Source: Escherichia phage sortsyn | Length of the DNA stretch: 42,116 nucleotides | Sequence record: MN850623.1 | Strand: one strand, 5' to 3' | Part shown: in pieces, positions 1 to 42,116 of the stretch | Layout: each line of letters opens with the position of its first letter | Numbering within the stretch: the stretch's first letter is position 1 | Notes under the pieces: model-generated | The model's input: only the letters and a program-made list of their open reading frames with translations | What the model was told of the DNA's origin: nothing | Database searches by the model: none | Made by a program: the position numbers and the translations under genes

Positions 1-22
1 CACGCCGATCTCCCTGGCGAAC

Positions 23-2125
23 ATGATCTCCCAAGCCGTGACCGATGCCGGGAAGGGCGTCGGGCTGGTGGATGAAAGCACCCAAGCGCCAACCATCACG
101 CCTGGGGGGATCCCTGGTCTGGCCCCTACTGACAAATACGCGCAGATCGGGACCCTGATCGGCGATATGCTCGCGCCGCTACCTGGCCCGCGTAAGGCTC
201 AGGCGGCGACCGAACTCCTCGGACTGGTTCGTGAAGCGCCGGACGCGACCAGCTTCGCGACCCGTCTCGCCGATATGACCCAGAACTGGATCGCGGCTCC
301 GGCGGCTCGTGCTGTGCCTGGCGCGATCGCCGCTGGTCGTGGGGACCCGGAGGAGACGCTGACGAATATCGCACTAGCGCCCGCTGGCGAGGCTGTGGGC
401 CGCGCTGTTATCGGTGGCGCTGGTAGGCTGTGGAATGCGCTCAGGGGCGGCGAGGGGGCCGCAGGTGGCGCAGCAGACGCAGCAGCGGACGCAACCCGAT
501 CCACCCAGGCGACCGAGGCGGGAATCTCCGACGCTGTGGCTCGTGATGCGAGCAAGTTCCGACTGACCCCCGATCAGAATGTGCAAGGCGCGAACGGTGA
601 AACCCTCCGCGCTTCTGACGAGATGATCGACCTCGCGAACATGGCGGACGTGGACAAAAAGCTGATGAAAACCGCCCGCGATCTGGGGATGGAGGATCAA
701 CTGACCCCGGCGGCTTATGCGCGTGATACGCAGTTTAGGACCACGCTCCAGCAGCTTGTAAGCCGGAAAAGTTCCAACCTGGAAACTCAGCAGATTAACG
801 GGATCTCTCGCTTAGGTGAGAAGGCCGACGAGCTGATCGACAGCATGAGCAGCATGAACGCGAACACGCTCGATCAGGCATTCAGCCAGCGCACGAAGGC
901 AGTGATCGACGACCTCGCGGCCCAGGCTGACGACGTTTACACGAAGATCGGGCAGAAGCTACCGAAGAACGCCCAGATCGACGCAAACAACACGCTTAAC
1001 CACCTGTGGGCGAAAGCGGACGTAGACGGGCTGGGAACGCTGGACCCTGTGGAGCGTAAGGCGCTGGACTGGCTCCAGCCTGTAAACGACCAGATGGGGC
1101 CACCGACTTATTCCCGTCTGGATAAACTCCGCCAGCAGGTCGGCGCGGCGATCAGCAAGAAAGAGGGGCCGTTTAAGGACTCCGACCGGGCGGCGCTTAA
1201 ACAGCTTTACGCACGACTGACCGAGGACCAGGAAGCGGTCGCGGCTCGCTACGGGGCGGCGGACGACTGGGCCGTGGGTAAACAGCTTGTTAAGCGTCGT
1301 AAGGACCTGGAGACGCTGGCGCGTGATGCGCTGGGGAAAGATCTCGACGGCTCGATCTCCGGCAAGGTCCAGAACGCGATCTTAAACCTGGGCAAAAAAG
1401 GCGGCAGCGCTCGCGACTGGGACAAGCTGATGGCGGCAACCCCGGAGAGCATCAAACAGGATGTAGTCGCTAATGCGCTGGAGCGTACCCTGGGCGCACG
1501 TAGCGCCCGCGATACCTTCGCGATCCCCGGCTTCGTGGACTGGTACAAGACCGCCCAGGCTAACGGGACGTTAGGAAACGTCATGCAGCACCTACCGCGC
1601 CAGCAGCGCCAGCGCCTCATGCAGATCTACCGCGTGGCGAACGGGATCGACCGGGCGAAACGCTTTACCACGACGACGGGATCGATCTCCGACTTCGTGA
1701 AGCGATTCGACGATCCGGGCGCTGGTGGCGTGTTGTCCAAGCTGTACGGGGCGGCGGGATGGTTAGGGAAACACGTCGCAGCATACGCGGCAGCAGGTCC
1801 GGCAGGTAACGCAGCAGTAGCCGCAGCGTCGGCAGCGGCCCGATCTCGTGTTCCGCGATCTGTTCTTGCGGACAACGTGCTTTCTGGTGAAAACTTCAAT
1901 AAACTGTTACAAGCCGCAGCCGCGCAGAGTTCCGGGAAGCTGACCCCAGCGGGCCGGACGTTCGTCCGAGAGGCCGAGGAAGCGGCGGCAAACTCGCCGG
2001 AGTGGAAAGCCTTGATCGAGGCCATGACCCCGGAGGAGAAAGCAGCCGTTAACCGCGCCGGGATCGTCGGATTCCTTTCCGGTACTGGCGGGCAAGCGGC
2101 AGCAAGCGACCAGCAGCAACAATAA
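23..2125 (+). CDS. Virion ejection/DNA-transfer protein, C-terminal portion (gp16-like position); 5'-partial, frame open back to base 2
   Basis: Long Ala/Gly/Gln-rich ORF directly upstream of the tailspike; reading frame is open from window base 2 with first ATG at 23; continues in frame from the ORF that runs off the 3' end of the window. Confidence 0.55.
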   Translation: MISQAVTDAGKGVGLVDESTQAPTITPGGIPGLAPTDKYAQIGTLIGDMLAPLPGPRKAQAATELLGLVREAPDATSFATRLADMTQNWIAAPAARAVPGAIAAGRGDPEETLTNIALAPAGEAVGRAVIGGAGRLWNALRGGEGAAGGAADAAADATRSTQATEAGISDAVARDASKFRLTPDQNVQGANGETLRASDEMIDLANMADVDKKLMKTARDLGMEDQLTPAAYARDTQFRTTLQQLVSRKSSNLETQQINGISRLGEKADELIDSMSSMNANTLDQAFSQRTKAVIDDLAAQADDVYTKIGQKLPKNAQIDANNTLNHLWAKADVDGLGTLDPVERKALDWLQPVNDQMGPPTYSRLDKLRQQVGAAISKKEGPFKDSDRAALKQLYARLTEDQEAVAARYGAADDWAVGKQLVKRRKDLETLARDALGKDLDGSISGKVQNAILNLGKKGGSARDWDKLMAATPESIKQDVVANALERTLGARSARDTFAIPGFVDWYKTAQANGTLGNVMQHLPRQQRQRLMQIYRVANGIDRAKRFTTTTGSISDFVKRFDDPGAGGVLSKLYGAAGWLGKHVAAYAAAGPAGNAAVAAASAAARSRVPRSVLADNVLSGENFNKLLQAAAAQSSGKLTPAGRTFVREAEEAAANSPEWKALIEAMTPEEKAAVNRAGIVGFLSGTGGQAAASDQQQQ

Positions 2126-2129
2126 CAAC

Positions 2130-2152
2130 GGGGGCGATAAGCCCCCTTTCTC
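2130..2152 (+). terminator. Terminator-like hairpin between ejection gene and tailspike
   Basis: Stem GGGGGC/GCCCCC then TTTCTC; abuts the tailspike ATG. Confidence 0.4.
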
Positions 2153-4405
2153 ATGGAGAACACAATGGCCCGCGACGTATACGCTGATATTGGTATGCCT
2201 TCGACGCCTTTCCTACGTCTGGACCGCTTCGCGGCGCTGGTCAACGGGAAGATCTATGTAGGCGTGAAAGATACCGACCCGCTGAACCCAGCGAACCAGA
2301 CCCAGGTCTTTGTCGAGGACGAGGACGGAACGCTGACGCCAATCCCGCAGCCAGTACGGACCAACGTCTCCGGCTATCCGGTCTGGAACGGTCAAGTAGT
2401 CAAACTGATCACCAAGATCGAATCATCCATGAAGGTGATGGACGCGAACGACGTCCAGCAATTCTATTTCGGGAACCTGTTCAAATATGATCCGGTCCAG
2501 ATGTGGAACCTTCTCACCTCGCCGACTGGCTGGGAGTACGTGGGGACGAATTACGGCGTTTTGAAAGAGTCGATTCAGGGCTGGATCACTCCTTTTCAGT
2601 TCGTCGGGAAAGCGCCATTCACCAGCGTGTCCGCAGCCATCCAAACCATGTTTGACACGGCTCAGGCCCAAAAGCTGGCAGTCTGGGCCATTGGCTGGGA
2701 GGGAACGCTGGACGGCAACGTGACCGCGACGGATATCCTCATCATGGGGGGAACGTGGAAAGGTACGCCGGACTTTTTCATGGACAATTCCACGCTGAAA
2801 GGCGCGACCATCAAAAACGCCCGTATTCGCGTATGGGGCGGCGACGTAAGGATCCGCGATTGCCTGTTTGACGGCAAGCCGACCACGAGCAAGGTCGCAA
2901 GCGTAATGATGCAAGCCCTACCGAAAAACGCGACTGTGGAAGTCACGGAGAGCGAGTTCCGCAATGGCCTTTACGGCATCTTGCAGCAGGGGACCGGGGA
3001 ACTCGTCACGCGTGGCCTGTATCGTAACTTGTCGTTTTACGACATGGGCGGCGACGGGATCGAGCTTAACGTGGTCCAGCGCCACTACGACGACGGATGC
3101 GTGATCGAAAATATCTACCTGGAGAACATCGACTCCACCGGACAGGCTCCGATCAACCCGTCCAACTGGGGGATCGGGATCGGCGTCGCTGGTCAATCTC
3201 CGTATGGTATCGACACGCCGGACGAGAACTTCGCGAAGAACATCACGATCCGCAACGTGACGGGCGTCGGCGTCCGCCAGCTTGTTCACTTCGAAATGGT
3301 CCGCGACTCCGTGATCGAGAACATCAACGGCGACCCGGATCAGAACGTGTCTAACGGCTCCGGCCTGACGCTGGCGACGGTCCTCTGTTATGGCTCGCGC
3401 CGCGTGTCGATCGATGGAGTTCGCGGGGAGCCGATCGTCCAGTCCGGGACCCTGGCCTCCGACGTCCGCGTGGTTATGCTGGAGTGGGGGACTAACGCCG
3501 GAGTGGGCGCTCGTGGTCCTTGCCAGGACATGACCGTGAGGAACGTCTATTCCAAGACCGGGCGCTTTTACGCTGGCGTGGGTACGGAAAAGGCCGGGGC
3601 AACCAACCGTTGCCGATTCAGTAACATCAACGTGGCTAAATTCTCCGTTTTCGGCGTGGCTACCGAACTGGATTTAAACGATATCTCCGGCGATATCTTC
3701 GACGCGATCGGGGATGATTCCAGCGGCGGGACGCCTTCGAATGGTTATATCGCTGGCGGTCGCACCGTGTTACGCATGAATAATGTGAACTTCGGCGCGT
3801 ACCCGGATCAGGGCTGGAGCCGTTGCGCATACAGCCAGATTGATTGCGTTAATTCGAACGTGTTCGCCCGTCCGTACCCTCGTTCGGGGACTAACGGCGG
3901 CGTAGGCGCTGAAATGCAGCCCTCTAACCACACTTACCTGATCCCTACTCCTGACCAGATGGACGGCGTAGGGATCTGGGATGGTAACGCGTTCCCGACC
4001 GGGCGCGAGTTCATGGAGGGCGATCTCCTGGTCCGCAACGATGGCAAGATCTTTGCCGTCGAGACGTCCGGCGCATACCTCCCGGCGGTCGCAGAATTGC
4101 AGATTAAAGCGACGGCAGCGGGCCAGACCTACCTCGCGCAAAATTACGCGATGGCTGGCAACAAGTCGGATCAGGTCTGGTTTTATAAGACCCCACTGAC
4201 GCAGGGGACCCGCATCACGATCCCCGGAGCCGGGGCTGGCGGCGCGGCGCTTAACACGGTGATCACTCGCGCACCGTACAGCACCAACCCAAGCAACCCG
4301 ACCGCAGAGATCAGGATCGACATTGCGGACGCTATCGTGACTGGAACCGTGGCGGGCGTTCAACTGGCGGCAACGAAGCCGATCTCCTTCCGAACTCCGG
4401 TATAA
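2153..4405 (+). CDS. Tailspike protein: P22-type head-binding N-terminal domain plus parallel beta-helix receptor-binding/depolymerase domain
   Basis: N-terminus (VNGKIYVGVKDTDPLNPANQTQVFVEDEDG...YPVWNGQVVKLIT) matches the P22 gp9 head-binding domain pattern as recalled; central region has beta-helix-like repeats (NITIRNVTGVGV, VIENINGDP, MTVRNVYSKTG). Confidence 0.9.
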   Translation: MENTMARDVYADIGMPSTPFLRLDRFAALVNGKIYVGVKDTDPLNPANQTQVFVEDEDGTLTPIPQPVRTNVSGYPVWNGQVVKLITKIESSMKVMDANDVQQFYFGNLFKYDPVQMWNLLTSPTGWEYVGTNYGVLKESIQGWITPFQFVGKAPFTSVSAAIQTMFDTAQAQKLAVWAIGWEGTLDGNVTATDILIMGGTWKGTPDFFMDNSTLKGATIKNARIRVWGGDVRIRDCLFDGKPTTSKVASVMMQALPKNATVEVTESEFRNGLYGILQQGTGELVTRGLYRNLSFYDMGGDGIELNVVQRHYDDGCVIENIYLENIDSTGQAPINPSNWGIGIGVAGQSPYGIDTPDENFAKNITIRNVTGVGVRQLVHFEMVRDSVIENINGDPDQNVSNGSGLTLATVLCYGSRRVSIDGVRGEPIVQSGTLASDVRVVMLEWGTNAGVGARGPCQDMTVRNVYSKTGRFYAGVGTEKAGATNRCRFSNINVAKFSVFGVATELDLNDISGDIFDAIGDDSSGGTPSNGYIAGGRTVLRMNNVNFGAYPDQGWSRCAYSQIDCVNSNVFARPYPRSGTNGGVGAEMQPSNHTYLIPTPDQMDGVGIWDGNAFPTGREFMEGDLLVRNDGKIFAVETSGAYLPAVAELQIKATAAGQTYLAQNYAMAGNKSDQVWFYKTPLTQGTRITIPGAGAGGAALNTVITRAPYSTNPSNPTAEIRIDIADAIVTGTVAGVQLAATKPISFRTPV

Positions 4406-4440
4406 AAAAAAGGGGCCTTAATTGGCCCCTTCTTCTTCTC
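4406..4440. terminator. Bidirectional rho-independent terminator between tailspike (+) and DUF2829 gene (-)
   Basis: A8 run, stem AGGGGCC/GGCCCCT, T-rich tail. Confidence 0.7.
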
Positions 4441-4458
4441 TCGATTCCGCGTTAACAA

Positions 4459-4743
4459 TCAGCGTAAGATCGTCCAGTCATTGGCGAACAGGTCGCCCTG
4501 TGATGGGACCCAACCCGGTTGCATTACGCCTTGCGCATTTTTAAGATCAAGATGCGGGGCGATCGTAAATTCGCCAGTGATCCCGGCCTTTGCATAATCA
4601 CTACCCGGTCGCGGCTCGTTTACGGTATACCCGCCAGCCTTGATCACGAATTGATTAGCGCCATTCCATCCAGCGCGGGCAATTTTATAACCTTCCTTCA
4701 CTGCGATCAGAGCTTCGCTAAAGCTAAGGCCGGACTTAATCAT
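4459..4743 (-). CDS. DUF2829-like small phage protein
   Basis: 94 aa with GWNG...WVPSQGDLFANDW signature recalled for DUF2829; overlaps the upstream HTH gene by 8 nt. Confidence 0.5.
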   Translation of the reverse strand: MIKSGLSFSEALIAVKEGYKIARAGWNGANQFVIKAGGYTVNEPRPGSDYAKAGITGEFTIAPHLDLKNAQGVMQPGWVPSQGDLFANDWTILR

Positions 4744-4954
4744 GATTCACTCCATACTCGATCAGGTCTGCGATCGACACGTCCAGGGCGGCAGCGAGTC
4801 GGCAGAGGTTAGTAATATGTGGCAACTCGTGCCCGTTCTCGTATCGGCTCAACTGGTGGGCGATCATGCCTACGCGTTCCGCCAGATCTTTTTGCTGGAT
4901 GCCTTTCGCCTCTCGGACCTGCTTCACGAGGCAAACGGGCTTTAATGTTGCCAT
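4736..4954 (-). CDS. XRE/Cro-type helix-turn-helix transcriptional regulator
   Basis: HTH pattern QKDLAERVGMIAHQLSRYENG; AAGGAG Shine-Dalgarno 7 nt before the second ATG (4954); ORF track start 4969 is the alternative. Confidence 0.75.
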   Translation of the reverse strand: MATLKPVCLVKQVREAKGIQQKDLAERVGMIAHQLSRYENGHELPHITNLCRLAAALDVSIADLIEYGVNHD

Positions 4955-4986
4955 GATCGGCTCCTTCATTGGTTAACGTCTCCGTG

Positions 4987-5015
4987 ATTATTCATTAAAC
5001 CGTTATCTAAATCAA
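4987..5015 (-). promoter_or_regulatory. Putative sigma70 promoter for the HTH-DUF2829 pair
   Basis: Minus-strand -35 TTGATT, 17-bp spacer, -10 AATAAT; overlaps the 3' end of the HNH gene. Confidence 0.4.
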
Positions 5016-5452
5016 TCTGGGTTAAGCGCTTCACCGTTAACCAGATGCCACTCTTTATGATGCCTCTCGCAGAGCCAGCGGACCTCTAACGGGCGATCGT
5101 AGTCGTCATGGTGTCCCACTACCTTCTCCGCTCCGCAGACCTCACACGGCCCCCTCGTTAGCTCTCCGCGCCTTAACGCGTTATAGACCAGATTGTGGGC
5201 CTTTCGCTTCTTTGGGTGTTTTGTGTGGTAGGAGGATTTTGTGGCGTTCGCCTTCTCCCTACCCGGTCCGGCCTGGTACTCCTTCACCTGTTCGATGATC
5301 CGCTCCTTCCTGACCGGATCGGCGTGATAGTACGCCCGGTAATTGTTGTTCTTGCACTGGCGACAGCGCGAGTCCCTTCCGTCCTTCTTGCTCTTGTTCC
5401 TGTGGAACTCCTCCAGCGGCTTCGATTCGTGACAGATGGCGCATTGTTTCAT
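5012..5452 (-). CDS. HNH endonuclease
   Basis: CxxC...CxxC zinc ligands and HNH core VVGHHDDYDRPLEVRWLCERHHKEWH; very basic; AGG/AGA-rich codon usage unlike neighbours. Confidence 0.7.
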   Translation of the reverse strand: MKQCAICHESKPLEEFHRNKSKKDGRDSRCRQCKNNNYRAYYHADPVRKERIIEQVKEYQAGPGREKANATKSSYHTKHPKKRKAHNLVYNALRRGELTRGPCEVCGAEKVVGHHDDYDRPLEVRWLCERHHKEWHLVNGEALNPD

Positions 5453-5495
5453 CTCGTCGGCTCCTGGGAGGATCGGCCCCGAAGGGCCTCACCCG

Positions 5496-6047
5496 TTAAA
5501 ACGGAATGTCATCATCGAAATCAAGCGGAGGCTCCCCGCCATTAGACGCTCCAGAAGCGCCTCCAGACGACGCAGGACCCGACCCGCTACCCTTGCCCGG
5601 ATTTTGCGAATTAGACGCGCCACGGCCCGGAGAATTGCGAGAATTGCCACCGCCGCCGGAGTGGGTAGGTCCATTCCCCCCAGACTGGCCTCCCTCTTTC
5701 TTCCCGCCGAGCATTTGCATAGTGCCGCCGACGTTCACGACGACCTCAGTCGTGTACTTCTCGACGCCCTGCTGGTCCGTCCACTTGCGCGTCCTAAGCT
5801 GGCCCTCAATGTAAACCTGTGAACCCTTGCGCAGATACTCCCCGGCGACCTCCGCCAGCTTCCCGAACAATACGACGCGATGCCATTCCGTTTGCTCTTT
5901 CATTTCGCCCGTTTGCTTATCGCGCCAGGATTCAGAGGTGGCGATCGTAATGTTCGCCACCGCTCCACCTGACGGCATGTAACGCACTTCGGGATCCTGG
6001 CCCAGATTGCCGACCAGAATCACCTTGTTAACGCCGCGTGATGCCAT
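5496..6047 (-). CDS. ssb: Single-stranded DNA-binding protein
   Basis: OB-fold N-terminus ([42 protein letters not shown]), Gly-rich linker, acidic C-terminal tail DDDIPF. Confidence 0.95.
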
Positions 6048-6049
6048 GT

Positions 6050-6769
6050 TTAGAAGTCCTCAATATTCGGTTTATCTTCCGCCGCTGGCGCTTCCTGCTG
6101 TGGCTCTACCGGGGCGGCGGGCTGTTCTTGTGCCGGGGCATTATCGGCGGCTTTTTTCTTCTGGACAACCGAGGCCGGATTAAATCCTTTCGACTCGCTG
6201 GCGCGGAGAGCCGCCTTGCGGGTAATGTGCCAGTCACGGACAACCTTCACGGAGGCTTGATCGTCTGCCAGGGCGTGGACAACTTTCCCCACGGCTTCGT
6301 CCAGCTTTTGCACGTCCTCGATCCCTTCCAGATCTGCGATCCACTGGCGGGCGGTTTTCTTCGTCGCGTTCCCGTCGTCGTCTGCCTGGGTGATGCCGAA
6401 CAGCGCCGCCAGGTGATAGCGTCGGGCATAGGTGATCGCCGAGCCGACAGAGTGAGCCGCCGCGCCCTTACCGAACGAGAGAGGCATTTCCATAATCGCC
6501 GTCATGTACTCGCCGGACTCGTGGAGGACCATCGTCTCCAGCGGTAACACGAGCATGTTATTTTTTTCGGTGCAGGGCATAGGCGTCTGAACGACGATCA
6601 GACCGTTCGACTCAAGCGCCGGGCGAATGGTGGCGATGAAGGATCCCAAGTCCGCATACCAGTTATGCAGGTGATTATTTTCCGTGTTCTTTTTGGCTTC
6701 CGACATCATAGCGATACGGGCCTTTACCATTGCCGGGACGATCGCGGCGCGTGATTCTGAAAATTCCAT
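6050..6769 (-). CDS. erf: ERF-family single-strand annealing recombinase
   Basis: Motif [18 protein letters not shown] matches the Erf core (P22 Erf: TSSYARKYCLNGLFGI as recalled). Confidence 0.8.
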
Positions 6770-6771
6770 AA

Positions 6772-7812
6772 TTACACCTCTTTAAAATATTCTTTGTAAC
6801 GTTGTTGTAAGTAAATCGGAGTGGACAGCGCGATCTCCTCTTGCCCGTTCGCATAGGCGGGCCACACATCACGCTCGCGGCAGTGTTTGAGGACCTGGAG
6901 CGCCGTCTTGTACTGACCGCGACCGACGAGCAACTGTTCCGGCGTTAAGCGATTCATGAGGGCCAGCCACGGCTCGTCTTTTTCCTGTACGAGTAACTTC
7001 GTACCGTTCGGATCCTGCTGGTAGGCCAGCTTGAAACAATCATGTTGTAAAGCCATTTTGCACCAGTAGCCGAGATCGTGGGCCAGTCGCCCGAACTTCT
7101 CCGGCTCCGCGCTTTGCGTCGTCTTAAAGTCGATAATCTCCCCGACGTCCGTCACGCGGTCGAGCCGGACCTTAACGGGAACGCCGTCGATAATACAGAA
7201 CAGCGACAACTCCGGGACCCCCGTCTCAATGATCCGGCGGTAATTGTGGTTAGCCAGCAGAACGTCGCGCATTGAGTGAACGCGGTCCCAGTCCTTCGCC
7301 GGGACGATCTCGCGACCGTTCGCCTCTTTGATGGCGTTCGCCTCGATCTCGTGCCAGATGTGGAGCACTTCGTCCGGGGCCTGGACAGCGCGACACATCG
7401 CGATCAGTTCTTCGGCGGTTTTGTTGGAGTAGCCCTTCTGACCGCGATCCTTTAACCAGCTTTGCATTTTCGCTACAGAGGTGATCAGGTCCGGGAAGTC
7501 GTCCGGGTTAGGCAGACGGAAGAACTCACGAGCGAAGCGATCCGGCTCAAGTAACATCGTGTGGGAAGTGGTCCCGAACGTGAGCGGCTTCTGGGCGGAA
7601 TTGAGTTTTTTTGTTGCGGCTTCCTGTGCCTTCTGGAAACGCCAGGCGGCGGGGCATTTGCTGTAAATGGTCCAGAGGCTCGACCCGGTAATGTAGATCT
7701 CGTCCTCGTGGTATTGCTCATTGGTTAACTGGTCGGCGCTCCGGGCATCGACAAACATCGAAGCGGCTACGTCGTAGGCCGGGAGCGCTGGGATCAATCC
7801 GTTCGTTTGCAT
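6772..7812 (-). CDS. PD-(D/E)XK family exonuclease (RecE/exonuclease VIII-like, DUF3799-type)
   Basis: Nuclease core VRLDRVTDVGEIIDFKT with downstream Y..K; 4-nt ATGA overlap with erf start suggests translational coupling. Confidence 0.6.
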   Translation of the reverse strand: MQTNGLIPALPAYDVAASMFVDARSADQLTNEQYHEDEIYITGSSLWTIYSKCPAAWRFQKAQEAATKKLNSAQKPLTFGTTSHTMLLEPDRFAREFFRLPNPDDFPDLITSVAKMQSWLKDRGQKGYSNKTAEELIAMCRAVQAPDEVLHIWHEIEANAIKEANGREIVPAKDWDRVHSMRDVLLANHNYRRIIETGVPELSLFCIIDGVPVKVRLDRVTDVGEIIDFKTTQSAEPEKFGRLAHDLGYWCKMALQHDCFKLAYQQDPNGTKLLVQEKDEPWLALMNRLTPEQLLVGRGQYKTALQVLKHCRERDVWPAYANGQEEIALSTPIYLQQRYKEYFKEV

Positions 7813-7851
7813 TGTTGGGACCTCTCACTGGTGAATGTGAGAGGCATTAAA

Positions 7852-8319
7852 TCATTCTTTCGTGATGTTTGCAACGGGTAATTTAAGATAATATTCGAGA
7901 GCAGCCAGGCCAGCCTCGCAGCCCCACGCGACGGCAGTCCAGCCACCACGCGCCCGCGCCCGTTCGAGGATCTCCTTTTGCTCCGGCTTGAGCCGTGATT
8001 TGCTCCGGCTGTTCCGCTTCAACTCGATCAGCGCGAAGCCATAGCCCCCGCGAGGCTCAAGGATCACCCAGTCCGAGATCCCAGCCAGTCGTCCGAGCGC
8101 GTTCAACTTCGCCCCGTAGCGGGGATCGCTGGAGCCGCCGCTCTCGTTTACTGGGTGGAACGCCAGCAGCGCGTCGGGATCAGTGAGGGGATCGCCGTAG
8201 ATCTCCCGGATATTGCTCGCCATGTTTTGCTGTTCGACGTCCTCGTGTGGCGAGTAGGTCGGGATGTGGTCCAGATAGAACTCGCGCCAGAACTCAGTCT
8301 TTTTATTCAGTACGGACAT
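7852..8319 (-). CDS. VRR-NUC domain nuclease
   Basis: GISDWVILEPRGGYGFALIELKRNSRSKSRLKPEQKEIL fits the VRR-NUC D..E.K core pattern. Confidence 0.65.
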   Translation of the reverse strand: MSVLNKKTEFWREFYLDHIPTYSPHEDVEQQNMASNIREIYGDPLTDPDALLAFHPVNESGGSSDPRYGAKLNALGRLAGISDWVILEPRGGYGFALIELKRNSRSKSRLKPEQKEILERARARGGWTAVAWGCEAGLAALEYYLKLPVANITKE

Positions 8320-10362
8320 TTAAAACTCCTCATTCATGAAAATTTTGTTAGTGATAACGTCTTTACCCTTGCCGATCTTCCGGTGGCTGACCTTAAGCGG
8401 GGCCATGAAGTACGGGGCGAACTCTAATACCTGCTGGGGCGTCCGGCATTTCTTGATCGTGGCCCTCATTTTGCCGTCCAGGACGTGCTTAAGGATGCCA
8501 TTATGGACCCATTCCTTTTTCGCCGCTGGCGAGTCGCTACCGGGCCAAAATACTTGCCATGCCACAAACTGGTCCCCGTCCTTCTCCAGTTCGTACCGGA
8601 AGGCGATCCCCCCAGTCCCTCGCGCTAATTCAATTCTGAACCCTCTTACGGTCGCGTAGTCGTCGCGGCTGTACGTGGTCCGGCTTAAGTTCTTGTTAGG
8701 ATCTACGAGCGAGTTCCCGCAGCAGCGGCAGATCCTGGCTACTATGTCGTTTTGCGCCCCGCATCCCTTTTGGACCACTTTCCGCCCGCTGGCGTCCTTC
8801 CAGTCGTCGCAGGTGATGAACTGGAAAAAGTGTTCGCAGCGATCGCCGTTCTCGTCCACGTAGCGGCAGCGTCGGGCGTGTTTGCCGTTGAGCGTAGGAT
8901 GGCCCGCCTTGCGACACTTCGGACAGTCTAACTCTAATTCGCCTTTGCTCTCGTCGGCGCTGTGCTGATATGCCTCCAGCAGCGGGGAGAAGTACAGGGA
9001 TCCGAGTTCGTCCAGCGTCCCGGCGTAGTCGAGAACCAGGTGATCCTCTTTCGTCACCCCGGCGGCGATGTGGAACGGCTTAAGGATTCGCATCCCACGG
9101 CCTAAAAGCTGGGTTAGGAGCGTGAGGGAGCCGATCTTCCGCAGGATCACGGACGTGTCCCAGAACGGGACGTTAACGCCAGTCGTTAGGGCGTTAACCT
9201 GGAAAATGAACTTGATCTCCCCGGTATTGGCGCGGCGCAAAATGTCCATGCGCTTCTTGCCCGTCGTGTCGTCCGTGATGATGGCGTAAGGCGTACCAGG
9301 GGGAAGGGCCTCCGCCGCCTGTTTGCAGTGTCTCACGCCCGCACACGTCACTAACACGCCGTTCCTGTGCTGGGCGATGGCGTAGACCTCCGCCATGATC
9401 TCATGAGTGAGCTTTTTCTCTTTCAGGATCGCCTTTTGCATGGCGTCCATATCGGAGTCCGTGAACTCCTTAATGCCGTCCTCACCCGTCGATCGCCACT
9501 GGTCGAGGTTGTAGTGGAGATTGGAGATCCCGAAGTGAGTCGGAACGACCGCGCCGACGCTCACGAGGTACTCCGTCGAGATCTCGCAGACCTTTTCACG
9601 CCAGAATCCGGGCTGTTCGAGGTCGGGCTGGATGATGGACTCCACGCCCCTGTAAGGCGTCCCAGTGTAGCCGATAATGCGGAGTTCCTTCCCGTACACT
9701 GACCGGGCGCGGGCCTGTAACGTTCGGATGATGATCGTATAACTGGAGCGACCCGCCTCGATCATCTCCTCGTATGTCTCGCCCTTATGCTCGCCGATAA
9801 TGGTCGGATCCCCGAAGCCGTCGAGGATAACGGTCCCGTTATCGTCCCGCAGGTACTCCGGGACCACGCGCTCCTCCGAGCGGATCAGGTCCTCTATGTT
9901 GACGTGATGGCATTCATCGATCAGCAGGAACAACGGCGCGTAATGGGCGAGGGGCTGGCCTGGGCGGATCCCTCCGATCACTGTACCCTCGGAGCCGACG
10001 ACGATCGGGAAGTGTGCAGACTTGCGGCCTAAGCTGGCGCAGTAGATCGAGGAGTTTACGCCGAAGTTCCGCAACTCCTCAAAGTCCTGATCGATGATCT
10101 CACCCTGGCGGGACAGGATCATGGCGGGGAATCCCATATCCCTGATCCGGCGGGCCAGCATGGAGATCATGATGGTTTTCCCGGCGCTCACGGCGGCGTC
10201 CACAATGACCGGGCCGGGATATTTACGGATAGCCTTCGCGCAAGCCTCATATGCGACGAACTGGTGATCGTATGGCGTTACGGGCATATCACCGAGGGCG
10301 CGGAGAATGGCGTCGCGATCGAGGGCCGCGATCTGCCTTTCTAATGTCTCGACCATTTCCAT
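8320..10362 (-). CDS. Superfamily 2 DNA helicase (DEAH-type) with C-terminal Cys-rich zinc-binding extension
   Basis: Walker A AAVSAGKT, motif II LLIDECHH, Cys clusters CPKCRK...CRCCGNS. Confidence 0.85.
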   Translation of the reverse strand: MEMVETLERQIAALDRDAILRALGDMPVTPYDHQFVAYEACAKAIRKYPGPVIVDAAVSAGKTIMISMLARRIRDMGFPAMILSRQGEIIDQDFEELRNFGVNSSIYCASLGRKSAHFPIVVGSEGTVIGGIRPGQPLAHYAPLFLLIDECHHVNIEDLIRSEERVVPEYLRDDNGTVILDGFGDPTIIGEHKGETYEEMIEAGRSSYTIIIRTLQARARSVYGKELRIIGYTGTPYRGVESIIQPDLEQPGFWREKVCEISTEYLVSVGAVVPTHFGISNLHYNLDQWRSTGEDGIKEFTDSDMDAMQKAILKEKKLTHEIMAEVYAIAQHRNGVLVTCAGVRHCKQAAEALPPGTPYAIITDDTTGKKRMDILRRANTGEIKFIFQVNALTTGVNVPFWDTSVILRKIGSLTLLTQLLGRGMRILKPFHIAAGVTKEDHLVLDYAGTLDELGSLYFSPLLEAYQHSADESKGELELDCPKCRKAGHPTLNGKHARRCRYVDENGDRCEHFFQFITCDDWKDASGRKVVQKGCGAQNDIVARICRCCGNSLVDPNKNLSRTTYSRDDYATVRGFRIELARGTGGIAFRYELEKDGDQFVAWQVFWPGSDSPAAKKEWVHNGILKHVLDGKMRATIKKCRTPQQVLEFAPYFMAPLKVSHRKIGKGKDVITNKIFMNEEF

Positions 10363-10369
10363 TTATTCC

Positions 10370-10399
10370 TTGTAATATCATTAAAGCGTGATTTATAGT
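10370..10399 (+). promoter_or_regulatory. Putative sigma70 promoter in the divergent helicase/primase control region
   Basis: -35 TTGTAA, 18-bp spacer, -10 TATAGT, 25 nt before the AGGAGG SD of the primase-like gene. Confidence 0.4.
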
Positions 10400-10424
10400 A
10401 ACCGGGAAAACTCAGGAGGGCAAG

Positions 10425-11243
10425 ATGGCAATTTATAAAAAAGAGGACGTTCTCGCCGCAATGCCCGGCAAGTGGGAACAGGCGCTCCTCGATCTGTGCG
10501 GCTGGGACCGCAAGGCGTTTAACGGCAATCACCAGCCTTGCCCGATATGCGGCGGGACGGACCGCTTTCGATGGGGCCACAAACAGGCCACGAAGAAGGC
10601 CGAGGGCTTCGGCTACTGTTCCGGCTCCTGTGGTGGCGCTCGTGATGGCATGTTTTGGTTTATGACCAGCAGATCGCAGCCATTCAACGAGGCGATCAAC
10701 GACCTGGGCGACTGGATAGGCGGACTTACCCCGGAGAAGCGGGAAACGATCGTCAAAGAGGCCCGCAAGTATGCCCGCCAGCAGGACAAGCCCGCGCAGG
10801 ACTGGGAGCTGACCCCGGAGGACGTGGAAAAGGTCATGAGCAAAGGCGAAATGCGCGACGGCTTCCTGTATGTTCCATGCGCTCGTCCACTGGGGGGATC
10901 GCTGGGGCCGTGGTGCAACGTGGCGAAGATCGGCTCCGACAGGTCTGTGGTGTTTGCCGCTGGTGGCCCGACGTGGGGCGCGGTAGGGCTGATCCACCCA
11001 GCGCCGGACGCTCCGGTGTATCTGGTGGCGGATCCGGTCCATGCCGTGAACGTGGCGGCGAGAGGGGAGGCGGAGGTCTGGCTGACGTTCCGGCCTATGA
11101 ACGCGATCCAGGCGTCGGCGATCTACGATGGCGATCGGGAGATCCGGTTCGTCTACACTGACCCGGACGAGGTTTTCCTGTACGGCTACGAGAGGACGGG
11201 GAGGCCATGCGTCGGCGGACATCTTGCGGGGGCGTTCGGGTAA
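10425..11243 (+). CDS. Putative DNA primase (primase-helicase type zinc ribbon, Toprim-like remainder uncertain)
   Basis: HQPCPICGGTDRFRW...YCSGSCGG resembles the zinc-binding domain of P4/T7-type primases; AGGAGG SD 6 nt upstream of ATG. Confidence 0.5.
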   Translation: MAIYKKEDVLAAMPGKWEQALLDLCGWDRKAFNGNHQPCPICGGTDRFRWGHKQATKKAEGFGYCSGSCGGARDGMFWFMTSRSQPFNEAINDLGDWIGGLTPEKRETIVKEARKYARQQDKPAQDWELTPEDVEKVMSKGEMRDGFLYVPCARPLGGSLGPWCNVAKIGSDRSVVFAAGGPTWGAVGLIHPAPDAPVYLVADPVHAVNVAARGEAEVWLTFRPMNAIQASAIYDGDREIRFVYTDPDEVFLYGYERTGRPCVGGHLAGAFG

Positions 11244-11248
11244 AAAAA

Positions 11249-11270
11249 AGCCCCGGCGAGGGGCTTAATG
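11249..11270. terminator. Hairpin with A8 run upstream; strongest as a minus-strand terminator
   Basis: Stem GCCCC/GGGGC preceded by AAAAAAAA, followed only by TTAATG on the plus strand. Confidence 0.35.
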
Positions 11271-11323
11271 CGTCGATACCAGCGGCGCTAATGTTGCTAC
11301 AGGGAAACGTGAGAAGCCATAAA

Positions 11324-11366
11324 TAGCACTTTTTGCTAAAACACAAAACAGTTAATCAATTATCGT
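11324..11366 (+). promoter_or_regulatory. Promoter cassette copy A: palindrome TAGCACTTTTTGCTA plus -10-like region (weakest copy, no TG)
   Basis: Palindrome 11324-11338; upstream of dam. Confidence 0.4.
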
Positions 11367-11396
11367 TAGTCACCACCAACCAAAAAAGGGCAGCAG

Positions 11397-12038
11397 ATGA
11401 AAGACGAGAAAGACACCACCACGATCGACCATGTGGACGGCATGACCGAAGCGGAACGCGCAGCGGCAGACGTGACCACTGTTAGCGGTCGCCGCTTCAA
11501 CAAGTCCAAGACGCCGGACGCTATCCGCCAGAAGTGGCAGACCCCGCGCTGGCTGTTCGACTGGGCTGTGAAGCGCTTCGGGCAGTTCGGGATCGACGTC
11601 GCAGCGGAGAAAGCGAACGCGCTTTGTGACGTCTATCTGGACGAGAAAACGGACGCCCTCAAGGACGGCGTAGACTGGGGCGCGGAGGGCGGGCTGGCCT
11701 GGTGCAATCCTCCTTACGCCGAGCCGCTTCCGTGGATCGTGAAGGCTATCCAGCAAGCGAAGGATCGCGACGTTACGACCGTTTTCCTCCTGAACTCCGA
11801 CGCGTCCACGGCGTGGTTTAAGAAGGCGCTGGACGCCGGGAGCCTGGTTATTCACATCACCAGCGACGGCGAGAACTCCGGGCGCGTGGCGTTCGTGAAG
11901 GCAGGGACCGAAGTCGCGGGCAAGAAGAACAGCAAGCCGTCCGTGATGTTCGTTATCAAGCCGAAGAAGCGCGGACCGATCAAGACTGAATATCTGACCC
12001 AGGCGGAAATGATGTTCGAAGGCAAAACGATGATTTAA
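11397..12038 (+). CDS. dam: Phage Dam-family DNA N6-adenine methyltransferase
   Basis: WQTPRWLFDWAVKRFGQFGIDVAA...AWCNPPYAEP...TAWFKK: NPPY catalytic motif and the phage Dam (N6_N4 MTase) signature. Confidence 0.9.
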   Translation: MKDEKDTTTIDHVDGMTEAERAAADVTTVSGRRFNKSKTPDAIRQKWQTPRWLFDWAVKRFGQFGIDVAAEKANALCDVYLDEKTDALKDGVDWGAEGGLAWCNPPYAEPLPWIVKAIQQAKDRDVTTVFLLNSDASTAWFKKALDAGSLVIHITSDGENSGRVAFVKAGTEVAGKKNSKPSVMFVIKPKKRGPIKTEYLTQAEMMFEGKTMI

Positions 12039-12054
12039 CCGAGAGGACCCAGAG

Positions 12055-12636
12055 ATGATTATTTATGCACCAGTAAGCGCCTTACGCGCTCACCAACTCA
12101 CCAAAGGCCAGCAGGACGTCCGCTACTACCTGAACGCGCTCCACTTCATCGGGAACCGGATCCGCACGTCTAACGGTCATGTTTGCATGGAAAGCACTCA
12201 TAAGCTGGTAAACGCGCCGGAGGAGGGGATTATTCTCTCAATCTCCACGCCACCGACTGGGCGGATCTTCTCCGCCGTGATCGATACCGAAGCGGGGATC
12301 GTGTACTGGCTGGACATTCCGGCAGACAAGCCGAAGGACCTCGAAGAAGTGGACCACAAAAAGGCCCGCGTCGCTGTGGGGACCGTGGACATTGTGGAGG
12401 CTAATTATCCGAACGTGGACGCGTTACTGAACAAGGCCCGCGAGAACTCGAAGGCCGTCCACGAGATCGGCGTGGCGACGCCTTACCTCGGAATGGTCGA
12501 GAGGCTGGCGAAGAAGTTCGGGATCAAGATGCCTTTTGCGAAACTGAACTTTAACGGCGCAGCGGAGCCGATCCGCGTGAACCTGACCACGCCGGACGGC
12601 GAGGCAACCCTGATCATTATGCCCGCGAGAGTGTAA
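12055..12636 (+). CDS. Hypothetical protein
   Basis: 193-aa ORF, coding-like composition, same strand block, 16 nt after dam. Confidence 0.5.
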   Translation: MIIYAPVSALRAHQLTKGQQDVRYYLNALHFIGNRIRTSNGHVCMESTHKLVNAPEEGIILSISTPPTGRIFSAVIDTEAGIVYWLDIPADKPKDLEEVDHKKARVAVGTVDIVEANYPNVDALLNKARENSKAVHEIGVATPYLGMVERLAKKFGIKMPFAKLNFNGAAEPIRVNLTTPDGEATLIIMPARV

Positions 12637-12639
12637 GCA

Positions 12640-12873
12640 ATGAAATATAACGACGGTCACACTAATAGCCGCTGGGCCATCTTCCAGGAGAAGGTCGCGG
12701 ACGAGTTAATGGCGCGTAAGCTGGTGGCCTCCCGTGAGGAGGCCGAGCACTTCGCCGAGGCGCTCGATCTCTCTTTCGAGCAGGACTATAACCCGGTACA
12801 TATGGACCAGTGGGACGCGCTGATCAAGCGTGACGCCGACGAGTACGAGAAGGATCAGAACCGTGAAGCATAA
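12640..12873 (+). CDS. Hypothetical small acidic protein
   Basis: 77-aa ORF, D/E-rich, tightly packed in operon. Confidence 0.45.
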   Translation: MKYNDGHTNSRWAIFQEKVADELMARKLVASREEAEHFAEALDLSFEQDYNPVHMDQWDALIKRDADEYEKDQNREA

Positions 12874-13603
12874 GGCGATTTTCCTGTTTAACCTGACCCG
12901 GATCATGGTGGACAAGTGGCTGGAGGCTGGCGTGGAATGCTGGATGTATGACGGGCAGCACGAGCCAGGGATCCACCCAGACGCCGACGAGCCGAACCTG
13001 ATCCGTGTGGGCCGGATGTTCGACGCAGACAACACGGAAGTAGAAGCGCTCAGAATCGCCGATGAAGTCGGGCCGGGCGTGATCTTCGTGGCCTCCTTTG
13101 CTGAATGCACCGATCTAACCTGTACCGGGGCCAGATGGTGGGAAGCGAAGCGCAAGAAGGATCCGCGCTTCCAGGAGAAGGCCGTCGCGCTGGCGAAGAT
13201 GGTCGAGCAGGTGGCTACGTTTGCCGGGTACGAAAACGGCGACTATGAGGACAAAACGCTGGTCCCCTGGATGCTGGAGAATCCGAAGATCTCCCGGCTC
13301 TCGACCATGTGGCGACCTTGCGATCACTGGTTCCACCCCTACAACTTCGGCGGCTACTTGCCGGAGGATCACCAGCATAGCCTCTACCCGGAGATCTACC
13401 CAGCGCGGGACGCGTACCCGAAGCAGACGGGGATCTGGTGCGGTGGCGGCTTCCGCTTCCCGGCATTCCAGAGCGTCCAGGCTGTTAAGGATAATCCGGG
13501 CTGGTCGAAGCTGGGCGGATCCAGCACACGAACGAAGAACATCCGAAGCGCCACGCCCGAAGGCTTCGCCGTCGCGGTCTACATCGAAAACGCTCCATTC
13601 TGA
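12863..13603 (+). CDS. Hypothetical protein with conserved Cys/His/Trp-rich segments
   Basis: GTG at 12863 preceded by AAGGA, overlapping the upstream stop (ORF track start 12830 is the alternative); no family motif recognised. Confidence 0.55.
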   Translation: MKHKAIFLFNLTRIMVDKWLEAGVECWMYDGQHEPGIHPDADEPNLIRVGRMFDADNTEVEALRIADEVGPGVIFVASFAECTDLTCTGARWWEAKRKKDPRFQEKAVALAKMVEQVATFAGYENGDYEDKTLVPWMLENPKISRLSTMWRPCDHWFHPYNFGGYLPEDHQHSLYPEIYPARDAYPKQTGIWCGGGFRFPAFQSVQAVKDNPGWSKLGGSSTRTKNIRSATPEGFAVAVYIENAPF

Positions 13604-13606
13604 CAC

Positions 13607-13630
13607 AAGGCCCTCCGGGGCCTTTTTTGC
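13607..13630 (+). terminator. Rho-independent terminator
   Basis: Stem AAGGCCC/GGGCCTT then TTTTGC. Confidence 0.7.
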
Positions 13631-13633
13631 GTA

Positions 13634-13677
13634 TAGCACTTTTTGCTAAAGCAATGCCGATTATCCTTTGTTATTAT
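13634..13677 (+). promoter_or_regulatory. Promoter cassette copy B: palindrome TAGCACTTTTTGCTA plus TGtTATTAT extended -10
   Basis: Palindrome 13634-13648; TG 13669-13670; hexamer 13672-13677. Confidence 0.5.
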
Positions 13678-13705
13678 TCTTTCACACCAACACGAGGACG
13701 ACGAA

Positions 13706-13933
13706 ATGAAACAGACATTACTCCACACCAAAACAAACAAGGCTCAGATCGTGAACCCGCTGTTACTGAAACAGGCGCACATCCTGATCGAGACAGCGAT
13801 GATCCTCCGTAACCGCCTCAAGATGTACGCGGCGGGGCCACTGGCAAAGGCAGCGCTGACCCGCGAAGCGGTCCAGGCGGAGAACGACGCCCGCGAACTT
13901 ATCCGGGGGGCGTATGGCTACCCGGCCCACTAA
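13706..13933 (+). CDS. Hypothetical protein
   Basis: ATG at 13706 downstream of promoter cassette copy B (ORF track lists 13643). Confidence 0.4.
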   Translation: MKQTLLHTKTNKAQIVNPLLLKQAHILIETAMILRNRLKMYAAGPLAKAALTREAVQAENDARELIRGAYGYPAH

Positions 13934-14192
13934 GGCCACGCGCCGGGAGATCTGGGAGGCGGCTCAGGCCGCTAACCTGGACGAGATGATCAGTAAAGTG
14001 TCCGCCGTGTTTGGCAAAGACGCGATCGCCGACATCTCGATCGAGACTCCAGACGGCGAGATGTACCTGAACAACCCGGACCCGCATCACTACCGCGTCA
14101 CGCCGGGAACCAAAAGCGAGAAGGGCGACCTTAAGCGGGCGCTGGACTCAACGAAAAACCGGAAGCACCTCAAAGGAGGATCTCGTGGGTAA
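13914..14192 (+). CDS. Hypothetical protein
   Basis: 92-aa ORF overlapping the upstream gene by 20 nt. Confidence 0.4.
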   Translation: MATRPTKATRREIWEAAQAANLDEMISKVSAVFGKDAIADISIETPDGEMYLNNPDPHHYRVTPGTKSEKGDLKRALDSTKNRKHLKGGSRG

Positions 14193-14577
14193 AGTAACAG
14201 CGCAGATTATCGGATGGACTGACGAGCAGGACGCGGAACTGACCCGCCTCGCCGGGACCATGCCGCCGCACGAACTGGCGAAGCGCATCGGTCGCAACTT
14301 CCGCCAGATGCAGGTCCGGGCCTCTAAGCTGGGCCTCTCCCTGGCGTATAACCGGACGTACACGCAATGGACGACGGAGGAGGACCGGAAGCTGGTCCGC
14401 TTCTGGGAGGGACTTCTGACCGATGAGGATCTGGACGAACTGGTGATCGCCACTGGTCGCCGGGTGATAGTACCGACTGAACTCACCCACGCGCATGTCG
14501 CGAACTGGCTCAACAAATCGCGTCCGTCAATTCGCGGACGCCTGGCAAAATTCAAGAAAGAGGGGAAAATCGCATGA
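14185..14577 (+). CDS. GcrA-like DNA-binding transcriptional regulator (two WT[DT]E[QE]D repeats)
   Basis: WTDEQDAELTRLAG...HELAKRIGRNFRQMQVRASKLGLS resembles the GcrA N-terminal domain as recalled; second repeat WTTEEDRKLVRFWEG; GTG start with AGGAGG SD. Confidence 0.5.
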   Translation: MGKVTAQIIGWTDEQDAELTRLAGTMPPHELAKRIGRNFRQMQVRASKLGLSLAYNRTYTQWTTEEDRKLVRFWEGLLTDEDLDELVIATGRRVIVPTELTHAHVANWLNKSRPSIRGRLAKFKKEGKIA

Positions 14578-14675
14578 ACAACTTACGCGGACACAAATAC
14601 GTTATATGGGGCGTAATCGCAGCAAGCGCCGCGCTGTGGGCTTTAATCGGTTTCGGCGTGTCGATGGTACTATAA
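14574..14675 (+). CDS. Small hydrophobic (single transmembrane helix) peptide, 33 aa
   Basis: ATGA start/stop overlap with upstream gene; MNNLRGHKYVIWGVIAASAALWALIGFGVSMVL; ends right before a terminator. Confidence 0.35.
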   Translation: MNNLRGHKYVIWGVIAASAALWALIGFGVSMVL

Positions 14676-14712
14676 AAAAAGGGCCGCTTAAAAAGCGGCT
14701 CCTTTCGTTTTA
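14676..14712. terminator. Rho-independent terminator, bidirectional
   Basis: A-run, stem GGGCCGCT/AGCGGCTCC, then TTTCGTTTT. Confidence 0.7.
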
Positions 14713-14773
14713 ACGCCAGAGATGATCTACAATGCCGGGGCAGTATACCGCACAATTTCACGAGGACAAAATT

Positions 14774-15538
14774 ATGGCTTTTTGGCATCGGCAATACCGC
14801 GCTGATCTTTTCGGATGGAAGGTATCGCGCATCCTTGATCCCTCCGCTCCTGGTGTACATCAAAAAGATGTTATCTGGCTGGCGTCTGAACCTGCAAACC
14901 TCGATCCTACTGGGATGTTTTATTTCCAGCCTGATCCGAAGTCAGACCAGCCTCTCCAGTTTTTGGTAAACCTTAGCGGCAACAACGGCAGCGACGTCAC
15001 GGGATCATACGTGCCTAACGGCTCCTTAAAATCATTCTCCGTACAAGTAGCCGGGGGCGTTCCTCCGTATACCTTCGCATGGTTCCGGCGTTCCGGCGGC
15101 GTGGACAACTCCGTGGGGACTAACTCCAGCACCTACTCGATCCCCGCCTACTCCTCCAGCAATAACGGGGATTATTTTTGTCGCGTGACCGATGCGCAGG
15201 GCGTCATGATCGAATCGCTACGCGAGCGCACCAAAGTATTGATCAGGCTGACGACTAACCTCCCGTTAACTGATGCGTGGGCCGTGGGCGTGTCTGACAG
15301 CCTTGCGATCGTTGTCTCTGATGGCCTTACCCCGTATACCTACCAATGGCAGAAGTCCACGGACGGCGGGGCAACCTGGAGCAACGTCGCTAACGGTGGG
15401 ACCGTCTCCGGGGCCACTACTGCAACGCTGACCAACTCCGCCCCCGCGCTGGGTGATGCCGGAATGTACCGCTGTATTATCACCGACTCAGCGGGCTATA
15501 AAGTCCAGTCCGTACAATGCGCCGTAACGGTGGCATAA
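14774..15538 (+). CDS. Moron-like protein with two immunoglobulin-like domains
   Basis: Two Ig-type repeats (PPYTFAWFRRSGG...GDYFCRVTDAQG and TPYTYQWQKSTDGG...GMYRCIITDSAG); GAGGA SD before ATG 14774 (ORF track start 14732); flanked by terminators; first 60 nt about 52 percent GC. Confidence 0.7.
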   Translation: MAFWHRQYRADLFGWKVSRILDPSAPGVHQKDVIWLASEPANLDPTGMFYFQPDPKSDQPLQFLVNLSGNNGSDVTGSYVPNGSLKSFSVQVAGGVPPYTFAWFRRSGGVDNSVGTNSSTYSIPAYSSSNNGDYFCRVTDAQGVMIESLRERTKVLIRLTTNLPLTDAWAVGVSDSLAIVVSDGLTPYTYQWQKSTDGGATWSNVANGGTVSGATTATLTNSAPALGDAGMYRCIITDSAGYKVQSVQCAVTVA

Positions 15539-15568
15539 AAAAAGGGGGCCAACTGGCCCCCGATTTAT
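15539..15568. terminator. Rho-independent terminator, bidirectional, between convergent blocks
   Basis: A-run, stem GGGGGCC/GGCCCCC, then GATTTATT. Confidence 0.7.
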
Positions 15569-16086
15569 TGCTGACGCTCCACGGCGTCGTAATTCCTTTC
15601 GCATACCTCCCCGGCGGTGATCGCCTTCTCCGCTATATCAGCATACCGTCCAGCGACTTCGCCAGTCCGTCGTAACAGGTCGGCGTACATTCTGGCGGTC
15701 TTTTCCCCTGACGCCCTTCCGAGGGCAGCGGTCTGATCAGCGGCTTCGCGTCGGGTGGCTTCCTTGCTGGCTCGTTCGAGCAACCGATCAAGGGCAGCGC
15801 CAGCAGTAGCAGCAGCGGCGCGAGCTTTTGCGGCTTGTTCATTCGCATATTTTACGGACTCCTCGCGGGCAATGGCCCGGCCTTGTTCAATGATACGGGC
15901 GGCGGCTTGTGCGTTCGCTTCCTGGGTGGATTCCTTCGCGATCCTGGCATTGTCGCGAGCGGTCCAGCCCCGGTCCGTCCAGGCCGAGCCAGCCCAGAAA
16001 GATCCCCCCAGCGCCAGCAGCACGACAACGACGAGCAGCAGCGATCGCCAGTGAGTCGAGAGGAACAACCGGAGGGCGGCGATCAT
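15565..16086 (-). CDS. Rz-type inner-membrane spanin
   Basis: N-terminal TM helix (SLLLVVVVLLALGG), Ala/Arg-rich coiled-coil periplasmic domain, ATGA overlap with endolysin stop. Confidence 0.8.
   Translation of the reverse strand: MIAALRLFLSTHWRSLLLVVVVLLALGGSFWAGSAWTDRGWTARDNARIAKESTQEANAQAAARIIEQGRAIAREESVKYANEQAAKARAAAATAGAALDRLLERASKEATRREAADQTAALGRASGEKTARMYADLLRRTGEVAGRYADIAEKAITAGEVCERNYDAVERQQ
15633..15848 (-). CDS. Rz1-type outer-membrane lipoprotein spanin, embedded out of frame in Rz
   Basis: Lipoprotein signal with lipobox LIGC, Pro-rich mature part, entirely inside the Rz gene in another frame. Confidence 0.75.
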   Translation of the reverse strand: MRMNKPQKLAPLLLLLALPLIGCSNEPARKPPDAKPLIRPLPSEGRQGKRPPECTPTCYDGLAKSLDGMLI

Positions 16087-16562
16087 TCTCCGGCTACCTT
16101 ACCGCCAGCAGCGCGGAAATATTTCAGGAAGTCGTCGATCGTCTCCGTCCGTTGTCCATACTTCGAACCCGGCAGGGAGGCCCAGATGTTATTGACCTTT
16201 GCCACGGCTTCGCGGATCCGGCCCGCGTCAATATCCGCCAGCGCTTTACGCTCGCTGATCTGCTGGAGGGCGATCTGGTCCTGTGACGCCGGGGAGAAGT
16301 CGGGGAGGTTTAGCTGGTCGATGTAATGCTCCGCATACTTCTTAAGCACCTGATAGCGGCCCGCCGCCGTGGAGTTAATGCCGAGCTTCGGCAGCTTCAC
16401 CAGTCGGCCCGGATGCTTCGAATAGTCGGAGAACAGGGAGCCGCCCACGATCACGTCGTAGCCGTGATTTTTGGTCTGCTGGCGACCGTTGTCCGTACCT
16501 TCGCCCACGGCGATCGCGTCCAGAAACGCCTTGCGCTGTGGCGTAACTTCAAATTTTGCCAT
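16083..16562 (-). CDS. Endolysin, lambda R-type lytic transglycosylase
   Basis: RKAFLDAIAVGEGTDNGRQQTKNHGYDVIVGG...AAGRYQ...NIWASLPG is near-colinear with lambda R as recalled. Confidence 0.95.
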   Translation of the reverse strand: MAKFEVTPQRKAFLDAIAVGEGTDNGRQQTKNHGYDVIVGGSLFSDYSKHPGRLVKLPKLGINSTAAGRYQVLKKYAEHYIDQLNLPDFSPASQDQIALQQISERKALADIDAGRIREAVAKVNNIWASLPGSKYGQRTETIDDFLKYFRAAGGKVAGE

Positions 16563-16902
16563 CGGTCTGATCCTCTTTGCTGGTATGCGCTGGAGTGGCG
16601 CGGATTTTTCTCAGGAATGGGATCTTTTCGCTGGCCCAGTCGAGCGCAGTCTCCACGCCGACGTAACCCAGGAACACGGAAGCGAGATAACCCCACGTAC
16701 CATGATCGACCCCGAAGAATGATAAAATATTATTCATCCCGAACGCGACGGCAGCGCAGATCGCCCCGCCGCTGACGATATCGCGGAACGGGTGGCGCAA
16801 TTGCCAGTGACGGAACACCGCCACCGATGCCGCGATGAATGAATAACCTAACTCAACGCGGTATAGCTGAAACAATTGCCATAGCGTCGTATGCTCAGAC
16901 AT
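16549..16902 (-). CDS. Holin, lambda S-like
   Basis: LASVFLGYVGVETALDWASEKIPFLRKI parallels lambda S ITSVFIGYIGTDSIGSLIKRF; start moved to Met at 16902 because the ORF-track N-terminal extension contains the upstream terminator hairpin. Confidence 0.8.
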   Translation of the reverse strand: MSEHTTLWQLFQLYRVELGYSFIAASVAVFRHWQLRHPFRDIVSGGAICAAVAFGMNNILSFFGVDHGTWGYLASVFLGYVGVETALDWASEKIPFLRKIRATPAHTSKEDQTDGKI

Positions 16903-16947
16903 TGGAGGGATCCCTTTTAACAAGTGAGTGAACGCTAAAAGGGTAAA

Positions 16948-16976
16948 TGAAAAAAGAAAGGGCCGCAAAGGCCCTT
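16948..16976 (-). terminator. Rho-independent terminator immediately upstream of the lysis cassette
   Basis: Minus-strand stem GGGCC-TTTGC-GGCCC followed by TTTCTTTTTTC. Confidence 0.6.
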
Positions 16977-17000
16977 TTATGATTGATTGTTAAGTTATTG

Positions 17001-17312
17001 TTATTTTCCAGAAAGAAGGCGTAAGGCGTCCATAGGCGATTCCGCGCCTTCTAACTGTTTGGCGAAGCCCTCCGCAGCCTTGCGCAGCGTGTCCACGTCC
17101 AGGAATGCACGATCGCGGGCCGCTTCCGCTTTCTCGTAGGAGAACTCTCGATCCTCCTCCTGATCGTCCGGGTGGAACACCAGGTTAAACGACAACTCCG
17201 CGCCCTGGATCTCCGTTATCAGGTTGATCGCCGGATTCTCGTCCGAGTCAACGCCACGGCGGACCAGAACCTGGCGATCGTGTGCTTCAAAAACATGTGC
17301 GAAACGTTCCAT
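17001..17312 (-). CDS. Hypothetical protein
   Basis: Start at internal Met with GAGGT SD (ORF track 17417). Confidence 0.45.
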   Translation of the reverse strand: MERFAHVFEAHDRQVLVRRGVDSDENPAINLITEIQGAELSFNLVFHPDDQEEDREFSYEKAEAARDRAFLDVDTLRKAAEGFAKQLEGAESPMDALRLLSGK

Positions 17313-17317
17313 AATAT

Positions 17318-17554
17318 TTACCTCTTGCCTTTGACCTGGAGCCGCTGACGACGGCCCCGCGTTTTGTTGTTGTACTCCTCGTGGGATAACAGATCCCACG
17401 TCTCCCCCTCGTCCCACGTCACGAGCCGCCAGCTATAGCCCACGTTGAACGCTGATACCTTGCCGAACCCCTTCAACCGCTTAGGCGCGATCTCCTTCGC
17501 GTAGTAGCGGGCCAGAATCTCGTCGGCCTTCCGCTGGACCTTCTCCGGGATCAT
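17318..17554 (-). CDS. Hypothetical small basic protein
   Basis: Start ATG overlaps the stop of the upstream gene (ATGA), so coupling rather than a frameshift. Confidence 0.45.
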   Translation of the reverse strand: MIPEKVQRKADEILARYYAKEIAPKRLKGFGKVSAFNVGYSWRLVTWDEGETWDLLSHEEYNNKTRGRRQRLQVKGKR

Positions 17555-17928
17555 CCCGCAGGACCGGACAGGACAGCCAGCGCGAGGCGGGCGTGTTTGA
17601 TCCGGCTCTCCAGAAATTCCCGCATCTCCTCGATCGCAGCTTCCGCCGTGACCGCTTCGAACTCGTCGCGATGGTTCCCGCGTGGACCTTCCGGCAGCGA
17701 ATAACAAGCCGTGTAACGTGTGATGCTACGGCAGACGATCGAGACTGGACCGCATTCCAGCACGTAGCCGAACCCGCCGCCCAGCTTCTCCTCGCGCTCG
17801 TATGTGTTAACGCGGATCGGCATGGACTGGACGCTGGACTGTGCGCGAATGAGTGAGGCCACGCGCTCCGCGTCCTGCTGTGCGTCGGCTACTGTGGGCC
17901 AACGTGTTACTACTGTGACTTTCGACAT
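17551..17928 (-). CDS. Hypothetical protein
   Basis: 125-aa ORF, coding-like. Confidence 0.5.
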   Translation of the reverse strand: MSKVTVVTRWPTVADAQQDAERVASLIRAQSSVQSMPIRVNTYEREEKLGGGFGYVLECGPVSIVCRSITRYTACYSLPEGPRGNHRDEFEAVTAEAAIEEMREFLESRIKHARLALAVLSGPAG

Positions 17929-17969
17929 CTTCGACTCCTGGGTGGATGGCCCCCGAAGGGGCCGGGCTG

Positions 17970-18218
17970 TTAATACTCGTCGGCGCGGATCTTGTTACGG
18001 TGGATCAGGCGATTCAGTTCGAACTCGCCGCGAGTCATGAACTCGTCCACGCGTTCCTCCTGTTCCGGCTCCTCGCCTGTTAATTCCGGCGCTTTCCATG
18101 AGAGATAGCGCTTAACTGTGCCAGTTTTCACGAACGCCGGGAGCAGGTTTTTAAAGTTACGTGACCACTGACGCCCGCGCTCTTGATCGCCTTTTACCAT
18201 GATTGTTAAGTTTGCCAT
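17970..18218 (-). CDS. Hypothetical protein, first gene downstream of promoter cassette copy C
   Basis: 82-aa ORF beginning 47 nt after the cassette -10. Confidence 0.45.
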   Translation of the reverse strand: MANLTIMVKGDQERGRQWSRNFKNLLPAFVKTGTVKRYLSWKAPELTGEEPEQEERVDEFMTRGEFELNRLIHRNKIRADEY

Positions 18219-18264
18219 CGTTATCTCTCCGGTAGTGGGCGACCCATTGCCGCCCGGTGAAAGA

Positions 18265-18307
18265 ACTATAACAACATTTGATAAATCGCTTTTAGCAATT
18301 CGTGCTA
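18265..18307 (-). promoter_or_regulatory. Promoter cassette copy C (minus strand): palindrome TAGCACGAATTGCTA plus TGtTATAGT extended -10
   Basis: Palindrome 18293-18307; hexamer 18265-18270 on the minus strand. Confidence 0.5.
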
Positions 18308-18900
18308 TCCGGGTAAAGATATTCGCTCAACCGGGCCACCAGGTCCGAGTCCGGCCCGATCGGGTACAGCCCGCCGTCGTTGTTTACCGCGTGATGGATC
18401 TCAGCCAGCAATTGCTCCGCCCGCTGGAGCTTGTTCGTCGCCGCGTTATCATGCCCGATCAGCTTCGTGATCTCAGTCTCCAGGCGTCCGCCGAGTTCGG
18501 TCGTCGTGCAGTGTTCGGCCCACTCGCGAGACTCCAGCAGTTTGACCACGGCCCACACGTCCGAGTCGAGGCCGACAGTAGGGCCAGGCTGGAGCCGTGG
18601 CTGGAGTTCGTCGAGCGTCTGCTGGGTGGCGTTTAACGTCCGGCGGATCTTGTCCTGTTCGGACTTGCTCAGATCCAGGATAAGCGGATCAGGCGGCAGA
18701 CCCAGCAGCAGAGGGCGAACCTTTTCGAACGGCTCCACGCTCAGACAATCCTCCATCGTTCCCTCCTCCGTGTCGGGGAGCGTGTAGTGGAGCCGGGCGC
18801 GTCCGGTCTTTTCGTCCAGGCTGAACGAATTGATCGCGGCGATACTCAGGAACCACTCGCAATTAAATTCCGGCTCACCTACTGCGATATATCTGATCAT
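18292..18900 (-). CDS. Hypothetical protein
   Basis: 202-aa ORF; last five codons plus stop are encoded by promoter cassette copy C. Confidence 0.5.
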   Translation of the reverse strand: MIRYIAVGEPEFNCEWFLSIAAINSFSLDEKTGRARLHYTLPDTEEGTMEDCLSVEPFEKVRPLLLGLPPDPLILDLSKSEQDKIRRTLNATQQTLDELQPRLQPGPTVGLDSDVWAVVKLLESREWAEHCTTTELGGRLETEITKLIGHDNAATNKLQRAEQLLAEIHHAVNNDGGLYPIGPDSDLVARLSEYLYPDSTNC

Positions 18901-19340
18901 CTCTCTTTCCTCATGGCTTGTTTACATTGTAAGGCAGCGAGGGCCAACTCCGGGCCAATCTCGACGCCTGGGGGGAACTCCATCGGATCCGACACTGGCG
19001 GGGCCAGCTTCGAACGGTCAACGCGCAGATCACGCAGCAGTCCGGCGCGTTCCATCTTTGCCGTGTGACGGCAGAGCGCGGAGAGCTTCCGCTGGTCAAC
19101 GCCGGGGCATTCGAAGAACGCGGCGAACAATTGCTCCGACGGCTTAAGCATGGAGAACGCTTTCCGAGTCTCGTCCGTAGGTACGAACGGATCGATCAGC
19201 CCCTTGTCGATAGCGTCCAGCACCGACAGATCAGTGGGCGCTATCTTGTCGAGTATCTCCTGGCGCTTCTCCGCCGCCGTCTTGCGCGGCGCTCCGGCGG
19301 TAGCCGGGGCCGTAGTTCGCTTCTGTTTGAATAAGTCCAC
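18897..19340 (-). CDS. Hypothetical protein, first gene of the minus-strand block
   Basis: GTG start with GGAGG SD; ATGA-type overlap with next gene. Confidence 0.5.
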   Translation of the reverse strand: MDLFKQKRTTAPATAGAPRKTAAEKRQEILDKIAPTDLSVLDAIDKGLIDPFVPTDETRKAFSMLKPSEQLFAAFFECPGVDQRKLSALCRHTAKMERAGLLRDLRVDRSKLAPPVSDPMEFPPGVEIGPELALAALQCKQAMRKER

Positions 19341-19367
19341 GTTCGCCTCCGTTGTTGTTCGTCTTTA

Positions 19368-19395
19368 AGCATACATGACGTAACAGTGATGTAAA
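19368..19395 (-). promoter_or_regulatory. Putative sigma70 promoter for the minus-strand block 19340 to 15565
   Basis: Minus-strand -35 TTTACA, 16-bp spacer, -10 TATGCT in the AT-rich divergent intergenic region. Confidence 0.4.
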
Positions 19396-19480
19396 GAGTT
19401 TTCTTTACTGGTGCGGATTGACGGCGTTATGAATCACTGTTAAGTTATGAACACTTTATTAACGCAGCAGGGAAAAGACA

Positions 19481-21169
19481 ATGACTGATTATGATGAAGT
19501 AATGCCGACACCAGAGCGCAGCGAGGAGGAGCTGATCGAGATGGTCCGGGGCGAGTTCTCCGGCCCGGTAACGCCTCCACCTGCTGACGACGTGCCAGAG
19601 GCTCCTATGGAGTTCTACGAGGAACAGGCCAGCCTGTACGCGGCGAGAGAAGCAGAATCCGCCCAGGATGCCGGGGCGTTCTTCGACTTCGACGAGCACG
19701 AGGCCGCAGAGTGGACGGCAACCGTCCGCAACGACAAGCCGACGATCGTCAAGACGTCCGACCTCACCGACGAGGAGAAGGACGAAGCACGTCGCCAGGA
19801 ACTCCTCGCGAAGCAGCGCGAGAAGCAGCGCAAGAAGATCGACGAGGCGCTGGCGGTCGAGGCAATGGACGACCCGCTGATCGCCAGCCTGAACAAGTCG
19901 AACGAGATCAAGCCCGTTAACTATGTGATCCAGTCGCTGATCCCGGAGCGCTCCGTGGGCTTCCTGGTCGGCGAGTCCGGCGCAAAGAAAACGTTCGCAG
20001 CGTTACAAATGGCGATTTGTGTCGCCACCGGGATCGACTTCGGCGGCTTGCCAGTCCGACAGGGATCCGTGATGTACTTCGCGCCGGAGGATGCGAGCGG
20101 CGTCCGTGAACGTTACGCGGGATGGAAGTACACGCAGAACAAGAACGAGCCGTTACCCAACTTTTGGGTATTGTCCCAGCAGGTCCCACTACACCGCGAG
20201 AGCGAACTCCAGACGTTCGCGGCAACCATCAAGGCGTCCCCGTTCTTCGGCCTGAACCCGCTTTCCCTGATCGTGATCGATACCTACAGCGCCAACAGCG
20301 CGGGCCAGAAAGTGGGCGAGCGCATGATCCCAGGCAAGGGCGACGAGCCGGACCGCTGGGAGGGCGGGACCGACTTCAACGAGAACGACAACAACGTGGC
20401 GGCGATCCTGATGCGTAACGCGGCGTTACTGGCTGAATGGCTTAACTGTGCCGTGATGATCATCCACCACACCGGGAAGGACACCGAGCGAGGCGCTCGT
20501 GGCGCGTCAACCCTCCGCGCTAACGCCGGATTCGAGATCATGGTGAAGAAGTGCAGGGACAAGGAGCTTTTTGTGATTGAGCACACGAAGGCCAAAGGCT
20601 GTGCGCTTCTCCCGGCGCGAGCCATGCGCACGAAGTCCGCGAAGTTACCGCCTGACCTGGTGAAGATGAAGCGCGAGGCGCTGGCGAGGATGCAGCCTGT
20701 ACGCCCGGAGGCGAAGGCCAACCCGGCGGCGTGGGAGATCGGCGACAACCTGGGGACGCTGGTCGTCATTAACGCGCTGGAGGCAGTGCCAGCCGAGAAG
20801 GACGAGGGCGAGAAGCCGGAGGACACGCGCAAGCGCAGCAAGAAGGAGGAACAGGCGATCCGACTGCTGGCCTACGTCGTGGAATACTCGCAGCAGCGCA
20901 AGGACAAGGGCTACCGCTTGCCGAAGCTGACCAAAGGCATGTTATCCGATCACTTCCGCAACTTCGCAGAGCCGCCGATTAAGCGGACGGACTTTTTCCA
21001 CGCCTTCGAACATGCGACCAAAAAAATGATGATCATCAAAATGGCAGGGGACGAAACGCTGACCGCCTCAACCGAAGCGGCTCCGCTCCTGGGTGGAATC
21101 CGGGATCAGAAGCCACTCCCGACCGACTGGAAACCGACCGAAGGATCCGACGATCTGAGTGACTTTTAA
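19481..21169 (+). CDS. RepA-like AAA_25/RecA-fold ATPase, putative replication initiator-helicase
   Basis: GFLVGESGAKKTFAALQMA (deviant Walker A), Walker B LIVIDTYS, IIHHTGKD motif typical of RepA/DnaB-like ATPases; acidic N-terminal region. Confidence 0.65.
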   Translation: MTDYDEVMPTPERSEEELIEMVRGEFSGPVTPPPADDVPEAPMEFYEEQASLYAAREAESAQDAGAFFDFDEHEAAEWTATVRNDKPTIVKTSDLTDEEKDEARRQELLAKQREKQRKKIDEALAVEAMDDPLIASLNKSNEIKPVNYVIQSLIPERSVGFLVGESGAKKTFAALQMAICVATGIDFGGLPVRQGSVMYFAPEDASGVRERYAGWKYTQNKNEPLPNFWVLSQQVPLHRESELQTFAATIKASPFFGLNPLSLIVIDTYSANSAGQKVGERMIPGKGDEPDRWEGGTDFNENDNNVAAILMRNAALLAEWLNCAVMIIHHTGKDTERGARGASTLRANAGFEIMVKKCRDKELFVIEHTKAKGCALLPARAMRTKSAKLPPDLVKMKREALARMQPVRPEAKANPAAWEIGDNLGTLVVINALEAVPAEKDEGEKPEDTRKRSKKEEQAIRLLAYVVEYSQQRKDKGYRLPKLTKGMLSDHFRNFAEPPIKRTDFFHAFEHATKKMMIIKMAGDETLTASTEAAPLLGGIRDQKPLPTDWKPTEGSDDLSDF

Positions 21170-21422
21170 CGGGGCGTTGTGTTCCGTTAACGTTATCCCC
21201 TCTCTTATAGAGAGAGGGATAAACGCGTAACGTTAACAACATATGCCGGAAAGTCTAAACAACGTTAACTATGAACTGAAAATTAACATAACAGATTCAT
21301 GAAGTTACAAGAGAAGTGTTAACAGGTTTATGGCAAATCGTTAATGCGGAAATCAGGGGGTAAAAATCGGGGGCCACCCCCGAAAAATCCCCGCTTAAAT
21401 AATCATTGATAAGTGATGCGAA
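21170..21422. other. Candidate replication origin: AT-rich non-coding region with GTTAAC-containing iterons and a ~28-bp imperfect palindrome
   Basis: 253-bp gap after the RepA-like gene; GTTAAC at 21186, 21232, 21254, 21318; AACGTTAAC repeated; palindrome TATCCCCTCTCTTATAGAGAGAGGGATA at 21195-21222; GC hairpin GGGGGCCACCCCC. Confidence 0.45.
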
Positions 21423-21611
21423 ATGAGCGACGATAACAACGTGATTTTATTCCCCCGACGGACAGCAGTCGGACAGGTTGAACCAGCACGATCGAACCAC
21501 TGGATCGAACGGTTCGGATTGTGGAATTACTTCCTGATGGTGGCGACAACCATCGGCGCGATCGTGGTCGGACTGGCGGCGATCGTGTTTAACATGCTGG
21601 GCCTGATGTGA
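21423..21611 (+). CDS. Small membrane protein
   Basis: 62 aa with C-terminal hydrophobic helix. Confidence 0.4.
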   Translation: MSDDNNVILFPRRTAVGQVEPARSNHWIERFGLWNYFLMVATTIGAIVVGLAAIVFNMLGLM

Positions 21612-21641
21612 GGCCCGTCACGACGACGAGGAAACGAGGAG

Positions 21642-21938
21642 ATGATGATGAAAGACAATGCAGGGCAGAAATCAGGCGTCGCGGATATCTCGCGCATGTA
21701 TGTAGGCCCACACCAGCGCCAGACGTTGCTCGATAACGCTTACGCCCAGTTTAAGCGCAAGGGCTACACCCACAACCAGGCGACGGCGCTCGCACACCAG
21801 GCCGTCGAGAGCTTCCTCCACGACCACCGCAAGAAGCAACTGGAGGCCATCCAGAACGCGAACGCAGAGGACGCCGACCAGATGGCCCAGGACTTTATCG
21901 ACCAGGAACTGGGACCGAAAGGGGGCGCTGATGCGTAA
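21642..21938 (+). CDS. Hypothetical protein
   Basis: 98-aa ORF; GAGGAG directly abuts the first of three ATGs, so the true start may be 21645 or 21648. Confidence 0.45.
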   Translation: MMMKDNAGQKSGVADISRMYVGPHQRQTLLDNAYAQFKRKGYTHNQATALAHQAVESFLHDHRKKQLEAIQNANAEDADQMAQDFIDQELGPKGGADA

Positions 21939-22164
21939 GCCAATGACCACCGAGGAGATCAAGCTGATGGCGGAGGGACACCCGCCAGGCAAGATCGACC
22001 GCGACGCCGAGGAGGTGATTATGGACTTGTCCGGGCGCTGGGCCGCGCTGGAAGTCCTGGAGCGTGGTCTGGTCGAACTCCGGGAGAGCAGCGTCTCACC
22101 CCGGCAGCGCGACGCCTACGACACCGCAGCGACGATCGTCCGCAAGGTGAGGCTGGGGAAATGA
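21931..22164 (+). CDS. Hypothetical protein
   Basis: 77-aa ORF, overlapping neighbours. Confidence 0.4.
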   Translation: MRKPMTTEEIKLMAEGHPPGKIDRDAEEVIMDLSGRWAALEVLERGLVELRESSVSPRQRDAYDTAATIVRKVRLGK

Positions 22165-22343
22165 TCTGGCTCGCCTTCGCTTACGAGGTCCTGGTGATCG
22201 CCTGGATCGGCATGACCAGAGGGACCGACGCTATCCTGACCAACTGGGAAAAGCTGGCGGTCCTCGCGCCGTTCCTGCTGGCGTCTGGCTGGGCCGTCGT
22301 CGATCTGGTCCGTTCCATCCGTCGAATGAGAAAGGATAAATAG
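22161..22343 (+). CDS. Small membrane protein
   Basis: 60 aa, two hydrophobic segments; stop codon TAG is the first triplet of promoter cassette copy D. Confidence 0.4.
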   Translation: MIWLAFAYEVLVIAWIGMTRGTDAILTNWEKLAVLAPFLLASGWAVVDLVRSIRRMRKDK

Positions 22344-22383
22344 CACGAATTGCTAAAACGTCCCCGGTGATAATTGATAATAT
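22341..22383 (+). promoter_or_regulatory. Promoter cassette copy D: palindrome TAGCACGAATTGCTA plus TGaTAATAT extended -10
   Basis: Palindrome 22341-22355; TG 22375-22376; hexamer 22378-22383. Confidence 0.5.
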
Positions 22384-22431
22384 GTTTTCACCGGGCGACG
22401 AGACGCCCACCACGAACCAGAGGGCAAGACC

Positions 22432-22710
22432 ATGACAGCAGTCAACGCAACCACCAAAAAATATGCAGTTAAGCGCGGCCTGGACGTTACGATGGAAGAT
22501 ATCAACGACGACGGAAAGATCCTGCTGTGCGTGTGGGAAGCTGACAATGATTGTGAGTGGATGTTCTCCTATCTGGTCAACCCTAACGGCTCTTATACAT
22601 GGAATGGCAATATCTACCTCGACAGCAGCGTGAAAGAGGAATTGCCAGCCACTATCCGCGACGAGAAGCACCTCCGCGAAGTCCTGGCCTTCATCGCCGC
22701 GAACATCTAA
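22432..22710 (+). CDS. Hypothetical protein
   Basis: 92-aa ORF downstream of cassette copy D. Confidence 0.45.
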   Translation: MTAVNATTKKYAVKRGLDVTMEDINDDGKILLCVWEADNDCEWMFSYLVNPNGSYTWNGNIYLDSSVKEELPATIRDEKHLREVLAFIAANI

Positions 22711-22755
22711 CCACCACCGCCCGGTCGAGAGCCGGGCATCCTGGGAGGATCTACC

Positions 22756-23115
22756 ATGCACCCGATGCACCCGCACCACCCGAACCACCAGCCGCCAGCC
22801 ATCCCGGAGATGATGCTGGCCCTACTGATCGGCGGTCCATTCGATGGCGATCGCCTGACCGTTTCCCGCGACGTCGATCACATACAGCGCATTGAGGCTA
22901 AGGAGGTGGACGTGATGCCAGCGCCTTATGACCAGGGCGTGACCAGTTTCAAGTCGTCGATCCATACATACTGGCGGCAACACTGGAACCTCTCCGACGG
23001 CGTGAGCCGTGGCGACTTTGCGCTGTACATCCACGAGACGATCAGGCCGGACGTGTTCGACGTCGTGCAAGCGCTGATCATGGGCTACCGTCAACCGAAG
23101 GAGGCCACGCGATGA
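22756..23115 (+). CDS. Hypothetical protein with His-rich N-terminus
   Basis: 119-aa ORF, GGGAGGA SD. Confidence 0.45.
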   Translation: MHPMHPHHPNHQPPAIPEMMLALLIGGPFDGDRLTVSRDVDHIQRIEAKEVDVMPAPYDQGVTSFKSSIHTYWRQHWNLSDGVSRGDFALYIHETIRPDVFDVVQALIMGYRQPKEATR

Positions 23116-23465
23116 TCTTCGGCTACTGCAAGCGATGCCACACCATGATCCCGAACCCGCAGCCGGGCCAACTGTGCGAACGTTGCGCCCAGCAGGAGGC
23201 GGAGGAGATGGTCGAACGCGCCCAGCGTAACCACCTCCACGACCTCACCCAGCTATACGGCGGCGCTCCGGTGTTCTGCCTTATCGTGGACCCGAAGGGG
23301 ACGCAGACCGGGCGACAGCTTCGTGGCTTCCGGGACCGCAATCGCCTTTATTGCCGGGGCGCTAACGGCATGATGTACCGCGTCCCCGGTGGCTGGGGAT
23401 CCTCGCAGATGGTCCGCTCCATGCGGAACCGTCGTTTATACTTACTAACTAATGGGATGTACTGA
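23112..23465 (+). CDS. Hypothetical zinc-ribbon protein
   Basis: CKRCH...CERC Cys pairs; ATGA overlap. Confidence 0.45.
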   Translation: MIFGYCKRCHTMIPNPQPGQLCERCAQQEAEEMVERAQRNHLHDLTQLYGGAPVFCLIVDPKGTQTGRQLRGFRDRNRLYCRGANGMMYRVPGGWGSSQMVRSMRNRRLYLLTNGMY

Positions 23466-23738
23466 ATGATCTACGAACTGATCGCCTCTTTCCTGATGCT
23501 GGGCGTCGCTTATATCTTCATGGAGTGCAGGGCGGGCGCAGCGGCCTACCTGGGCCGCAAGATGGCGGAGGAGGTGAGGGCCATCCCTCACTCCCTGATC
23601 CCTCTCGTCGCCTTCATCGTGGCATTGCTGGCGGTCCTCGTGCTGGCTGTTACGCTGGTGATCTGGCCCTACTTCGCGTGGAACGACTGGCGAAACGGGA
23701 CACTGTTCAAGGCCGGGCGTTATGACGGCATCGAATAG
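23466..23738 (+). CDS. Membrane protein
   Basis: Two predicted TM helices; stop TAG is the first triplet of cassette copy E. Confidence 0.45.
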   Translation: MIYELIASFLMLGVAYIFMECRAGAAAYLGRKMAEEVRAIPHSLIPLVAFIVALLAVLVLAVTLVIWPYFAWNDWRNGTLFKAGRYDGIE

Positions 23739-23778
23739 CACGAATTGCTAAAACGCACTTATCAAATGTTGTTATAGT
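23736..23778 (+). promoter_or_regulatory. Promoter cassette copy E: palindrome TAGCACGAATTGCTA plus TGtTATAGT extended -10
   Basis: Palindrome 23736-23750; hexamer 23773-23778. Confidence 0.55.
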
Positions 23779-23825
23779 TCTTCTCGACGGCGGGAAATGG
23801 TCCCGCCACTGACCGGGAGAACATC

Positions 23826-24026
23826 ATGAAATCATTAGCTGATACACTCGCAGACATTCAGGCCGAGATCGACCGCCAGAAGGCGAGCGGCGACGTCTCC
23901 CCGCTGGTGGCTGGTATCATCGCCCACGAGATGGCAGAGGCGGCAGACATTGAGCCGACCGAGTGGGACCTGATCGACGACGAAGCGGCTCTCCGCGCAC
24001 TGCCTGGCTACTACGACGGCTTTTAA
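23826..24026 (+). CDS. Small acidic protein
   Basis: 66 aa, strongly acidic; first gene after cassette copy E. Confidence 0.45.
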   Translation: MKSLADTLADIQAEIDRQKASGDVSPLVAGIIAHEMAEAADIEPTEWDLIDDEAALRALPGYYDGF

Positions 24027-24072
24027 CTCCACCAGCCCCGGCAACGGGGCAACCAACCAGAGGATCTACAGC

Positions 24073-25014
24073 ATGAACTCACACGACAAGGGCGTGGCCT
24101 ACGCGCTCAACTCCACCGAAGCCCGCCAGCGCATCCAGTACCGGGCCAACTGGATCGCCGACGTTACGGACGCCATTCATAACGGATTCAAGGCCGAGCC
24201 GGACCTGGCTCCGTGTCACCTTCCGCTCCTCTCCGACGACGCGCTGGAACGCGTGTTCAAGGAGTCCGAGAAGTGGCGCGACAAGTCCCACGAGCGGGCG
24301 CTGGAAGCAAGGATCCAGACGCTGATCGACGCGGACGAGAAGCTGAACGGGTATTACGTGAACCTTCGCGGCATCCTGGACGCGCTGGACGTCCCGAGCC
24401 ACTTCCGCCCGATCGATGGCAACCCGAAACACATCGCATGGACCGAGCAGAAGGCCCGCGAACTGGTCAAGAAGGCAGACGACAGCGATCGCAACCGTCG
24501 CGCCGCAGTGGACGCAGAGCAGCGGGTGGAACTGCTGGAGCGCTACGTGAAGGAGTGCGACGACAAGCGCCTCCCGTATAACTGGAACGTATTCAGGATG
24601 GGGACCGGAGCACTCCGCGATCTGGTCTGGTGGCATAGCCAGCAGGAGAAGATCACCAACTGCGAGACGGACCACGAGCGGATCGTGTGGTCGGAGAACC
24701 GCAGCAAGCAGGACACGGAGCAGAGCCTCCGCTGGCACGCTCGCAACGCCGAGAAAGTCCGCAGGGTGATCGAGTCGTTCACCGGGACGCGCTTCGGGAC
24801 TAACACGGCGGACGCACTGCTGGACGCCTTGCTGGACCGTCCGCAGACTGGCGACCAGACTCCGGCCTGGACGACGTGGGAATGGGGCTACGCGCCGAAG
24901 GATATCAACCGCGACACTAAGCTGGAGCTACGGCTCAAGAGCGGCGACGTCGTGATCCTGGACTCGTCCGTGGTCGAATGGTCCGAAGTGGAGGCATACC
25001 GCCCGGCAAAGTGA
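24073..25014 (+). CDS. Hypothetical protein
   Basis: 313-aa ORF, coding-like, followed by a terminator. Confidence 0.55.
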   Translation: MNSHDKGVAYALNSTEARQRIQYRANWIADVTDAIHNGFKAEPDLAPCHLPLLSDDALERVFKESEKWRDKSHERALEARIQTLIDADEKLNGYYVNLRGILDALDVPSHFRPIDGNPKHIAWTEQKARELVKKADDSDRNRRAAVDAEQRVELLERYVKECDDKRLPYNWNVFRMGTGALRDLVWWHSQQEKITNCETDHERIVWSENRSKQDTEQSLRWHARNAEKVRRVIESFTGTRFGTNTADALLDALLDRPQTGDQTPAWTTWEWGYAPKDINRDTKLELRLKSGDVVILDSSVVEWSEVEAYRPAK

Positions 25015-25023
25015 GGGCCAGCG

Positions 25024-25035
25024 ACTGGGGGGATC
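25024..25035 (+). repeat. 12-mer ACTGGGGGGATC, copy 1 of 3
   Basis: Exact 12-mer shared with 33090-33101 and 38095-38106. Confidence 0.5.
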
Positions 25036-25052
25036 GTAACGCCCCCTTTTTC
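25027..25052 (+). terminator. Rho-independent terminator
   Basis: Stem GGGGGG/GCCCCC then TTTTT; contains the ACTGGGGGGATC 12-mer. Confidence 0.65.
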
Positions 25053-25055
25053 GTC

Positions 25056-25238
25056 ATGCGTCCCCCGGTAACGCTGGCACAATTCGAAGCAACGAAGCGC
25101 GAGATCGCGGCGGGCTGGGTAGCAGTACCAGCCGATCCTGACACCTCGATCGACTGGGGCAACGTCGCGGCTCATGCCGTGGTGATCTTCCTGTGCGTCT
25201 GTGGTCTGCTGTGGCTGGCCTCGACCTTTATCAGATAA
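25056..25238 (+). CDS. Small membrane protein
   Basis: Start at ATG 25056 (the ORF-track extension runs through the terminator); C-terminal TM helix. Confidence 0.35.
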   Translation: MRPPVTLAQFEATKREIAAGWVAVPADPDTSIDWGNVAAHAVVIFLCVCGLLWLASTFIR

Positions 25239-25303
25239 CGCTTGCATGATGTACGCCCCGGCGATATGCTGGGGCCTTTCCACCCAACGAGAGAGATCGA
25301 ACA

Positions 25304-25774
25304 ATGTCAATCACCAGAACGAAAGAATGCCGCACCTGTGGCGCGACGGAGCCGAGAGGCTGGACCGAGGAGAAAGAGTTTATCTGTAGCGTGTGCCGTA
25401 ACAAGACCGTAGGCGAGGTCCTGGGTTATCGCACACTGACCGCACCGCGCAGCATGGCGAACAAGAGCCACGCCGCAGCAATGGCCCGCGCTATGGCGCA
25501 GGACAAACGCCCGGCGGCTCGCGGTACGCAGCAGGATCCGACGTCGGACCCGATGCACATCCTCAACCCGTTAAACCCGCTCTCCCCAGTGTCTCCGCTT
25601 AACCCGCTGAACGACTGGGACAGCAGCAGCCACCGCCAGTATGAAGCGAGCAGCGTCTCCAGCGTGTGCGACGACAGCAGCCGCCACACCAGCCACTCCT
25701 CCAGCCATGACTCCAGCAGCAGCTACGACAGCGGGAGCGACTCCTCCAGCTACTCGTCCGGGGGCTGTGACTGA
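25304..25774 (+). CDS. Zinc-ribbon protein with Ser-rich low-complexity C-terminus
   Basis: CRTCG...CSVCR at the N-terminus; NPLNPLSPVSPLNPLN repeats; Ser/Asp-rich tail. Confidence 0.5.
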   Translation: MSITRTKECRTCGATEPRGWTEEKEFICSVCRNKTVGEVLGYRTLTAPRSMANKSHAAAMARAMAQDKRPAARGTQQDPTSDPMHILNPLNPLSPVSPLNPLNDWDSSSHRQYEASSVSSVCDDSSRHTSHSSSHDSSSSYDSGSDSSSYSSGGCD

Positions 25775-26064
25775 TGGCGGTCGATAAGGGGCGCACCGTC
25801 GCCCGCAGCAAGGCGGAGGCAAGGCTGATAAAGGCTAAACTGTATCGCGGCCCGGAGTGCAAGATCCACGCGGGCAACTTCACCCGGTACACGTCAAACG
25901 GCGCTTGCATCATGTGCGCCAGCCTGACGGAGCCGAAGGGCAAGAGCCGGGGCTACATCGCCAAAAAGCGCGACGTCCAGGCGTTTAACCATCCCGTAAG
26001 CCCCTGGCCTATCACCGCCGAGAATATGCACCTTTGCCCGGATCTCTCGTTTAAGCGGACTTGA
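25774..26064 (+). CDS. Hypothetical Cys-containing basic protein
   Basis: TGATG overlap with upstream stop; RGPECKIHAGNF...GACIMCA. Confidence 0.45.
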   Translation: MAVDKGRTVARSKAEARLIKAKLYRGPECKIHAGNFTRYTSNGACIMCASLTEPKGKSRGYIAKKRDVQAFNHPVSPWPITAENMHLCPDLSFKRT

Positions 26065-26137
26065 TCACGCTTCCGTAACCGCCGATAATCCTCCGCGTAA
26101 CCCTGTGACACTCAGGCGATAACCGGAGGATTTTTTT

Positions 26138-26692
26138 GTGGCTAACGAGCAGAATTTAAAAAAGGGGAACAAGTTCTCCAAAGACAACCAGCCAGAGCGA
26201 CGCGGGAGGGCCAAGCAGAACCGGACCTTACTCCTCGAAGCCCTCCGAAAAGTACGCGTTAAGGAAGCGACCGGGCGCAGGATTGAGGATATCGATCCCG
26301 ACACTGGCGAGGTGAAGCTGAACAGCGAAACGGGCGAGCCGATCATGGTGGACGAATATGTGGAGGTCCCGCTCACGGAGGACATGTTCATCCAGCGGGC
26401 GATCCAGATGGCACTCGTAGACGGCGGCATGATGCGCGATATCATGAGCCGACTCATTCCCTACACGAAGCCCACCAGCCCGACCTATTGCTTTGAACTG
26501 ACCGGATCCACCCCGTCCGAGCGCATCACCGAGATCGAGGACCTGGTGGCGAATGGGGAGCTACCGTTCGACGCGGCGGAGGCAATGGTGAAGATGATCC
26601 GCCACGGCGCGGAAGTGTTCGAAATGTCCGAGATGGTCAAACGTCTGGACGCACTGGAGGCCCGACTGAATGGCGACAAAGAAGGCGAATAA
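26138..26692 (+). CDS. Terminase small subunit (putative)
   Basis: GTG start with GGAGG SD; N-terminus KKGNKFSKDNQPERRGRAKQNRT typical of small-terminase DNA-binding regions; sits just upstream of terL. Confidence 0.55.
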   Translation: MANEQNLKKGNKFSKDNQPERRGRAKQNRTLLLEALRKVRVKEATGRRIEDIDPDTGEVKLNSETGEPIMVDEYVEVPLTEDMFIQRAIQMALVDGGMMRDIMSRLIPYTKPTSPTYCFELTGSTPSERITEIEDLVANGELPFDAAEAMVKMIRHGAEVFEMSEMVKRLDALEARLNGDKEGE

Positions 26693-27104
26693 ACTCCCGC
26701 CGGACACTTACGGCAAGCTGGAGGCGCAGGGCCTGAAATGGTTCACGGCGTCCCCTTACCCTTATTTCATCGTGTGCTTTGACCCGCAGGACGAGGAGAT
26801 GGTGGCGAAGCTGGCGGAATGCTTCCCGGACTGGAACCGCGAGAAGGAGATCCAGCAGGGCGTCGCCATTGAGTACCACGCCGCCGACGTTAAGCTGGTG
26901 TTCGTGGGCGTCCGCCGGGGCCAATACTGGCGGACCACGATCGCACACGAGATCGTCCACGTTAAGAACTACATCGGCGACACGCTGGGGATCGAGTGGG
27001 ACCCGAACAACGACGAGCCGGAGGCGTACTTCGTGGGCTGGCTGTTTAACATGATGGAGCAGACCTTCGGGGATCTGGGCTATGGCAAAAAATCGAAAGG
27101 ATAA
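26670..27104 (+). CDS. HExxH motif protein (putative Zn-metallopeptidase-like) nested between terS and terL
   Basis: TIAHEIVHV HExxH motif; fills the 390-nt terS-terL interval with 23-nt overlaps on both sides; GGAGG SD. Confidence 0.5.
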   Translation: MATKKANKLPPDTYGKLEAQGLKWFTASPYPYFIVCFDPQDEEMVAKLAECFPDWNREKEIQQGVAIEYHAADVKLVFVGVRRGQYWRTTIAHEIVHVKNYIGDTLGIEWDPNNDEPEAYFVGWLFNMMEQTFGDLGYGKKSKG

Positions 27105-28704
27105 CCTCGATCGACTGGCTCGCCTGGAGGGGCGGGCCGCTTACGTCGCACGAGACGGCGGGCTGGTCTATGGCGTCTATGAGCCGGACGGGACCAGCGC
27201 CAAGCACTGCTACAACATGAAGAAGGTTAACGGAGAGTGGATCTACACCTCCGAGCCGCACGACATTACGATCGCGGAGTGTCTGACCCCGATCCTCCTC
27301 CGTCCGAAGCGCTTTATTATCCTGGTCGGGGGCCGTGGCTCCGGGAAGTCCCTCACCGTCGGCGGGATCATCGACGCGGACGCCCACGACGAGGCAGCGA
27401 GCGCGATGTGTCTCCGTGAGTACCAGGCATCGATCAAGGATTCAGTCCACCCGCTCCTCGTCAACCGGATCGAGGCTTACGGGCTGGACGGCTTCGAGGT
27501 ACTGGAGAAGGAGATCCGCCACTCCAACGGCGCGATCATCCGATTTAAGGGGATGGCCAGGGACCCGGCGGGCGTTAAGTCCGCGTTCGGCTTCCGTCGC
27601 TTCTGGGGCGAGGAGGCGCAGACCTTTTCCGCCGAGTCTCTCCGCCAGCTTACGCCGACCATGCGCGAAACGGGCGGCATGATGCTGTTCACCGCGAACC
27701 CCGGCTCCTCGGAGGATGCGTTCTCTCAGCGTTTTCTCATTCCATTCTGGGAGGATCTCCAGCGTGACGGCATCTACGAGGACGATCTCCACCTGATTAT
27801 CCGCGTGAACTGGGAAGATAATCCCTGGTTCCCCCCAGAGCTTCGATCGGAGATGGAGTTCGACCGCGTAACCCTCTCGAAAGCGCTGTTTGATCACGTA
27901 TGGGGCGGGATGTTTAACGACTCCGTACCGGATGCGATTATCCCGGCGGAATGGTTCGACGCGGCGATCGACGCCCACAAGAAACTCGGATTCAAGCCGT
28001 CCGGCATGAGGATCGGCGCACTCGACCCGGCGGACGTCGGGGCGGATAACAAGGCATACGGCGAGCGCTTCGGCTCCGTCGTCACCCATATGGAGGAATG
28101 GTTCGAAGGGGACGCGAACGACTCCGTAGACAAGGCGATCAACACGGCGAAGGACCACGGGATCGAGGCGTTCGTGTGGGACCGCGCCGGACTGGGCGCT
28201 GGCCTCCGTCGCCAGGTTACGGACTCATACGCCGGGACGAACGTCCTCGTAGACGGCTACAACGCCGGGGACGGCGTGAAGTTCCCGGACAACCCTGTGG
28301 AGCTGGATCACTGGCTCAACAACAAGGCGAAGGGCGACAACATTCAGAAGAATATCGACGCTTTCGCGAACCGTGGCTCCCAGGATATCTACCTGTTACG
28401 GAAGCGCTTCGAAAGGACTTACGAGGCCGTGGTGAAGGGCGTCTATCACAACCCGGACGACCTTATCAGCCTGGACAGCGAGGGGATCGGGGAGCATATG
28501 ACCAAACTCAGGGCCGAAGTGTGCCGCATCCCGCGCATTTACAACACGAACGGGAAGTTTGCCAGGATGCCAAAACCCCAAATGAGAACAAAACTCAAAA
28601 TGAAATCCCCAGGGATGGCGGACGTTCTTTGCATGTTAATGCAGCCACCGGAAGCGAAAAAAGAGGATGATTACAGCTATTATCAAGTGCCTAGCAACTC
28701 GTAA
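27082..28704 (+). CDS. Terminase large subunit
   Basis: Walker A VGGRGSGKS, ATPase plus nuclease domain layout, upstream of portal. Confidence 0.9.
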   Translation: MAKNRKDNLDRLARLEGRAAYVARDGGLVYGVYEPDGTSAKHCYNMKKVNGEWIYTSEPHDITIAECLTPILLRPKRFIILVGGRGSGKSLTVGGIIDADAHDEAASAMCLREYQASIKDSVHPLLVNRIEAYGLDGFEVLEKEIRHSNGAIIRFKGMARDPAGVKSAFGFRRFWGEEAQTFSAESLRQLTPTMRETGGMMLFTANPGSSEDAFSQRFLIPFWEDLQRDGIYEDDLHLIIRVNWEDNPWFPPELRSEMEFDRVTLSKALFDHVWGGMFNDSVPDAIIPAEWFDAAIDAHKKLGFKPSGMRIGALDPADVGADNKAYGERFGSVVTHMEEWFEGDANDSVDKAINTAKDHGIEAFVWDRAGLGAGLRRQVTDSYAGTNVLVDGYNAGDGVKFPDNPVELDHWLNNKAKGDNIQKNIDAFANRGSQDIYLLRKRFERTYEAVVKGVYHNPDDLISLDSEGIGEHMTKLRAEVCRIPRIYNTNGKFARMPKPQMRTKLKMKSPGMADVLCMLMQPPEAKKEDDYSYYQVPSNS

Positions 28705-28743
28705 TAGTTTGCGTGTATAATGCCGATGATATGACAAACGGAG

Positions 28744-29295
28744 ATGATTATGATCGGCATTGTGGACTATGACGGCGAGATGGTGGCTTGTAAGCATTGC
28801 GGAGAAGTTAAGGCAAGGACGCCGGATAACTTCGCTACTACGTCCGGCTATAAGGGGCGTAAATATGTTATGAAGGTATGCCGCAAATGCAAGAACAGCA
28901 GACACGCAGACAGGCAGCGGAAGAAGCGCGAGGCGGAGCCGGAGGTGGATCAGGCTATGCGTGAGGCAGTGAGGCGACACCGGGCAACCGGGCGAGGCTA
29001 TGCGGTATGCAAGATCAACACGTACCGAAGCCGTGACCGAAAGAAGGGCATGGAGTGCGATCTGGATCCAGACTGGTATCTGGAGAACATCACCGCCAAG
29101 CCCTGCTACTCATGCGGAGAGACGTCCGACACTATGGGCGCGGACCGCATAGACAACGACCTGGGACACATCAAGGGCAACGTTTTACCCTGCTGTGCTG
29201 ATTGCAATAGAATAAGGGCGCACCGTTTTACGATGGAAGATATGCGCGACCTAATCGGGCCAGCTATCGCAAAAGTGAAGGCAAGGCGGCTATAA
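28744..29295 (+). CDS. HNH endonuclease (free-standing, between terL and portal)
   Basis: GADRIDNDLGHIKGNVLPCCADCNRIRA HNH core plus Cys4 zinc ligands; AGA/AGG/ATA codon usage unlike neighbours. Confidence 0.8.
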   Translation: MIMIGIVDYDGEMVACKHCGEVKARTPDNFATTSGYKGRKYVMKVCRKCKNSRHADRQRKKREAEPEVDQAMREAVRRHRATGRGYAVCKINTYRSRDRKKGMECDLDPDWYLENITAKPCYSCGETSDTMGADRIDNDLGHIKGNVLPCCADCNRIRAHRFTMEDMRDLIGPAIAKVKARRL

Positions 29296-29325
29296 TCACG
29301 CCACTAACGACGAATACCGGAGATT

Positions 29326-31563
29326 ATGATGGCACGAGCAACGAAGAAGGCGCAGAACTGGCAGGAATGCGCACGTAATAAGTTAAGCGCCGCGATCGGG
29401 AGCGAGGAGTCCAGTCGTAAGAAGATGATCGAAACGGCCCGTTTCGTCCGCATTCCGGGCGCACAATGGGAAGGATCGACGAACTCCGGCTTTGCGATGG
29501 ATGATGAACGATTCCAGAAATACCCTCGATTCGAGCTTAACAAGGTCGGGCGCGAGGTGGATCGCATTATCACCGACTACCGCCTGAACCGCATCAATGT
29601 TACTTTCCGCCCGAAGGACACCCAGGCCTCCGAAGAACTGGCGGACAAGTTAAACGGCAAGTTCCGCGCAGACTTCCAGGAGTCGAACGGGCCGGAGTCC
29701 GTGGACAATACCTACGACGACGGCGTGACGGGCGGAATGGGCGCTTTTCGCATGGACACCGAACTGGAGGACGAGTTCGACCCGGACAACGAGGCCCGGC
29801 ATATTGTTTTCTATCCGATCTATGATCCGGCCTCGTGCCTGTTTATCGATCAGGACTCCAAAATGTACGATCGTTCGGATGCCATGTGGATGGCGGAGCT
29901 ATTCAGCATGACCCCAGACAAGTACGAGGAGAAATATCCCGACGCGCTCGCCCCGGAGGACCTGCTGGCGATGGACACCGGGAAGCAATTCGACTGGGCC
30001 ACGAAGGACGCGATCTATCTGGCGCGTTACTACGAGGTGAAGATCGAGGACACCACCGTGATCTCCTATAAGAACCCACTCACCGGGGACGTGGAGGTAT
30101 ACGACGAGGACGAGATCGAGCAGATCGAGGACGAGCTTAAGGCCGGAGGCTGGGAGCGCCAGAAGGACCGCAAGGTGAAACGCCGTAAGGTCTATTGCGG
30201 CCTAATGTCCGGCGGTGAATGGATCGAGGAGCCGAAGCTGATCCCGTTCGAATGGATCCCGATCTTCGTGTTCAACGCCCGCCGCTCGTTTATCGACAAC
30301 ATGGAGCGCGTAAGCGGTCACGCGACCCAGGCCCTCGACGCGCAACGTCTGGAAAACCTGATCGTGTCCATGATGGCGGACCAGGCCGCGCAGTCTGGCG
30401 GCGATAACATCCCGATCATGGATATCGACATGATTCCCGGCAAGCTGGCGGACGCCTGGGGGGAACGTAACACGAAGCGCCCGGCATACTTGCCCGCGAA
30501 ATCGCTCCGTAATGCCGCTGGTGAGGTCGTGCAGCAAGCCGGGCCACTGGGTTACACGCCATCGACTCCGCTCTCTCCAGCGCTGGCGGCGGTCCTCCAG
30601 TACACCGGGAGCACTATCCAGCAGATCGTCGGATCCTCCCAGGTCGAGGCCCTTCCGTCGAACCTTGCGACCGAAACCGTGGAGGCTATTTTCGCCCGCA
30701 TGGACGGCCAGGGCGCTCTCTACATGGACAACCTGGGGAAAACCCTCCGCCATTGCGGGCGTGTTTACCTCAGCGCGGCCCGCAAGGTCTACGGCTCGGA
30801 AAACTACGTCCGAATCAAGAACGAGGACGGGACCGACGATCTCGTGTTAATGACCGGGAAAGTGATCGACCGCGACACGGACGAGGCGATCGCGATTAAC
30901 GACCTCAAGCGCGGAAAATATGAGGTCGAGGCCGACGTGGGCGAGTCCAGCAGCACCAAACGGACTGCAACCGTCCGCAGCCTGACGACGCTCCTCCAGT
31001 CGATGGCACCAGGCGACCCGAACGCCGCCGTAGTCATGGGCCTGATCATCATGAACATGGACGGCGAAGGCTTGCAGGACTTCAAAGAGTACAGCCGCCG
31101 CCAGCTTCTCCTTAACGGCATTATCAAGCCGCAGACGGACGAAGAAAAAGCCCTTGTTCAACAGGCCCAGCAAGCGGCCCAGCAGCAGGAAAACCCGGAG
31201 ATGGTAGCCGCTCAGGGCGTAGCGCAGCAGGGACAGGCCGCAGTGATGGAGCAGGAGAACAAGCGCTTAGAATTGCAACTCAAGGCGCAGAGCACCGCGT
31301 CCGACGGCAATCTGAAACAGGCGCAGACGGTCAAGACGATGGCAGAGGCGGCAGCAATCCCGCAGGATCAGCTATTGAGCGCGATCGCCGTCCTCCAGAA
31401 GTACGTGAGCCAGCAGAACAGCGACGCCCACAAACAGGCGGATCTGTTCCTCAAGGCGCAGGGGCAAGGCCACAACCAGCAGGAGGATCGGAACGCTCGC
31501 GAGATGGCAGAACGCCAGGCGCAGCAGTCCGCCGATCGCCAGTTAGGACTCGCTGGCCTGTAA
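29326..31563 (+). CDS. Portal protein (P22 gp1-like)
   Basis: Colinear similarity to P22 portal as recalled (FYEV...EDT, KRRKVY, IPIFVF segments) and a Gln/Ala-rich C-terminal barrel region (LVQQAQQAAQQQENPEMVAAQGVAQQGQAAV). Confidence 0.92.
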   Translation: MMARATKKAQNWQECARNKLSAAIGSEESSRKKMIETARFVRIPGAQWEGSTNSGFAMDDERFQKYPRFELNKVGREVDRIITDYRLNRINVTFRPKDTQASEELADKLNGKFRADFQESNGPESVDNTYDDGVTGGMGAFRMDTELEDEFDPDNEARHIVFYPIYDPASCLFIDQDSKMYDRSDAMWMAELFSMTPDKYEEKYPDALAPEDLLAMDTGKQFDWATKDAIYLARYYEVKIEDTTVISYKNPLTGDVEVYDEDEIEQIEDELKAGGWERQKDRKVKRRKVYCGLMSGGEWIEEPKLIPFEWIPIFVFNARRSFIDNMERVSGHATQALDAQRLENLIVSMMADQAAQSGGDNIPIMDIDMIPGKLADAWGERNTKRPAYLPAKSLRNAAGEVVQQAGPLGYTPSTPLSPALAAVLQYTGSTIQQIVGSSQVEALPSNLATETVEAIFARMDGQGALYMDNLGKTLRHCGRVYLSAARKVYGSENYVRIKNEDGTDDLVLMTGKVIDRDTDEAIAINDLKRGKYEVEADVGESSSTKRTATVRSLTTLLQSMAPGDPNAAVVMGLIIMNMDGEGLQDFKEYSRRQLLLNGIIKPQTDEEKALVQQAQQAAQQQENPEMVAAQGVAQQGQAAVMEQENKRLELQLKAQSTASDGNLKQAQTVKTMAEAAAIPQDQLLSAIAVLQKYVSQQNSDAHKQADLFLKAQGQGHNQQEDRNAREMAERQAQQSADRQLGLAGL

Positions 31564-31594
31564 CTGGTCGGACCGCACGAAAAGCTAAAGACAA

Positions 31595-31620
31595 GCCCGG
31601 CAAGTCCGGGCTATTCTTTG
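31595..31620 (+). terminator. Terminator-like hairpin after portal
   Basis: Stem GCCCGG/CCGGGC then TATTCTTTG. Confidence 0.5.
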
Positions 31621-31658
31621 CCTCGACACATCACTAAACCATTACAAAGGAGTTTTGA

Positions 31659-31880
31659 ATGGCCCGATCACTGATAGCAGTCAAAGACGCCGCCGGGGAA
31701 AAGTATCTCCTCCCGGTCCGTAACATCGTGAGCGTGACGGAGTTCCCGGACAACGAGCGCCGCGTGGAGGTCAAAGTCCGCGAGCCGATCAACGGCCCAG
31801 ACGGGCGGATCTGTGGGTACGAGTTAAATCTGTATTACTCGCCAATGTCGATCGCACAATTCGAAGGGGCTTACGCATGA
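31659..31880 (+). CDS. Hypothetical protein
   Basis: 73-aa ORF. Confidence 0.45.
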   Translation: MARSLIAVKDAAGEKYLLPVRNIVSVTEFPDNERRVEVKVREPINGPDGRICGYELNLYYSPMSIAQFEGAYA

Positions 31881-32290
31881 ACCAGGAAAAAGTAATCCGC
31901 GCCGTTCTTCTGGCTCAGGCCGACGAGATGGGGATCCTCGACAAAGTGAAGGCGCACGAGGCCCGCCTGGCGGCTCGCTTCATCCAGCAGCCGACCGAGG
32001 AGGATCTGGCGGCGTATGGCCTGGCGCTGGCGCTGGTCGGCGCTCGCGCTTCGGAACTCATGACCAACGCGGAGCCGCAGGTGAAGGCGGGCGAGGTGGA
32101 ACCCGCTCCGATCGAGGTGGACCTGATGCCGACGGCGGAGCAGGTGGAGGCGGGCATTAAATCCCTGTGGGACGTCATACCGGGCGCGATGGATCAAGTC
32201 GTGCAGGACGACCCGGACGGCTCGGACGCGGTATTTTCTGACGCGGTGACGTTCGTCTGGCAAGGCATGATCGGCGCTCGCGCCAAATAG
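31877..32290 (+). CDS. Hypothetical protein
   Basis: 137-aa ORF; stop TAG is the first triplet of cassette copy F. Confidence 0.45.
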   Translation: MNQEKVIRAVLLAQADEMGILDKVKAHEARLAARFIQQPTEEDLAAYGLALALVGARASELMTNAEPQVKAGEVEPAPIEVDLMPTAEQVEAGIKSLWDVIPGAMDQVVQDDPDGSDAVFSDAVTFVWQGMIGARAK

Positions 32291-32330
32291 CACGAATTGC
32301 TAAAACAGCCTGATTATCAAATGTTATATT
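32288..32330 (+). promoter_or_regulatory. Promoter cassette copy F: palindrome TAGCACGAATTGCTA plus TGtTATATT extended -10
   Basis: Palindrome 32288-32302; hexamer 32325-32330. Confidence 0.55.
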
Positions 32331-32380
32331 GATTGTGTCGGCGGGGAATGGTCCCCGCCACTGACCAGAGAGACTACAAA

Positions 32381-32818
32381 ATGACTACTAAAACTTACAT
32401 CAAAAAACAATTCATTTGCCTGTGCGTCGCGGACGGTACACGCTCCAGCTTCTACAAACGCGGGGAGACTTACGTCTCCGACCACGACCTGGGCGACCTG
32501 TACAGCGTGGAGAAGCACACGAAGGACAACTCCGACCCGGCGCTGGTCCTGCTGGAGACTCGCGAGATCGAGATCGTCTACGAGGAGCCGACCGCCGAGC
32601 GCATCGCGGAACTTGCTCTCCCACTGCTGGAGAATGGCCTCCAGACCCTCCGCGCTTCGTTCTACATGGCGGAACAGAAGTTCCTCGCCGACATTGCCAG
32701 CATTCGCCAGCTTACCTACAAAGGCCCAATCGAAGGCGACTACGTGGCAGCAGCCGACAGCGCTCGCGACGTAACCCCTCGCAAGGACGACGACGTGGAG
32801 GACGCCGAGATCGTATGA
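32381..32818 (+). CDS. Hypothetical protein, first gene after promoter cassette copy F
   Basis: Start at ATG 32381 downstream of the cassette 5'UTR hairpin (ORF track 32333). Confidence 0.5.
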   Translation: MTTKTYIKKQFICLCVADGTRSSFYKRGETYVSDHDLGDLYSVEKHTKDNSDPALVLLETREIEIVYEEPTAERIAELALPLLENGLQTLRASFYMAEQKFLADIASIRQLTYKGPIEGDYVAAADSARDVTPRKDDDVEDAEIV

Positions 32819-33081
32819 AACATCACTATTTAGCCTTTCCGAGCGGGGGAGTCGCATCCCTCGCGAAGCTGGCCCAGGTGGAGACGGAACTCCACGACCT
32901 GGACGGCTTCCTGACCGGGCCAGAGGGGAACCGCTGGCGCATCGTAGCCAGTGAGAGGATCCACGGCTTCGAGAAGGACGGGGGAGACGTCGCGCCGTAC
33001 TACGTGATCCCCGCTTCGGTTCCACCGCATCACGAGGCGCTCTACCTATCCCAGCAGGTCGTAAGAGCCGCCACGAAATAA
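32815..33081 (+). CDS. Hypothetical protein
   Basis: ATGA overlap with upstream stop; 88 aa. Confidence 0.45.
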   Translation: MKHHYLAFPSGGVASLAKLAQVETELHDLDGFLTGPEGNRWRIVASERIHGFEKDGGDVAPYYVIPASVPPHHEALYLSQQVVRAATK

Positions 33082-33089
33082 CCCGCCAC

Positions 33090-33101
33090 ACTGGGGGGAT
33101 C
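33090..33101 (+). repeat. 12-mer ACTGGGGGGATC, copy 2 of 3
   Basis: Exact repeat, immediately after a stop codon. Confidence 0.5.
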
Positions 33102-33131
33102 GTTAATCGCGATCTCCCCTGTTTGCATTTT
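33093..33131 (+). terminator. Terminator-like hairpin
   Basis: Stem GGGGGGATCG/CGATCTCCCC (one G-U wobble) then U-rich tail; contains the ACTGGGGGGATC 12-mer. Confidence 0.5.
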
Positions 33132-33207
33132 CCCGCCGTCCTCGCTTAAACTTACACCCGCCACCGATGGGCGAAAACATCGCGTATGCAACAAACGAGG
33201 ATCTACA

Positions 33208-34203
33208 ATGAAATTCCGAAATATGTTTTTGAAATATTACGCAGAGCACGACGACGGATCTCAGGGAGGCGGCGACGGCGGCGCAGCGGCGTATGAGGCT
33301 CAACAAGGGCAGCAGGGCGAAAACGCCGACGACAATCCAGACACCGACCCGGACGAGAAGGATCCCGGCAACGCGGACACCGACCCGGACGAGCAGGACC
33401 TGGACGAAAACGGCGAGCCTAAGACGAAGGAAGGCGAGAACGGCGAGGACGACGATCAGGAGGAGGAGTTCCTGTTCGATGGTAAAGCCGTGACCGTTGA
33501 ACCGACCGACGAGGACGACCAGGAAGGCGACACCGAACTGGTGAAACGTCTCCGCGCTCAACTTCGCGAGCAGAAAAAACAGATTAAGGGATCCACCCAG
33601 AAGAAGGATCCGCAGGAAATCCCCGCCGATATGCCGCGTAAGCCGGAAATGGGCGACGAGGGGATCGACTGGGACCCGGAGAAGTACGCCGAAGCGCTGG
33701 ACAAGTGGACCGAGGATAAGGCAGCTTTCCAGCAGCACCAGGCGGCGCAGGAAGCGAAGCGCGAAGCGTTCGGGAAGAAATTCCAGGAAGGCCAGACGCG
33801 CTACCAGACGGAACGCGCAAAGGCGATCAAGAAGTACGCAGGATTTGAGAAGGCCGAAGCGGCGATCGCAGAACTGCCGGAGCCACTCCAGGCGGGCCTG
33901 ATGATCACCAGCCAGAACCCGACGGCGCTCGTGATGGCACTGGGACGCAATGCTGATTTGCGTAAACAGGTCGAGGACGCTTACAATAACGATCACATTG
34001 CGCTGGGCTATCTTATCCGCGATATTGAAAGCCGAGCGGGATCCGCACCGAAGGCGAAGCAGCAGCTTAACAAAACGCCGGACGTTAAGGGCCAGAATGG
34101 AGTCGCTAACGTGGGCCAACTCGAAGCCCTTCGCAAGAAGGCCGAAGAAACCGGGGATTATACGGCATACTTCGCGGCGAAAGAGAAGCGGGAAAAGAAG
34201 TAA
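33208..34203 (+). CDS. Scaffolding protein
   Basis: Acidic, helical, Lys/Glu-rich 331-aa protein between portal and coat. Confidence 0.7.
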   Translation: MKFRNMFLKYYAEHDDGSQGGGDGGAAAYEAQQGQQGENADDNPDTDPDEKDPGNADTDPDEQDLDENGEPKTKEGENGEDDDQEEEFLFDGKAVTVEPTDEDDQEGDTELVKRLRAQLREQKKQIKGSTQKKDPQEIPADMPRKPEMGDEGIDWDPEKYAEALDKWTEDKAAFQQHQAAQEAKREAFGKKFQEGQTRYQTERAKAIKKYAGFEKAEAAIAELPEPLQAGLMITSQNPTALVMALGRNADLRKQVEDAYNNDHIALGYLIRDIESRAGSAPKAKQQLNKTPDVKGQNGVANVGQLEALRKKAEETGDYTAYFAAKEKREKK

Positions 34204-34237
34204 ACTAAATTAATCACTCATCGGTGGAGATAGGATA

Positions 34238-35497
34238 ATGGCTAACCAGTTAGCGAAGGATCTCGAAATTGCTTTCGAGGAATATGTGGAGAGCTTCGAG
34301 GCGTCTTGCGTCGTGTCGAAGAACGCGGCGAAGTTCCGCCCCGGTGATCAGACGATGCAACGCGCCGGGGACGTGATCCACCGTCCGCAGCGTTACCACG
34401 CTGATATCATCGAAGGTCTGGATCTGACCGGACAAGCCGGGACCGATATCGTCCAGCGCCTCGTCCCTTCCGTGTTCAAAGAACCTCAGAACGTTCTCTT
34501 TAAGCTGGACGCTCGCGAAATGCGCGACCCAGAGCAGCGTAAAGAGATGGGCCGAGCAGCGGGCCAGCGCGTAGCCGCGAAGATCGACTCCGATCTGATC
34601 GCTACCGCAGCGCGTTACGCGACCCACGTCGCCACCACTGGCGACAACAGCACCGGAACGCTAGGCGGCGACCTGTGGGACGCAGCAGCGCAGATCGGCG
34701 CACAAATGACCGCGATCGGCATCCCGCAGGGTACGAATAAAAAAGCCTTCTGGAACTCGTTCTCAAACAAGTTCCTGGCGAAAGAACTCGGATCCCGCGC
34801 ATATGCTCAGGGCGCAACCCTGACCGCATACGAAAAGGCGCAGATCCCGGACGTGGCTCGCTTCATGTCCTTTGAGACGGATATTTCCGCACGTCTGGGC
34901 GCTGGCTCCGCAGCAGCGATCACCCTGGCAGCGGCTCCGGCTCACAAAGTCGAAGCGAAAGACGCGAACGATCTCCCGGTCGATAACCGCCAGGGCGTGA
35001 TCACCGTGTCCGCAGCCCACGGCCTGGTCGCTGGTGATGCCTTCACCATCGCGGGCGTGAACATGGTCCATATGATCAGCAAGGACACCACGGACACCCC
35101 TCAAGTGTTCCGCGTCCTGGGCGTGTCTGGTAACAACATCACGATCACCCCTCAGATCCTGCCGCCGGACAACGCCGATCTGCCGTCTCGCCCTTACGCG
35201 AACGTGGACGCGAACGCCGCCAACGGCGCGGAACTGACCGTTATCAACAACACGGCATCTAATGCTAACATCCTGTGGGCCGACGGCTCCGTGGAACTGA
35301 TGTTCGGTAATCTGGCGTTCCCTACTGGTCAAGGTCCGCAAGTAATGCGAGCCACCACCAAACAGGGCGCGACTCTGATCATGTCCTACGCGTTCGATCA
35401 CATCGCGGGCGTGACCACCTGCCGTTACACCACGCTTTACGGTTGTTCCGTCCTCGTGCCGGAATACGTGGGCCTGGTACTGCCTAACCAGCAGTAA
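34238..35497 (+). CDS. Major capsid (coat) protein, P22 gp5-like
   Basis: Position after scaffold, size 419 aa, local similarity to P22 coat as recalled (FTIAGVNMV, ILWADGSVELMFGNLAFPTGQ). Confidence 0.9.
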   Translation: MANQLAKDLEIAFEEYVESFEASCVVSKNAAKFRPGDQTMQRAGDVIHRPQRYHADIIEGLDLTGQAGTDIVQRLVPSVFKEPQNVLFKLDAREMRDPEQRKEMGRAAGQRVAAKIDSDLIATAARYATHVATTGDNSTGTLGGDLWDAAAQIGAQMTAIGIPQGTNKKAFWNSFSNKFLAKELGSRAYAQGATLTAYEKAQIPDVARFMSFETDISARLGAGSAAAITLAAAPAHKVEAKDANDLPVDNRQGVITVSAAHGLVAGDAFTIAGVNMVHMISKDTTDTPQVFRVLGVSGNNITITPQILPPDNADLPSRPYANVDANAANGAELTVINNTASNANILWADGSVELMFGNLAFPTGQGPQVMRATTKQGATLIMSYAFDHIAGVTTCRYTTLYGCSVLVPEYVGLVLPNQQ

Positions 35498-35513
35498 GAC
35501 GCGCAGCAATACA

Positions 35514-35543
35514 AAAGGGGAGCCATTGGCTCCTCTTTTTTTA
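35514..35543 (+). terminator. Rho-independent terminator after the coat gene
   Basis: Stem GGGGAGCC/GGCTCCTC then TTTTTTT. Confidence 0.8.
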
Positions 35544-35554
35544 TGGCATATACT
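35526..35554 (+). promoter_or_regulatory. Putative promoter overlapping the coat terminator
   Basis: -35 TTGGCT, 17-bp spacer, -10 TATACT. Confidence 0.3.
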
Positions 35555-35586
35555 AGCCGGGAAACATCACACAAAGAGGATTTACA

Positions 35587-36117
35587 ATGAACCAGCGTTC
35601 CTATTCAAAAACCGCCATCGCCGCAGTTTTAACCGTAATGCTTTACTCCCGCCCCGCTATTCTGGGACGCGAACGCATCACCGGGCTGGAAACCATGCGC
35701 CGCCCGCACACTGACGGCCCCTACGTCCGCGCCATCTTCCCGGAGCAAGAAGCCGCCGAGCGTCTGGAGTCTGGCTTCTGGGTGGATCATCCGAACAAAC
35801 TCCCGGCGCTGGATGCCGCGATCGCCGAGGCAGCGGAGAAGGAGGCCAAAAAGGACAAGCAGGAGGCCGACGACGAAGAAGCCGCCCGCCTGAAAGAGAA
35901 GCAGGACGCAGAGGCCCAAAATAAGGCCCCAGAATCGACCGCTACGGCCTCCGAGCAAAAAGACGCACCGAAGGCCGACGAAGTGAAGAACGAGCCAGAG
36001 AGCGGCGCAGAGGCTCAGGAATCCACCCAGGAAGCGAAGGCCGACGAATCCAAGCCGAAAGACGGCGAGAAGGTAGACGGCGCGAAAGTTCCGACCGACA
36101 AGAAGGCTAAGAAATAA
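35587..36117 (+). CDS. Hypothetical protein with Lys/Glu/Ala-rich C-terminal tail
   Basis: 176-aa ORF between coat and gp4-like gene, GAGGA SD. Confidence 0.5.
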   Translation: MNQRSYSKTAIAAVLTVMLYSRPAILGRERITGLETMRRPHTDGPYVRAIFPEQEAAERLESGFWVDHPNKLPALDAAIAEAAEKEAKKDKQEADDEEAARLKEKQDAEAQNKAPESTATASEQKDAPKADEVKNEPESGAEAQESTQEAKADESKPKDGEKVDGAKVPTDKKAKK

Positions 36118-36119
36118 TT

Positions 36120-36575
36120 ATGGCGACTTTGCAGAAGATCCAGATCGTTAACCTGGCGTTACGCCGTGGCGGGCTGGCGTCGTCTGCTGTTCTCATGATG
36201 CCAGATCCCCAGCAGTTAGCCGACGCGCTGGAGGATCTGGAGGGCTTAATGGCTACGGTGATTCAGGACGGCGTGGCCTTACCCTACATCTTCACGACCA
36301 ACGCCGACGGCGTACCGGACGGGAACGAGGACTCCGGGCTGGACCTGTGGACCAAAGAGGGGATCGCCCTCAAGCTGGCCCAGCGGATCCTCCTGGATAT
36401 GCAGCGCGATTTAACGCCTGAAATGAACGCAGTTTTAAAGGAGCAATGGGACATTATTAAGATCCAGTTCTACACGGTCCCAAGCCTGAAACAGCGTAAC
36501 GATATGCCTACGGGGGCGGGTAATCGTCCGTTCTTCCCGGAGGACCGTTTCTACTATGACGGGAGCGACAAATGA
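36120..36575 (+). CDS. Head-to-tail adaptor / tail accessory factor (P22 gp4-like)
   Basis: LEDLEGLMATVIQDG and RNDMPTGAGNRPF parallel P22 gp4 DDLEAMMAEWYQDG and SRMPTGSGNSF as recalled. Confidence 0.85.
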   Translation: MATLQKIQIVNLALRRGGLASSAVLMMPDPQQLADALEDLEGLMATVIQDGVALPYIFTTNADGVPDGNEDSGLDLWTKEGIALKLAQRILLDMQRDLTPEMNAVLKEQWDIIKIQFYTVPSLKQRNDMPTGAGNRPFFPEDRFYYDGSDK

Positions 36576-36652
36576 AACCGACCAAAGGCAAAAAGAAGCC
36601 GCAGGGCAGCAAGAAGCCGAAGAAACCAGCTAAGGCTAAAGGGGGCTACTGA
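36572..36652 (+). CDS. Possible 26-aa lysine-rich micro-ORF (MKPTKGKKKPQGSKKPKKPAKAKGGY)
   Basis: Start overlaps the gp4-like stop (ATGA) and its stop overlaps the gp10-like start (TGATG). Confidence 0.3.
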   Translation: MKPTKGKKKPQGSKKPKKPAKAKGGY

Positions 36653-38091
36653 TGCGCAACCCAGAACGCGGGCAGGAGATCACGATCCCGCTGTTATATG
36701 GCGATGGTCGCCGATCGACGACGCTCGACTGGTCAACCCGGCTACCGGAGAACATGCTGGCGGTCGCCCGCACCATTAAGGGCGGTAACGGCTATATGCG
36801 CATGATGCCGGGGATCGTGAAGGACAAGGACGTGGCGGGCGTCTCTCGCGGCGCAGACTGGAACACGGTCAAAAATGCGACTTACCGCGTGATGGGTGAT
36901 CAGCTGTACCTCTCCGGGGAGTCCGTGGCGACCATCTCCGGCGTGGACCGTACTCCTATGGCACATAGCCGGAACCGCGTCGCCATCGTGTCCCAGAACT
37001 CCATGATCATGATCGGCTACGACGGGAGCCGGAACAGCTTCTCCAACTGGACCGGGGAAGATGATCCGACGTATGACTGGGGCGACATTAACGACGTGTG
37101 CCACCTCCGCCAGCGCTTTATCTTCTCCACGAAGAACTCGGACACCTTCTGGATCTCCGACCTGCTGGACGAGACGAAGCCAGACAAGACCGCCCCGGCG
37201 TACCGCGCCGAAACCATGCCGGACGGCATCGTGGCGATCAGGGCGTGGCGTGATTATGTCGTTTGTTTTGGGACCGCCTCGATCGAGTTCTTCGGCCTGA
37301 CCGGGGACGATCAGAACGTCTACGCCAGCCAGCCGTCCTACACCGTCGAAGCCGGGACGATCGGGCGTGAAAGTGTCTGCGAGTATATGGAGACTTTCGC
37401 CTTTCTTACGTCGCCATTCTCCGGCGATTTGACGATCGCCATGATGAACCCCGGCGGCGGTACGTGGAGCGAGATCGCCAGCGCGGAGATCAAGAAGATT
37501 CTGGCGGACTATGACGTGGCAGACCTCGCCGACGTCCGTCTGGAGTCGCTCAGTTTTGAGACTCACAAACTTCTGATCGTCCACTTGCCGGACAAAACGC
37601 TGGTTTACGATCACCCAGTAAGCCAGGCGCAGGGCGTCCCGGTCTGGTCGTACATTAAGACGGGCATCAACGGGATCGGACCTTACCGCGCCGTGGACTT
37701 CGTGAACGAGGGCCGCGTGATCACCTGTGGCGACAAGCTGGATCCGTATCTGGGGAAAATGGATAACACCACGTCGGCCCAGTATGGCGAGGACCAGGAG
37801 ATCGTCCTGTATACGCCGCTATTGTGGGCCGAGAATGCGATCCTTGCAGACTTCCGCATGGATGCCAGCACCGGGGGCGACTCCGTAGCGAGCCGGATCT
37901 GGCTCTCCGCGACCGAGGACGGGATCGTGTACGGGCAGGAGAAAAGCATCGCCTACAATACCCCGTATCAGTGGCTACAGAACGTTATCTTACGCGTAGT
38001 AGGCCGAGTCCGTTCCGCTATCGGCTTTAAAATCCGCACCGTAGGCGCAACCCCGGCGACTCTCTCGCGGGCGCGTGTCCGTGTGACCTAA
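36652..38091 (+). CDS. Tail hub protein (P22 gp10-like)
   Basis: GVSRG...NA.YRV, AWRDYVVCFGTASIEFFGLTG, ITCGDK, WLSATEDGIVYG, IGFKIR segments colinear with P22 gp10 as recalled. Confidence 0.9.
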   Translation: MRNPERGQEITIPLLYGDGRRSTTLDWSTRLPENMLAVARTIKGGNGYMRMMPGIVKDKDVAGVSRGADWNTVKNATYRVMGDQLYLSGESVATISGVDRTPMAHSRNRVAIVSQNSMIMIGYDGSRNSFSNWTGEDDPTYDWGDINDVCHLRQRFIFSTKNSDTFWISDLLDETKPDKTAPAYRAETMPDGIVAIRAWRDYVVCFGTASIEFFGLTGDDQNVYASQPSYTVEAGTIGRESVCEYMETFAFLTSPFSGDLTIAMMNPGGGTWSEIASAEIKKILADYDVADLADVRLESLSFETHKLLIVHLPDKTLVYDHPVSQAQGVPVWSYIKTGINGIGPYRAVDFVNEGRVITCGDKLDPYLGKMDNTTSAQYGEDQEIVLYTPLLWAENAILADFRMDASTGGDSVASRIWLSATEDGIVYGQEKSIAYNTPYQWLQNVILRVVGRVRSAIGFKIRTVGATPATLSRARVRVT

Positions 38092-38094
38092 TCC

Positions 38095-38106
38095 ACTGGG
38101 GGGATC
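38095..38106 (+). repeat. 12-mer ACTGGGGGGATC, copy 3 of 3, directly abutting the tail-needle ATG
   Basis: Exact repeat, here in the ribosome-binding position. Confidence 0.5.
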
Positions 38107-38877
38107 ATGCCAGTTAAACAGAAGATTCAGCAGCTAAACACCAGCAGCCTACCGCCGGGAACGTCGATCGCTTTCCGGGACTGGCTGGTGAGGCTGAACG
38201 GAGTCACGAAGGAGACGGGGGACGTCGCAGACGGAGCGGAGTCCACCGCAGACGAGGCGAAGGAGATCGCCGAGGCCCAGCGCATCCGAAACGACCAGCA
38301 GGACGTGACGCTGGCCCTCCACGATCAGCGACTCGACAGCGCAGAGAACCGCCTCACGCTGTTAGAGGACGATGTGGACTACCTGCTGGACAAGGTGATC
38401 GATCTGGAGACGCGGATCGAGGATCTGGAGGACTGGCGCGTGTACATGACCCGCCAGAAATCCGAGGTCGTCTACAGCGGGATCTCGCTTAACATCCCCA
38501 CGACGCCCTCCAACCTCCTGACGCTCCTCGCCGCCCTCACCCCGACGTCCGGCAGTCTGGCCCCGTTCTTCAACACGGCGACCGGGCGACTCGTGGCGCT
38601 GAACAAGAACAAGGATCTTAAACTCAAGATCAGCGTGGTGGGGGCGTTCGCGGGCGGGACCACTAACAGGTCGATGGAGATCACTTTCGGGACCGTCGTC
38701 CCCGACACTCTCGTGGTGAGCCGCAACCCGGCAACCCCTACGGATAACTTATTGTTCAACACCTTTTTCTCCGTGGAGGAGGGGGACGACATTACCAGCC
38801 CAGGGATCAACATGACGATCCAGTCCAACGGCTCCGCGTTCACGGCAACCCAGATCAAACTAATCGCGACGCAGTAA
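38107..38877 (+). CDS. Tail needle protein (P22 gp26-like) with C-terminal knob domain
   Basis: N-terminal coiled coil EAQRIRNDQQDVTLALHDQRLDSAENR similar to gp26; longer C-terminal region. Confidence 0.8.
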   Translation: MPVKQKIQQLNTSSLPPGTSIAFRDWLVRLNGVTKETGDVADGAESTADEAKEIAEAQRIRNDQQDVTLALHDQRLDSAENRLTLLEDDVDYLLDKVIDLETRIEDLEDWRVYMTRQKSEVVYSGISLNIPTTPSNLLTLLAALTPTSGSLAPFFNTATGRLVALNKNKDLKLKISVVGAFAGGTTNRSMEITFGTVVPDTLVVSRNPATPTDNLLFNTFFSVEEGDDITSPGINMTIQSNGSAFTATQIKLIATQ

Positions 38878-38886
38878 GGGGACCGC

Positions 38887-39288
38887 ATGGAACAAAAAGA
38901 GATGATCGAACTCGTGCCAGACTCCGGCGTGGACCTCCTCCACGCCTGGGGCTTGCCGGAGTGGCCTCGCAATGCCGAGGCTAAATATTTTCTGTGGGAT
39001 CGTTGTTGCGTGTTTGCCATCATGGCGAACGATGAAGGCGGGATCGATGGTCATATGGCGATGGATCCCCCCAGACGCAGACGGTCACGCGAGGCTTGTC
39101 TGGCTTTTCTGTACCACTGGGGCCACTATGCGATCCGCGTTCCGGTCCTTATGAGTCACAAACACGCCCGGAACGTGGTCCGAAAAGTCGGATTTGTTGA
39201 AAGCCCTCCCCAGCTTGTACAATTGGTGGACGGCAGAGAGGCGGAAATTATTTTCTTGAGGAGAGGACCAAATGGGCGGAGCAATTAG
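38887..39288 (+). CDS. gp14-like virion assembly/ejection-associated protein (assignment by position)
   Basis: 133-aa ORF between tail needle and gp7-like gene, where gene 14 sits in P22-like phages. Confidence 0.45.
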   Translation: MEQKEMIELVPDSGVDLLHAWGLPEWPRNAEAKYFLWDRCCVFAIMANDEGGIDGHMAMDPPRRRRSREACLAFLYHWGHYAIRVPVLMSHKHARNVVRKVGFVESPPQLVQLVDGREAEIIFLRRGPNGRSN

Positions 39289-39934
39289 CGGGATCGGTGG
39301 GGCCGTCTCGTCCGTTTTAGGCGGTATCGGTACGAGGAAGGCGCTCAAGCAGCAGCAGAAAGCGACCGATAAACAGATGGACTACCAGCGCGAACTCCAG
39401 GCGCAACAGGCGGAATGGTTAAGCCCGTTCCGTGAGGCGGGGACGAACGCTATCCCTCAACTGACTGCGATCGCGGGCCAGCCTATCGATCGAGAGCAGC
39501 TACTTTCCGACTACTACGGCGGGCAGGAGTTCGCCATGAACGAGGAAGCGGCTCGACGTTCCCAGCTTGCCAGCGCAGAAGCGACGGGCGGACTCGGATC
39601 CACGGCTACGTCGAACAGCCTCGCGGCGATCGCGCCTACGCTGGGCCAGAACTACCTGAACGCGATGCAAGCGCAGCAGCAAGACATGTTTAACCAGCTT
39701 TTGGGCCTGACTAACGTCGGCTTATCTGGCGCTGGCGCTCAGTCCGCAGCGGCTACCGGGACCACCAACGCACTGACCGCACTCGCGGGCCAGAAGGGCC
39801 AGATCCTGGGACAAAAAGCGGCCTTGCCGTGGAATACCGCAGCAACGGCTAACAATCAAATGGCACAAGGCGCAGCGCAGGACGCTAACACGTTTACGTC
39901 CATGTTCGGCGGCATGTTCGGGAGCATGATCTAA
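39272..39934 (+). CDS. Ejection protein (P22 gp7-like)
   Basis: Gly/Ala/Gln-rich 220-aa protein in the conserved gp14-gp7-gp20-gp16 position. Confidence 0.65.
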   Translation: MGGAISGIGGAVSSVLGGIGTRKALKQQQKATDKQMDYQRELQAQQAEWLSPFREAGTNAIPQLTAIAGQPIDREQLLSDYYGGQEFAMNEEAARRSQLASAEATGGLGSTATSNSLAAIAPTLGQNYLNAMQAQQQDMFNQLLGLTNVGLSGAGAQSAAATGTTNALTALAGQKGQILGQKAALPWNTAATANNQMAQGAAQDANTFTSMFGGMFGSMI

Positions 39935-41259
39935 TGGCGCAATTACTAGGCGGTGGCGGTGGCGCAGATCCGGGCGATCTGTGGAACAACCTCCAGAACA
40001 TCCAGGCGGCGGGGACTAACACCCTCGCCAATATCGGGCAGATCCAGGCCAACACGGCGCAGCAGATCCAGAACCGACAGCAGGGCATGGCGACCCAGGC
40101 GGCGCAAGCTAATCAGGCGCAAATGGCCCAGTTCAATAAGGACTGGCAAGCAGCAGCGGGCGACCCGTCGAAGATCTCCGAACTGGCCTATAAATACCCG
40201 ACCCAGATCGAAGCACTCCAGAAGCGCCTCGGACTGGTGGATGATATTCGACGCCAGCAGGGATCCCAGCTTGCAAGCCAGGCCGACGTCGCGATCTCGC
40301 AGGGGCCGCAGATGGCCCAGCAATTCGTCCAGCAGAACGCCCCGGCGCTCCAGGCGCTGGGAATCGATCCGCAGGTGGCCTACCAGTCGGCAGCGCAGGA
40401 CCCGGAAGCGTTCAAGCGCTCAGTCCAGGCGCTCCACCTGGCGAGCAATACCAGCAAGGACCAACTGGACTACGCGAAAGAGTACATGAAGAACCAGACC
40501 GTAATCAGGGGGCAGGACGTCACCGCAGCGAGCAACGCGGCAGACCGAAATCTGAAATATATCGGACTCCAGACCGAGCGACTCAACACGAGGATCGCGC
40601 AGGAAAAGAACGATATTGAGCGACAGAAGTACGTGCAGCAGCAGCAAAAAATGCAAGCCGACAGCCTCAACACGAAGCGCGATTTTCTCCAGACCTACGA
40701 GACGCAACTCGCCCCGATCACCACGGCGATCGATCAGGCCCAGCGACTCCTCCAGCGTAAGGATCTGGCCTACGTGACGGGCAACCTGGGCGCGATTAAC
40801 AGGGGCGCGTCGTGGGTTACTGGTGGCGGCGATGCCACGGCGGAGATCATGAACCAGTTTAACCAGCTTAAAGACCAGGCCCGCGTCGCGGGTATTCAGT
40901 CTTTGCGTGGTACTGGTCCAGTGACCGAGCAGGAGGGCCGCGCAGCCGCTCAGGCGCTGATCAACGCAGACCCTCGCACCATGAGCGAGCAGCAGCTTAA
41001 GGACGTCATGACGCGCTACGTGACCGCACTCAGCAAGGGCAAGGACGCGATCGAGAAGTCGCAGGGCGGGCGCGTGGAGTCCTACCGTCGCGAGATCAAG
41101 CAGGACGACGCGAAACAGGAAGCCGTCGGACGCCTCAGCGCTGGGGGGATCCCGCAGCAGAACGCGCAAGCCGCGATTAATTACCTGATGCAGAACCCTA
41201 CCCCTAGCGTTAAGGCTCAATTTCAGGAAAAATACGGTTTTCTACCGGAGGGGCTATAA
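39934..41259 (+). CDS. Ejection protein (P22 gp20-like)
   Basis: Gln/Ala-rich 441-aa protein in the conserved position; TAATG overlap. Confidence 0.7.
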   Translation: MAQLLGGGGGADPGDLWNNLQNIQAAGTNTLANIGQIQANTAQQIQNRQQGMATQAAQANQAQMAQFNKDWQAAAGDPSKISELAYKYPTQIEALQKRLGLVDDIRRQQGSQLASQADVAISQGPQMAQQFVQQNAPALQALGIDPQVAYQSAAQDPEAFKRSVQALHLASNTSKDQLDYAKEYMKNQTVIRGQDVTAASNAADRNLKYIGLQTERLNTRIAQEKNDIERQKYVQQQQKMQADSLNTKRDFLQTYETQLAPITTAIDQAQRLLQRKDLAYVTGNLGAINRGASWVTGGGDATAEIMNQFNQLKDQARVAGIQSLRGTGPVTEQEGRAAAQALINADPRTMSEQQLKDVMTRYVTALSKGKDAIEKSQGGRVESYRREIKQDDAKQEAVGRLSAGGIPQQNAQAAINYLMQNPTPSVKAQFQEKYGFLPEGL

Positions 41260-42116
41260 ATGGCGAACATCTTCGACCAGTTTGATCAGAATATGCCGGA
41301 AAGTGCGGAAGCGCTCCCAAATCAGATCCCGCAGCAAGCGGGATCCACTGGCGGAGGTTATGCTGATCTGGTGGAGAGCGCCGGGGCCAAGTGGGGGATC
41401 CCTGCTGGCCTCATGACTCAGTTAATGGGTAAAGAATCCAGCGGCGATCCCACTGCGACCTCCAGCAAGGGCGCAATGGGGCTTACTCAGGTGATGCCGG
41501 GAACGGCCCGCGATATGGGCTACGACCCGGCGCAACTGGCGCAGGATCCGGCAATGCAAGCGGACGCGGGGGCGCAGTATCTTTCCCGCATGTATCAGCG
41601 CTACGGAGATTGGGGGACGGCTCTCCAGGCTTACCACGACGGCCCCGGCAACGTAGACAAACAACTGGCGGGCCAGGCAACCCCAGGCCCGGAGGGGCGT
41701 CAATATGTGGATGATCGGTTTAATCAATGGACTGGGCGAGGCGCTGGCAGCGATGGCAGCGGCGAACCTACTCAATACGCAACCAGCGCACGATCTCCGA
41801 GCGCTGGCGGTAATGTTTTCGACCAGTTCGGAGACTACCAGGCACCAGCAGCCGCAGACGGAGCCGGAGCACCCGGAGCCGATCAACAAGTCCCAGCCGT
41901 CGCCGCTGGCAATGCACTTAATCAAACGGGATCTGATGGCGCACAAGGGGCGGCAGCGCCGAACGGTAACGGAGAGCAGGGCGGAGCTAATCAGCCCGGA
42001 CAAACCGATCCAAACGAAGAAGCCGCCCGAAACTGGGAAAAGTTAGGCCAGACCGTCCTCCACTCGCTGGATCAGGGCGCTCGCGGCGTGGCTCAGACGG
42101 GGATCGACCTGCTGAA
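41260..42116 (+). CDS. Ejection protein with N-terminal soluble lytic transglycosylase (SLT) domain; 3'-partial, no stop before window end
   Basis: GKESSGDPTATSSKGAMGLTQVMPGTA and ALQAYHDGPGNV match SLT catalytic Glu and AYNxG-like motifs; frame open to the last base and in phase with the ORF at the window start. Confidence 0.7.
   Translation, partial: MANIFDQFDQNMPESAEALPNQIPQQAGSTGGGYADLVESAGAKWGIPAGLMTQLMGKESSGDPTATSSKGAMGLTQVMPGTARDMGYDPAQLAQDPAMQADAGAQYLSRMYQRYGDWGTALQAYHDGPGNVDKQLAGQATPGPEGRQYVDDRFNQWTGRGAGSDGSGEPTQYATSARSPSAGGNVFDQFGDYQAPAAADGAGAPGADQQVPAVAAGNALNQTGSDGAQGAAAPNGNGEQGGANQPGQTDPNEEAARNWEKLGQTVLHSLDQGARGVAQTGIDLL

Follow-up and report, generated by a model that had tools for sequence, protein, structure and literature searches.

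A P22-type head-binding domain fused to a probable colanidase body in the tailspike of Escherichia phage sortsyn

We asked what kind of tailspike is encoded at positions 2153..4405 (+ strand) of the 42,116-nucleotide stretch of phage sortsyn DNA analyzed here (MN850623.1; hereafter the window), how far its N-terminal part resembles the P22 tailspike gp9, and what the remainder of the protein is likely to do. The open reading frame (ORF) list gives a 750-aa ORF at this locus, which is intact and without interruptions. The true start is probably the ATG at 2165, which would yield a product of 746 aa, because a GGAG (Shine-Dalgarno) sequence lies at 2155-2158, 6 nt 5' of this codon, a protein of the same sequence in the database (P0001) has 746 residues, and the RefSeq annotation of IME_EC2 gp25 starts at the second ATG. 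The ATG at 2153 has no Shine-Dalgarno sequence and directly abuts a hairpin. Residue numbers throughout follow the 750-aa ORF, that is, the homologue alignment numbering +4.

A large DNA-transfer/transglycosylase gene precedes the spike gene and ends with a stop codon at 2123-2125, and a GC hairpin (GGGGGC-gataa-GCCCCC, then TTTCTC; 2130..2146, + strand) lies between this stop codon and the spike start. A terminator-like hairpin at 4410..4431, with an A-run and a T-rich run at its sides, stands between the spike gene and the convergent gene downstream. The DNA-transfer/transglycosylase gene upstream of the spike wraps around the window ends.

The N-terminal domain was confirmed to be a P22-type tailspike head-binding (tail-hub-binding) domain (aa 13-115; 2189..2497, + strand). 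The Pfam Head_binding profile (PF09008) matched aa 13-115 over profile positions 10-112/113 with an E-value of 5.4e-34 and a score of 117.3 bits (cut-off 24). By BLASTP, aa 13-113 of P22 gp9 aligned with spike aa 16-116 at 49% identity (E=8e-26), and Sf6 gp14 was nearer than P22 gp9 in this domain (55% identity). The likeness to P22 and Sf6 in the alignment stops exactly past a K-Y-D-P-x-Q motif, at Q116, beyond which BLASTP gave no significant segment of gp9 similarity (best later E=0.069). In a fold comparison based on a predicted AF2 model, the head-binding domain superimposed on the P22 crystal structure 1lkt_A with a TMt of 0.78 and an rmsd of 1.2 A over 84 columns, and 7sg7, 8tvr and 8eb7 matched the model with TMt values of 0.68-0.76. 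The initial annotation had stated that the first ~110 residues track P22 gp9 closely; the homology stands for aa 16-116, but "closely" amounts to about 49% identity rather than near-identity.

The same annotation had described the rest of the protein as a different beta-helix domain, and the sequence and model comparisons bore this out, with gp9 similarity ending at Q116. In a PDB sequence search, aa 118-748 matched phi92 gp150 (6e0v, E=7e-68), and BLASTP aligned gp150 residues 206-800 with spike aa 119-748 at 32% identity (E=6e-71), thereby reaching residue 800 of the 804 in gp150. Foldseek placed 6e0v_A, "colanidase tailspike protein gp150", at rank 1 for the AF2 model (E=8.9e-36, TMt 0.83, 650 columns, 30% identity). 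The model, with a mean pLDDT of 88, predicts a right-handed beta-helix with a cap helix; model residues 108-134 have low pLDDT, a helix lies at 155-169, and DSSP places beta rungs at model residues 172-570. Along the gene (+ strand), phi92 gp150 homology and the model delimit a linker, "neck" and cap helix with which the colanidase module begins (aa 118-200; 2504..2752); these are followed by the right-handed beta-helix colanidase body defined by DSSP, Foldseek and NCBIfam (aa ~201-575, with a WcaM-like core at aa 216-434; 2753..3877) and by a C-terminal region that aligns with the gp150 C-terminus and has mixed beta structure in the model at pLDDT 73-98 (aa 576-750; 3878..4402).

The body was identified through PDB, PHROGs and NCBIfam together with the precomputed Pfam labels (PF27800) of its homologues. 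PHROG 6117, "colanic acid degradation", matched the spike with an E-value of 2.5e-246, J8-65 gp40 aligned with aa 126-746 at 44.6% identity (E=1e-168), and PF27800 "WcaM" is present in every one of the 54 database homologues that have a domain assignment. Taken together, these matches indicate that aa 118-750 are not P22-like and, by their end-to-end homology to phi92 gp150, most likely form a colanidase-type body. The earlier prediction of a depolymerase of separate specificity thus gains a colanidase family match, but the enzyme would act on colanic acid and not on an O-antigen or K capsule, the targets that the prediction had in mind.

Similarity to the bacterial protein WcaM was confined to the core of the body. 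E. coli K-12 WcaM aligned with spike aa 217-434 at 33% identity (E=2e-20), and the NCBIfam WcaM profile matched aa 216-423 only (E=1.3e-20). The score of the spike against the bacterial WcaM equivalog (NF007517 / TIGR04004) was 73.5 bits, below the cut-off of 808. By these scores the spike is a distant WcaM homologue rather than a WcaM equivalog, and phage spikes that GenBank lists under names like "colanic acid biosynthesis protein wcaM" are misnamed. Within the body, Q279, D301, E304, N306, Q376, H379 and E381 are invariant across the 54 homologues, phi92 gp150, J8-65 gp40 and E. coli WcaM. Most of these residues fall into a G-D301-x-I-E304-x-N306 motif (3053..3064, + strand), which holds a candidate catalytic acid pair, and an R-Q376-x-x-H379-x-E381 motif (3278..3295, + strand), a second candidate active-site element; based on this invariance, we infer that D301, E304 and E381 are candidate catalytic acids.

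The two parts of the spike have different distributions among phages. By tblastn, 254 phage records contain the body, and most of the matches listed are annotated as colanidase or colanic acid degradation. The head-binding domain was found in 179 records, few of which also belong to the first set. When fusions to the PF27800 body were counted among the 54 database homologues, five kinds of adaptor were found: Tail_spike_N (16 homologues), Head_binding (14), Phage_T7_tail (8), and Phage_tail_fib and phage_tail_N (1 each). Since it is fused to five adaptor kinds, the body moves among P22-architecture podoviruses, T7-like podoviruses, large myoviruses and jumbo phages. Judged by these domain assignments, module exchange of the body behind at least five N-terminal adaptor kinds is real. 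The initial annotation had gone further and read the fusion as the signature of host-range switching by domain exchange. The exchange is borne out by the range of adaptors, but a fresh switch is not: the combination of head-binding domain and colanidase occurs in IME_EC2, KMB41, ST231, Skarpretter, Sortsne/sortkaff, Lumpael and sortregn, and because every sequenced member of the phage group has it, it is an old, fixed and annotated design.

Comparison with the same-genus phages KMB41 and ST231 located a change of nearest relatives within the body. The genes flanking the spike are 82-98% identical to those of KMB41 and ST231 at the protein level, and the spike itself is 93% identical over aa 1-117, 88-90% over aa 118-200, 75-77% over aa 201-320 and 51-60% over aa 321-750. 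Two database proteins, P0002 and P0005, followed the reverse pattern, with 34-55% identity to the window spike over aa 118-200 and 73-82% over aa 201-440. P0002 has a Skarpretter-type head-binding domain that is 50% identical to that of the window spike and is found in a podovirus context, while P0005 has a T7-type adaptor and belongs to a T7-like genome, in which its gene is flanked by those for internal virion proteins and for the T7-type terminase. In Murrayvirus-type spikes, aa 118-200 (linker and cap helix), which are 87-90% identical to those of genus mates, are thus co-inherited with the head-binding domain.

A sliding comparison over 40-aa segments located the switch at aa ~230-330 (2840..3142, + strand). 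Murrayvirus-type proteins are 80-100% identical to the window spike ahead of this zone but 45-65% identical beyond it, where P0002, with the other head-binding type, and P0005, with its T7-type adaptor, rise to 75-92%. By these identities, the incongruence between the relatives of the N-terminal and C-terminal parts is beyond rate differences alone. The sliding identities suggest that the most recent crossover visible in relatives lies inside the conserved catalytic core, at aa ~230-330, and not at the head-binding junction at aa ~115. The zone is conserved in all members and contains the G-D-x-I-E-x-N motif, and it is plausible that this conserved stretch served as the substrate for homologous recombination. 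A megablast alignment against KMB41 and ST231 ended at nt ~960-984; we rejected this end as the border of a different domain, as the protein alignment shows the same family beyond it, only more diverged. The core-internal exchange is the one modestly new point of this analysis, and it bears on where junctions are placed in engineered chimeric spikes.

Over the distal body (aa ~240-640), the spike shares 75-92% identity with bodies carried on another head-binding lineage or on a T7-type adaptor, but only 45-65% with same-genus spikes. Should colanic acid be chemically uniform, as is usually assumed, fast exchange of the distal half implies that phages track some variable feature. Decoration with acetyl or pyruvyl groups could be such a feature, as could a second ligand of the distal or C-terminal part. 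It is conceivable, if rather doubtful, that the spike is a three-way mosaic whose latest junction lies in the core and whose distal exchange tracks such a variable feature, so that "colanidases" would comprise several specificities.

The remainder of the window encodes the partners that a spike of this architecture would need. A P22 gp4-type tail adaptor (36120..36575, + strand; PF11650 P22_Tail-4, E=8e-23; phrog_637) and a P22 gp10-type tail hub protein (36652..38091, + strand; PF11134, E=2.7e-132; phrog_578) are the docking partners of the head-binding domain, and a tail needle with an Sf6-type knob, the gp26 analogue, follows at 38107..38877 (+ strand; PF16532, E=7.5e-57). A P22-type portal and gp7/gp20-type ejection proteins are also encoded. 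When the other large ORFs were scanned against PHROGs, no second spike or receptor-binding protein gene was found in the window; these ORFs, considered as candidates and rejected, encode a Hoc-like Ig decoration protein, replication proteins and a methyltransferase.

The gene very probably encodes the only tailspike of a Murrayvirus podovirus of P22/Sf6 architecture, with a P22-type anchor and a colanidase body that cuts colanic acid. In P22 and Sf6, trimeric spikes dock via their N-terminal domains on the gp4/gp10 hub. By analogy with P22, the sortsyn spikes would be trimeric, and their N-terminal domains (aa ~5-117) would anchor them on the gp4/gp10-type hub encoded at 36120-38091. The body (aa 118-750), a predicted beta-helix glycoside hydrolase of the phi92 gp150 / J8-65 / WcaM family, would bind and cut colanic acid, and by cleaving the polymer the virion would clear itself a path through the slime layer. 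At the outer membrane, the needle with its Sf6-type knob may make contact, after which the gp7/gp20/gp16-type ejection proteins would take over and form a DNA conduit.

Colanic acid, or M-antigen, is the exopolysaccharide that makes up the slime layer in E. coli and related Enterobacteriaceae. E. coli K-12 has neither an O-antigen nor a K capsule, so colanic acid is the obvious polysaccharide target on this host. Phage sortsyn is a Murrayvirus, and its isolation host is E. coli K-12 MG1655 (PMC7552041). For phi92 gp150, hydrolysis of colanic acid at a beta-1,4 Glc-Fuc linkage has been reported (Xu et al. 2025, cited in PMC13450770). J8-65, whose spike is 87% identical to the characterized NST1 colanidase, forms expanding halos on mucoid K-12 (PMC4179555). 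Literature searches that paired P22-like spikes or Bonnellvirus with colanic acid, or tailspikes with WcaM, returned nothing. The "CAase" of PMC13217557 was set aside as evidence, as the source does not state the phage origin of the enzyme.

We considered whether a depolymerase of the same fold might act on something else, such as a K capsule, an O-antigen or a modified colanic acid, with the "colanidase" label having been over-transferred by homology. The spike is only 32-45% identical to the biochemically characterized enzymes, the module is also present in phages of Klebsiella, Cronobacter, Kosakonia and Enterobacter, and the distal body is hypervariable even inside the genus, where bodies diverge by up to ~45-50%, so that fine specificity could differ. 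In addition, KMB41 infects only 5% of tested UPEC strains (PMC11162368). However, the full length of the body aligns with two enzymes of reported colanic acid activity, and the candidate active-site motifs are invariant and extend to WcaM, a product of the colanic acid gene cluster. The host, moreover, is E. coli K-12 MG1655 in at least 30 records with the module, and K-12 lacks both O-antigen and K capsule. On balance, we consider a different substrate unlikely.

It is considerably less probable still that the spike binds its polysaccharide but is catalytically inactive, serving only as an adhesin or as a structural plug. Although activity has been assigned to the spike from its relatives, every residue that is invariant in the 54 homologues is kept, including the three acidic ones, the gene is 98.8% conserved with IME_EC2, and it encodes the sole spike of the genome. 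An ordinary P22 gp9-type endorhamnosidase throughout, with no modularity, can be given almost no weight: the N-terminal domain alone speaks for it, whereas BLASTP against gp9 found nothing significant past aa 116 and the PDB sequence search assigned aa 118-748 to 6e0v rather than to P22. Similarity to gp9 over the whole length was also what the initial annotation had named as evidence against its own reading, and no significant gp9 alignment extends past aa 116. A P22-type anchor with a body that cuts colanic acid thus remains the reading that we favor.

This architecture is already known and annotated in close relatives (IME_EC2, Skarpretter). The spike is accordingly a standard example of modular phage receptor-binding proteins, now with a named specificity, and its modular pattern could be recognized by a reader from the sequence alone. 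The practical appeal of colanidase spikes lies in their use as anti-biofilm enzymes and in support of phage cocktails directed at mucoid, phage-resistant E. coli (PMC4179555).

The closest known system is IME_EC2 gp25 (YP_009784224, "colanic acid degradation", Murrayvirus EC2), which is 98.8% identical in nucleotides and 99% in amino acids over the whole gene, has the same neighbors on both sides, and differs by a handful of substitutions near the C-terminus. The first 25 kb of the window are 96.6% identical to IME_EC2 at 70% coverage, and the isolation host of IME_EC2 is a clinical E. coli strain, not K-12. The Skarpretter "tailspike colanidase" (AZF88652) and the Sortsnevirus and Lumpael spikes have the same two-part architecture, with head-binding domains 52-77% and bodies 34-54% identical to those of the window spike. 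In the Skarpretter group, the spike gene occupies the same place as here, after the transglycosylase/DNA-transfer gene, and the Skarpretter GenBank record has a note naming both a Head_binding domain and a wcaM domain.

Among more distant systems, phi92 gp150 (PDB 6e0v/6e0w) is homologous from aa 118 to the C-terminus, is the best fold match and has the invariant motifs in common with the window spike, but a ~205-aa myovirus-type N-terminal adaptor replaces the P22 head-binding domain, and the baseplate that carries gp150 is multivalent, with several different spikes. J8-65 gp40 and the NST1 colanidase (Bonnellvirus, Autographiviridae) likewise have a homologous body, with a T7-type adaptor (PF03906) instead of the head-binding domain. 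P22 gp9 and Sf6 gp14 present the converse case: the hub-binding domain is common to them and the window spike, and their phages have the same portal, gp4, gp10, needle and ejection proteins, while no sequence similarity is detectable between the window body and theirs, which are O-antigen endorhamnosidases. E. coli WcaM (b2043) has the catalytic-core motifs in common with the spike, at 33% identity over ~220 aa. Pantoea stewartii WceF (PDB 6tgf), a weak match to the spike in the PDB sequence search, is a bacterial enzyme that hydrolyses exopolysaccharide and combines a P22-like head domain with a beta-helix (PMC7949094). In contrast with the phage spikes, both WcaM and WceF are bacterial proteins from EPS gene clusters and not parts of a virion.

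When the tailspike gene (2153-4405, + strand) was compared with loci L002, L003, L014 and L015, the nearest relatives were found to switch within the conserved catalytic core of the predicted colanidase body, at window positions 2840-3142 (spike residues ~230-330). On the 5' side of this zone, the gene is 80-100% like Murrayvirus spikes, while on the 3' side it shares 75-92% with spikes that carry either a different head-binding lineage or a T7-type adaptor. The spikes of the genus mates fall to 45-65% 3' of the switch zone, in contrast with the 82-98% identity observed in their flanking genes.

The start of the spike gene is ambiguous, with ATG 2153 and ATG 2165 both candidates. ATG 2165 has a GGAG 6 nt to its 5' side and is the start used both by RefSeq for the spike of the relative IME_EC2 and by an identical 746-aa database protein. 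ATG 2153 lacks a Shine-Dalgarno sequence and directly adjoins a GC hairpin (2130-2146, perfect 6-bp stem, short T-rich tail). The longer spike form is annotated in the GenBank records of KMB41 and ST231. This hairpin lies between the spike gene and its 5' neighbor, which encodes a DNA-transfer protein/transglycosylase, and all three should belong to a single late operon, in which the hairpin could serve to dampen spike expression or set its timing; alternatively, antitermination could carry transcription past it. The DNA-transfer gene, whose product has ~1007 aa in relatives, seems to run across both ends of the window (41260-42116 joined to 1-2125). This gives the window the look of an entire, circularly permuted genome that was opened within this gene.

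The tail needle (38107-38877) carries an Sf6-type knob rather than a P22-type tip. The Sf6 needle knob is tied to outer-membrane proteins that serve as secondary receptor, and its presence hints at a protein secondary receptor for sortsyn as well. Distant from the structural operon, at 14732-15538, lies a gene for a Hoc-like head decoration protein with an Ig domain (phrog_2973, E=5e-53), which might give the capsid some weak adhesion to glycans.

Among the colanidase matches listed were several ~150-kb "Campylobacter phage" records (MG065650, MG065645 and others), whose colanidase genes are near-identical to those of E. coli Phapecoctavirus and Justusliebigvirus phages; the host labels of these records look doubtful.

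Lastly, window positions 2798-3454 were compared with wcaM of the E. coli K-12 colanic acid cluster (6503-7897 of locus L010), whose product is annotated only as a "putative biosynthesis protein". All invariant polar and acidic residues of the phage colanidases are also present in host WcaM. These shared residues suggest that WcaM is itself a colanic acid glycanase, in analogy to WceF for stewartan. "Colanic acid biosynthesis protein wcaM", as applied to phage spikes in GenBank, is a wrong label.

Follow-up and report, generated by a model that had tools for sequence, protein, structure and literature searches.

The recombination and replication operon of Escherichia phage sortsyn and the four-block layout of its mosaic, probably virulent genome

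The helicase operon

Positions 4459 to 10362 of the genome of Escherichia phage sortsyn (MN850623) are occupied by eight minus-strand genes, which appear to form a recombination and replication operon (block A). All coordinates are those of the window, the whole 42,116-nucleotide stretch that was analysed. The genes are listed below with the E-values of their profile matches.

8320-10362, minus: SF2 (ResIII/Helicase_C) DNA helicase, first gene of the block (Pfam Helicase_C 5.7e-10, ResIII 6.6e-07)
7852-8319, minus: VRR-NUC-type nuclease (Pfam VRR_NUC 3.6e-4, below the gathering score; phrog_824 2.4e-39)
6772-7812, minus: PD-(D/E)XK (RecE/exonuclease VIII-like) exonuclease (Pfam DUF3799 2.8e-18, PDDEXK_1 4.1e-08)
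6050-6769, minus: Erf-family single-strand annealing protein (Pfam ERF 8.9e-20)
5496-6047, minus: SSB (Pfam SSB 5.4e-41)
5012-5452, minus: Endonuclease VII/HNH-like endonuclease (phrog_2340 endonuclease 2.9e-43; phrog_1035 endonuclease VII 7.9e-12)
4736-4969, minus: XRE/Cro-CI-type HTH regulator, 77 aa (Pfam HTH_3 5.8e-14; HTH domain only, no S24 or oligomerisation domain)
4459-4743, minus: Tad2-like (DUF2829) protein, last gene of the block (Pfam Tad2-like 2.3e-22)

The helicase has 100% amino acid identity to gp17 of Enterobacteria phage IME_EC2, and the Pfam match bears out the Erf gene named in the initial annotation. The endonuclease gene is kept in all relatives compared. The last position of the operon is a variable accessory slot, as the Tad2-like gene was found in IME_EC2 and was undetected in the other relatives compared.

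The XRE protein is the sole classical HTH protein of the genome and is encoded by the penultimate gene of the 5.9-kb operon. It matches the PHROG repressor and regulator families in their HTH portions only. Of ten regulators and orphans compared with NCBIfam, only the XRE protein matched, to HTH models and below every cut-off. The gene occupies the same position in Murrayvirus, Sortsnevirus and Skarprettervirus, with an amino acid identity of 43-100%, and is separated from the tailspike gene by 56 to about 500 bp in 10 relatives.

Genome layout and control regions

The ORF list, together with a tblastn map of 60 IME_EC2 proteins, places about 60 genes in four co-oriented blocks, separated by two divergent and two convergent junctions.

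10362 to 4459, minus: block A, 8 genes
10425 to 15538, plus: block B, 9 genes
19340 to 15565, minus: block C, 9 genes and an embedded o-spanin gene
19481 through the window end to 4405, plus: block D, 34 genes
10363-10424: divergent helicase/primase control region, 62 bp, with a promoter-like TTGTAA-18-TATAGT at 10370-10399, plus
19341-19480: divergent gap between block C and the AAA_25 gene, 140 bp, with a promoter-like TTTACA-16-TATGCT at 19395-19368, minus
4406-4458: convergent junction between the tailspike gene and block A, 53 bp, sequence AAAAAAAAGGGGCCTTAATTGGCCCCTTCTTCTT, with a hairpin at 4410-4431
15539-15564: convergent junction between blocks B and C, with a hairpin at 15544-15561, AAAAAAA-GGGGGCCAACTGGCCCCC-GATTTATT, having 7 G-C pairs and scored on both strands

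The strand changes only 4 times around the circle. Shuffling the orientations of the 60 genes gave 24.8 +/- 3.1 switches, and none of 100,000 shuffles reached 4. The sign of the AT skew, a measure that needs no ORF calls, flips from block to block. The four alternating strand blocks proposed at these boundaries by the initial annotation are thus borne out by the ORF list, the tblastn map and the AT skew, and the two gaps it took for divergent control regions are both flanked by divergent genes.

Each divergent gap contains one sigma-70-like site, and the motif ATCATTAAAGCGTGAT lies at 10377-10392 within the helicase/primase gap. Region-wide, 8 such sites were found where 6.4 are expected, which is chance level, so that the promoter predictions are weak evidence and serve as pointers only. 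The G+C hairpins at the two convergent junctions are flanked by an A-run and a T-run and therefore fit bidirectional terminators.

Genes of the remaining blocks

The assigned genes of blocks B, C and D are as follows.

10425-11243, plus, block B: primase (Pfam Zn_Ribbon_Prim)
11397-12038, plus, block B: Dam (Pfam Dam 1.5e-44)
12055-12636, plus, block B: RusA-like (PHROGs 2.7e-43)
12863-13603, plus, block B: second methyltransferase (PHROGs 3.1e-64)
14185-14577, plus, block B: D5-like regulator-like gene (phrog_323 6.5e-17)
14732-15538, plus, block B: Ig-domain (Hoc-like) gene (Pfam Ig_3 2.7e-10)
17318-17554, minus, block C: ParE-like gene (Pfam ParE_like 5.4e-18)
16549-16902, minus, block C: holin (Pfam Phage_holin_3_1, PF05106, 5.3e-09)
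16083-16562, minus, block C: endolysin (61% identity to CUS-3 R)
15565-16086, minus, block C: Rz-like i-spanin (Pfam DUF2514 1.6e-28)
15633-15848, minus, block C: embedded Rz1-like lipoprotein o-spanin (LIGC lipobox)
19481-21169, plus, block D: AAA_25 helicase/primase-like gene (Pfam AAA_25 9.3e-23)
27082-28704, plus, block D: TerL (Pfam Terminase_3)
28744-29295, plus, block D: HNH insertion
29326-31563, plus, block D: portal (Pfam P22_portal 3.5e-156)
34238-35497, plus, block D: coat (Pfam P22_CoatProtein 2.3e-74)
block D, plus: scaffold, gp4, gp10, needle and ejection genes (Pfam P22_Tail-4, Phage_stabilise, Phage_tail_NK, Inj_translocase, P22_gp7)
41260 to 2125, plus, block D: gp16-like DNA-transfer gene, an in-frame ORF across the window ends
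2153-4405, plus, block D: tailspike gene (P22 Head_binding domain 5.4e-34; 99.5% identity to IME_EC2 gp25)

Block B also carries small hypothetical genes. In block C, six small genes precede the lysis cassette, and the ParE-like gene is overlapped by 4 bp by an upstream ORF of 125 aa. The AAA_25 gene of block D is followed by a 253-bp gap (21170-21422) and about 15 small genes. For about 20 small ORFs no function could be assigned. A 202-aa ORF at 18292-18900 is unannotated in IME_EC2, where it spans the origin of that record; its PHROG matches are to function-unassigned families only.

The lambda-like lysis cassette of the initial annotation is made up of the holin, the CUS-3 R-like endolysin, the Rz-like protein and the embedded Rz1-like o-spanin. 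As had been noticed, it lies on the minus strand, convergent to block B and opposite to the virion genes. Its distance from the terminase is 10 kb. The virion genes are P22-like, in agreement with the same annotation: Pfam matches were obtained for the portal, coat, gp4, gp10, gp7, gp20 and the tailspike head-binding domain. All parts of the P22-type virion module, the gp26 needle among them, have a Pfam match except gp16, which was recognised only by tblastn to CUS-3 (32%).

Comparison with IME_EC2

The window has 97.1% nucleotide identity over 95.6% of its length to IME_EC2 (NC_047742, Murrayvirus EC2), its closest relative. Identity times coverage to this type species is 92.8%, which is above the approximately 70% used as a genus boundary and places the genome in Murrayvirus (ICTV), and below the 95% species line. 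For sortsyn (MN850623), 59% G+C and about 61 ORFs have been published, as in the window, with 92.3% similarity to IME_EC2 (PMC7552041). The value found here is consistent with that of sortsyn as a separate isolate.

The two genomes have an identical gene order, the same four strand blocks and the same junctions. They differ by a 609-bp HNH-endonuclease insertion in the window between TerL and portal, a divergent 3' half of the Ig-like gene, the replacement of 22752-23255 and a divergent part within the DNA-transfer gene.

Search for lysogeny genes

The initial annotation had found no integrase and no CI-type repressor, and the HMM scans that it proposed agree. When every called gene was scanned against Pfam and PHROGs, there was no integrase, no resolvase or serine recombinase, no excisionase and no S24-type CI repressor; nor was any partition protein, plasmid Rep family or protelomerase found in the called genes. 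The genome thus carries no recognisable tyrosine or serine recombinase of the kind encoded by temperate phages. When Int, cI, cro, cII, N, Q, ant and mnt of CUS-3 were compared by tblastn with the window and 10 relatives, only noise was obtained (E at least 0.24, and at least 0.3 for Int). The statement that there is no long repressor holds beside the XRE protein: no CI/C2-type repressor is situated at a divergent immunity switch, and the sole XRE protein has 77 residues, consists of the HTH only and is operon-distal. The position that int and att have in P22-like phages is here the 53-bp terminator-like junction.

The ten longest antisense ORFs were considered as a hiding place for a recombinase and gave no Pfam match to integrase, resolvase, excisionase or S24 families. 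The only orphan protein of integrase size has 313 residues (24073-25014). As a candidate divergent integrase it had no Pfam match, no functionally annotated PHROG and no sequence match in the PDB. Its AF2 model (pLDDT 83.7) consists of long helices and a small beta domain. RSV integrase appears in the top Foldseek rows, with E = 1.1, probability 0.05, TM 0.08 and rmsd 18 A; these are noise and were rejected, leaving no PDB fold match below E = 1.

No integrated copy, the observation that the initial annotation had set against its own reading, was found in 5,426 complete E. coli genomes (megablast, with blastn sensitivity for the helicase block). Relatives of the coat gene at about 69% nucleotide identity occur in the prophages of 426 of these genomes, and relatives of the helicase block in 0. 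Among GTDB species representatives, searched by exact peptide words that detect close relatives only, the single match is a phage-sized contig of 42.7 kb, collinear from its first base. Six IMG/VR relatives are on contigs of 41.1-42.7 kb. Homologues of the 313-aa protein form 56 clusters; the longest of their contigs has 42,847 bp and many have 40-42.8 kb. Every relative on a long contig is therefore on a phage-sized one, of at most 42.8 kb. A megablast search of positions 1-24000 against the 72,556 plasmids of PLSDB gave no match.

A mosaic of two phage types

The whole-genome comparison suggested by the initial annotation reveals two joined halves, a virion half of P22/CUS-3 type and a replication and recombination half of T1 type. 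The genome is a fixed mosaic. Its genes for packaging, the virion and lysis belong to the P22/CUS-3 type; the lambdoid region of P22-like phages (immunity, integration, O/P replication) is absent, and its place is taken by genes of the type of the T1-like Drexlerviridae.

The amino acid identity to Tunavirus SH6 is 48% for the helicase, 38.5% for the exonuclease (exonuclease VIII in SH6), 36% for the VRR-NUC nuclease (SH6 gp58, likewise placed after the helicase), 35% for Erf, 33% for Dam and 31% for the primase. The primase is divergent to the helicase and VRR-NUC genes in both phages; SH6 has a regulator gene between them. Further features in common are genes on both strands, a lysis cassette remote from the terminase and a virulent lifestyle. 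However, the shared genes are in a rearranged order, the AAA_25 protein has no SH6 match, and the tail of SH6 is that of a siphovirus. Its head, portal and terminase are unrelated to those of the window, whose virion proteins do not match SH6 at E <= 1e-3. The six-gene set of T1 type and the divergent primase and helicase are thus present, and the siphovirus virion module of Drexlerviridae is absent.

The likeness to the Lederbergvirus phages CUS-3 and P22 extends, in both order and families, over TerL, portal, scaffold, coat, gp4, gp10, needle, gp7, gp20, gp16 and the tailspike head-binding domain. Identity to CUS-3 is 69% for the coat, 61% for the endolysin, 53% for the portal and 50% for the tailspike N-terminus; Erf, of the other half, has 28%. 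The coat protein of P22 itself is merely 24.5% identical. The lambda-type S-R-Rz/Rz1 cassette and headful packaging are also shared with P22-like phages. In contrast to these, the window lacks int, xis, cI/c2, cro, cII, cIII, N, Q, O/P, the nin region and immI (mnt/ant), and no homologues of the lambdoid early region or of the int-xis module were found. The lysis genes are inverted and far from the terminase, and the G+C content is 59%. CUS-3 has an integrase and attL beyond the tailspike gene, whereas the convergent junction lies there in the window.

Sortsnevirus (Sortsne, IME279, Kc237) and Skarprettervirus (Skarpretter) have the same four-block architecture and gene sets, with an XRE gene ending the helicase block, lysis genes opposite to the virion strand and no integrase. 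The nucleotide identity is 78-80% to Sortsnevirus, and there is almost none to Skarpretter. Both genera differ by additional dUTPase and band-7 genes and by another accessory gene after the XRE gene, and Skarpretter has a small reverse-strand insert between portal and TerL. The four transcription blocks and the separate lysis cassette on the opposite strand are part of this non-lambdoid design.

Lifestyle

As judged from its sequence, the window is in all likelihood a whole genome, closed into a circle, of a Murrayvirus podovirus with a strictly virulent lifestyle. The virulent mosaic lineage proposed in the initial annotation is the reading on which the HMM scans, the failure to find an integrated copy, the mosaic comparison and the lytic IME-EC2 agree. 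IME-EC2 was described among lytic sewage isolates, with P22-like headful packaging (PMC3896407), and a latent period of 40 min and a burst of 100 were reported for the sortsnevirus Kc237 and for Kc166B, which is related to it (PMC8402661); "lytic" in the papers is based on plaque isolation and growth curves. The features counted against a virulent phage are the conserved XRE protein, the regulator-like gene at 14185-14577 and the ParE-like toxin-domain protein. The G+C content of E. coli is about 51%, and the 59% of the window is atypical for a resident prophage.

Host RNA polymerase would read the four units outward from the two divergent gaps, with a promoter use and timing that are presumed, and the two hairpin terminators at the convergent junctions would insulate the units. 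The primase, the helicases and recombination driven by Erf and the exonuclease would then give rise to concatemers, if this is the mode of replication. These would be packaged by the P22-type headful terminase, after which the cassette of holin, endolysin and spanins would lyse the cell. Such a cycle would offer no route to integration or stable repression.

An artefact, in which the lysogeny module is missing because the genome is truncated or misassembled, has next to no probability. The first base of the window does fall inside a gene, and two ORFs fused in the window are split in IME_EC2. However, the gene at the window ends encodes 993 residues and closes in frame across the junction (41260-42116 and 1-2125) without an internal stop. 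Five independent genomes of 41.1-42.7 kb are collinear with the window, whose coding density is 94% and whose largest gap is the one after the AAA_25 gene. It is very improbable that the phage is temperate by means of an unrecognised module, with the short XRE protein as immunity repressor and an orphan such as the 313-aa protein as a novel recombinase. The XRE protein is present and conserved, the virion relatives CUS-3 and P22 are temperate, many small ORFs are without assignment, and short non-canonical repressors exist in other phages, such as the 99-aa C protein of P2. Against this, the XRE gene is distal in the replication operon, away from any divergent promoter pair; the predicted structure of the 313-aa protein is helical, with no recombinase-like fold; a terminator takes up the int/att position; and none of the sets searched (E. 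coli, GTDB representatives, IMG/VR, homologue contigs) contains an integrated copy.

About as improbable is a plasmid-like prophage or carrier state that the T1-type replication genes would maintain, with the ParE-like toxin and the 125-aa ORF as an addiction module. The overlap of these two ORFs and the strength of the ParE_like match fit such a module, the AAA_25 protein is RepA/DnaB-like, the contig of one relative was binned into a bacterial MAG, and one homologue, on a 1.5-kb contig, is labelled Enterobacter kobei. However, phage-length contigs in MAG bins are a common artefact, no long repressor is there to silence lysis, and the relatives are published as lytic, with the latent period given above. 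Nor does the genome resemble the phage-plasmids of P1, N15 or SSU5 type: ParA/ParB, protelomerase and plasmid Rep families were not found in the called genes, and positions 1-24000 match no PLSDB plasmid. The non-integrative lifestyle that the initial annotation had allowed for has thus gained no positive support. That the clade as a whole persists unintegrated, as a carrier state or an episome, with the lytic promoters damped by the XRE protein and carriage stabilised by the ParE-like toxin and its partner, is only marginally less improbable. If true, it would mean that a P22-headed phage has a new, non-lambdoid form of lysogeny.

More probable than a carrier state is a temperate-to-virulent transition, recorded in Murrayvirus, Sortsnevirus and Skarprettervirus, by which a T1-type module replaced the whole lambdoid early region of a CUS-3-type phage. 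This point was not found in the literature searched.

Biological meaning

The lineage is already known, being a named genus whose members share the layout, and the finding, though correct, is not a new one. The lack of integrase and repressor is genuine and is explained by membership in a lytic genus that has already been described, not by an odd P22-like prophage; together with the four-block layout it is real and ordinary for this group. What the module map adds is that the P22/CUS-3-type packaging, virion and lysis genes have hundreds of relatives in E. coli prophages, whereas the T1-type replication and recombination genes have none. The clade is a tidy example of a temperate-type virion that has ended up in a virulent genome. 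As far as gene content can tell, the result may speak for such phages in applications that do not tolerate lysogeny, for instance therapy and biocontrol.

Genome organization

The sortsyn genome is a closed circle that is cut, in the window, within the gp16-like DNA-transfer gene. This reading frame continues across the window ends (41260..42116 and 1..2125). The window is 42,116 bp long with a G+C content of 59.0%, and has 60 called genes plus an embedded o-spanin gene. The phage has been tabulated as a 42,116 bp Murrayvirus with 61 ORFs, 59% G+C and 92.3% similarity to IME_EC2 (PMC7552041). In a megablast search of 50,697 phage records, IME_EC2 (Murrayvirus EC2) was 96-97% identical across the whole window, followed by Lumpael, ST231, KMB41, sortregn, Sortsne, IME279 and Kc237 with identities of 77-90%. 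IME_EC2 aligns with the window in six collinear blocks having a coverage of 95.6% and an identity of 97.1%, the product of which is 92.8%.

The genes are arranged into four strand blocks exactly as described in the initial annotation, according to both the ORF list and the IME_EC2 protein map. There are four strand switches around the genome, compared with 24.8 +/- 3.1 for shuffled gene orientations, and none of 100,000 shuffles reached four. The sign of the AT skew changes together with the strand blocks. A G+C hairpin with an A-run on one side and a T-run on the other is present at both convergent junctions (4410-4431 and 15544-15561), which is the form expected of a bidirectional intrinsic terminator. 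The divergent gaps of 62 and 140 bp contain one sigma-70-like match each. Such matches occur at chance frequency in the region, and the use of promoters in these gaps is thus inferred.

The lambda-like lysis cassette was borne out and is complete. It consists of a holin (PF05106), an endolysin that is 61% identical to R of the temperate P22-like phage CUS-3, a DUF2514 i-spanin and an embedded lipoprotein o-spanin with the lipobox LIGC. The cassette lies on the minus strand, opposite to the virion genes as had been claimed, is convergent with the Ig-like gene of the adjacent plus block and is situated about 10 kb from the terminase. Upstream of it is a gene for a 78-residue protein with a ParE-like toxin domain (17318-17554, -; PF24732, 5.4e-18), preceded with a 4-bp overlap by a 125-residue ORF lacking a family match (17551-17928, -). 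As judged from its arrangement, this pair resembles a toxin-antitoxin pair, here in a virulent phage.

Several features stand out, some of them by comparison with the IME_EC2 record. A 609-bp insertion relative to IME_EC2 (28705-29313), located precisely between the end of the TerL gene and the start of the portal gene, encodes a 183-residue endonuclease VII/HNH-like protein (28744-29295, +; phrog_1035, 1.6e-19), seemingly a free-standing homing endonuclease that inserted itself into the packaging operon. Two genes of the window, 19481-21169 (+) and 39934-41259 (+), are split in IME_EC2 into gp59 and gp58 and into gp28 and gp27, respectively. The counterpart of the latter pair in Sortsne is a single 1,320-bp gene, and the gp28-gp27 split is therefore probably a sequencing or annotation error. 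The Ig-domain gene (14732-15538, +), annotated as a Hoc-like head decoration or tail protein, is distant from the virion module and is preceded by its own hairpin (14681-14701). Its product is 60% identical to that of IME_EC2 overall, and the 3' half of the gene is the most divergent coding stretch. A Tad2-like protein (DUF2829, Thoeris anti-defence 2-like; 2.3e-22) is encoded by the final gene of the helicase block (4459-4743, -). This slot is variable, the gene being present in IME_EC2 and not detected in the other relatives examined.

Absence of lysogeny genes

All called genes and the ten longest antisense ORFs were scanned against Pfam, and all genes lacking an adequate Pfam assignment were scanned against PHROGs. 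No integrase, resolvase, large serine recombinase, excisionase, S24 peptidase, antirepressor, ParA/ParB or protelomerase was matched in these scans, in agreement with the earlier claim that the phage has neither an integrase nor a CI-type repressor. Coding sequence makes up 94% of the window and non-coding stretches reach at most 253 bp, leaving no space for an uncalled recombinase. When Int, cI, cro, cII, N, Q, ant and mnt of CUS-3 were used as tblastn queries against the window and ten relatives, the best E value was 0.24.

The sole classical HTH protein in the window is a 77-residue XRE protein that is limited to the HTH domain. Its gene is the penultimate one of the helicase block, outside any divergent switch, and its product most likely acts as a Cro-like regulator of timing. 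The single integrase-sized orphan is a 313-residue protein (24073-25014, +) with no family match and no sequence match in the PDB. Its AlphaFold model (pLDDT 83.7) has long helices and a small C-terminal beta domain, and showed no significant fold match in the PDB. A resemblance to RSV integrase was rejected as noise, the top fold rows having E > 1 and a TM score of 0.08. The protein is conserved across the clade in 56 homologue clusters with 41-88% identity, for none of which a Pfam domain is recorded.

Absence of integrated copies

A megablast search of 5,426 complete E. coli genomes gave no match to either the 15.6-kb non-structural part or the 22-kb remainder, and the helicase-nuclease-exonuclease stretch had no match in them at blastn sensitivity either. 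Positions 1-24000 of the window had no match in PLSDB. When one genome for each GTDB species was scanned with peptide words, just one locus came up, the 42,764-bp contig QFQS01000013.1 in a Cereibacter sphaeroides MAG, which is about 75% identical in nucleotide sequence. Because this contig is collinear with the window from the first base, it is a complete phage relative that was binned together with a bacterium, a likely artefact in the public genome record. The six relatives in IMG/VR are all contigs of 41.1-42.7 kb. The longest contigs carrying homologues of the 313-residue protein, from a collection of 5.8 billion proteins, are at most 42,847 bp, many being 40-42.8 kb, and none of the 56 clusters is found on a chromosome-sized contig.

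In CUS-3, as in P22-like phages, the integrase gene and att site are located past the tailspike gene. The window has a predicted 53-bp terminator at this position, and in ten relatives 56 to about 500 bp separate the XRE gene from the tailspike stop.

IME-EC2 has been listed with lytic phages of hospital-sewage origin (PMC3896407), and the isolates tabulated with sortsyn were described as lytic on MG1655 (PMC7552041). For the sortsnevirus Kc237 and its relative Kc166B, a latent period of 40 min and a burst of 100 were reported (PMC8402661). No formal lysogeny test is reported in these three papers.

Candidate control sites and packaging start

The largest non-coding gap (21170-21422, 253 bp), which follows the AAA_25 gene, is A+T-rich and has two hairpins and four GTTAAC palindromes, where the rate across the genome would predict about 0.1. 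CGTTAAC occurs 17 times in the genome against 3.3 expected. The equivalent gap of Sortsne has a hairpin and repeated GGTAAC-type motifs in place of GTTAAC. IME-EC2 packages DNA by a P22-like headful mechanism with a defined start and a terminal redundancy of about 300 bp (PMC3896407). Its packaging start (37875-38179), mapped through the collinear block, would place that of sortsyn near 21.7-22.0 kb, directly after the 253-bp gap. The gap, close to this position, is a candidate for an origin or an array of operators. The motif ATCATT-N5-GTGAT has three exact copies, versus 0.35 expected even with one mismatch permitted:

7851-7866, +, VRR-NUC/exonuclease boundary
10377-10392, +, helicase/primase divergent gap
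21402-21417, +, immediately upstream of the first gene past the 253-bp gap

Single copies are kept in more distant relatives. This motif may serve as an operator bound by the XRE protein.

Two affinities of the genome

Protein comparisons with CUS-3 and with the T1-like Tunavirus SH6 split the genome into two affinities. Amino acid identities to CUS-3 are 69% for the coat, 61% for the endolysin, 53% for the portal, 50% for the tailspike N-terminus, 41% for gp10, 40% for gp7, 39% for the scaffold and 37% for both TerL and gp4. The coat is just 24.5% identical to that of P22 itself, so that the virion module can be classed as CUS-3-type. Identities to SH6 are 48% for the helicase, 38.5% for the exonuclease, 36% for VRR-NUC, 35% for Erf, 33% for Dam and 31% for the primase. 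As in the window, the primase of SH6 is divergent from the helicase-VRR-NUC genes, both strands are coding and the lysis cassette is remote from the terminase. Beyond the clade, the helicase is most closely related to hundreds of Drexlerviridae proteins, with 45-50% identity. Relatives of the coat gene, with about 69% nucleotide identity, occur in prophages of 426 of the 5,426 E. coli genomes, and nucleotide relatives of the helicase block in none. Strand alternation between blocks and the "misplaced" lysis cassette thus accompany a non-lambdoid, T1-type non-structural half.

The proposal of a virulent mosaic lineage is supported by the lack of lysogeny genes and of an integrated copy, and by the split into P22- and T1-type halves. 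The organization is already known, since it is exactly that of a named and published genus. IME_EC2, Sortsne and Skarpretter, representing three genera, have the layout in common with the window, including an XRE gene at the end of the helicase block. The four-block design is old and stable.

In the proposed life cycle, the four units would be transcribed by the host RNA polymerase. The primase, two helicase-type proteins and SSB, together with the Erf, exonuclease, VRR-NUC, RusA-like and EndoVII set, would support recombination-dependent replication and the processing of concatemers. The DNA would be protected by Dam and a second methyltransferase and packaged by the terminase in a headful manner. 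The gp16-like protein, whose N-terminal 285 residues (41260-42114, +) form a lytic transglycosylase-type domain (phrog_21143, 1.6e-49; other transglycosylase PHROGs down to 5.8e-17), appears to be an ejection protein with peptidoglycan-degrading activity. The S-R-Rz/Rz1 cassette would end the cycle.

What the first reader, a model, noticed from the sequence alone, without database searches (positions are those of the whole stretch)
4459..4969. XRE regulator and DUF2829 gene pair with their own promoter at the end of the early block
An XRE-family HTH gene overlaps a DUF2829-like gene by 8 nt and is preceded by a well-spaced promoter (TTGATT, 17 bp, AATAAT) inside the 3' end of the HNH gene. A regulator paired with a small unknown effector is a common layout for accessory modules such as exclusion or anti-defence.
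Basis: partly seen in the sequence, partly recalled or inferred. Interest (0 to 1): 0.4.

Follow-up and report, generated by a model that had tools for sequence, protein, structure and literature searches.

The report
Tad2 immune-signal sponge in a swap slot
The "unknown" small gene belongs to Tad2, a known family of phage proteins that soak up bacterial alarm molecules, and it sits in a slot behind a conserved regulator gene where related phages carry other families of such sponges, so it is a useful but not fundamentally new anti-defence module.

Summary
On the minus strand, an XRE helix-turn-helix gene (4736..4954, or 4969) overlaps a DUF2829 gene (4459..4743) by 8 nt. A TTGATT-17-AATAAT promoter lies upstream (5015..4987) and a strong terminator downstream (4404..4437). 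DUF2829 is now Pfam "Tad2-like" (E 2e-22). The protein also matches solved Tad2 sponges in sequence and predicted fold, and it keeps the core ADPR-signal pocket residues (W26, N27, W78, D84).

The "regulator plus dedicated effector" reading is only partly right. The XRE gene and its promoter are conserved in 20 related podovirus genomes or contigs, but the gene behind it varies:
- Tad2: 2
- Sequestin: 5
- Acb4-Sequestin fusion: 2
- Acb2-like: 3
- RyR-domain: 3
- nothing: 5

Every filled slot holds a family reported to sequester immune signals. Conversely, only 1 of 80 viral Tad2 loci has an HTH gene directly upstream, and that is this phage type itself.

Best reading: a one-gene anti-signalling hotspot at the end of the replication/recombination operon, here filled with an anti-Thoeris-type sponge. 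What the XRE protein regulates is untested. This is a new member of a known kind, of moderate interest.

The parts
4987..5015 (-). Sigma-70-type promoter: -35 TTGATT (5015..5010, overlapping the endonuclease stop codon 5014..5012), 17-nt spacer, -10 AATAAT (4992..4987)
   Evidence: Consensus scan. The hexamers, a 17-nt spacer (18 nt in KMB41) and the -10 are kept in 8 aligned relatives, in Kc237 and in L121, where the promoter follows SSB directly.
4972..4992 (-). Invariant 21-nt block AATAATCACGGAGACGTTAAC (-10 hexamer plus the start-site region and 5' UTR); candidate operator or start-site element
   Evidence: Longest invariant run in alignment A1. Unique in the window even with 3 mismatches allowed. 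An exact-match scan finds it only in this phage group. Its function is inferred, not shown.
4736..4954 (-). XRE-family helix-turn-helix gene, 72 aa (alternative upstream in-frame ATG at 4969 gives 77 aa); Shine-Dalgarno AAGGAG at 4966..4961
   Evidence: HTH_3 E 5.8e-14. PDB sequence hits are generic small XRE proteins (C.BclI, C.AhdI, SinR, DdrOC), none stronger than E 7e-5. Orthologues are 74-100% identical in Murrayvirus and Sortsnevirus and 44-71% in Kc237, Kc166B and C130_2.
4459..4743 (-). Tad2-like (DUF2829) immune-signal sponge gene, 94 aa; its ATG overlaps the XRE stop by 8 nt; Shine-Dalgarno GGAG at 4753..4750
   Evidence: PF11195 E 2.3e-22. phmmer to ModTad2 9eib at 1.5e-10, to SPO1 Tad2 8sme at 8e-10 and to HgmTad2 8kbi. 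AF2 model pLDDT 95.3. All 24 Foldseek PDB hits with E<=1e-3 are Tad2 structures, TM up to 0.80. W26, N27, W78, S81 and D84 are invariant in 41 homologues. GC is 52% against 59% for the window.
4438..4458 (-). Conserved spacer TTGTTAACGCGGAATCGAGAG between the cargo stop codon and the terminator; downstream boundary of the variable slot
   Evidence: A related sequence (ATTGTTAAnnnGGAATCGAGAGA) follows each different cargo, or the XRE stop in KMB41, in 7 of the 8 aligned phages. It is deleted in ST231.
4404..4437 (.). Bidirectional intrinsic terminator shared with the convergent tailspike gene. The minus strand reads GGGGCCAATTAAGGCCCC followed by 8 T.
   Evidence: Sequence, terminator scan, inverted repeat I2. 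Conserved in all 8 aligned relatives.
5012..5452 (-). Upstream endonuclease gene (HNH-like, 146 aa); context only. It is the last gene of the helicase, VRR-NUC, exonuclease, Erf, SSB, endonuclease operon before the XRE promoter.
   Evidence: phrog_2340 endonuclease E 2.9e-43, with weaker HNH and endonuclease VII PHROGs. No Pfam hit above cutoff. Gene order.

Best explanation
The window is an essentially complete Murrayvirus podophage genome, 96% identical to IME_EC2 across the locus. Its length and GC content match the published entry for Escherichia phage sortsyn.

At the end of its replication/recombination operon it carries a small transcription unit: a host-type promoter, a conserved 72-aa XRE protein, one translationally coupled cargo gene and a strong terminator. 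The cargo position is a one-gene anti-signalling hotspot. Related phages keep the promoter, the XRE gene and the terminator, but carry Tad2, Sequestin, Acb4-Sequestin, an Acb2-like protein, a RyR-domain protein or nothing.

In this phage the cargo is a Tad2-family sponge. By homology (inferred), it assembles into a homotetramer whose inter-subunit pockets, lined by W26/N27 and W78/S81/D84, bind and sequester a TIR-made ADP-ribose-derived alarm molecule. The likeliest ligands are 3'cADPR and/or His-ADPR of Thoeris. Sequestration would stop the host effector from firing and let the infection proceed.

Expression from a sigma-70 promoter, plus read-through from the upstream operon, would supply the sponge early (inferred). 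The XRE protein is a conserved core gene rather than a partner specific to Tad2. Its most likely role is to regulate, probably repress, its own promoter and thereby set the dose or timing of whatever cargo sits behind it. This last step is the least supported.
For: **Shown here: the cargo is a Tad2 member**
- The Pfam Tad2-like match is far above the cutoff.
- It is similar in sequence to four solved Tad2 proteins.
- A confident AF2 model finds only Tad2 folds.
- The four main ligand-contact residues of SPO1 Tad2 (W25, N26, W73, D79) and S76 align to W26, N27, W78, D84 and S81. All five are invariant across 41 homologues.

**Shown here: the slot**
- Cargo census across 20 genomes or contigs.
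- All 15 filled slots hold PF11195, PF21825, PF13876+PF21825, PF24729 or PF02026.
- The slot has conserved flanks.
- Tad2 GC content is 7 points below the genome average.

**Literature on the cargo families**
- PF21825 is Sequestin, a 3'cADPR sponge, and PF13876 is Acb4 (10.1101/2025.07.12.664507; 10.1101/2024.12.30.630793).
- RyR Tad is a gcADPR sponge found in an anti-signalling hotspot next to SSB in N4-like phages (10.64898/2026.06.04.730250). The sortkaff cargo is 68.6% identical to a protein of Pectobacterium phage CB3. That CB3 is closely related to CB1, the RyR Tad source phage, is from my own knowledge.
- Tad2 members inhibit types I, II and IV Thoeris, CBASS or Pycsar, depending on the clade.

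**Promoter and operon**
- Promoter conservation.
- No terminator-like site lies between the endonuclease gene and XRE.
Against: - No experiment exists on this protein or its clade. The closest experimentally tested Tad2 (Tad2_68, which inhibits type I and II Thoeris) is only 41% identical.
- The pocket-periphery residues differ from SPO1 (T65/D67/H71/T78 become N69/Q71/Q75/G83) and are conserved within this clade. The exact ligand is therefore open.
- Tetramer formation cannot be tested with these tools.
- No convincing dyad-symmetric operator was found at the promoter.
- XRE shows no sequence similarity to solved Aca proteins at E<=0.01.
- Five relatives keep XRE with an empty slot, so XRE must have a function that does not need a cargo.
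- Timing of expression is inferred from gene order only.
Confidence: 0.75

Rival explanations
1. Dedicated acr-aca-like operon. The XRE protein exists specifically to control the anti-defence cargo. It would act as an autorepressor that shuts a strong early promoter after an initial burst of sponge, as Aca proteins do for anti-CRISPR genes.
For: - XRE and cargo share one promoter and one terminator and are translationally coupled.
- All 15 filled slots behind XRE orthologues hold anti-signalling genes.
- The 21-nt block spanning the -10 hexamer and the start site is invariant, where an autorepressor operator would sit.
- The best PDB relatives include controller (C) proteins that autoregulate from sites at their own promoters.
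Against: - Five relatives keep XRE and its promoter with no cargo.
- The gene order is regulator first, whereas aca genes usually follow acr (own knowledge).
- No inverted-repeat operator was identified.
- No sequence match to Aca structures.
- Tad2 elsewhere is not associated with HTH genes (1 of 80).
Confidence: 0.3
2. The Tad2 homologue targets a non-Thoeris signal, such as CBASS cyclic dinucleotides or c-di-GMP as HgmTad2 does, or Pycsar cUMP/cCMP as MoTad2 does. This would be instead of, or as well as, ADPR-derived signals.
For: Tad2 members bind cGG and cGAMP in a second pocket, or cUMP/cCMP. The best structural hits include SptTad2-cGG and ModTad2.
Against: - The cyclic-dinucleotide pocket depends on a long beta2-beta5 insertion (HgmTad2 residues 32-72). 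Here the equivalent stretch is about 29 residues.
- The mutationally validated residues R31, F70 and N85 align to K35/A36, I61 and P76.
- The ADPR pocket core is intact.
Confidence: 0.15
3. Anti-CRISPR module. DUF2829 was first reported as AcrIIA7, a Cas9 inhibitor, with the HTH gene acting as its Aca.
For: PDB entries 8kbi and 9kzr for this family are named AcrIIA7 or 'Inhibitor of Type II CRISPR-Cas system'.
Against: The Cas9 inhibition could not be reproduced in vitro or in vivo (10.1101/2023.11.15.567273). The family is reinterpreted as sponges. The alternative cargos in the same slot are all signal sponges. Type II CRISPR-Cas is not a typical E. coli system (own knowledge).
Confidence: 0.03
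4. Type II toxin-antitoxin or exclusion pair: an XRE antitoxin with a small toxin encoded downstream.
For: A small overlapping two-gene operon with an XRE protein first. There is a weak MqsA_antitoxin match (E 5e-4, below cutoff).
Against: The downstream protein is a confident Tad2 member, not a toxin family. The partner is freely exchanged or absent in relatives. The phage annotation lists no integrase, so a lysogenic state in which exclusion would matter is unlikely.
Confidence: 0.02

Closest known systems
Tad2 (Thoeris anti-defence 2; Pfam PF11195, formerly DUF2829): SPO1 Tad2, ModTad2, HgmTad2/AcrIIA7, SptTad2
   Same: - Same Pfam family and same predicted fold (helix alpha1 plus an antiparallel sheet).
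- Same length class (about 90 aa).
- Conserved GWNG and W-x-P-S-x-x-D motifs, which form the ADPR-signal pocket.
- Encoded by a phage as a small accessory gene.
   Different: - Only 30-35% identical to any solved member and 41% to the closest tested one.
- It belongs to an enterobacterial clade with its own conserved pocket-edge residues (N69, Q71, Q75, G83). Where these align to SPO1 (T65, D67, H71, T78), the residues differ.
- It lacks the long insertion and the residues of the HgmTad2 cyclic-dinucleotide pocket.
- Ligand and oligomeric state are untested.
Anti-signalling hotspot of N4-like phages (Fedorova et al. 2026 preprint, 10.64898/2026.06.04.730250)
   Same: A variable locus next to SSB and recombination genes. 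In related phages it holds different known signal inhibitors (Tad2, Acb4, Sequestin, RyR Tad).
   Different: - Here the hotspot is a single-gene slot with sharp boundaries (the XRE stop codon on one side, a conserved 21-nt spacer plus terminator on the other).
- It occurs in an unrelated P22-like podovirus group (Murrayvirus, Sortsnevirus and relatives).
- It is always preceded by an XRE gene with its own promoter.
- No Bes1/RuvC-like genes are present.
acr-aca operons (anti-CRISPR gene plus HTH autorepressor)
   Same: An anti-defence gene and a small HTH gene form one short operon driven by a host-type promoter. The HTH gene is conserved while the anti-defence gene varies, so it could serve as a marker gene for finding new inhibitors.
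   Different: The regulator comes first rather than last. There is no sequence relationship to known Aca proteins and no operator has been identified. The regulator persists when the slot is empty.
Controller (C) proteins of restriction-modification systems and small phage Cro-like XRE proteins
   Same: About 70-aa single-domain XRE HTH. The best PDB sequence matches include C.BclI and C.AhdI. The gene sits directly behind its own promoter.
   Different: The matches are weak (E 3e-4 to 3e-3). No C-box-like dyad was found. The genomic context is not a restriction-modification system.

Membership tests
Tad2 / PF11195 sponge family | Profile match above the curated threshold | tested here: met
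   79.7 bits against a cutoff of 25, E 2.3e-22, covering profile positions 2-73 of 73. PHROGs 1048 and 872 at E 1e-25 and 1e-23.
Tad2 / PF11195 sponge family | [quoted passage not shown] | tested here: met
   AF2 pLDDT 95.3, pTM 0.83. The 24 Foldseek PDB hits with E<=1e-3 are all Tad2 structures; the next hit has E 1.6.
Tad2 / PF11195 sponge family | Core ligand-pocket residues (SPO1 W25, N26, W73, D79; HgmTad2 W21/N22 and S90/D93) | tested here: met
   W26, N27, W78, S81 and D84 align to them and are invariant in 41 homologues.
Tad2 / PF11195 sponge family | Homotetramer with pockets at subunit interfaces | not testable with these tools
   Only monomer prediction is available.
Tad2 / PF11195 sponge family | Binds and releases the intact signal, and relieves Thoeris (or another signalling defence) in vivo | not testable with these tools
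   Needs biochemistry and infection assays. No tested homologue is above 41% identity.
SPO1-type Tad2 subtype (3'cADPR pocket as in 8smf) | Adenine-side and water-coordinating residues T65, D67, H71, T78 | tested here: not met
   They align to N69, Q71, Q75 and G83, which are conserved within this clade. This is a subtype feature, not a family-defining one.
HgmTad2-type dual sponge (extra cyclic-dinucleotide pocket) | Long beta2-beta5 insertion (about 41 aa) with R31, S47, F70 and N85 | tested here: not met
   The insertion is about 29 aa. R31, F70 and N85 align to K35/A36, I61 and P76.
Anti-defence / anti-signalling hotspot | Same position between conserved flanks holds different anti-defence genes in related phages | tested here: met
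   Five cargo types plus empty slots across 20 genomes or contigs. Flanks are conserved.
acr-aca-like regulator/anti-defence operon | HTH protein binds an operator in the operon promoter and represses it | tested here: inconclusive
   An invariant 21-nt block spans the -10 hexamer and the start site, but no dyad was found. Binding itself cannot be tested here.
acr-aca-like regulator/anti-defence operon | Sequence membership in a described Aca family | tested here: not met
   The PDB sequence search at E<=0.01 returns only generic XRE proteins. That Aca1 and Aca2 structures are in the PDB is from my own knowledge.
Type II toxin-antitoxin pair | Conserved antitoxin-toxin pairing with a toxin-family partner | tested here: not met
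   The partner is Tad2 and is exchangeable or absent in relatives.

The most novel reading that the evidence does not exclude
The conserved XRE protein is a dedicated, Aca-like gatekeeper of a single-gene 'sponge slot'. The invariant 21-nt block at its promoter would be its operator. XRE would set a burst-then-shut-off dose for whichever immune-signal sponge is plugged in behind it. That would be the first regulator-sponge operon, and XRE orthologues would become a marker gene for finding new signal inhibitors. A second open point: this enterobacterial Tad2 clade has its own conserved pocket-edge residues (N69, Q71, Q75, G83) and may bind a TIR product not yet assigned to Tad2.
Probability: 0.25. 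Interest if true: 0.55.

Novelty: new member of a known kind. Interest (0 to 1): 0.4.

Why it matters
It turns a "hypothetical protein next to a regulator" into a concrete, testable anti-Thoeris-type sponge in a coliphage that plates on E. coli K-12.

It also shows that one small, sharply bounded position in a group of otherwise collinear podoviruses has been filled by at least five different sponge families. These near-isogenic phages could be used to compare sponge specificities in one genetic background, and to ask how sponge dose is controlled.

The slot could also serve as bait. Anything found behind an XRE orthologue that is not yet a known inhibitor becomes a candidate. Examples are the 55-aa N-terminal extension in Kc237 and the DUF4406 gene beside XRE in C130_2.

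For phage therapy, the presence or absence of such a cargo predicts sensitivity to signalling defences.

Tried and rejected
1. **Operator search.** Inverted and direct repeat scans of 4380-5100 gave one perfect 9-nt inverted pair, TGGTTAACG/CGTTAACCA (4970-4978 and 5035-5043), bracketing the promoter. The upstream arm lies in coding sequence and is lost in KMB41, Sortsne and sortkaff. The downstream arm is GATAAC in Kc237 and CATTAAC in L121. It was not accepted as an operator.
2. **CGTTAAC as a genome-wide XRE site.** The motif is enriched (17 sites against 3.3 expected) and clustered at 21185-21323. In Sortsne it is enriched but not clustered at the equivalent place. The genome also has strongly skewed palindrome usage in general. 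It is left unexplained.
3. **Toxin-antitoxin and AcrIIA7/anti-CRISPR readings.** Rejected; see the rival explanations.
4. **Known RNA element in the region.** Rfam gave only a sub-threshold sraL hit on the terminator (19.4 bits against 39).
5. **Single-sequence searches for XRE relatives.** The search for related loci and the search for homologous proteins reached only close relatives (4 loci; 8 proteins). The census is therefore limited to this phage group.
6. **Looking for this exact Tad2 among the 84 sponges tested by Hadary et al.** It is absent, and the nearest is 41% identical.
7. **First neighbour-calling heuristic (longest ORF within 300 nt).** It skipped XRE in the positive control. 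It was replaced by a greedy non-overlapping ORF set.

Full report
**Observation**

Reading 3800-5600 and listing ORFs shows two overlapping minus-strand genes. One is an XRE-type gene at 4736..4969 and the other a 94-codon gene at 4459..4743. They share 8 nt (ATGATTAA). They are the last genes of a minus-strand block (helicase, VRR-NUC, exonuclease, Erf, SSB, endonuclease, XRE, cargo). That block converges on the plus-strand tailspike gene (2153..4405) at a GC-rich hairpin (4404..4437), which on the minus strand is followed by eight T.

Only its -35 hexamer touches the endonuclease stop codon. An AAGGAG six bases before a second in-frame ATG (4954), and the 219-nt annotation of the orthologues, make a 72-aa XRE product more likely than the 77-aa one. 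As a bare consensus match the promoter is unremarkable (3 found against 1.1 expected).

**Identity of the small gene**

- Pfam now calls DUF2829 "Tad2-like", and the protein scores 79.7 bits (E 2.3e-22).
- phmmer against PDB sequences finds ModTad2, SPO1 Tad2, HgmTad2/AcrIIA7 and SptTad2 at E about 1e-10 to 1e-9.
- An AF2 model built on 41 homologues is confident (pLDDT 95.3).
- All 24 significant Foldseek PDB hits for that model are Tad2 structures (TM up to 0.80).

The residues that carry most ligand contacts in SPO1 Tad2 are W25, N26, W73 and D79, plus S76 (Yirmiya et al. preprint). They align to W26, N27, W78, D84 and S81, which are invariant across the homologues.

The residues at the adenine edge of the pocket differ: T65, D67, H71 and T78 become N69, Q71, Q75 and G83. 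These replacements are themselves conserved within this enterobacterial clade.

The second, cyclic-dinucleotide pocket of HgmTad2 depends on a long insertion and on R31, F70 and N85. Neither the insertion nor those residues is present here.

Tad2 members have been shown to sequester 3'cADPR, His-ADPR, N7-cADPR, cGG/cGAMP or cUMP/cCMP, depending on the clade. The closest experimentally tested protein (Tad2_68, active against type I and II Thoeris) is 41% identical and shares the KNAQG...GD signature. Family membership is therefore secure. A Thoeris-type ADPR ligand is the best inference, and the exact ligand is open.

**Is XRE its partner?**

The window is 96% identical to Enterobacteria phage IME_EC2 (Murrayvirus) across the locus. 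Its length (42,116 bp) and GC content (59%) match the table entry for Escherichia phage sortsyn in Olsen et al. 2020. That match is an inference.

Megablast hits to other relatives stop near the XRE stop codon. Annotated regions and ORF lists show the following gene behind XRE.

| Cargo behind XRE | Genomes or contigs |
|---|---|
| Tad2 | window, IME_EC2 |
| Nothing | ST231, KMB41, Kc166B, C130_2, L121 |
| Sequestin (PF21825) | sortregn, Lumpael, L118, L122, and Kc237 with a 55-aa N-terminal extension |
| Acb4-Sequestin fusion | L010, L120 |
| Acb2/Tad1-hairpin protein | Sortsne, IME279, L023 |
| RyR-domain protein | sortkaff, L018, L024 |

The literature shows that each of these families contains immune-signal sponges:

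- Sequestin and the frequent Tad2/Acb4/Sequestin fusions: Tal et al. 2025.
- Acb4: Chang et al. 2024.
- RyR Tad, found in an "anti-signalling hotspot" next to SSB in N4-like phages: Fedorova et al. 2026.

The sortkaff RyR protein is 68.6% identical to a protein of Pectobacterium phage CB3. That CB3 is a close relative of the phage in which RyR Tad was defined is from my own knowledge.

In the reverse direction, I took 80 IMG/VR loci encoding Tad2 relatives and called immediate neighbours with a greedy ORF set. The upstream neighbour carries HTH_3 in one case, IME_EC2 itself, and the downstream neighbour in none. By contrast, 13 of the 160 neighbours are other sponge families. Four look-ups of close Tad2 homologues place them after the major capsid gene of siphovirus-like contigs, with no regulator nearby.

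The XRE-Tad2 pairing is therefore a property of this slot, not of the Tad2 family.

**The slot and its control region**

- In the alignment of eight phages, the upstream boundary is the XRE stop codon. The cargo ATG overlaps it in the Tad2 and Sequestin versions, and the ATG is mutated to ACG where the slot is empty.
- The downstream boundary is a conserved spacer of about 21 nt plus the terminator.
- A -35-like hexamer, a 17-nt spacer (18 nt, and only a 3-of-6 hexamer, in KMB41) and AATAAT are kept in all eight.
- The longest invariant run of the whole alignment is AATAATCACGGAGACGTTAAC (4992..4972).
- The 5' UTR is 81% invariant, against 24% at XRE third codon positions.
- The same promoter precedes XRE in Kc237. 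It also does so in L121, where the endonuclease gene is missing and SSB is the upstream gene. In Kc166B a hairpin follows SSB before XRE.
- The promoter therefore belongs to XRE and is under selection.
- Tad2 has a lower GC content than the genome (52% against 59%), as expected for an acquired accessory gene.

**Mechanism: shown and inferred**

- **Shown.** The anatomy of the unit, the family membership of the cargo, conservation of the pocket core, the exchangeability of the cargo, and conservation of XRE and its promoter.
- **Inferred from the family.** Tetramer formation, sequestration of a TIR-derived ADPR signal, and relief of Thoeris-type abortive infection.
- **Inferred from position.** Early expression by host RNA polymerase, plus read-through from the upstream operon (no terminator-like site between the endonuclease gene and XRE).
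- **Least supported.** That XRE represses its own promoter and so doses the cargo. I found no convincing dyad operator. XRE resembles only generic small XRE proteins, including restriction-modification controller proteins. XRE also persists where the slot is empty.

**Comparison and novelty**

The gene is a new, untested member of the known Tad2 family; the IME_EC2 orthologue is already labelled Tad2-like in UniRef. The slot is a new instance of a recently described phenomenon, the anti-signalling hotspot. It differs in being a single-gene position with sharp boundaries, in an unrelated P22-like podovirus group, and in always being headed by an XRE gene. A full-text search found no paper linking Murrayvirus or Sortsnevirus to sponges.

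Verdict: the finding is real and correctly flagged as anti-defence. It is ordinary at the level of the protein family. It is moderately interesting as a natural sponge-swap locus and as a possible regulator-sponge operon.

Noticed in passing
window 21185-21323 (and 15 distinct GTTAAC-core sites genome-wide, e.g. 2047, 4450, 4972, 5035, 6027, 9171, 9192): CGTTAAC gives 17 strand-specific matches, against 3.3 +/- 2.0 in shuffles. Four GTTAAC sites cluster in a 250-nt intergenic region between ORF 19481..21169 and a block of small genes starting at 21423. That region also contains a long hairpin (CCCCTCTCTTATAGAGAGAGGG). Three sites flank the XRE-Tad2 unit. GTTAAC is also enriched in Sortsne (23 sites), but not clustered at the equivalent place. 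It could be a regulator or methyltransferase site, or origin iterons.
   Followed up: partly
whole window: Six-base palindrome usage is strongly skewed. At least ten palindromes (CCTAGG, CCGCGG, CCCGGG, CCATGG, CACGTG, ATGCAT, AGTACT, ACTAGT, ACCGGT, AAGCTT) have zero copies, while CGATCG (61) and GGATCC (41) are abundant. This is consistent with restriction avoidance combined with the DNA methyltransferase genes annotated in IME_EC2.
   Followed up: no
L019:2706-3065 (Kosakonia phage Kc237): The slot cargo is 119 aa. A Sequestin domain occupies residues 56-113, preceded by about 55 residues with no Pfam match. By analogy with the known sponge-sponge fusions, this could be an undescribed sponge or accessory domain.
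   Followed up: no
L021:2118-2504 (Escherichia phage C130_2): In this more distant relative the slot behind XRE is empty. A DUF4406 gene (nucleoside 2-deoxyribosyltransferase-like, E 4.6e-21) is inserted between the endonuclease gene and XRE and overlaps the XRE start by 4 nt. It is a candidate signal-modifying or signal-degrading accessory gene. XRE itself is not annotated in the RefSeq record.
   Followed up: no
L029 (ENA scaffold, siphovirus-like), L035/L036: Close Tad2 homologues sit directly after the major capsid gene. L029 has two Tad2 paralogues and an Acb2-like gene within 4 kb. In L036 an IS200-type Y1 transposase gene lies beside a Sequestin-Tad2 fusion gene. So sponge genes cluster with one another in other phage types too.
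   Followed up: partly
window 2153-4405 (+): The tailspike has a P22-type head-binding domain (E 5e-34). Relatives annotate it as a colanic-acid-degrading (WcaM-like) enzyme. Its C-terminal part differs among relatives, so the variable sponge slot lies next to a second variable, host-range-determining region.
   Followed up: no
window 4955-4969: Two in-frame ATGs (4969 and 4954), each preceded by a GGAG, are invariant in all eight aligned phages. Two XRE isoforms differing by 5 residues are possible. RefSeq and GenBank records disagree on which start to annotate.
   Followed up: partly

Follow-up and report, generated by a model that had tools for sequence, protein, structure and literature searches.

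Marbox-like promoter cassettes in Escherichia phage sortsyn and T1-like phages: candidate class II sites for a host MarA/SoxS/Rob-family activator

Seven copies of a promoter cassette in the DNA of Escherichia phage sortsyn (sequence record MN850623.1; "the window" is the whole stretch analyzed, 42,116 nucleotides) are probably σ70 class II promoters of the marbox type that use a host activator of the MarA/SoxS/Rob family. The motif on which this reading rests is repeated, asymmetric, fixed in its geometry, identical to the marbox consensus, spaced from its -10 element as at E. coli micF, conserved in related phages, and replaced by a -35 element in a sister genus.

Seven cassettes in the window

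The palindrome TAGCA-N5-TGCTA has six exact sites in the window, compared with a mean of 0.03 in 100 dinucleotide shuffles, and it is the sole enriched palindrome with 5-bp arms in the genome. The first-pass annotation had described six copies, at 11324, 13634, 18293-18307 (minus-strand reading), 22341, 23736, and 32288, with the spacer CGAAT in four and CTTTT in two; all of this was borne out, and every copy points the same way as its downstream gene. The AAA that it placed after each palindrome is present in five copies, while the copy at 13634 has AAG. Also correct was its observation that three upstream genes (ORFs ending at 22343, 23738, and 32290) take their stop codon from the palindrome's TAG; in S3, on the minus strand, the upstream ORF continues across the palindrome, whose last two bases form the TAA at which it stops. 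It had missed a seventh, non-palindromic member of the set at 31572-31589, the asymmetric invariant flanks (A 5' of the palindrome, C after the left arm, and AA after the right arm), and GC hairpins in the leaders of four cassettes (S3-S6). An Rfam scan of the window gave no matches. The features of the seven cassettes are as follows.

11323..11340, plus strand: S1 marbox-like 18-mer ATAGCACTTTTTGCTAAA (motif match; palindrome 11324-11338), upstream of dam
11361..11366, plus strand: S1 -10 hexamer TATCGT, 38 nt from marbox position 1, no TG, best -35 match 3/6
11397-12038: dam gene (Pfam match for Dam)
13607-13624: terminator-like hairpin directly 5' of the S2 18-mer
13633..13650, plus strand: S2 marbox-like 18-mer ATAGCACTTTTTGCTAAA, upstream of 13706-13933 and a block ending in a Hoc-like gene
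13669..13677, plus strand: S2 extended -10 TGtTATTAT (hexamer 13672-13677, one base farther out than in the other cassettes)
18291..18308, minus strand: S3 marbox-like 18-mer ATAGCACGAATTGCTAAA, overlapping the 3' end of ORF 18292-18900; downstream are 17970-18218 and then a block leading to the lysis genes
18265..18270, minus strand: S3 -10 hexamer TATAGT with TG before it (TGtTATAGT)
18237..18255, minus strand: S3 leader hairpin, 7-bp GC stem, -13.6 kcal/mol, about 4 nt past the predicted start
22340..22357, plus strand: S4 marbox-like 18-mer, its TAG (22341-22343) the stop of ORF 22161-22343; downstream are 22432-22710 and a small-gene cluster
22378..22383, plus strand: S4 -10 hexamer TAATAT with TG before it (TGaTAATAT); alternative GATAAT at 22376-22381
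22393..22408, plus strand: S4 leader hairpin GGGCG-acgaga-CGCCC
23735..23752, plus strand: S5 marbox-like 18-mer, its TAG the stop of ORF 23466-23738; downstream are 23826-24026 and then a block as far as terminase and portal
23773..23778, plus strand: S5 -10 hexamer TATAGT with TG before it (TGtTATAGT)
23789..23807, plus strand: S5 leader hairpin GGCGGGA-aaugg-UCCCGCC, -14.2 kcal/mol
31572..31589, plus strand: site 7, non-palindromic marbox-like 18-mer ACCGCACGAAAAGCTAAA, 3' of the portal gene and upstream of 31659-31880
31594..31617, plus strand: site 7 spacer hairpin AGCCCGG-caagt-CCGGGCT, terminator-like, overlapping the -10
31612-31617, plus strand: site 7 -10 TATTCT, with a partial -35 AAGACA at 18 bp
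32287..32304, plus strand: S6 marbox-like 18-mer, its TAG the stop of ORF 31877-32290; downstream are 32381-32818, the scaffold and capsid genes, and the virion block
32325..32330, plus strand: S6 -10 hexamer TATATT with TG before it (TGtTATATT)
32340..32359, plus strand: S6 leader hairpin GGCGGGGA-augg-UCCCCGCC, about -18 kcal/mol, z -2.9

Asymmetry of the conserved block and its match to the marbox

The conserved block is an asymmetric 18-mer, A-TAGCAC-NNW-TT-GCTAAA, which, read forward, has no mismatches to either of two published E. coli marbox consensuses. One of these, AYnGCACnnWnnRYYAAAYn, reportedly goes back to Martin et al. in 1999; when checked on E. coli K-12 DNA it shows no mismatches at micF and one at mar. 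All seven sites fit it without mismatch over 18 positions (AYnGCACnnWnnRYYAAA; 0.03 expected), and at position 19 (Y) the phage sites have A or G. The other, the 15-mer gcannwwntgnnaaa (definition from PMC12052159), is matched perfectly by six of the seven sites (0.13 expected) and with one mismatch by site 7. In all seven, the consensus reads toward the downstream -10 element, the Shine-Dalgarno sequence, and the ATG.

Two-fold symmetry is limited to the 5-bp arms. None of the invariant flanking bases (A-1, C+5, and AA at +15/+16) has a symmetric partner, and two conserved pairs, A(-1)/A(+15) and C(+5)/T(+9), are not complementary. Among the variants found in relatives, TCGCAC, GTTAAA, and CGAAAAGC break the palindrome and keep the marbox, and only S6 of KMB41 (AGAGCAC) violates a marbox consensus position. 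The whole-site symmetry of a dimer operator of the CRP/FNR/cI type is absent, both from site 7 and from the relatives' variants. Judged from the sequence, the functional unit is the asymmetric marbox-like block, not the palindrome.

The first-pass annotation had taken the site for a symmetric palindrome read by a dimer, a view that is not supported, given the asymmetric block, the non-palindromic site 7, and natural variants that lose the symmetry without compensation. Stated in full, this explanation would place a phage-encoded symmetric dimer (a 77-aa XRE-type protein or another small protein) on the 15-bp palindrome at -41.5, as class II activator or as repressor of a phage-specific regulon. 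It can appeal to perfect 5-bp arms in six copies of the only enriched palindrome of the genome, to half-site centers 10 bp apart, which would suit a helix-turn-helix dimer, and to two encoded proteins: the 77-aa XRE-type protein (4736-4969, minus strand; PF01381 at 5.8e-14) and a different 77-aa protein, found in Murrayviruses only, whose gene (21931-22164) lies just 5' of S4. However, the flanks are asymmetric, site 7 is kept in 5/5 Murrayviruses despite not being palindromic, and one arm is broken in variants without a compensating change (at +12, 73% of 463 contexts have C and 26% have T). In addition, the XRE-type protein is 72% conserved in Sortsneviruses, which are without the site, while T1-like phages use the site and are without a homolog of either 77-aa protein; ATCAC/GTGAT cores in the spacers of early promoters are better candidates for the XRE operator. 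A dimer of this kind is improbable.

Promoter geometry

Each cassette combines a poor -35 with a recognizable σ70 -10 element (TATAGT, TATATT, TAATAT, TATTAT, TATCGT, or TATTCT). The best match to TTGACA at 16-18 bp is 2-3 of 6 in six sites, none of which was picked up by a canonical promoter scan; site 7 reaches 4 of 6. The proposal that the cassettes are promoters is supported by these elements, which are often extended and lie at a fixed distance from the block. The more specific statement, that in five of the six palindromic copies an extended -10 starts +37 from the palindrome start, is right in its distance (S2 has +38), but one of these five, S1, has no TG. Counted from marbox position 1, the -10 hexamer is 38 nt away in all but two cassettes, S2 (39 nt) and site 7 (40 nt). 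At micF, on K-12 DNA, marbox position 1 is likewise 38 nt from the first base of the -10 hexamer and lies at -51 from the annotated RNA 5' end.

If transcription starts 7-8 nt past the hexamer, the 38-nt distance would put the center of the element at about -40.5 to -41.5, which would agree with the class II activator position, near -41 relative to the predicted start, that had been suggested earlier. The SoxS box on micF lies at -41.5 in the forward orientation (PMC9638938), the class II position of RamA is about -41 (PMC8811837), and a forward marbox overlaps the -35 in class II promoters (PMC12052159). Published table positions are -41 for rfaY and -39 for fumC, in coordinates whose definition in that table is ambiguous.

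The string TAGCAC....TTGCT bears a superficial likeness to the -24/-12 sequence TGGCAC-N5-TTGC of σ54 promoters. Nevertheless, a σ54 promoter was rejected on spacing (AG to GC is 8 nt, not 10); AG stands in place of GG, a σ70-type -10 is found at a fixed 22 nt downstream, and no enhancer-binding protein was detected by Pfam in the window ORFs scanned. It is extremely improbable that the cassettes are promoters of this class.

The cassette in related phages

A search for the motif in related phages, which the first-pass annotation had proposed, was positive in Murrayviruses and T1-like phages and negative in Sortsneviruses. Phage T1, whose virion lineage is unrelated, has 17 perfect and 8 one-mismatch cassette sites. 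Among the T1-like phages (Drexlerviridae), genomes with this cassette number in the hundreds, and a 58-nt cassette is present in 244 phage records. The idea of a phage-specific regulon is not supported, given that the same 18-mer at the same spacing is found throughout the T1-like Drexlerviridae. Loci from IMG/VR provided 463 unique cassette contexts, of which 345 have the -10 at +37; the likely start, by prediction, is an A at +49. Conservation in these contexts extends beyond the marbox consensus (A+1 in 92%, T+9 in 93%, T+13 in 96%), and G is present at -14 in 75%.

In the Sortsneviruses, the sister genus, orthologous promoters have no marbox and carry an ordinary -35 at 17 bp (TTGCGA, TTGTGA, TTGCAT, or TTTACA). 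This -35 position is 5 bp downstream of the one taken by TTGCTA in the marbox. (A loose scan for a Sortsnevirus-type ATCAC...GTTAA motif was dropped because of excess noise.)

These comparisons also bear on whether the cassettes are factor-free promoters, for which an extended -10 would be all that is required, with the upstream block serving, for example, as a stop-codon/terminator punctuation unit or as a hotspot for recombination of modules. TG precedes the -10 in 5/7 cassettes and the G at -14 is frequent among the 463 contexts; the block gives stop codons to three upstream genes, and the cassettes lie at module boundaries and are common to otherwise mosaic genomes. Yet in 345/463 contexts the block keeps its distance from the -10 to the exact base pair, which argues for a joint read-out with RNA polymerase (RNAP); the -10 of S1 is weak and has no TG, and in the sister genus, promoters without the block need a -35 close to consensus. 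Factor-free promoters are a quite unlikely explanation.

Candidate binding proteins

The XRE-type and GcrA-like proteins, which had been put forward as binders, are both 70-75% conserved in the motif-less Sortsneviruses, and neither family is common to T1. For the same reason, conservation in Sortsneviruses, the XRE-type protein and a 130-aa regulator-like protein were rejected as binders; neither is present in T1, and no cognate regulator among these co-occurs with the site. The Murrayvirus-specific 77-aa protein was rejected as a binder common to both phage groups, its homologs being confined to Murrayviruses, and T1 ST23 was rejected as a common regulator, since it belongs to a different PHROG family from the two regulators of the window. 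Using K-12 MarA, SoxS, and Rob as tblastn queries, no credible homolog was found in the window, in seven relatives, or in 1.02 Mb of motif-bearing loci (the best match, E = 0.01, lies inside an HNH endonuclease gene), and Pfam detected no AraC-type domain in the 40 window ORFs scanned. Murrayviruses and T1-like phages have in common a set of replication and recombination enzymes and methylases, together with a single 92-aa protein, of unknown function, that Sortsneviruses carry as well; no phage-coded regulator candidate common to the two groups was found.

It is unlikely, though a possibility to be weighed, that another monomeric protein reads the site, whether an unrecognized phage-encoded one or a host protein other than MarA, SoxS, or Rob, in which case the marbox likeness would be convergence or mimicry. 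The very strong conservation outside the marbox consensus positions would fit such a protein, most small phage ORFs have no recognizable family, and the 130-aa protein, which has two repeats (14185-14577, phrog_323), could read a bipartite site. Against this, the inventory of common proteins holds only the enzymes and the 92-aa protein named above, the 130-aa protein is conserved where the motif is missing and is unrelated to T1 ST23, and sequence, orientation, and 38-nt spacing all coincide with the host system.

Proposed mechanism

In the preferred reading, that of class II marbox promoters served by a host activator, the -35 would be replaced by an asymmetric 18-20 bp element, A-Y-n-GCAC-nnW-nn-RYY-AAA, which overlaps the -35 position, is centered about 41 bp 5' of the predicted start, and reads in the direction of transcription. 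In enterobacteria, a marbox is bound by a monomer of an activator of the MarA/SoxS/Rob(/RamA) family, which places one helix-turn-helix on GCAC and the other on the AAA box and recruits RNAP through σ70 Region 4 and the α C-terminal domain. The phage would use this host protein; Rob is the most likely candidate because its production is constitutive, and MarA or SoxS might add a contribution under stress. Transcripts would start about 7 nt past the hexamer, and in four cassettes would begin with a GC hairpin followed by a ribosome-binding site, the hairpin probably being a 5'-end stabilizer. The start sites, the identity of the binding protein, and activation itself are what we infer here from the DNA.

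Several points temper this mechanism. MarA and SoxS are scarce in unstressed cells, in which Rob is described as largely inactive, and the fast growth of T1 in plain broth sits against a dependence on these proteins. The activity of an extended -10 without any factor may be enough. The conservation of A+1, T+9, and T+13 could mean that the binder is tighter in specificity than MarA/SoxS/Rob. The phage sites also depart from the Y of the consensus at position 19, and at +13, where they have T, the SoxS-specific soxbox favors C. Finally, Murrayviruses and T1-like phages have the replication module in common, and thus the cassette may have moved with that module rather than have arisen by independent selection for a host factor.

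Taken together, the marbox-like sequence, orientation, and spacing, and the presence of the cassette throughout T1-like genomes, argue that a host stress activator is probably used by these viruses. That virulent enterobacterial phages of two unrelated virion types, Drexlerviridae (T1-like) and Murrayvirus-type podoviruses, have most of their promoters wired to host Mar/Sox/Rob activators is a broader proposition, offered tentatively as a realistic possibility.

Literature and significance

In the literature, no paper was found that contains the motif strings or that ties marboxes to phage promoters; no GenBank annotation of the cassette was found, and papers on sortsyn's phage group do not discuss promoters. 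T1 and related therapy-candidate phages encode no RNAP, and their promoters are unannotated in their GenBank records. If the host activator is the binder, a long-standing gap would be filled for T1 and for hundreds of Klebsiella, Escherichia, and Shigella phages that are candidates for therapy. Phage development would then be tied to the mar/sox/rob (and ram) regulators of antibiotic resistance, and phage gene expression would hinge on whether the host is under antibiotic, oxidative, or bile stress, and would report that state. Phage and antibiotic treatments would be expected to interact, and phage development to depend on bile, salicylate, or oxidants. Better hosts would be found among strains that are multidrug resistant through over-expression of MarA, SoxS, or Rob (RamA in Klebsiella), and mutation of rob, marA, and soxS together would make a strain a poor host. 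With the cassette as a simple sequence rule, promoters and transcription units could also be annotated in these genomes. The position of the marbox TTGCTA, 5 bp from the sister-genus -35, suggests an evolutionary route by which activator-dependent and constitutive promoters could be interconverted.

Comparison with known systems

The cassettes resemble the E. coli class II MarA/SoxS/Rob promoters (micF, fumC, rfaY P1, and lpxL P1) in having the asymmetric GCAC ... AAA consensus in the forward orientation (PMC12052159, PMC9638938, PMC8811837). They also share the poor -35, the σ70 -10, and, with micF, the 38-nt distance; the predicted overlap of the element with the -35 and its predicted center near -41 would be further points of likeness. 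They differ in being located in a virulent phage genome, outside the host stress regulon. Whereas host marboxes are degenerate, the phage copies are near-identical and near-consensus, seven per genome here and about 25 in T1, and they have the extra conserved positions A+1, T+9, and T+13. Many phage cassettes also have a TG extended -10 and coupled leader or spacer hairpins, and their binding by a host protein is putative.

The middle and late promoters of Mu likewise lack a -35 to go with their -10, and the small activators Mor and C recruit host σ70 polymerase from a dyad-like site centered in the low -40s (PMC2582627, PMC4461284). However, Mor and C are phage-encoded dimers on symmetric sites, and the site described here is asymmetric. 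A Mor/C-dependent promoter was rejected, with no Mor-family Pfam match in the 40 ORFs scanned.

In T4 middle promoters, a TGCT-containing box replaces the -35 and acts with a σ70 -10. The MotA box is centered at about -30 and requires phage MotA and AsiA (sigma appropriation). A promoter of this type was rejected: the box here has a predicted center at about -41 rather than -30, and the scanned ORFs gave no MotA or AsiA match. Similarity to λ cI at PRM, and to operators of the Cro/cI type, lies in an activator site near -42 that contacts σ Region 4 and in the XRE-type protein encoded by the phage. The λ operators are symmetric and dimer-bound, whereas the block in these phages is asymmetric and the XRE-type protein does not track the motif across genera.

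The cassettes as probable promoters

Sortsyn is a P22-like podovirus of the genus Murrayvirus, with a GC content of about 59%, 96.5% identity to Enterobacteria phage IME_EC2 and no RNA polymerase gene of its own; the window, 42,116 bp long, corresponds approximately to the whole phage genome, and its size and name agree with the table in PMC7552041. The sole enriched palindrome with 5-bp arms in this genome is TAGCA-N5-TGCTA, which occurs exactly six times (0.03 expected):

11324, plus strand: cassette S1
13634, plus strand: cassette S2
18307, minus strand: cassette S3
22341, plus strand: cassette S4
23736, plus strand: cassette S5
32288, plus strand: cassette S6

As the first-pass annotation had it, every copy is directed toward the next gene, and in three the upstream ORF ends with the palindrome's TAG as its stop. 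The fixed spacing that it proposed applies to five of the six copies, in which the -10 hexamer lies at +37 from the palindrome start, the sixth being at 38 nt; the AAA said to follow the palindrome is present except in one copy, which has AAG. Five of the six cassettes have a TG just ahead of the hexamer. The best match to TTGACA at 16-18 bp is at most 3/6 in all six copies, and a canonical σ70 scan of the window detects none of the cassettes. The same scan detects two ordinary divergent early promoters; a third was identified by eye:

10370, plus strand: early promoter, TTGTAA-18-TATAGT
19395, minus strand: early promoter, TTTACA-16-TATGCT
about 19424, plus strand: early promoter (by eye), TTGACG-17-TAAGTT

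The earlier reading of the cassettes as promoters with a site in the class II position is upheld, and they are very probably activator-type, -35-less σ70 promoters.

The spacers of all three early promoters (10363-10424, 19341-19480) share an ATCAC/GTGAT core, present as the inverted pair AACAGTGAT / ATCACTGTT plus AAGCGTGAT; ATCACGGAGACGTTAA precedes the XRE gene start (4970-4995, minus strand), and related ATCACGA-N5-TTAA elements occur in Sortsneviruses. The XRE/Cro-like protein probably uses this element as its operator. S3 and S5 are each followed, 24 bp further downstream, by a degenerate second palindrome, TATCAAATGTTGTTA, that overlaps the -10 element (18269-18283, 23760-23774); it may be a site for a second protein or have arisen by chance in AT-rich sequence.

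In S3, S4, S5 and S6, a GC hairpin starts about 4 nt past the predicted start; these leader stems differ in sequence (-9.6 to about -18 kcal/mol) and are probably 5' stabilisers. S1 and S2 have no such hairpin, and an Rfam search of the window gives zero matches. A GC hairpin and then a CCACC/CCAAC...GAGAG ribosome-binding context stand ahead of many window genes (for example 24050-24072, 25280-25303, and 17929-17960 on the minus strand), an arrangement also seen in Sortsnevirus and not confined to these cassettes.

The conserved unit

The palindrome was originally taken as the unit, at a position suited to a dimeric class II activator or a repressor overlapping -35. Alignment of the copies reveals invariant bases beyond the arms: an A precedes the palindrome, a C follows the left arm and AA follows the right arm, none of them with a symmetric partner. 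As a whole the block, A-TAGCAC-(G/T)(A/T)(A/T)TT-GCTAAA, fits the E. coli marbox, the DNA site for MarA/SoxS/Rob. It has 0 mismatches (0.03 expected) to AYnGCACnnWnnRYYAAA, reportedly the marbox consensus of Martin et al. 1999, which when tried on E. coli K-12 DNA gives 0 mismatches at the micF marbox and 1 at the mar marbox. There are likewise 0 mismatches (0.13 expected) to the marbox as PMC12052159 defines it, 5'-gcannwwntgnnaaa-3', and the block agrees both with CACN-7N-AAA, the contact scheme for two recognition helices (PMC8811837), and with the GCAC A-site and AAA B-site of the soxbox (PMC9638938). Searching with the consensus yields a seventh, non-palindromic site with a terminator-like hairpin inside its spacer, abutting the -10 element:

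31572-31589: site 7, ACCGCACGAAAAGCTAAA, kept in 5/5 Murrayviruses

The motif search in related phages that the annotation had called for finds the sites retained at the same places in IME_EC2, KMB41, Lumpael and ST231. The variants TCGCAC, GTTAAA and CGAAAAGC in these relatives break the palindrome without compensation and still satisfy the marbox consensus; the single exception, AGAGCAC in KMB41, violates one consensus position. Taken together, the asymmetric flanks, site 7 and these uncompensated variants argue against the palindrome, and a dimer, as the unit.

No perfect marbox is found in the sister genus Sortsnevirus (Sortsne, IME279 and Kc237 searched). Instead, four orthologous promoters have consensus-like -35 hexamers (TTGCGA/TTGCGG/TTGCGC; TTGTGA; TTGCAT; TTTACA) 17 bp from the same -10, as would be expected were the Murrayvirus promoters activator-dependent. 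When Sortsne 39258-39340 is compared with window 23736-23778, TTGCAT or TTGCGA stands 17 bp from the -10 in Sortsnevirus versus the marbox TTGCTA at 22 bp in Murrayvirus; a 5-bp insertion or deletion could interconvert the two promoter types.

The cassette in T1-like phages

A phage-specific regulon had been proposed, but the same motif is found in T1-like Drexlerviridae. IMG/VR contigs of 46-53 kb carry the exact 15-mer GCACGAATTGCTAAA many times over, and these contigs belong to this group (Ec_L1, Webervirus, Tunavirus and others). In phage T1, marbox sites lie on both strands, 17 of them perfect and 8 with one mismatch, with variable spacers (GAA, TTT, TAA, AAA, CTT) and GCTAAA or GTTAAA as the second box. 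Across 463 unique contexts, the best -10 placement is at +37 in 345, 75% have G at -14, and transcription probably starts at a conserved A at +49. A search with a 58-nt cassette finds it conserved among 244 phage records; promoter annotation is absent from it in all 60 records sampled, and the T1 record annotates terminators only. In the openly accessible literature we found no paper with the motif or joining marboxes to phage promoters.

The spacer hairpin design of site 7 recurs in many T1-like cassettes. In T1 (e.g. 4344-4420) and the IMG/VR loci, an inverted repeat brackets the -10 element (e.g. GGGGTAA...TATAGTTACCCC), its end falling immediately ahead of the probable start site. Both arms would be present only in read-through transcripts; the repeat may be a terminator, a processing site or a DNA-level feature. 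The 18-mer also lies inside T1-like coding sequence (ATA GCA CGA ATT GCT AAA, IARIAK; IMG/VR loci and T1 40308-40325), in a gene related to window ORF 13914-14192.

Candidate binding proteins

A search of the window, of its relatives and of 1.02 Mb of loci bearing the motif gives no MarA/SoxS/Rob homolog, and no AraC-type domain appears in the 40 window ORFs scanned. Two regulator-like proteins are encoded in the window: XRE at 4736-4969 and, at 14185-14577, a 130-aa protein with two repeats. The motif-less Sortsneviruses also conserve both, and the T1 regulator ST23 is unrelated to either. A 77-aa Murrayvirus-specific protein has no homologs outside Murrayviruses. Murrayviruses and T1-like phages have in common replication, recombination and methylase genes and one 92-aa protein of unknown function, which Sortsneviruses carry too. 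Because these genomes offer no shared phage-coded candidate regulator, the simplest explanation would be a host protein that reads marboxes, and a host MarA/SoxS/Rob-family member is rather likely to be the activator. Rob is the obvious candidate, since it is constitutive; in cells that are not under stress, the supply of active Mar/Sox/Rob protein is probably limiting. Positions left free by the marbox are also conserved in the phage sites. Given the replication module shared between the lineages, recombination could have spread the cassette.

Other features of the genome

Several further features were observed:

4459-4743, minus strand: 94-aa protein with a Tad2-like anti-Thoeris domain (PF11195, 2.3e-22), present only in sortsyn and IME_EC2 among relatives compared
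17318-17551, minus strand: 77-aa protein carrying a ParE-like toxin domain (PF24732, 5e-18), part of the block that S3 would drive
21170-21400: long intergenic region adjoining the AAA_25 ATPase gene (19481-21169), with repeated (A)ACGTTAAC units and the long palindrome TTATCCCCTCTCTTATAGAGAGAGGGATAA, an arrangement resembling an iteron-containing replication origin
28744-29295: 183-aa cysteine-rich, HNH endonuclease-like ORF between the terminase and portal genes; missing in 7/7 relatives compared and hence likely a mobile endonuclease insertion

Comparison with host class II promoters

Class II marbox promoters have a forward marbox overlapping the -35 region (PMC12052159), and published centres of the box are -41.5 for SoxS acting on micF (PMC9638938) and about -41 for RamA (PMC8811837). 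In K-12 micF, marbox position 1 is at -51 relative to the annotated RNA 5' end, which places the centre of the 20-bp box at -41.5, and the -10 hexamer (TAGAAT) has its first base 38 nt away from that position. The phage sites resemble this E. coli class II promoter in orientation and in spacing to the -10: the marbox is forward in 7/7, and five cassettes have its position 1 at 38 nt from the -10 element, S2 at 39 nt and site 7 at 40 nt.

Follow-up and report, generated by a model that had tools for sequence, protein, structure and literature searches.

The 42,116-nucleotide stretch analysed here (the window) comes from Escherichia phage sortsyn (MN850623.1), a P22-like podophage that infects E. 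coli and does not encode its own RNA polymerase. It belongs to Murrayvirus and shows 96.5% identity to phage IME_EC2. The block from 11,397 to 14,577 is made up of ordinary phage genes; Rfam and tRNA scans of the entire window gave no matches. The genes and putative signals of the block and its borders are:

11324–11366, + strand: cassette A, putative promoter of the methylase unit (palindrome TAGCA-CTTTT-TGCTA at 11324–11338)
11397–12038, + strand: Dam-type DNA N6-adenine methyltransferase, 213 aa (PF05869, TIGR01712, phrog_111, PADLOC)
12055–12636, + strand: 193-aa phrog_3007 protein (E = 2.7e-43)
12640–12873, + strand: 77-aa hypothetical protein (phrog_2676)
12863–13603, + strand: 246-aa methyltransferase-like protein, the second in the block, annotation 'Dcm methylase' (phrog_757, E = 3e-64)
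13607–13630, + strand: putative intrinsic terminator closing the methylase unit (AAGGCCC-UCCG-GGGCCUU, then U6; scan match)
13634–13677, + strand: cassette B, putative promoter of the second unit (palindrome at 13634–13648)
13706–13933, + strand: 75-aa helical protein (ORF; no family match)
13914–14192, + strand: 92-aa hypothetical protein (phrog_2817)
14185–14577, + strand: 130-aa tandem-HTH protein, orthologue of IME_EC2 gp09 (two GcrA-DBD/Myb-like repeats)
14574–14675, + strand: 33-aa hydrophobic peptide, its gene overlapping the HTH-gene stop codon (ORF; annotated in phage KMB41)
14681–14711, + strand: terminator-like hairpin with a T-rich tail at the end of the second unit (scan match)

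The gene at 11397–12038 had been read in an earlier note on this DNA as encoding a Dam-type N6-adenine methyltransferase with an NPPY motif, and family searches bear this out. The product matches Pfam PF05869 over its full length (E = 1.5e-44; 152.1 bits against a cut-off of 28.1) and NCBIfam TIGR01712 (116.7 bits against 97.05), as well as phrog_111 (E = 7e-55) and the PADLOC orphan methyltransferase model (E = 5e-29). The catalytic NPPY lies at aa 104–107 (nt 11706–11717), and the target is presumably GATC. In its full-length match over curated cut-offs and its NPPY motif, the enzyme is like phage orphan Dam methyltransferases (PF05869/TIGR01712); unlike them, it is unusually paired with a second, C5-like methylase.

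The genes that follow it had been described as encoding several unknown proteins; among these are the phrog_3007 protein and a second methyltransferase-like protein. The phrog_3007 protein appears in depositor annotation as beta-clamp-like or RusA-like, and has no match in Pfam, NCBIfam or PDB sequences. The 12863–13603 product resembles a divergent C5-methylase: it has an invariant F-x-E-C-T-D (Cys82) and E-N-P (139–141), similar to C5-methyltransferase motifs IV (catalytic Pro-Cys) and VI (Glu-Asn-Val), and its predicted model (AF2, pLDDT 92.8) has a Rossmann fold with weak Foldseek matches to SAM methyltransferases, including DNMT1 catalytic domains over about 240 columns. It gave no match to PF00145, NCBIfam or PDB sequences, and none of its 184 homologues carries a Pfam domain. 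The PDB sequence search with the Dam product was likewise negative. Downstream of the HTH gene, the reading frame of the 33-aa peptide is conserved and visible in the intergenic sequence of phage Sortsne.

These genes had been proposed to form one operon headed by a promoter cassette. Cassette A is indeed situated just 5' of 11397, so that the block is headed as described, but the single operon is rejected because the Dam and HTH units are divided by an intrinsic terminator (13607–13630) and a second cassette (13634–13677). The hairpin at 13607–13630 has a 7-bp GC-rich stem (fold –13.7 kcal/mol, z –2.4), and a hairpin plus T-run of different sequence is found at the equivalent place in Sortsne, Kc237 and STP9. 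The hairpin at 14681–14711 has a fold of –16.8 kcal/mol (z –4.0). The block would thus comprise two neighbouring, tightly packed Murrayvirus transcription units, each headed by the phage's standard promoter type. Unit A (11397–13603) would be a DNA-modification module, containing the Dam-type methylase, the phrog_3007 protein, a small protein and the divergent C5-methylase-like enzyme, and stopped by the intrinsic terminator. Unit B (13706–14675) would carry small proteins and the 130-aa two-HTH protein. Gene spacing and overlaps inside each unit fit this layout.

The cassettes are probably promoters. The cassette motif TAGCACNNNNTGCTAAA occurs in six exact copies in the window (0.31 expected), and the arrangement TGCTA, 22 to 23 nt, then TATAGT is kept in 16 copies from three phage genera (sortsyn-like phage, Skarpretter and STP9). 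In cassette A the palindrome is followed after 22 nt by a weak –10-like TATCGT (11361–11366), and in cassette B after 23 nt by an extended –10 element, TGT-TATTAT (13669–13677). The general design would be a 15-bp palindrome, TAGCA-N5-TGCTA, centred about 42 bp 5' of the predicted start, with a TATAGT-like and often extended –10 and no usable –35. TTGCTA of the palindrome is not a –35 hexamer, because 22 to 23 nt separate it from the –10 instead of 16 to 18. Such promoters would be read by the sigma70 polymerase of the host together with a dimeric factor sitting near –42. This would be the organization of class II activator-dependent sigma70 promoters (for example CRP- or FNR-dependent, with the activator dimer near –41.5), which the cassettes resemble also in their good, often extended –10 and the lack of a –35 at 17-bp spacing. 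Unlike the class II examples, however, the half-site TAGCA with N5 spacing fits no regulator tested.

A cassette-binding factor should be conserved where the palindrome is present (the window, IME_EC2, Skarpretter and STP9) and diverge in Sortsne, Kc237 and Kc166B, and no ORF shows this pattern cleanly. The 75-aa product of 13706–13933 was considered and rejected, its identity being 68% in Skarpretter and only 37% in STP9.

The gene of the 130-aa protein has a GTG start with a strong Shine-Dalgarno sequence (AGGAGG) upstream. Repeat 1 spans aa 9–53 (nt 14209–14343) and repeat 2 spans aa 60–128 (nt 14362–14568), the latter interrupted by an inserted helix (about 25 aa); the recognition helices of the two repeats differ. 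No family reached significance in scans against Pfam, NCBIfam and PADLOC. The Myb_DNA-binding and Myb_DNA-bind_6 models remained below threshold (E = 0.21 and 0.79; 12.2 and 10.4 bits against 24.4 and 22.9), and a PDB sequence search with the protein's own family profile gave at best E of about 1, to Cef1/Myb and Lrp-type HTH domains. The best family-level match is PHROG 323, 'transcriptional regulator, D5-like' (E = 6.5e-17, aa 9–91), which spans just positions 147–222 of a 319-position profile and whose name is an annotation label rather than a tested function. The C-terminal HTH has a weak resemblance to Crp/Lrp-type HTH domains. The wider repeat family has at least 643 members at E ≤ 0.001, and five to ten repeats are common among them. 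Its single repeats match Myb, Sigma70_r4 and GcrA N-terminal models, and Terminase_5 and further HTH families match relatives. The names under which relatives are deposited say little ('hypothetical' or 'Lrp/CsgD family regulator').

The earlier note had likened the N-terminus of this protein, in two repeats, to the DNA-binding domain of GcrA. The resemblance is real, although membership of the GcrA family fails: Pfam gave no match to GcrA (PF07750) with the whole protein or either half, even at E ≤ 10, and when 77 repeats of the wider family were taken singly, only four matched PF07750 at E ≤ 0.01. By hhalign, the wider repeat family matches the GcrA N-terminal profile with a probability of 97.9% (E = 4.7e-13), and the protein's own shallow family reaches 68% (P = 4.8e-5). 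The wider family also matches GcrA PDB chains with E = 6.5e-6. Foldseek aligns the protein with the domain of GcrA residues 1–45 (probability 0.98, target-normalised TM 0.80), and the nearest experimental structure is that of an m6A reader. The match is not exclusive, because Myb and homeodomain folds score nearly equally; in like-for-like hhalign comparison of single sequences, GcrA (E = 8.5e-12) is better than c-Myb R3 (E = 8e-8).

With Caulobacter crescentus GcrA (PF07750; PDB 5YIU/5YIV/7YE1) the protein shares the pattern W-T-D-E ... I/L-A-K-x-L/I-G ... L-G-L-S. GcrA, however, has one DNA-binding domain, and the phage protein has two tandem repeats of it and neither GcrA's linker nor its CCCH domain. 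The C-terminal domain of GcrA interacts with sigma70 region 2 through a CCCH zinc finger (C-X14-C-X9-C-X2-H) and is essential for function (PMC5887438). The 130-aa protein contains no cysteine, so this domain is impossible, and its C-terminal half is the second HTH repeat; lacking a sigma70-binding zinc-finger domain, it cannot act by the GcrA mechanism. In the best-supported alignment (broad-family hhalign) the m6A-pocket residues R33/N34/I37/G38 of GcrA correspond to F39/R40/Q43/V44, and in a shallower one R33/N34/I37 align with R40/Q41/V44 and G38 falls in a gap. The partner methylases differ as well, being CcrM (GANTC) for GcrA and a Dam-type enzyme (GATC) in this enterobacterial phage. 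Like R2R3 Myb proteins (Myb/SANT; PF00249, PF13921), the 130-aa protein has tandem three-helix repeats starting W-T-x-E-E-D, with weak profile matches, and a protein with two such repeats should recognize an asymmetric site in monomeric form. Unlike Myb, it lacks the regularly spaced tryptophan triad. It would consist of two tandem three-helix HTH domains from a family that shares ancestry with the GcrA DNA-binding domain and is more remotely related to Myb/SANT, and may contact an asymmetric site of about 10 to 12 bp as a monomer through its two different recognition helices.

Comparison of related phages separates this protein from the cassettes. In Sortsne and Kc237 it is kept at 70% identity with an invariant putative recognition helix, and the TAGCA-N5-TGCTA palindrome is absent. 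Conversely, Skarpretter has seven palindromes and STP9 at least four, and both have only a remote homologue of the protein. The palindrome and the 130-aa protein therefore do not co-vary among related phages. Among about seven informative contigs with distant tandem-HTH homologues, two (L016 and L017) have N6/N4 methylase genes adjoining the homologue; in L016 the homologue gene is translationally coupled, via a 50-aa ORF, to the N6_N4 MTase gene. These neighbours hint at a functional link of tandem-HTH proteins with methylases. A general association with Dam was rejected, as none of the roughly seven contigs has a Dam-family gene; four further contigs were too short to use. In a P22-like contig a distant two-repeat homologue is directly 5' of lysis/late genes, which is the usual place of late-regulator genes.

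It is clear that GATC is under strong selection in the Dam-encoding clade (z = 15). The seven genomes examined that encode Dam, those of six relatives and the window itself, each contain 1.5 to 2.1 times as many GATC sites as synonymous shuffling predicts (z 9–20), the excess in sortsyn being 1.7-fold; E. coli is neutral in this respect, and a relative without Dam avoids GATC. Dam methylation thus clearly matters here, and an m6A reader is plausible. An 11-mer, CTGGGNGGATC, is present in 21 copies (0.18 expected) in every frame and both orientations, with 17 copies in Kc166B and seven each in Skarpretter and STP9. It is not the Chi site (GCTGGTGG), which has eight separate copies.

The evidence is best accommodated, with a probability of roughly 0.6, by two units with palindrome promoters, a Dam module, and a 130-aa protein that binds DNA sequence-specifically. 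Sequence-specific DNA binding is the most likely activity of the 130-aa protein, and phage transcription regulator its most probable role. The earlier note had suggested methylation-coupled control, possibly of the cassettes; such control, above all of the cassettes, is unsupported, and several sequence observations count against it. A GcrA-like, methylation-sensitive factor tying transcription from the cassettes to the Dam marks that it reads there would explain the GcrA-DBD-like fold and homology, the position of dam 2.1 kb upstream of the HTH gene, and the presence of cassettes in front of both. It is scarcely credible, however, since GATC, GANTC and CCWGG are absent from all six cassettes. 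The nearest GATC sites are 18 to 115 bp from the palindromes, in a genome with GATC about every 80 bp. Nor does the protein have a sigma70-interacting domain or, under the best alignment, the m6A-pocket residues; its distribution is at odds with that of the palindrome, and two different recognition helices suit an asymmetric site. The same phyletic mismatch, and the poor fit of tandem non-identical HTHs to a symmetric 5+5 bp palindrome, make it quite improbable that the protein binds TAGCA-N5-TGCTA at –42 independently of methylation, activating or repressing the six promoters, even though the phage must have a factor for its cassettes, this protein is a predicted DNA-binding protein encoded by the phage, and its C-terminal HTH is weakly Crp/Lrp-like. 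Its gene is itself behind a cassette, and it therefore cannot be the first activator.

Away from the cassettes, the protein might regulate or organize DNA at methylated GATC, with CTGGGNGGATC as a candidate site. The GATC excess throughout the Dam-encoding genomes, the abundance of the 11-mer, the methylase neighbours in L016 and L017 and the m6A-reading nearest structure all favour this, and an 11-bp asymmetric site would suit a two-HTH monomer. Nothing links the protein to CTGGGNGGATC, however, and the abundance of the 11-mer is out of step with protein similarity, the 130-aa protein being divergent in Kc166B. Moreover, in the best-supported alignment Q and V stand where the GcrA pocket has I37 and G38, and a Dam-less, GATC-avoiding phage also has a two-repeat homologue; such a reader is very improbable. 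It is an unlikely but less strained possibility that the HTH module serves another DNA transaction, as a methylase-module controller (like the C proteins of R-M systems), as an accessory in packaging or recombination, or as a free-standing version of the type of DNA-binding module that is found fused to HNH endonucleases. This would agree with a match to phrog_1891 (HNH endonuclease, N-terminal part; E = 8e-4), with the Terminase_5 and other HTH matches of relatives and with the translational coupling in L016. Against it, these matches are weak, the protein has no catalytic domain and its best PHROG is a transcription-regulator family.

The preferred reading, two units and a sequence-specific DNA-binding protein, gives a corrected transcription map of this region, with each unit behind a conserved palindrome-plus-(–10) promoter that is putative as yet. 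The evidence falls short of showing that an E. coli phage uses epigenetic transcription control in the manner of GcrA, with which the protein has only the DNA-binding fold in common. The genomes of the Dam-encoding enterobacterial podophage clade (Murrayvirus, Sortsnevirus, Skarprettervirus and relatives) have evolved a selected 1.5- to 2-fold GATC excess, and it would be a long shot that the tandem GcrA-DBD-type protein of this clade reads methylated GATC-containing sites such as the 11-mer. If true, the 130-aa protein would be the first example beyond Alphaproteobacteria of a GcrA-type DNA-binding protein that reads m6A, and one that works without sigma70 tethering. Because GATC is under strong positive selection in these Dam-encoding phages, it would be worthwhile to determine their methylomes and to assay candidate readers. 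In addition, tandem GcrA-DBD/Myb-like HTH repeats can now be assigned to a group of phage proteins so far called hypothetical, and some relatives carry up to ten copies.

Over positions 11000-15000 the window shares 96.5% identity with Enterobacteria phage IME_EC2 (genus Murrayvirus), and its identity there with Lumpael, sortregn, KMB41, Sortsne and IME279 is 72-90%; Escherichia phage sortsyn is itself a Murrayvirus (PMC7552041). As the annotation of IME_EC2, a P22-like podophage, contains no RNA polymerase gene, the host enzyme must transcribe these genes, which are arranged as follows.

10425-11243, + strand, primase
11397-12038, + strand, Dam-type enzyme of 213 aa
12055-12636, + strand, phrog_3007 protein of 193 aa
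12640-12873, + strand, protein of 77 aa
12863-13603, + strand, methyltransferase-like phrog_757 protein of 246 aa
13706-13933, + strand, protein of 75 aa
13914-14192, + strand, protein of 92 aa
14185-14577, + strand, tandem-HTH protein of 130 aa
14574-14675, + strand, hydrophobic protein of 33 aa
14732-15538, + strand, Hoc-like decoration protein

Within unit A (the methylase unit, 11397-13603) and within unit B (the HTH unit, 13706-14675), neighbouring genes overlap or leave gaps of at most 16 nt. The stop codon at 13603 is immediately followed by a hairpin (13607-13630) whose 7-bp GC-rich stem precedes six U; it was flagged by a terminator scan and folds at -13.7 kcal/mol. Directly past it comes copy B of the cassette, a putative promoter (palindrome at 13634-13648, TGT-TATTAT at 13669-13677). 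In Sortsne, Kc237 and STP9 the equivalent position is occupied by a hairpin and T-run with different stem sequences, and conservation of the position despite this divergence argues for function. Because this terminator and cassette B (13634-13677) intervene, the Dam and HTH genes, which had been described as belonging to one operon, are neighbours in two units. Unit B is closed by a second terminator-like hairpin (14681-14701; -16.8 kcal/mol, z -4.0).

The hydrophobic 33-aa ORF at 14574-14675 (MNNLRGHKYVIWGVIAASAALWALIGFGVSMVL) and the HTH stop codon overlap; phage KMB41 has the ORF annotated, and its frame is kept in Sortsne. Just past the unit B terminator, a TACAAT hexamer is abutted directly by GATC (14724-14733), and a AGATGATCTACAATGCCGGGG string near 14724-14776 is also kept in Sortsne. 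The true start of the Hoc-like gene may be the ATG at 14774, preceded by a GAGGA Shine-Dalgarno sequence, instead of 14732.

The cassette said to head the block is real. Its motif, TAGCACNNNNTGCTAAA, occurs in six exact copies in the window (0.31 expected), one of them at 11324. In 16 cassette copies, drawn from three genera, 22-23 nt separate TGCTA from a downstream TATAGT or close variant, which TG often precedes. The centre of the palindrome thereby falls near -42, with no -35 element at canonical distance, and this geometry corresponds to that of class II activator-dependent sigma70 promoters. The spacer is CTTTT in cassettes A and B, which are without a downstream hairpin. In cassettes C-F the spacer is CGAAT, and early in the predicted transcript, a few bases past the -10, comes a GC-rich hairpin (-8 to -16 kcal/mol) whose stem varies between copies by compensatory changes. 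These two subclasses may be under different regulation.

11324, 13634, 22341, 23736 and 32288, + strand, copies of TAGCACNNNNTGCTAAA
18291-18307, - strand, copy of TAGCACNNNNTGCTAAA
22393-22408, 23789-23807 and 32340-32359, + strand, hairpins of cassettes C-F
18237-18255, - strand, hairpin of cassettes C-F

The cassettes head the methylase, HTH, lysis and structural units, and not the genes for replication or recombination; this placement suggests that they are middle or late promoters. A cassette-binding factor was sought by phyletic patterns across relatives and none was identified. Exact TAGCA-N5-TGCTA palindromes number six in the window, six in IME_EC2, seven in Skarpretter and at least four in STP9, and none is present in Sortsne, Kc237 or Kc166B, whose equivalent promoters carry an upstream element of ATCACGAA type in its place. 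As the -10 is kept while the palindrome is replaced, the upstream operator has been swapped between sister genera. The homologous promoters of Sortsne and Kc237 retain the initial transcribed sequence together with the -10 (TGTTATATTCTTT.TCACACCAAC).

7757-7869, 10308-10480, 39258-39340 and 41025-41136 of Sortsne (L006), homologous promoters
8841-8957 of Kc237 (L008), homologous promoter

A separate 22-nt family, TTATGA(A/T)T.A.TGTTAAGTTAT, is present in four copies (16977-16998, 18193-18214, 19427-19448 and 21396-21417). The copy at 19427, upstream of the gene at 19481, fits TTGACG-N17-TAAGTT, so at least some members of this family may be ordinary sigma70 (early) promoters.

The 130-aa product of 14185-14577 has 29 close homologues, all from Murrayvirus- or Sortsnevirus-like contigs and none with a Pfam domain, whose alignment contains the invariant residues A-G-T-M-P ... 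R-N-F-R-Q-M-Q-V. The earlier note likened its N-terminus to the GcrA DNA-binding domain (DBD), in two repeats. The repeats were correctly recognized: in the AlphaFold model (pLDDT 79), residues 13-49 form a three-helix bundle and residues 64-126 a second helical unit, and in Skarpretter, STP9 and Kc166B the orthologues encoded at this position are plainly one domain in two tandem copies. Relative to these orthologues, repeat 2 of the window protein has an inserted helix at approximately residues 78-100.

The proposed Pfam search, run on the whole protein and on each half with E allowed up to 10, gave no GcrA match; the only matches, to Myb and Crp-HTH, fell below threshold. In structure, repeat 1 is GcrA-like: with Foldseek, it matched 5yiv_A with a probability of 0.98 (target-normalised TM 0.80). 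The protein's own shallow family aligned with a GcrA N-terminal alignment, built from 83 database proteins, over 44 of 44 columns (probability 68%, P 4.8e-5). When 1.84 billion representatives were searched with a profile, 643 relatives carrying the repeat emerged, many of them with five to ten tandem repeats of the consensus W-T-x-E-E-D-x-x-L-R-x-L-Y-G ... E-I-A-x-x-L-G-R-T-x-x-A-V-x-x-R-A-x-x-L-G-L. When 201 repeats were added to the family, hhalign matched GcrA at a probability of 97.9% (E 4.7e-13). Among controls, a single GcrA sequence gave E 8.5e-12, c-Myb R3 8e-8 and c-Myb R2 4.7e-6, and neither region 4 of E. coli sigma70 nor reversed GcrA was significant. Against PDB chains the repeat profile matched GcrA (E 6.5e-6) and c-Myb (E 7.5e-8, summed over two repeats), and single repeats searched against Pfam matched Myb in 13, Sigma70_r4_2 in 13 and GcrA in 4 of 77 cases. 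Together, the structural and profile matches indicate that the domain is a homologue of the GcrA DBD within a broader Myb/homeodomain-like HTH neighbourhood.

Homology of the domain does not extend to membership of the GcrA family. GcrA has a C-terminal CCCH zinc-finger domain, which is essential and clamps sigma70 region 2 (PMC5887438), whereas the C-terminal half of the 130-aa protein is a second HTH and the protein contains no cysteine. Its sequence thus indicates that it cannot serve as a sigma70-tethered cofactor in the manner of GcrA. The GcrA DBD reads m6A through pockets lined by R33, N34, I37 and G38 (PMC5887438). In the best-supported alignment these correspond to F39, R40, Q43 and V44, and in a shallower one to R40, Q41 and V44, with a gap at G38. 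The two alignments disagree on the residues, and the comparison leans against conservation of the m6A pocket.

Methylation-coupled control, possibly of the cassettes, had been suggested in the earlier note. None of the six cassettes contains GATC (the inferred Dam target), GANTC (the CcrM target) or CCWGG. Palindrome and protein do not co-vary across relatives: palindrome-less Sortsne and Kc237 have an orthologue 70% identical with an invariant RNFRQMQV helix, whereas the orthologues of palindrome-bearing Skarpretter and STP9 are only 32-34% identical and have different helices. Furthermore, the recognition helix differs between the two repeats, as would suit an asymmetric rather than a symmetric site. 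The lack of methylation sites, the lack of co-variation and the poor geometric fit argue against the 130-aa protein as the cassette-binding factor, whether methylation-dependent or not.

In the wider family, a 110-aa two-repeat homologue is encoded at 7121-7453 of L009, a P22-like phage contig, directly ahead of the genes for holin, lysozyme, Rz and terminase, and thus just before the lysis and late genes. In lambdoid phages the late-gene regulator is usually encoded just upstream of the lysis genes, so this homologue occupies its usual site. L009 has no methylase and avoids GATC (14 sites in 15 kb). Distant tandem-HTH homologues lie beside methylases in two contigs: in L016 (6001-7827) one is translationally coupled to an N6_N4 methylase gene by overlapping ORFs through a 50-aa ORF, and in L017 (955-2795) one is flanked by genes for Mrr_N and N6_N4 methylase (Mrr_N fusions). 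The other informative contigs with distant small homologues have no methylase nearby. These contexts, too few for an association, keep open a functional tie between the HTH family and DNA methylases.

Assignment of the 213-aa product of 11397-12038 as a Dam-type methylase is secure. It covers the whole of PF05869 (E 1.5e-44), scores 116.7 bits against the TIGR01712 equivalog (cut-off 97) and has NPPY at residues 104-107. The other unit A products had been grouped among several unknown proteins, a description that does not hold for 12863-13603, which belongs to phrog_757 'DNA methyltransferase' (E 3e-64). Depositors often label this large family (184 homologues) 'Dcm methylase', and the product has no match in Pfam, NCBIfam or PDB sequences. 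An alignment of 34 sequences shows an invariant Glu-Cys (Cys82) inside F-x-E-C-T-D and an invariant E-N-P, which recall C5-methylase motifs IV and VI. Its AlphaFold model is a confident Rossmann fold (pLDDT 92.8) for which Foldseek similarity is weak, the near-full-length matches being DNMT1 catalytic domains only. It is probably a divergent cytosine-modifying enzyme. For the phrog_3007 product of 12055-12636, annotated as beta-clamp-like or RusA-like, neither label could be confirmed.

GATC appears to be under positive selection in the Dam-encoding clade. There are 524 sites in the 42.1 kb of the window. Long CDS (such as 23-2125, 27082-28704 and 29326-31563) contain 287, compared with 165 ± 7.7 expected (z 15.8) from shuffles of synonymous codons that preserve the protein sequence and codon usage, and no other palindromic tetramer shows a comparable excess in the CDS of the window. 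The codon preceding ATC ends in G in 66% of cases, compared with 30-47% before other A-starting codons and about 36% overall, and C is the next base after GAT in 47%, compared with 17% after GAC. The excess (1.46- to 2.06-fold, z 9-20) is found in the window and all six Dam-encoding relatives, from four genera. No such excess is present in 40 kb of E. coli K-12 coding sequence (ratio 0.96), and in Dam-less L009 the trend is reversed (ratio 0.29). GATC, and presumably also its methylation, therefore matters to this clade, and because of this the idea of a methyl-reader is kept above zero.

An asymmetric 11-mer, CTGGGNGGATC, occurs 21 times in the window (0.18 expected), in all reading frames, both orientations and five intergenic positions. 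Copies are plentiful in IME_EC2, Kc166B, Sortsne and Kc237 and fewer in Skarpretter and STP9, whereas 50 kb of E. coli has none; the motif is distinct from Chi. The window contains no GAATTC (EcoRI) and only six CTAG sites, and no tRNA genes or Rfam families were detected across it.

102-112, 10890-10900, 13511-13521, 25025-35, 33091-101 and 38096-106, + strand, sites among the 21 of CTGGGNGGATC
8605-15, 16001-11 and 39064-74, - strand, sites among the 21 of CTGGGNGGATC

The best reading is of two adjacent cassette-driven units. Unit A would be a DNA-modification module, and unit B would encode a tandem-HTH DNA-binding protein whose family is large and uncharacterised and whose most likely role is that of a phage regulator. 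Dam and the tandem-HTH family are known kinds of protein with new members here, and the finding as originally stated is of modest interest; selection for GATC is the more intriguing lead.

Follow-up and report, generated by a model that had tools for sequence, protein, structure and literature searches.

Predicted minimal cytosine-C5 DNA methyltransferase and truncated sliding-clamp homologue in a two-operon early block of Escherichia phage sortsyn

The block of genes downstream of dam in Escherichia phage sortsyn can largely be explained, since its big gene belongs to a known C5-cytosine DNA methyltransferase (C5-MTase) family and its first gene encodes a cut-down sliding clamp. With these two genes accounted for, the block appears mostly ordinary. 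Sortsyn is a Murrayvirus-type E. coli podophage, and the window refers here to the whole 42,116-nucleotide stretch of record MN850623.1. Between dam (11,397–12,038) and a 130-aa regulator-like gene (14,185–14,577), five consecutive plus-strand open reading frames (ORFs) are found, in a region 98% identical at the DNA level to that of phage IME_EC2. All five are intact in relatives and are under purifying selection (dN/dS 0.06–0.47). The best explanation, regarded as probable rather than secure, is that they form the end of the replication and DNA-modification early region, organized in two operons and including a minimal C5-MTase and a truncated clamp.

The initial annotation correctly placed five ORFs between dam and the regulator-like gene, described as GcrA-like, but its statement that they lack recognisable motifs only holds for Pfam and NCBIfam, which are silent: PHROGs, public annotation, and fold and profile searches identify two of the five. 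These searches place one product with DNMT3 and DNMT1 and another with the beta clamps. Nor can the block be considered unassigned, as the near-identical IME_EC2 record already labels the orthologue of the 246-aa protein 'Dcm methylase' and the 193-aa gene 'putative beta-clamp protein'.

The largest gene (12,863–13,603, plus strand) starts with a GTG codon, with GAGAAGGA just ahead, and encodes a 246-aa protein, the 247 aa given previously having counted the stop codon. Based on PHROG 757, AF2 modelling, Foldseek, and homology, this Dcm-like product is best described as a minimal C5-MTase with an almost absent target-recognition domain (TRD). It is a member of an established phage family of small cytosine-C5 DNA methyltransferases and is predicted to be active. 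In a 257-aa reading of the ORF, residues 11–255 match PHROG 757 (E 3.1e-64). The AF2 model (pLDDT 93.3) adopts a Class I SAM-methyltransferase Rossmann fold; two methods give C5-cytosine DNA methyltransferases as the nearest solved structures, and all seven Foldseek matches at E ≤ 1e-3 are DNMT3 or DNMT1. PF00145 does not match the protein even at E ≤ 1, NCBIfam gives no match, and a set of 120 homologues has no precomputed Pfam domain either. Searching PDB chains with the single protein likewise returned no sequence match, and the family profile gave just a spurious one (E 0.18). The family counts 2146 representative (50%-identity) clusters at E ≤ 1e-3, and 1478 phage records. One member is fused to a D12 adenine methyltransferase, another is interrupted by an intein at motif IV, and in other phages the family genes lie near replication genes and Dam. 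The dN/dS of the gene ranges from 0.14 to 0.28.

Residue conservation was computed over 241 family members. As the M.HhaI homologue search only yielded orthologues sharing 71–80% identity, which are too uniform for a profile, an M.HhaI-type profile was built instead from 67 diverse viral C5-MTases issued from the locus scan. Using hhalign, motifs I, IV, VI, and IX of the family are colinear with this profile, with a P of 0.059 that is weak when taken alone. Motif IV corresponds to FAECT (13,097–13,111, plus strand), aligned to GFPCQ of M.HhaI, and contains the catalytic Cys82 (codon 13,106–13,108), conserved in 97% of the family. The preceding residue is Glu in 54% and Pro in 38% of members, sortsyn having Glu (AEC versus PPC). 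Motif VI is ENP (13,277–13,285, plus strand), the counterpart of ENV in M.HhaI and other canonical C5-MTases; E139, N140, and P141 are conserved at 99%, 97%, and 99%, respectively. Near-invariant positions thus comprise C82, E139-N140-P141, K187, T189, and R228. The K187-x-T189 strand stands at the place of the motif VIII R-x-R, and R228-S-x-T-P is motif IX-like, with about 30 residues between them. No GNAV-type motif X was identified in the protein, which stops soon past motif IX. In another set of phage C5-MTs, enzymes with disrupted motifs VIII–X showed weak or no activity in E. coli (PMC8256090).

The motif I-like segment, FLFNLTR (12,881–12,901, plus strand), is a degenerate SAM-binding loop, aligned to FIDLFAGLGG of M.HhaI and SLFDGSG of the Drexlerviridae Dcm. 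Instead of the canonical F-x-G-x-G, the sortsyn protein has F-N-L-T-R, with both glycines gone. The family consensus is F/Y-D-x-T-G, with Gly in 75% and Arg in 6% of members; F-D-x-T-G is present in most close relatives, and F-D-G-S-G only in distant members (e.g., JK16 and PSKM). In the SFAEC subgroup, the loop is free to vary (NLTR, NYTD, NESF, NRSR, NHSD, NKTN), but position 10 (D/N) and position 12 (S/T) are conserved across the whole family.

The peptides highlighted earlier as conserved-looking, FAECTDLTCTGARWW, WRPCDHWFHPYNFGG, and IWCGGGF, are present in the 246-aa translation. Nevertheless, the Cys/His richness was overstated (5 Cys, 7 His, and 9 Trp), and the Cys and aromatic clusters were a misleading clue, as a single cysteine matters, the catalytic nucleophile. 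Only Cys82 is invariant and the other cysteines vary, so that the protein has no metal-binding cluster, and interpreting its Cys and His residues as a zinc or other metal site is ruled out. The suggested role of this protein in DNA modification or anti-restriction gains support from the C5-MTase fold, the catalytic motifs, and a 37%-identical relative that is reported to make 5mC in vivo. A hypermodification pathway was also considered and rejected, as TET/5mYOX, glycosyltransferase, and hydroxymethylase genes are missing from the genome annotation and from the family's neighbours. There is no sign of any non-canonical base other than m6A and m5C.

The first gene (12,055–12,636, plus strand) encodes a 193-aa truncated beta-sliding-clamp (DnaN) homologue, identified by its family profile against the PDB, its AF2 model (pLDDT 83), and the deposited label. 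While the single protein had no match in a PDB sequence search, the family profile only matched beta clamps (E 6e-6 to 2e-5), aligning to residues 139–177, 222–252, and 315–365 of E. coli beta. The protein corresponds to domain II and the C-terminal stretch of domain III. It has neither domain I nor the ring-closing interfaces, and lacks some 60 residues of domain III (beta 253–314). It has clamp-fold homology to DnaN but not the three domains per protomer of a head-to-tail dimeric ring. Without domain I and part of domain III, the protein cannot build the head-to-tail dimer interface and is unlikely to close into a ring. R23, L26, G41, H42, P119, Y144, and M189-P190-A191-R192 are retained, and the protein probably binds host or phage proteins carrying clamp-binding motifs, rather than encircling DNA. 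The RusA-like resolvase label of PHROG 3007 is wrong for this protein and is ruled out by its fold, neither a RusA fold nor a Pfam RusA domain being found in it. This truncated clamp family, present in 160 phage records, is routinely mislabelled as RusA resolvase by annotation pipelines.

The conserved intergenic element ATAGCACTTTTTGCTAAA lies upstream of the dam operon (11,323–11,340, plus strand), and a second exact copy (13,633–13,650, plus strand) precedes the following operon. Six copies occur in the window, versus 0.01 expected by chance; all are intergenic, with a TGTTATA-like box downstream, and the element is probably a promoter/operator. A hairpin resembling an intrinsic terminator, AAGGCCCTCCGGGGCCTT, with a T run after it (13,607–13,630, plus strand), was found by a terminator scan and direct sequence reading, and marks the end of the operon running from dam to the Dcm-like gene. 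The first operon extends from the promoter-like element at 11,323 to the terminator at 13,607, its products being Dam, the 193-aa clamp homologue, an acidic protein of 77 aa, and the minimal C5-MTase. Its first gene (11,397–12,038, plus strand) encodes a Dam-type N6-adenine DNA methyltransferase (Pfam PF05869, E 1.5e-44; PHROG 111).

The three other products of the block are small. The 77-aa acidic protein (12,640–12,873, plus strand; pI 4.6; dN/dS 0.34–0.47) belongs to PHROG 2676, a function-unknown group, and its gene overlaps the start of the Dcm-like gene by 11 nt. In Pantoea phage PSKM, a homologue occupies the same place, with the clamp fragment and the Dcm-like gene on either side. The 75-aa basic protein (13,706–13,933, plus strand; pI 10.1; dN/dS 0.21) starts at an ATG with ACGAGGA ahead, the mechanical ORF beginning at a TTG at 13,643; it matches nothing in PHROG, Pfam, or NCBIfam, and is kept in Murrayvirus- and Sortsnevirus-type loci. 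The 92-aa protein (13,914–14,192, plus strand) belongs to PHROG 2817 (E 1.7e-25), its match to DUF7334 (E 7.8e-4) being under the cut-off. Its N-terminal region of about 35 aa recurs in Serratia phages, in a small ORF overlapping the 3' end of a Dam-type methylase gene.

A plausible mode of action can be proposed for the two identified products. The Dcm-like enzyme would flip the target cytosine out, the Cys82 thiolate would attack C6, and Glu139 of the ENP motif would protonate N3, with Lys187 standing in for the motif VIII arginine; the methyl group of S-adenosylmethionine would move to cytosine C5. As only about 30 residues occupy the place of the TRD, the recognition site is probably short. 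Together, Dam and the Dcm-like enzyme may pre-methylate fresh phage DNA against methylation-sensitive restriction enzymes, at the potential cost of making the phage visible to defences that sense methylation (e.g., retron Ec86). As for the 193-aa fragment, it would use its kept beta-clamp pocket to bind proteins with clamp-binding motifs.

An alternative is that the sortsyn-clade protein has become a pseudoenzyme, or binds DNA without methylating it, having kept the base-flipping, cytosine-binding scaffold and lost SAM binding; it would occupy or shield sites, or partner another protein, as DNMT3L does for DNMT3A. The loss of both motif I glycines and the free variation of the loop in the SFAEC subgroup are consistent with this, as are the FDGSG and PPC motifs retained by an active relative, and the inactivity in E. 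coli of phage C5-MTs with degenerate late motifs (PMC8256090). It is nevertheless considered unlikely, since purifying selection acts on the gene and four residues stay invariant, namely the catalytic Cys, the Glu of ENP, K187, and R228. Exactly these residues have been lost in pseudoenzymes such as DNMT3L. The D/N and S/T kept family-wide at positions 10 and 12 suggest an altered yet functional cofactor loop. It is very improbable that the C5-MTase chemistry serves to install a non-methyl group (e.g., carboxymethyl from carboxy-SAM) or acts on a substrate other than DNA, such as tRNA in the case of DNMT2: 8yf3 scores below the DNMT3 enzymes, no CmoA-like, TET, glycosyltransferase, or other tailoring enzyme appears in the genome annotation or among the family's neighbours, family members are fused or linked to DNA adenine methylases and replication genes, and the characterized relative makes plain 5mC (K42 preprint).

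The four products of the first operon could also form one physical machine, in which the clamp fragment would tether the methylases or host clamp-binding proteins to the fork and couple methylation to synthesis, in the manner of DNMT1 and PCNA. The same four-gene order is found in Murrayvirus, Sortsnevirus, C130_2-like, and metagenomic (L010/L042) loci, and even in the unrelated Pantoea myophage PSKM; the clamp fragment retains its peptide-binding pocket residues, and no replicative DNA polymerase is found among the annotated genes of the genome. Such a machine is, however, quite doubtful, as the shared order may just reflect cassette transfer. The clamp fragment is near the Dcm-like gene in only 11 of 81 loci, and the more distant clamp-fragment genes of Dhillonvirus and Saltrevirus do not adjoin methylases. 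In addition, a scan of the phage proteome for clamp-binding motifs gave three loose matches, none of them in Dam or the Dcm-like protein. At the speculative end, there is a slim chance that the cassette is a replication-coupled DNA-methylation module, with a ring-less clamp docking methylases or hijacked host proteins at the fork, and, separately, that the enzyme with the glycine-less loop uses its cofactor in an altered way. The preferred reading remains that of a minimal C5-MTase and a truncated clamp encoded in a two-operon early block.

The main practical value of these results lies in annotation correction, the Dcm-like family, of which the sortsyn protein is a divergent member, being very common in phages, yet devoid of a Pfam or NCBIfam model that recognises it. 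Both families are also relevant to phage–host conflict, with respect to restriction evasion, retron Ec86 triggering, and a possible interference with clamp-binding proteins of the host. Moreover, the Murrayvirus clade would offer a natural test of how much of its SAM loop a C5-methyltransferase can lose.

Regarding known systems, the closest ones for the 193-aa protein are E. coli beta, to which it aligns from about residue 130 to the C-terminus, and beta*, the UV-induced short form of E. coli beta consisting of its C-terminal two thirds. The pocket-lining residues common to beta and the fragment are QDVRYYLN, GH, (F/Y)P, the Y of IGFNVSY, and the MP-R(L/V) C-terminus. The Dcm-like protein has the Class I Rossmann fold of canonical C5-MTases (PF00145: M.HhaI, E. 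coli Dcm, and the DNMT3A/B catalytic domain), and its motifs I, IV (with the catalytic Cys), VI (E-N-x), and IX-like (R-x-x-T-P-R/E) follow one another as they do there. It differs from them by the loss of the motif I glycines, by the replacement of PC with EC, ENV with ENP, and apparently the motif VIII R-x-R with K-x-T, by a TRD that seems cut to about 30 residues, and by an overall length shorter by about 80–230 residues. The phage C5-MT/TET hypermodification clusters (PNAS 2021, PMC8256090) likewise contain phage-encoded C5-MTs, orphan enzymes that recognise short sites and work post-replicatively; unlike the sortsyn protein, they are Pfam-recognisable and paired with TET and glycosyltransferase genes, partners that are neither annotated in the sortsyn genome nor seen among the neighbours of the Dcm-like family.

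The nearest counterpart is the Drexlerviridae Dcm (K42/KarlJaspers type; JK16; FritzSarasin Bas04), of similar size (236 versus 246 aa), whose 711-bp gene in JK16 encodes a protein 37% identical to that of sortsyn over the full length (BLASTP, E 4e-51). The K42/KarlJaspers enzyme is taken to be of the JK16/FritzSarasin type from its gene length and four residue numbers, the JK16-type Dcm having C82, E128, K175, and K176 at the exact positions mutated in the K42 study. In the K42 preprint, the Dcm orthologue is reported to make 5mC in vivo, as determined by LC-MS on msDNA, with the signal lost in the mutant; its authors used a dcm+ host and took CCWGG as the specificity without mapping it. Activity and retron Ec86 triggering were tested there for the Drexlerviridae enzyme only. 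This enzyme has FDGSG and PPC where sortsyn has FNLTR and AEC; in addition, 11 residues are inserted ahead of ENP in the sortsyn protein, whose Glu139 corresponds to E128 of the K42 Dcm. The catalytic Cys carries the same number, 82, in both proteins, which also share the Glu of ENP, a K-x-T strand, and an RS-TP-GFA motif at the C-terminus, and DNMT3A/B are the closest solved structures for both, as reported for the Drexlerviridae Dcm.

The five consecutive ORFs placed by the initial annotation between dam (11397-12038; PF05869, E 1.5e-44) and a 130-aa regulator-like gene (14185-14577) are all found, on the + strand: a 193-aa ORF (12055-12636), a 77-aa ORF (12640-12873), a 246-aa ORF (12863-13603), a 75-aa ORF (13706-13933), and a 92-aa ORF (13914-14192). 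They are uninterrupted in relatives and under purifying selection: dN/dS lies at 0.06-0.27 in the 193-aa gene and at 0.14-0.28 in the 246-aa gene, and the small ORFs span 0.21-0.47. The description of the block as unassigned does not hold, since recognisable families, which public records already annotate, account for two of the five genes: a Dcm-like C5-cytosine DNA methyltransferase candidate (246 aa) and a truncated homologue of the beta sliding clamp, DnaN (193 aa). One of these two families has experimental support.

The 246-aa protein matches PHROG 757, "DNA methyltransferase" (E 3e-64), and its orthologues are named "Dcm methylase" or "putative DNA cytosine C5 methyltransferase" in GenBank; Pfam and NCBIfam scans of the protein gave no match. 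The family comprises 184 90%-identity clusters in a word search and 2146 50%-identity representatives at E<=1e-3, and is present in at least 581 viral contigs and in 1478 deposited phage genomes, including Drexlerviridae, Dhillonvirus, rV5-like, and many Klebsiella phages. Nearly all members are stand-alone proteins of 210-260 aa; one is fused with a D12 N6-adenine methylase, and another contains an intein, after which the C-terminal flank restarts at profile position 77, corresponding to motif IV. In other phages, the neighbouring genes encode DnaB helicases, family A polymerases, GPA replication proteins, and Dam. From its GTG start, the gene shares 11 nt (12863-12873) with the end of the 77-aa ORF, which suggests translational coupling. 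An alternative upstream GTG at 12830, from the mechanical ORF call, would add 11 residues without counterpart in homologues.

The AlphaFold2 model, built from a 121-sequence alignment, has a pLDDT of 93.3 and a pTM of 0.91. An independent Foldseek search, a check proposed in the initial annotation, returned at E<=1e-3 only DNMT3A/B and DNMT1 (TM-scores 0.43-0.49), the closest solved folds. An hhalign comparison set a profile built from 241 members of the family against one of M.HhaI (sequence checked as identical to PDB 10mh) and 67 viral PF00145-type enzymes. The alignment is colinear, albeit statistically weak (P 0.059), and pairs F-L-F-N-L-T-R with F-I-D-L-F-A-G-L-G-G, F-A-E-C-T with G-F-P-C-Q, E-N-P with E-N-V, and I-R-S-A-T-P-E with R-K-L-H-P-R-E. 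Within the family, C82, the predicted nucleophile, is conserved at 97%, E139/N140/P141 at 97-99%, K187 at 97%, T189 at 95%, and R228 at 97%. Family, fold, and motifs thus bear out the earlier guess of a DNA-modification role, and the peptides then cited are found in the translation. The protein contains 5 Cys, along with 7 His and 9 Trp, of which only Cys82 is conserved, which leaves no Cys/His cluster of the metal-binding type.

The cofactor loop of the Murrayvirus/Sortsnevirus clade is degenerate, reading F-N-L-T-R with neither glycine kept. The D/N and S/T of the loop are still conserved; close relatives of the protein mostly carry F-D-x-T-G. The clade also has S-F-A-E-C where others have G-F-P-P/E-C, the position preceding the catalytic Cys being E (54%) or P (38%) family-wide. 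Only about 30 residues separate the K-x-T strand from the motif IX-like element and the C-terminus follows soon after, so the target-recognition domain is minimal; no motif X was identified in the 246-aa protein. In an unrelated set of phage C5 methyltransferases, disruption of motifs VIII-X went with weak or no activity in E. coli (PMC8256090). Because of this precedent and of the loop, the SFAEC motif, the minimal recognition domain, and the missing motif X, activity of the clade's enzyme is predicted as likely, but not certain. E. coli K-12, on which these phages plate, has McrBC, and a promiscuous methylase making RmC sites would be self-defeating in such a host; this speaks for a specificity that is Dcm-like (YmC) or restricted in some other way.

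The 193-aa protein is named "RusA-like Holliday junction resolvase" in PHROG 3007, a name repeated by RefSeq. In the PDB, its family profile finds beta clamps and nothing else (E 6e-6 to 2e-5). In profile alignments, residues 10-44 pair with E. coli beta 139-177 (QDVRYYLNALHF vs QDVRYYLNGMLF), residues 104-130 with 222-252, and residues 137-193 with 315-365, where MPARV faces MPMRL. In Dhillonvirus TheodorHerzl and Saltrevirus 64795_sal3, more distant members of the family still show NDVRYYLNG, T(D/N)GHR, DG(R/Q)FPD, and IGF..(A/G)YL, and their C-terminus is MPMRL, exactly as in E. coli beta. Based on these blocks and motifs, the protein corresponds to beta domain II and a domain III remnant. 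The residues lining the pocket for clamp-binding motifs, which in E. coli beta are R152, L155, G174, H175, P242, Y323, M362, P363, and R365, are kept (R23, L26, G41, H42, P119, Y144, M189, P190, and R192). Compared with E. coli beta, domain I and the 253-314 segment (dimer interface) are missing, making a closed ring unlikely. The fragment may instead bind proteins with clamp-binding motifs as a decoy or adaptor, in a phage that would have to borrow the host polymerase. The family counts 160 phage records, under names that vary between Pol III beta, DNA clamp, and RusA-like; the resolvase label is systematically applied to truncated clamps by PHROG-based pipelines and RefSeq. Members of the truncated-clamp family also lie at L168:2471-2989 and L169:2474-3010. 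A QADLF in the portal protein C-terminus (29326-31563, residue ~709), resembling the Pol III alpha motif QADMF, is probably a chance match.

Among the small ORFs, the acidic 77-aa product (pI 4.6, PHROG 2676) evolves fastest, with 59% identity to the Lumpael copy vs 89-98% for the flanking genes. The basic 75-aa product has no family match. The 92-aa product falls in PHROG 2817 and scores under the cut-off for DUF7334; over its ~35 N-terminal residues it shares 65-69% identity with the beginning of an 87-aa ORF in Serratia phages (L166:1492-1755), an ORF that overlaps a Dam-type methylase gene at the latter's 3' end. Klebsiella and E. coli phages have weaker matches beside methylase genes.

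An 18-bp element, ATAGCACTTTTTGCTAAA, has exact copies at 11323 and 13633, and a variant, ATAGCACGAATTGCTAAA, occupies four further intergenic sites. The six copies of ATAGCAC-N3-TTGCTAAA (11323-11340, 13633-13650, 18291-18308 on the - strand, 22340-22357, 23735-23752, and 32287-32304) compare with 0.01 expected by chance, and all are intergenic. Each holds an inverted repeat, TAGCA/TGCTA, and is followed ~20 nt downstream by a conserved TGTTATA-like box; the element is probably a phage promoter combined with an operator for some regulator. With the copies at 11323 and 13633 and a hairpin with a T run (13607-13630) directly after the Dcm-like stop codon, the block divides into two transcription units: dam, clamp fragment, 77-aa ORF, and Dcm-like gene, then the 75-aa ORF, 92-aa ORF, and regulator-like gene.

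Along its full extent, region 11397-14600 shares 98.0% identity with Enterobacteria phage IME_EC2 (KF591601, genus Murrayvirus); for phages ST231, Lumpael, sortregn, and KMB41 the figure is 86-91%. The sortsyn genome combines P22-like virion genes with a replication/recombination set of SF2 helicase, primase, SSB, Erf, RecE-like exonuclease, and primase-like protein; no replicative DNA polymerase is found among its annotated genes. This genome, which carries its own Dam gene, is very dense in GATC (524 sites, one per 80 bp, 1.39x the Markov expectation). It holds no EcoRI site (GAATTC; 5.3 expected), and CCWGG is slightly rarer than expected (159 sites, ratio 0.79).

Sortsnevirus, C130_2-like loci, and two metagenomic loci (L010 and L042) share the gene order of the first unit. 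Genes gp40-gp43 of the Pantoea myophage PSKM (L167:1144-3464) reproduce the order of 11397-13603, namely Dam, clamp fragment, a ~80-aa protein, and Dcm-like methyltransferase; since PSKM, a myophage, belongs to another genus, the shared order suggests a mobile cassette or functional module. That the clamp fragment and the methylases are physically coupled is possible but weakly supported, because more distant fragments are not linked to methylases and a fragment is present at only 11 of the 81 Dcm-like loci. The interest of the block is modest, and lies in the clade's degenerate cofactor loop, the ring-less clamp fragment, and the recurrent four-gene cassette.

The experimental support comes from Drexlerviridae phage K42, whose retron Ec86 escapers all map to a 711-bp "Dcm-like C5 cytosine methyltransferase" gene (bioRxiv 2023, 10.1101/2023.08.16.553469). 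In the same preprint, the modelled protein was superposed on DNMT3A, with C82, E128, K175, and K176 as active site, and its expression increased 5mC on retron msDNA by LC-MS, with no rise for the quadruple mutant; the assay host was dcm+, and CCWGG specificity was assumed by the authors (10.1101/2023.08.16.553469). The Dcm gene of JK16, also from Drexlerviridae, is 711 bp long, shares 97.9% DNA identity with that of FritzSarasin (Bas04), and encodes Cys, Glu, Lys, and Lys at precisely 82, 128, 175, and 176, from which we infer that the K42 gene is probably of this type. The sortsyn protein is 37% identical to JK16 Dcm over its full length (E 4e-51), and its Cys82, Glu139, and Lys187 are the equivalents of residues in this set. 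The two differ in the loop, which is a canonical F-D-G-S-G in the active Drexlerviridae type and in the PSKM enzyme, whereas the sortsyn clade has F-N-L-T-R.
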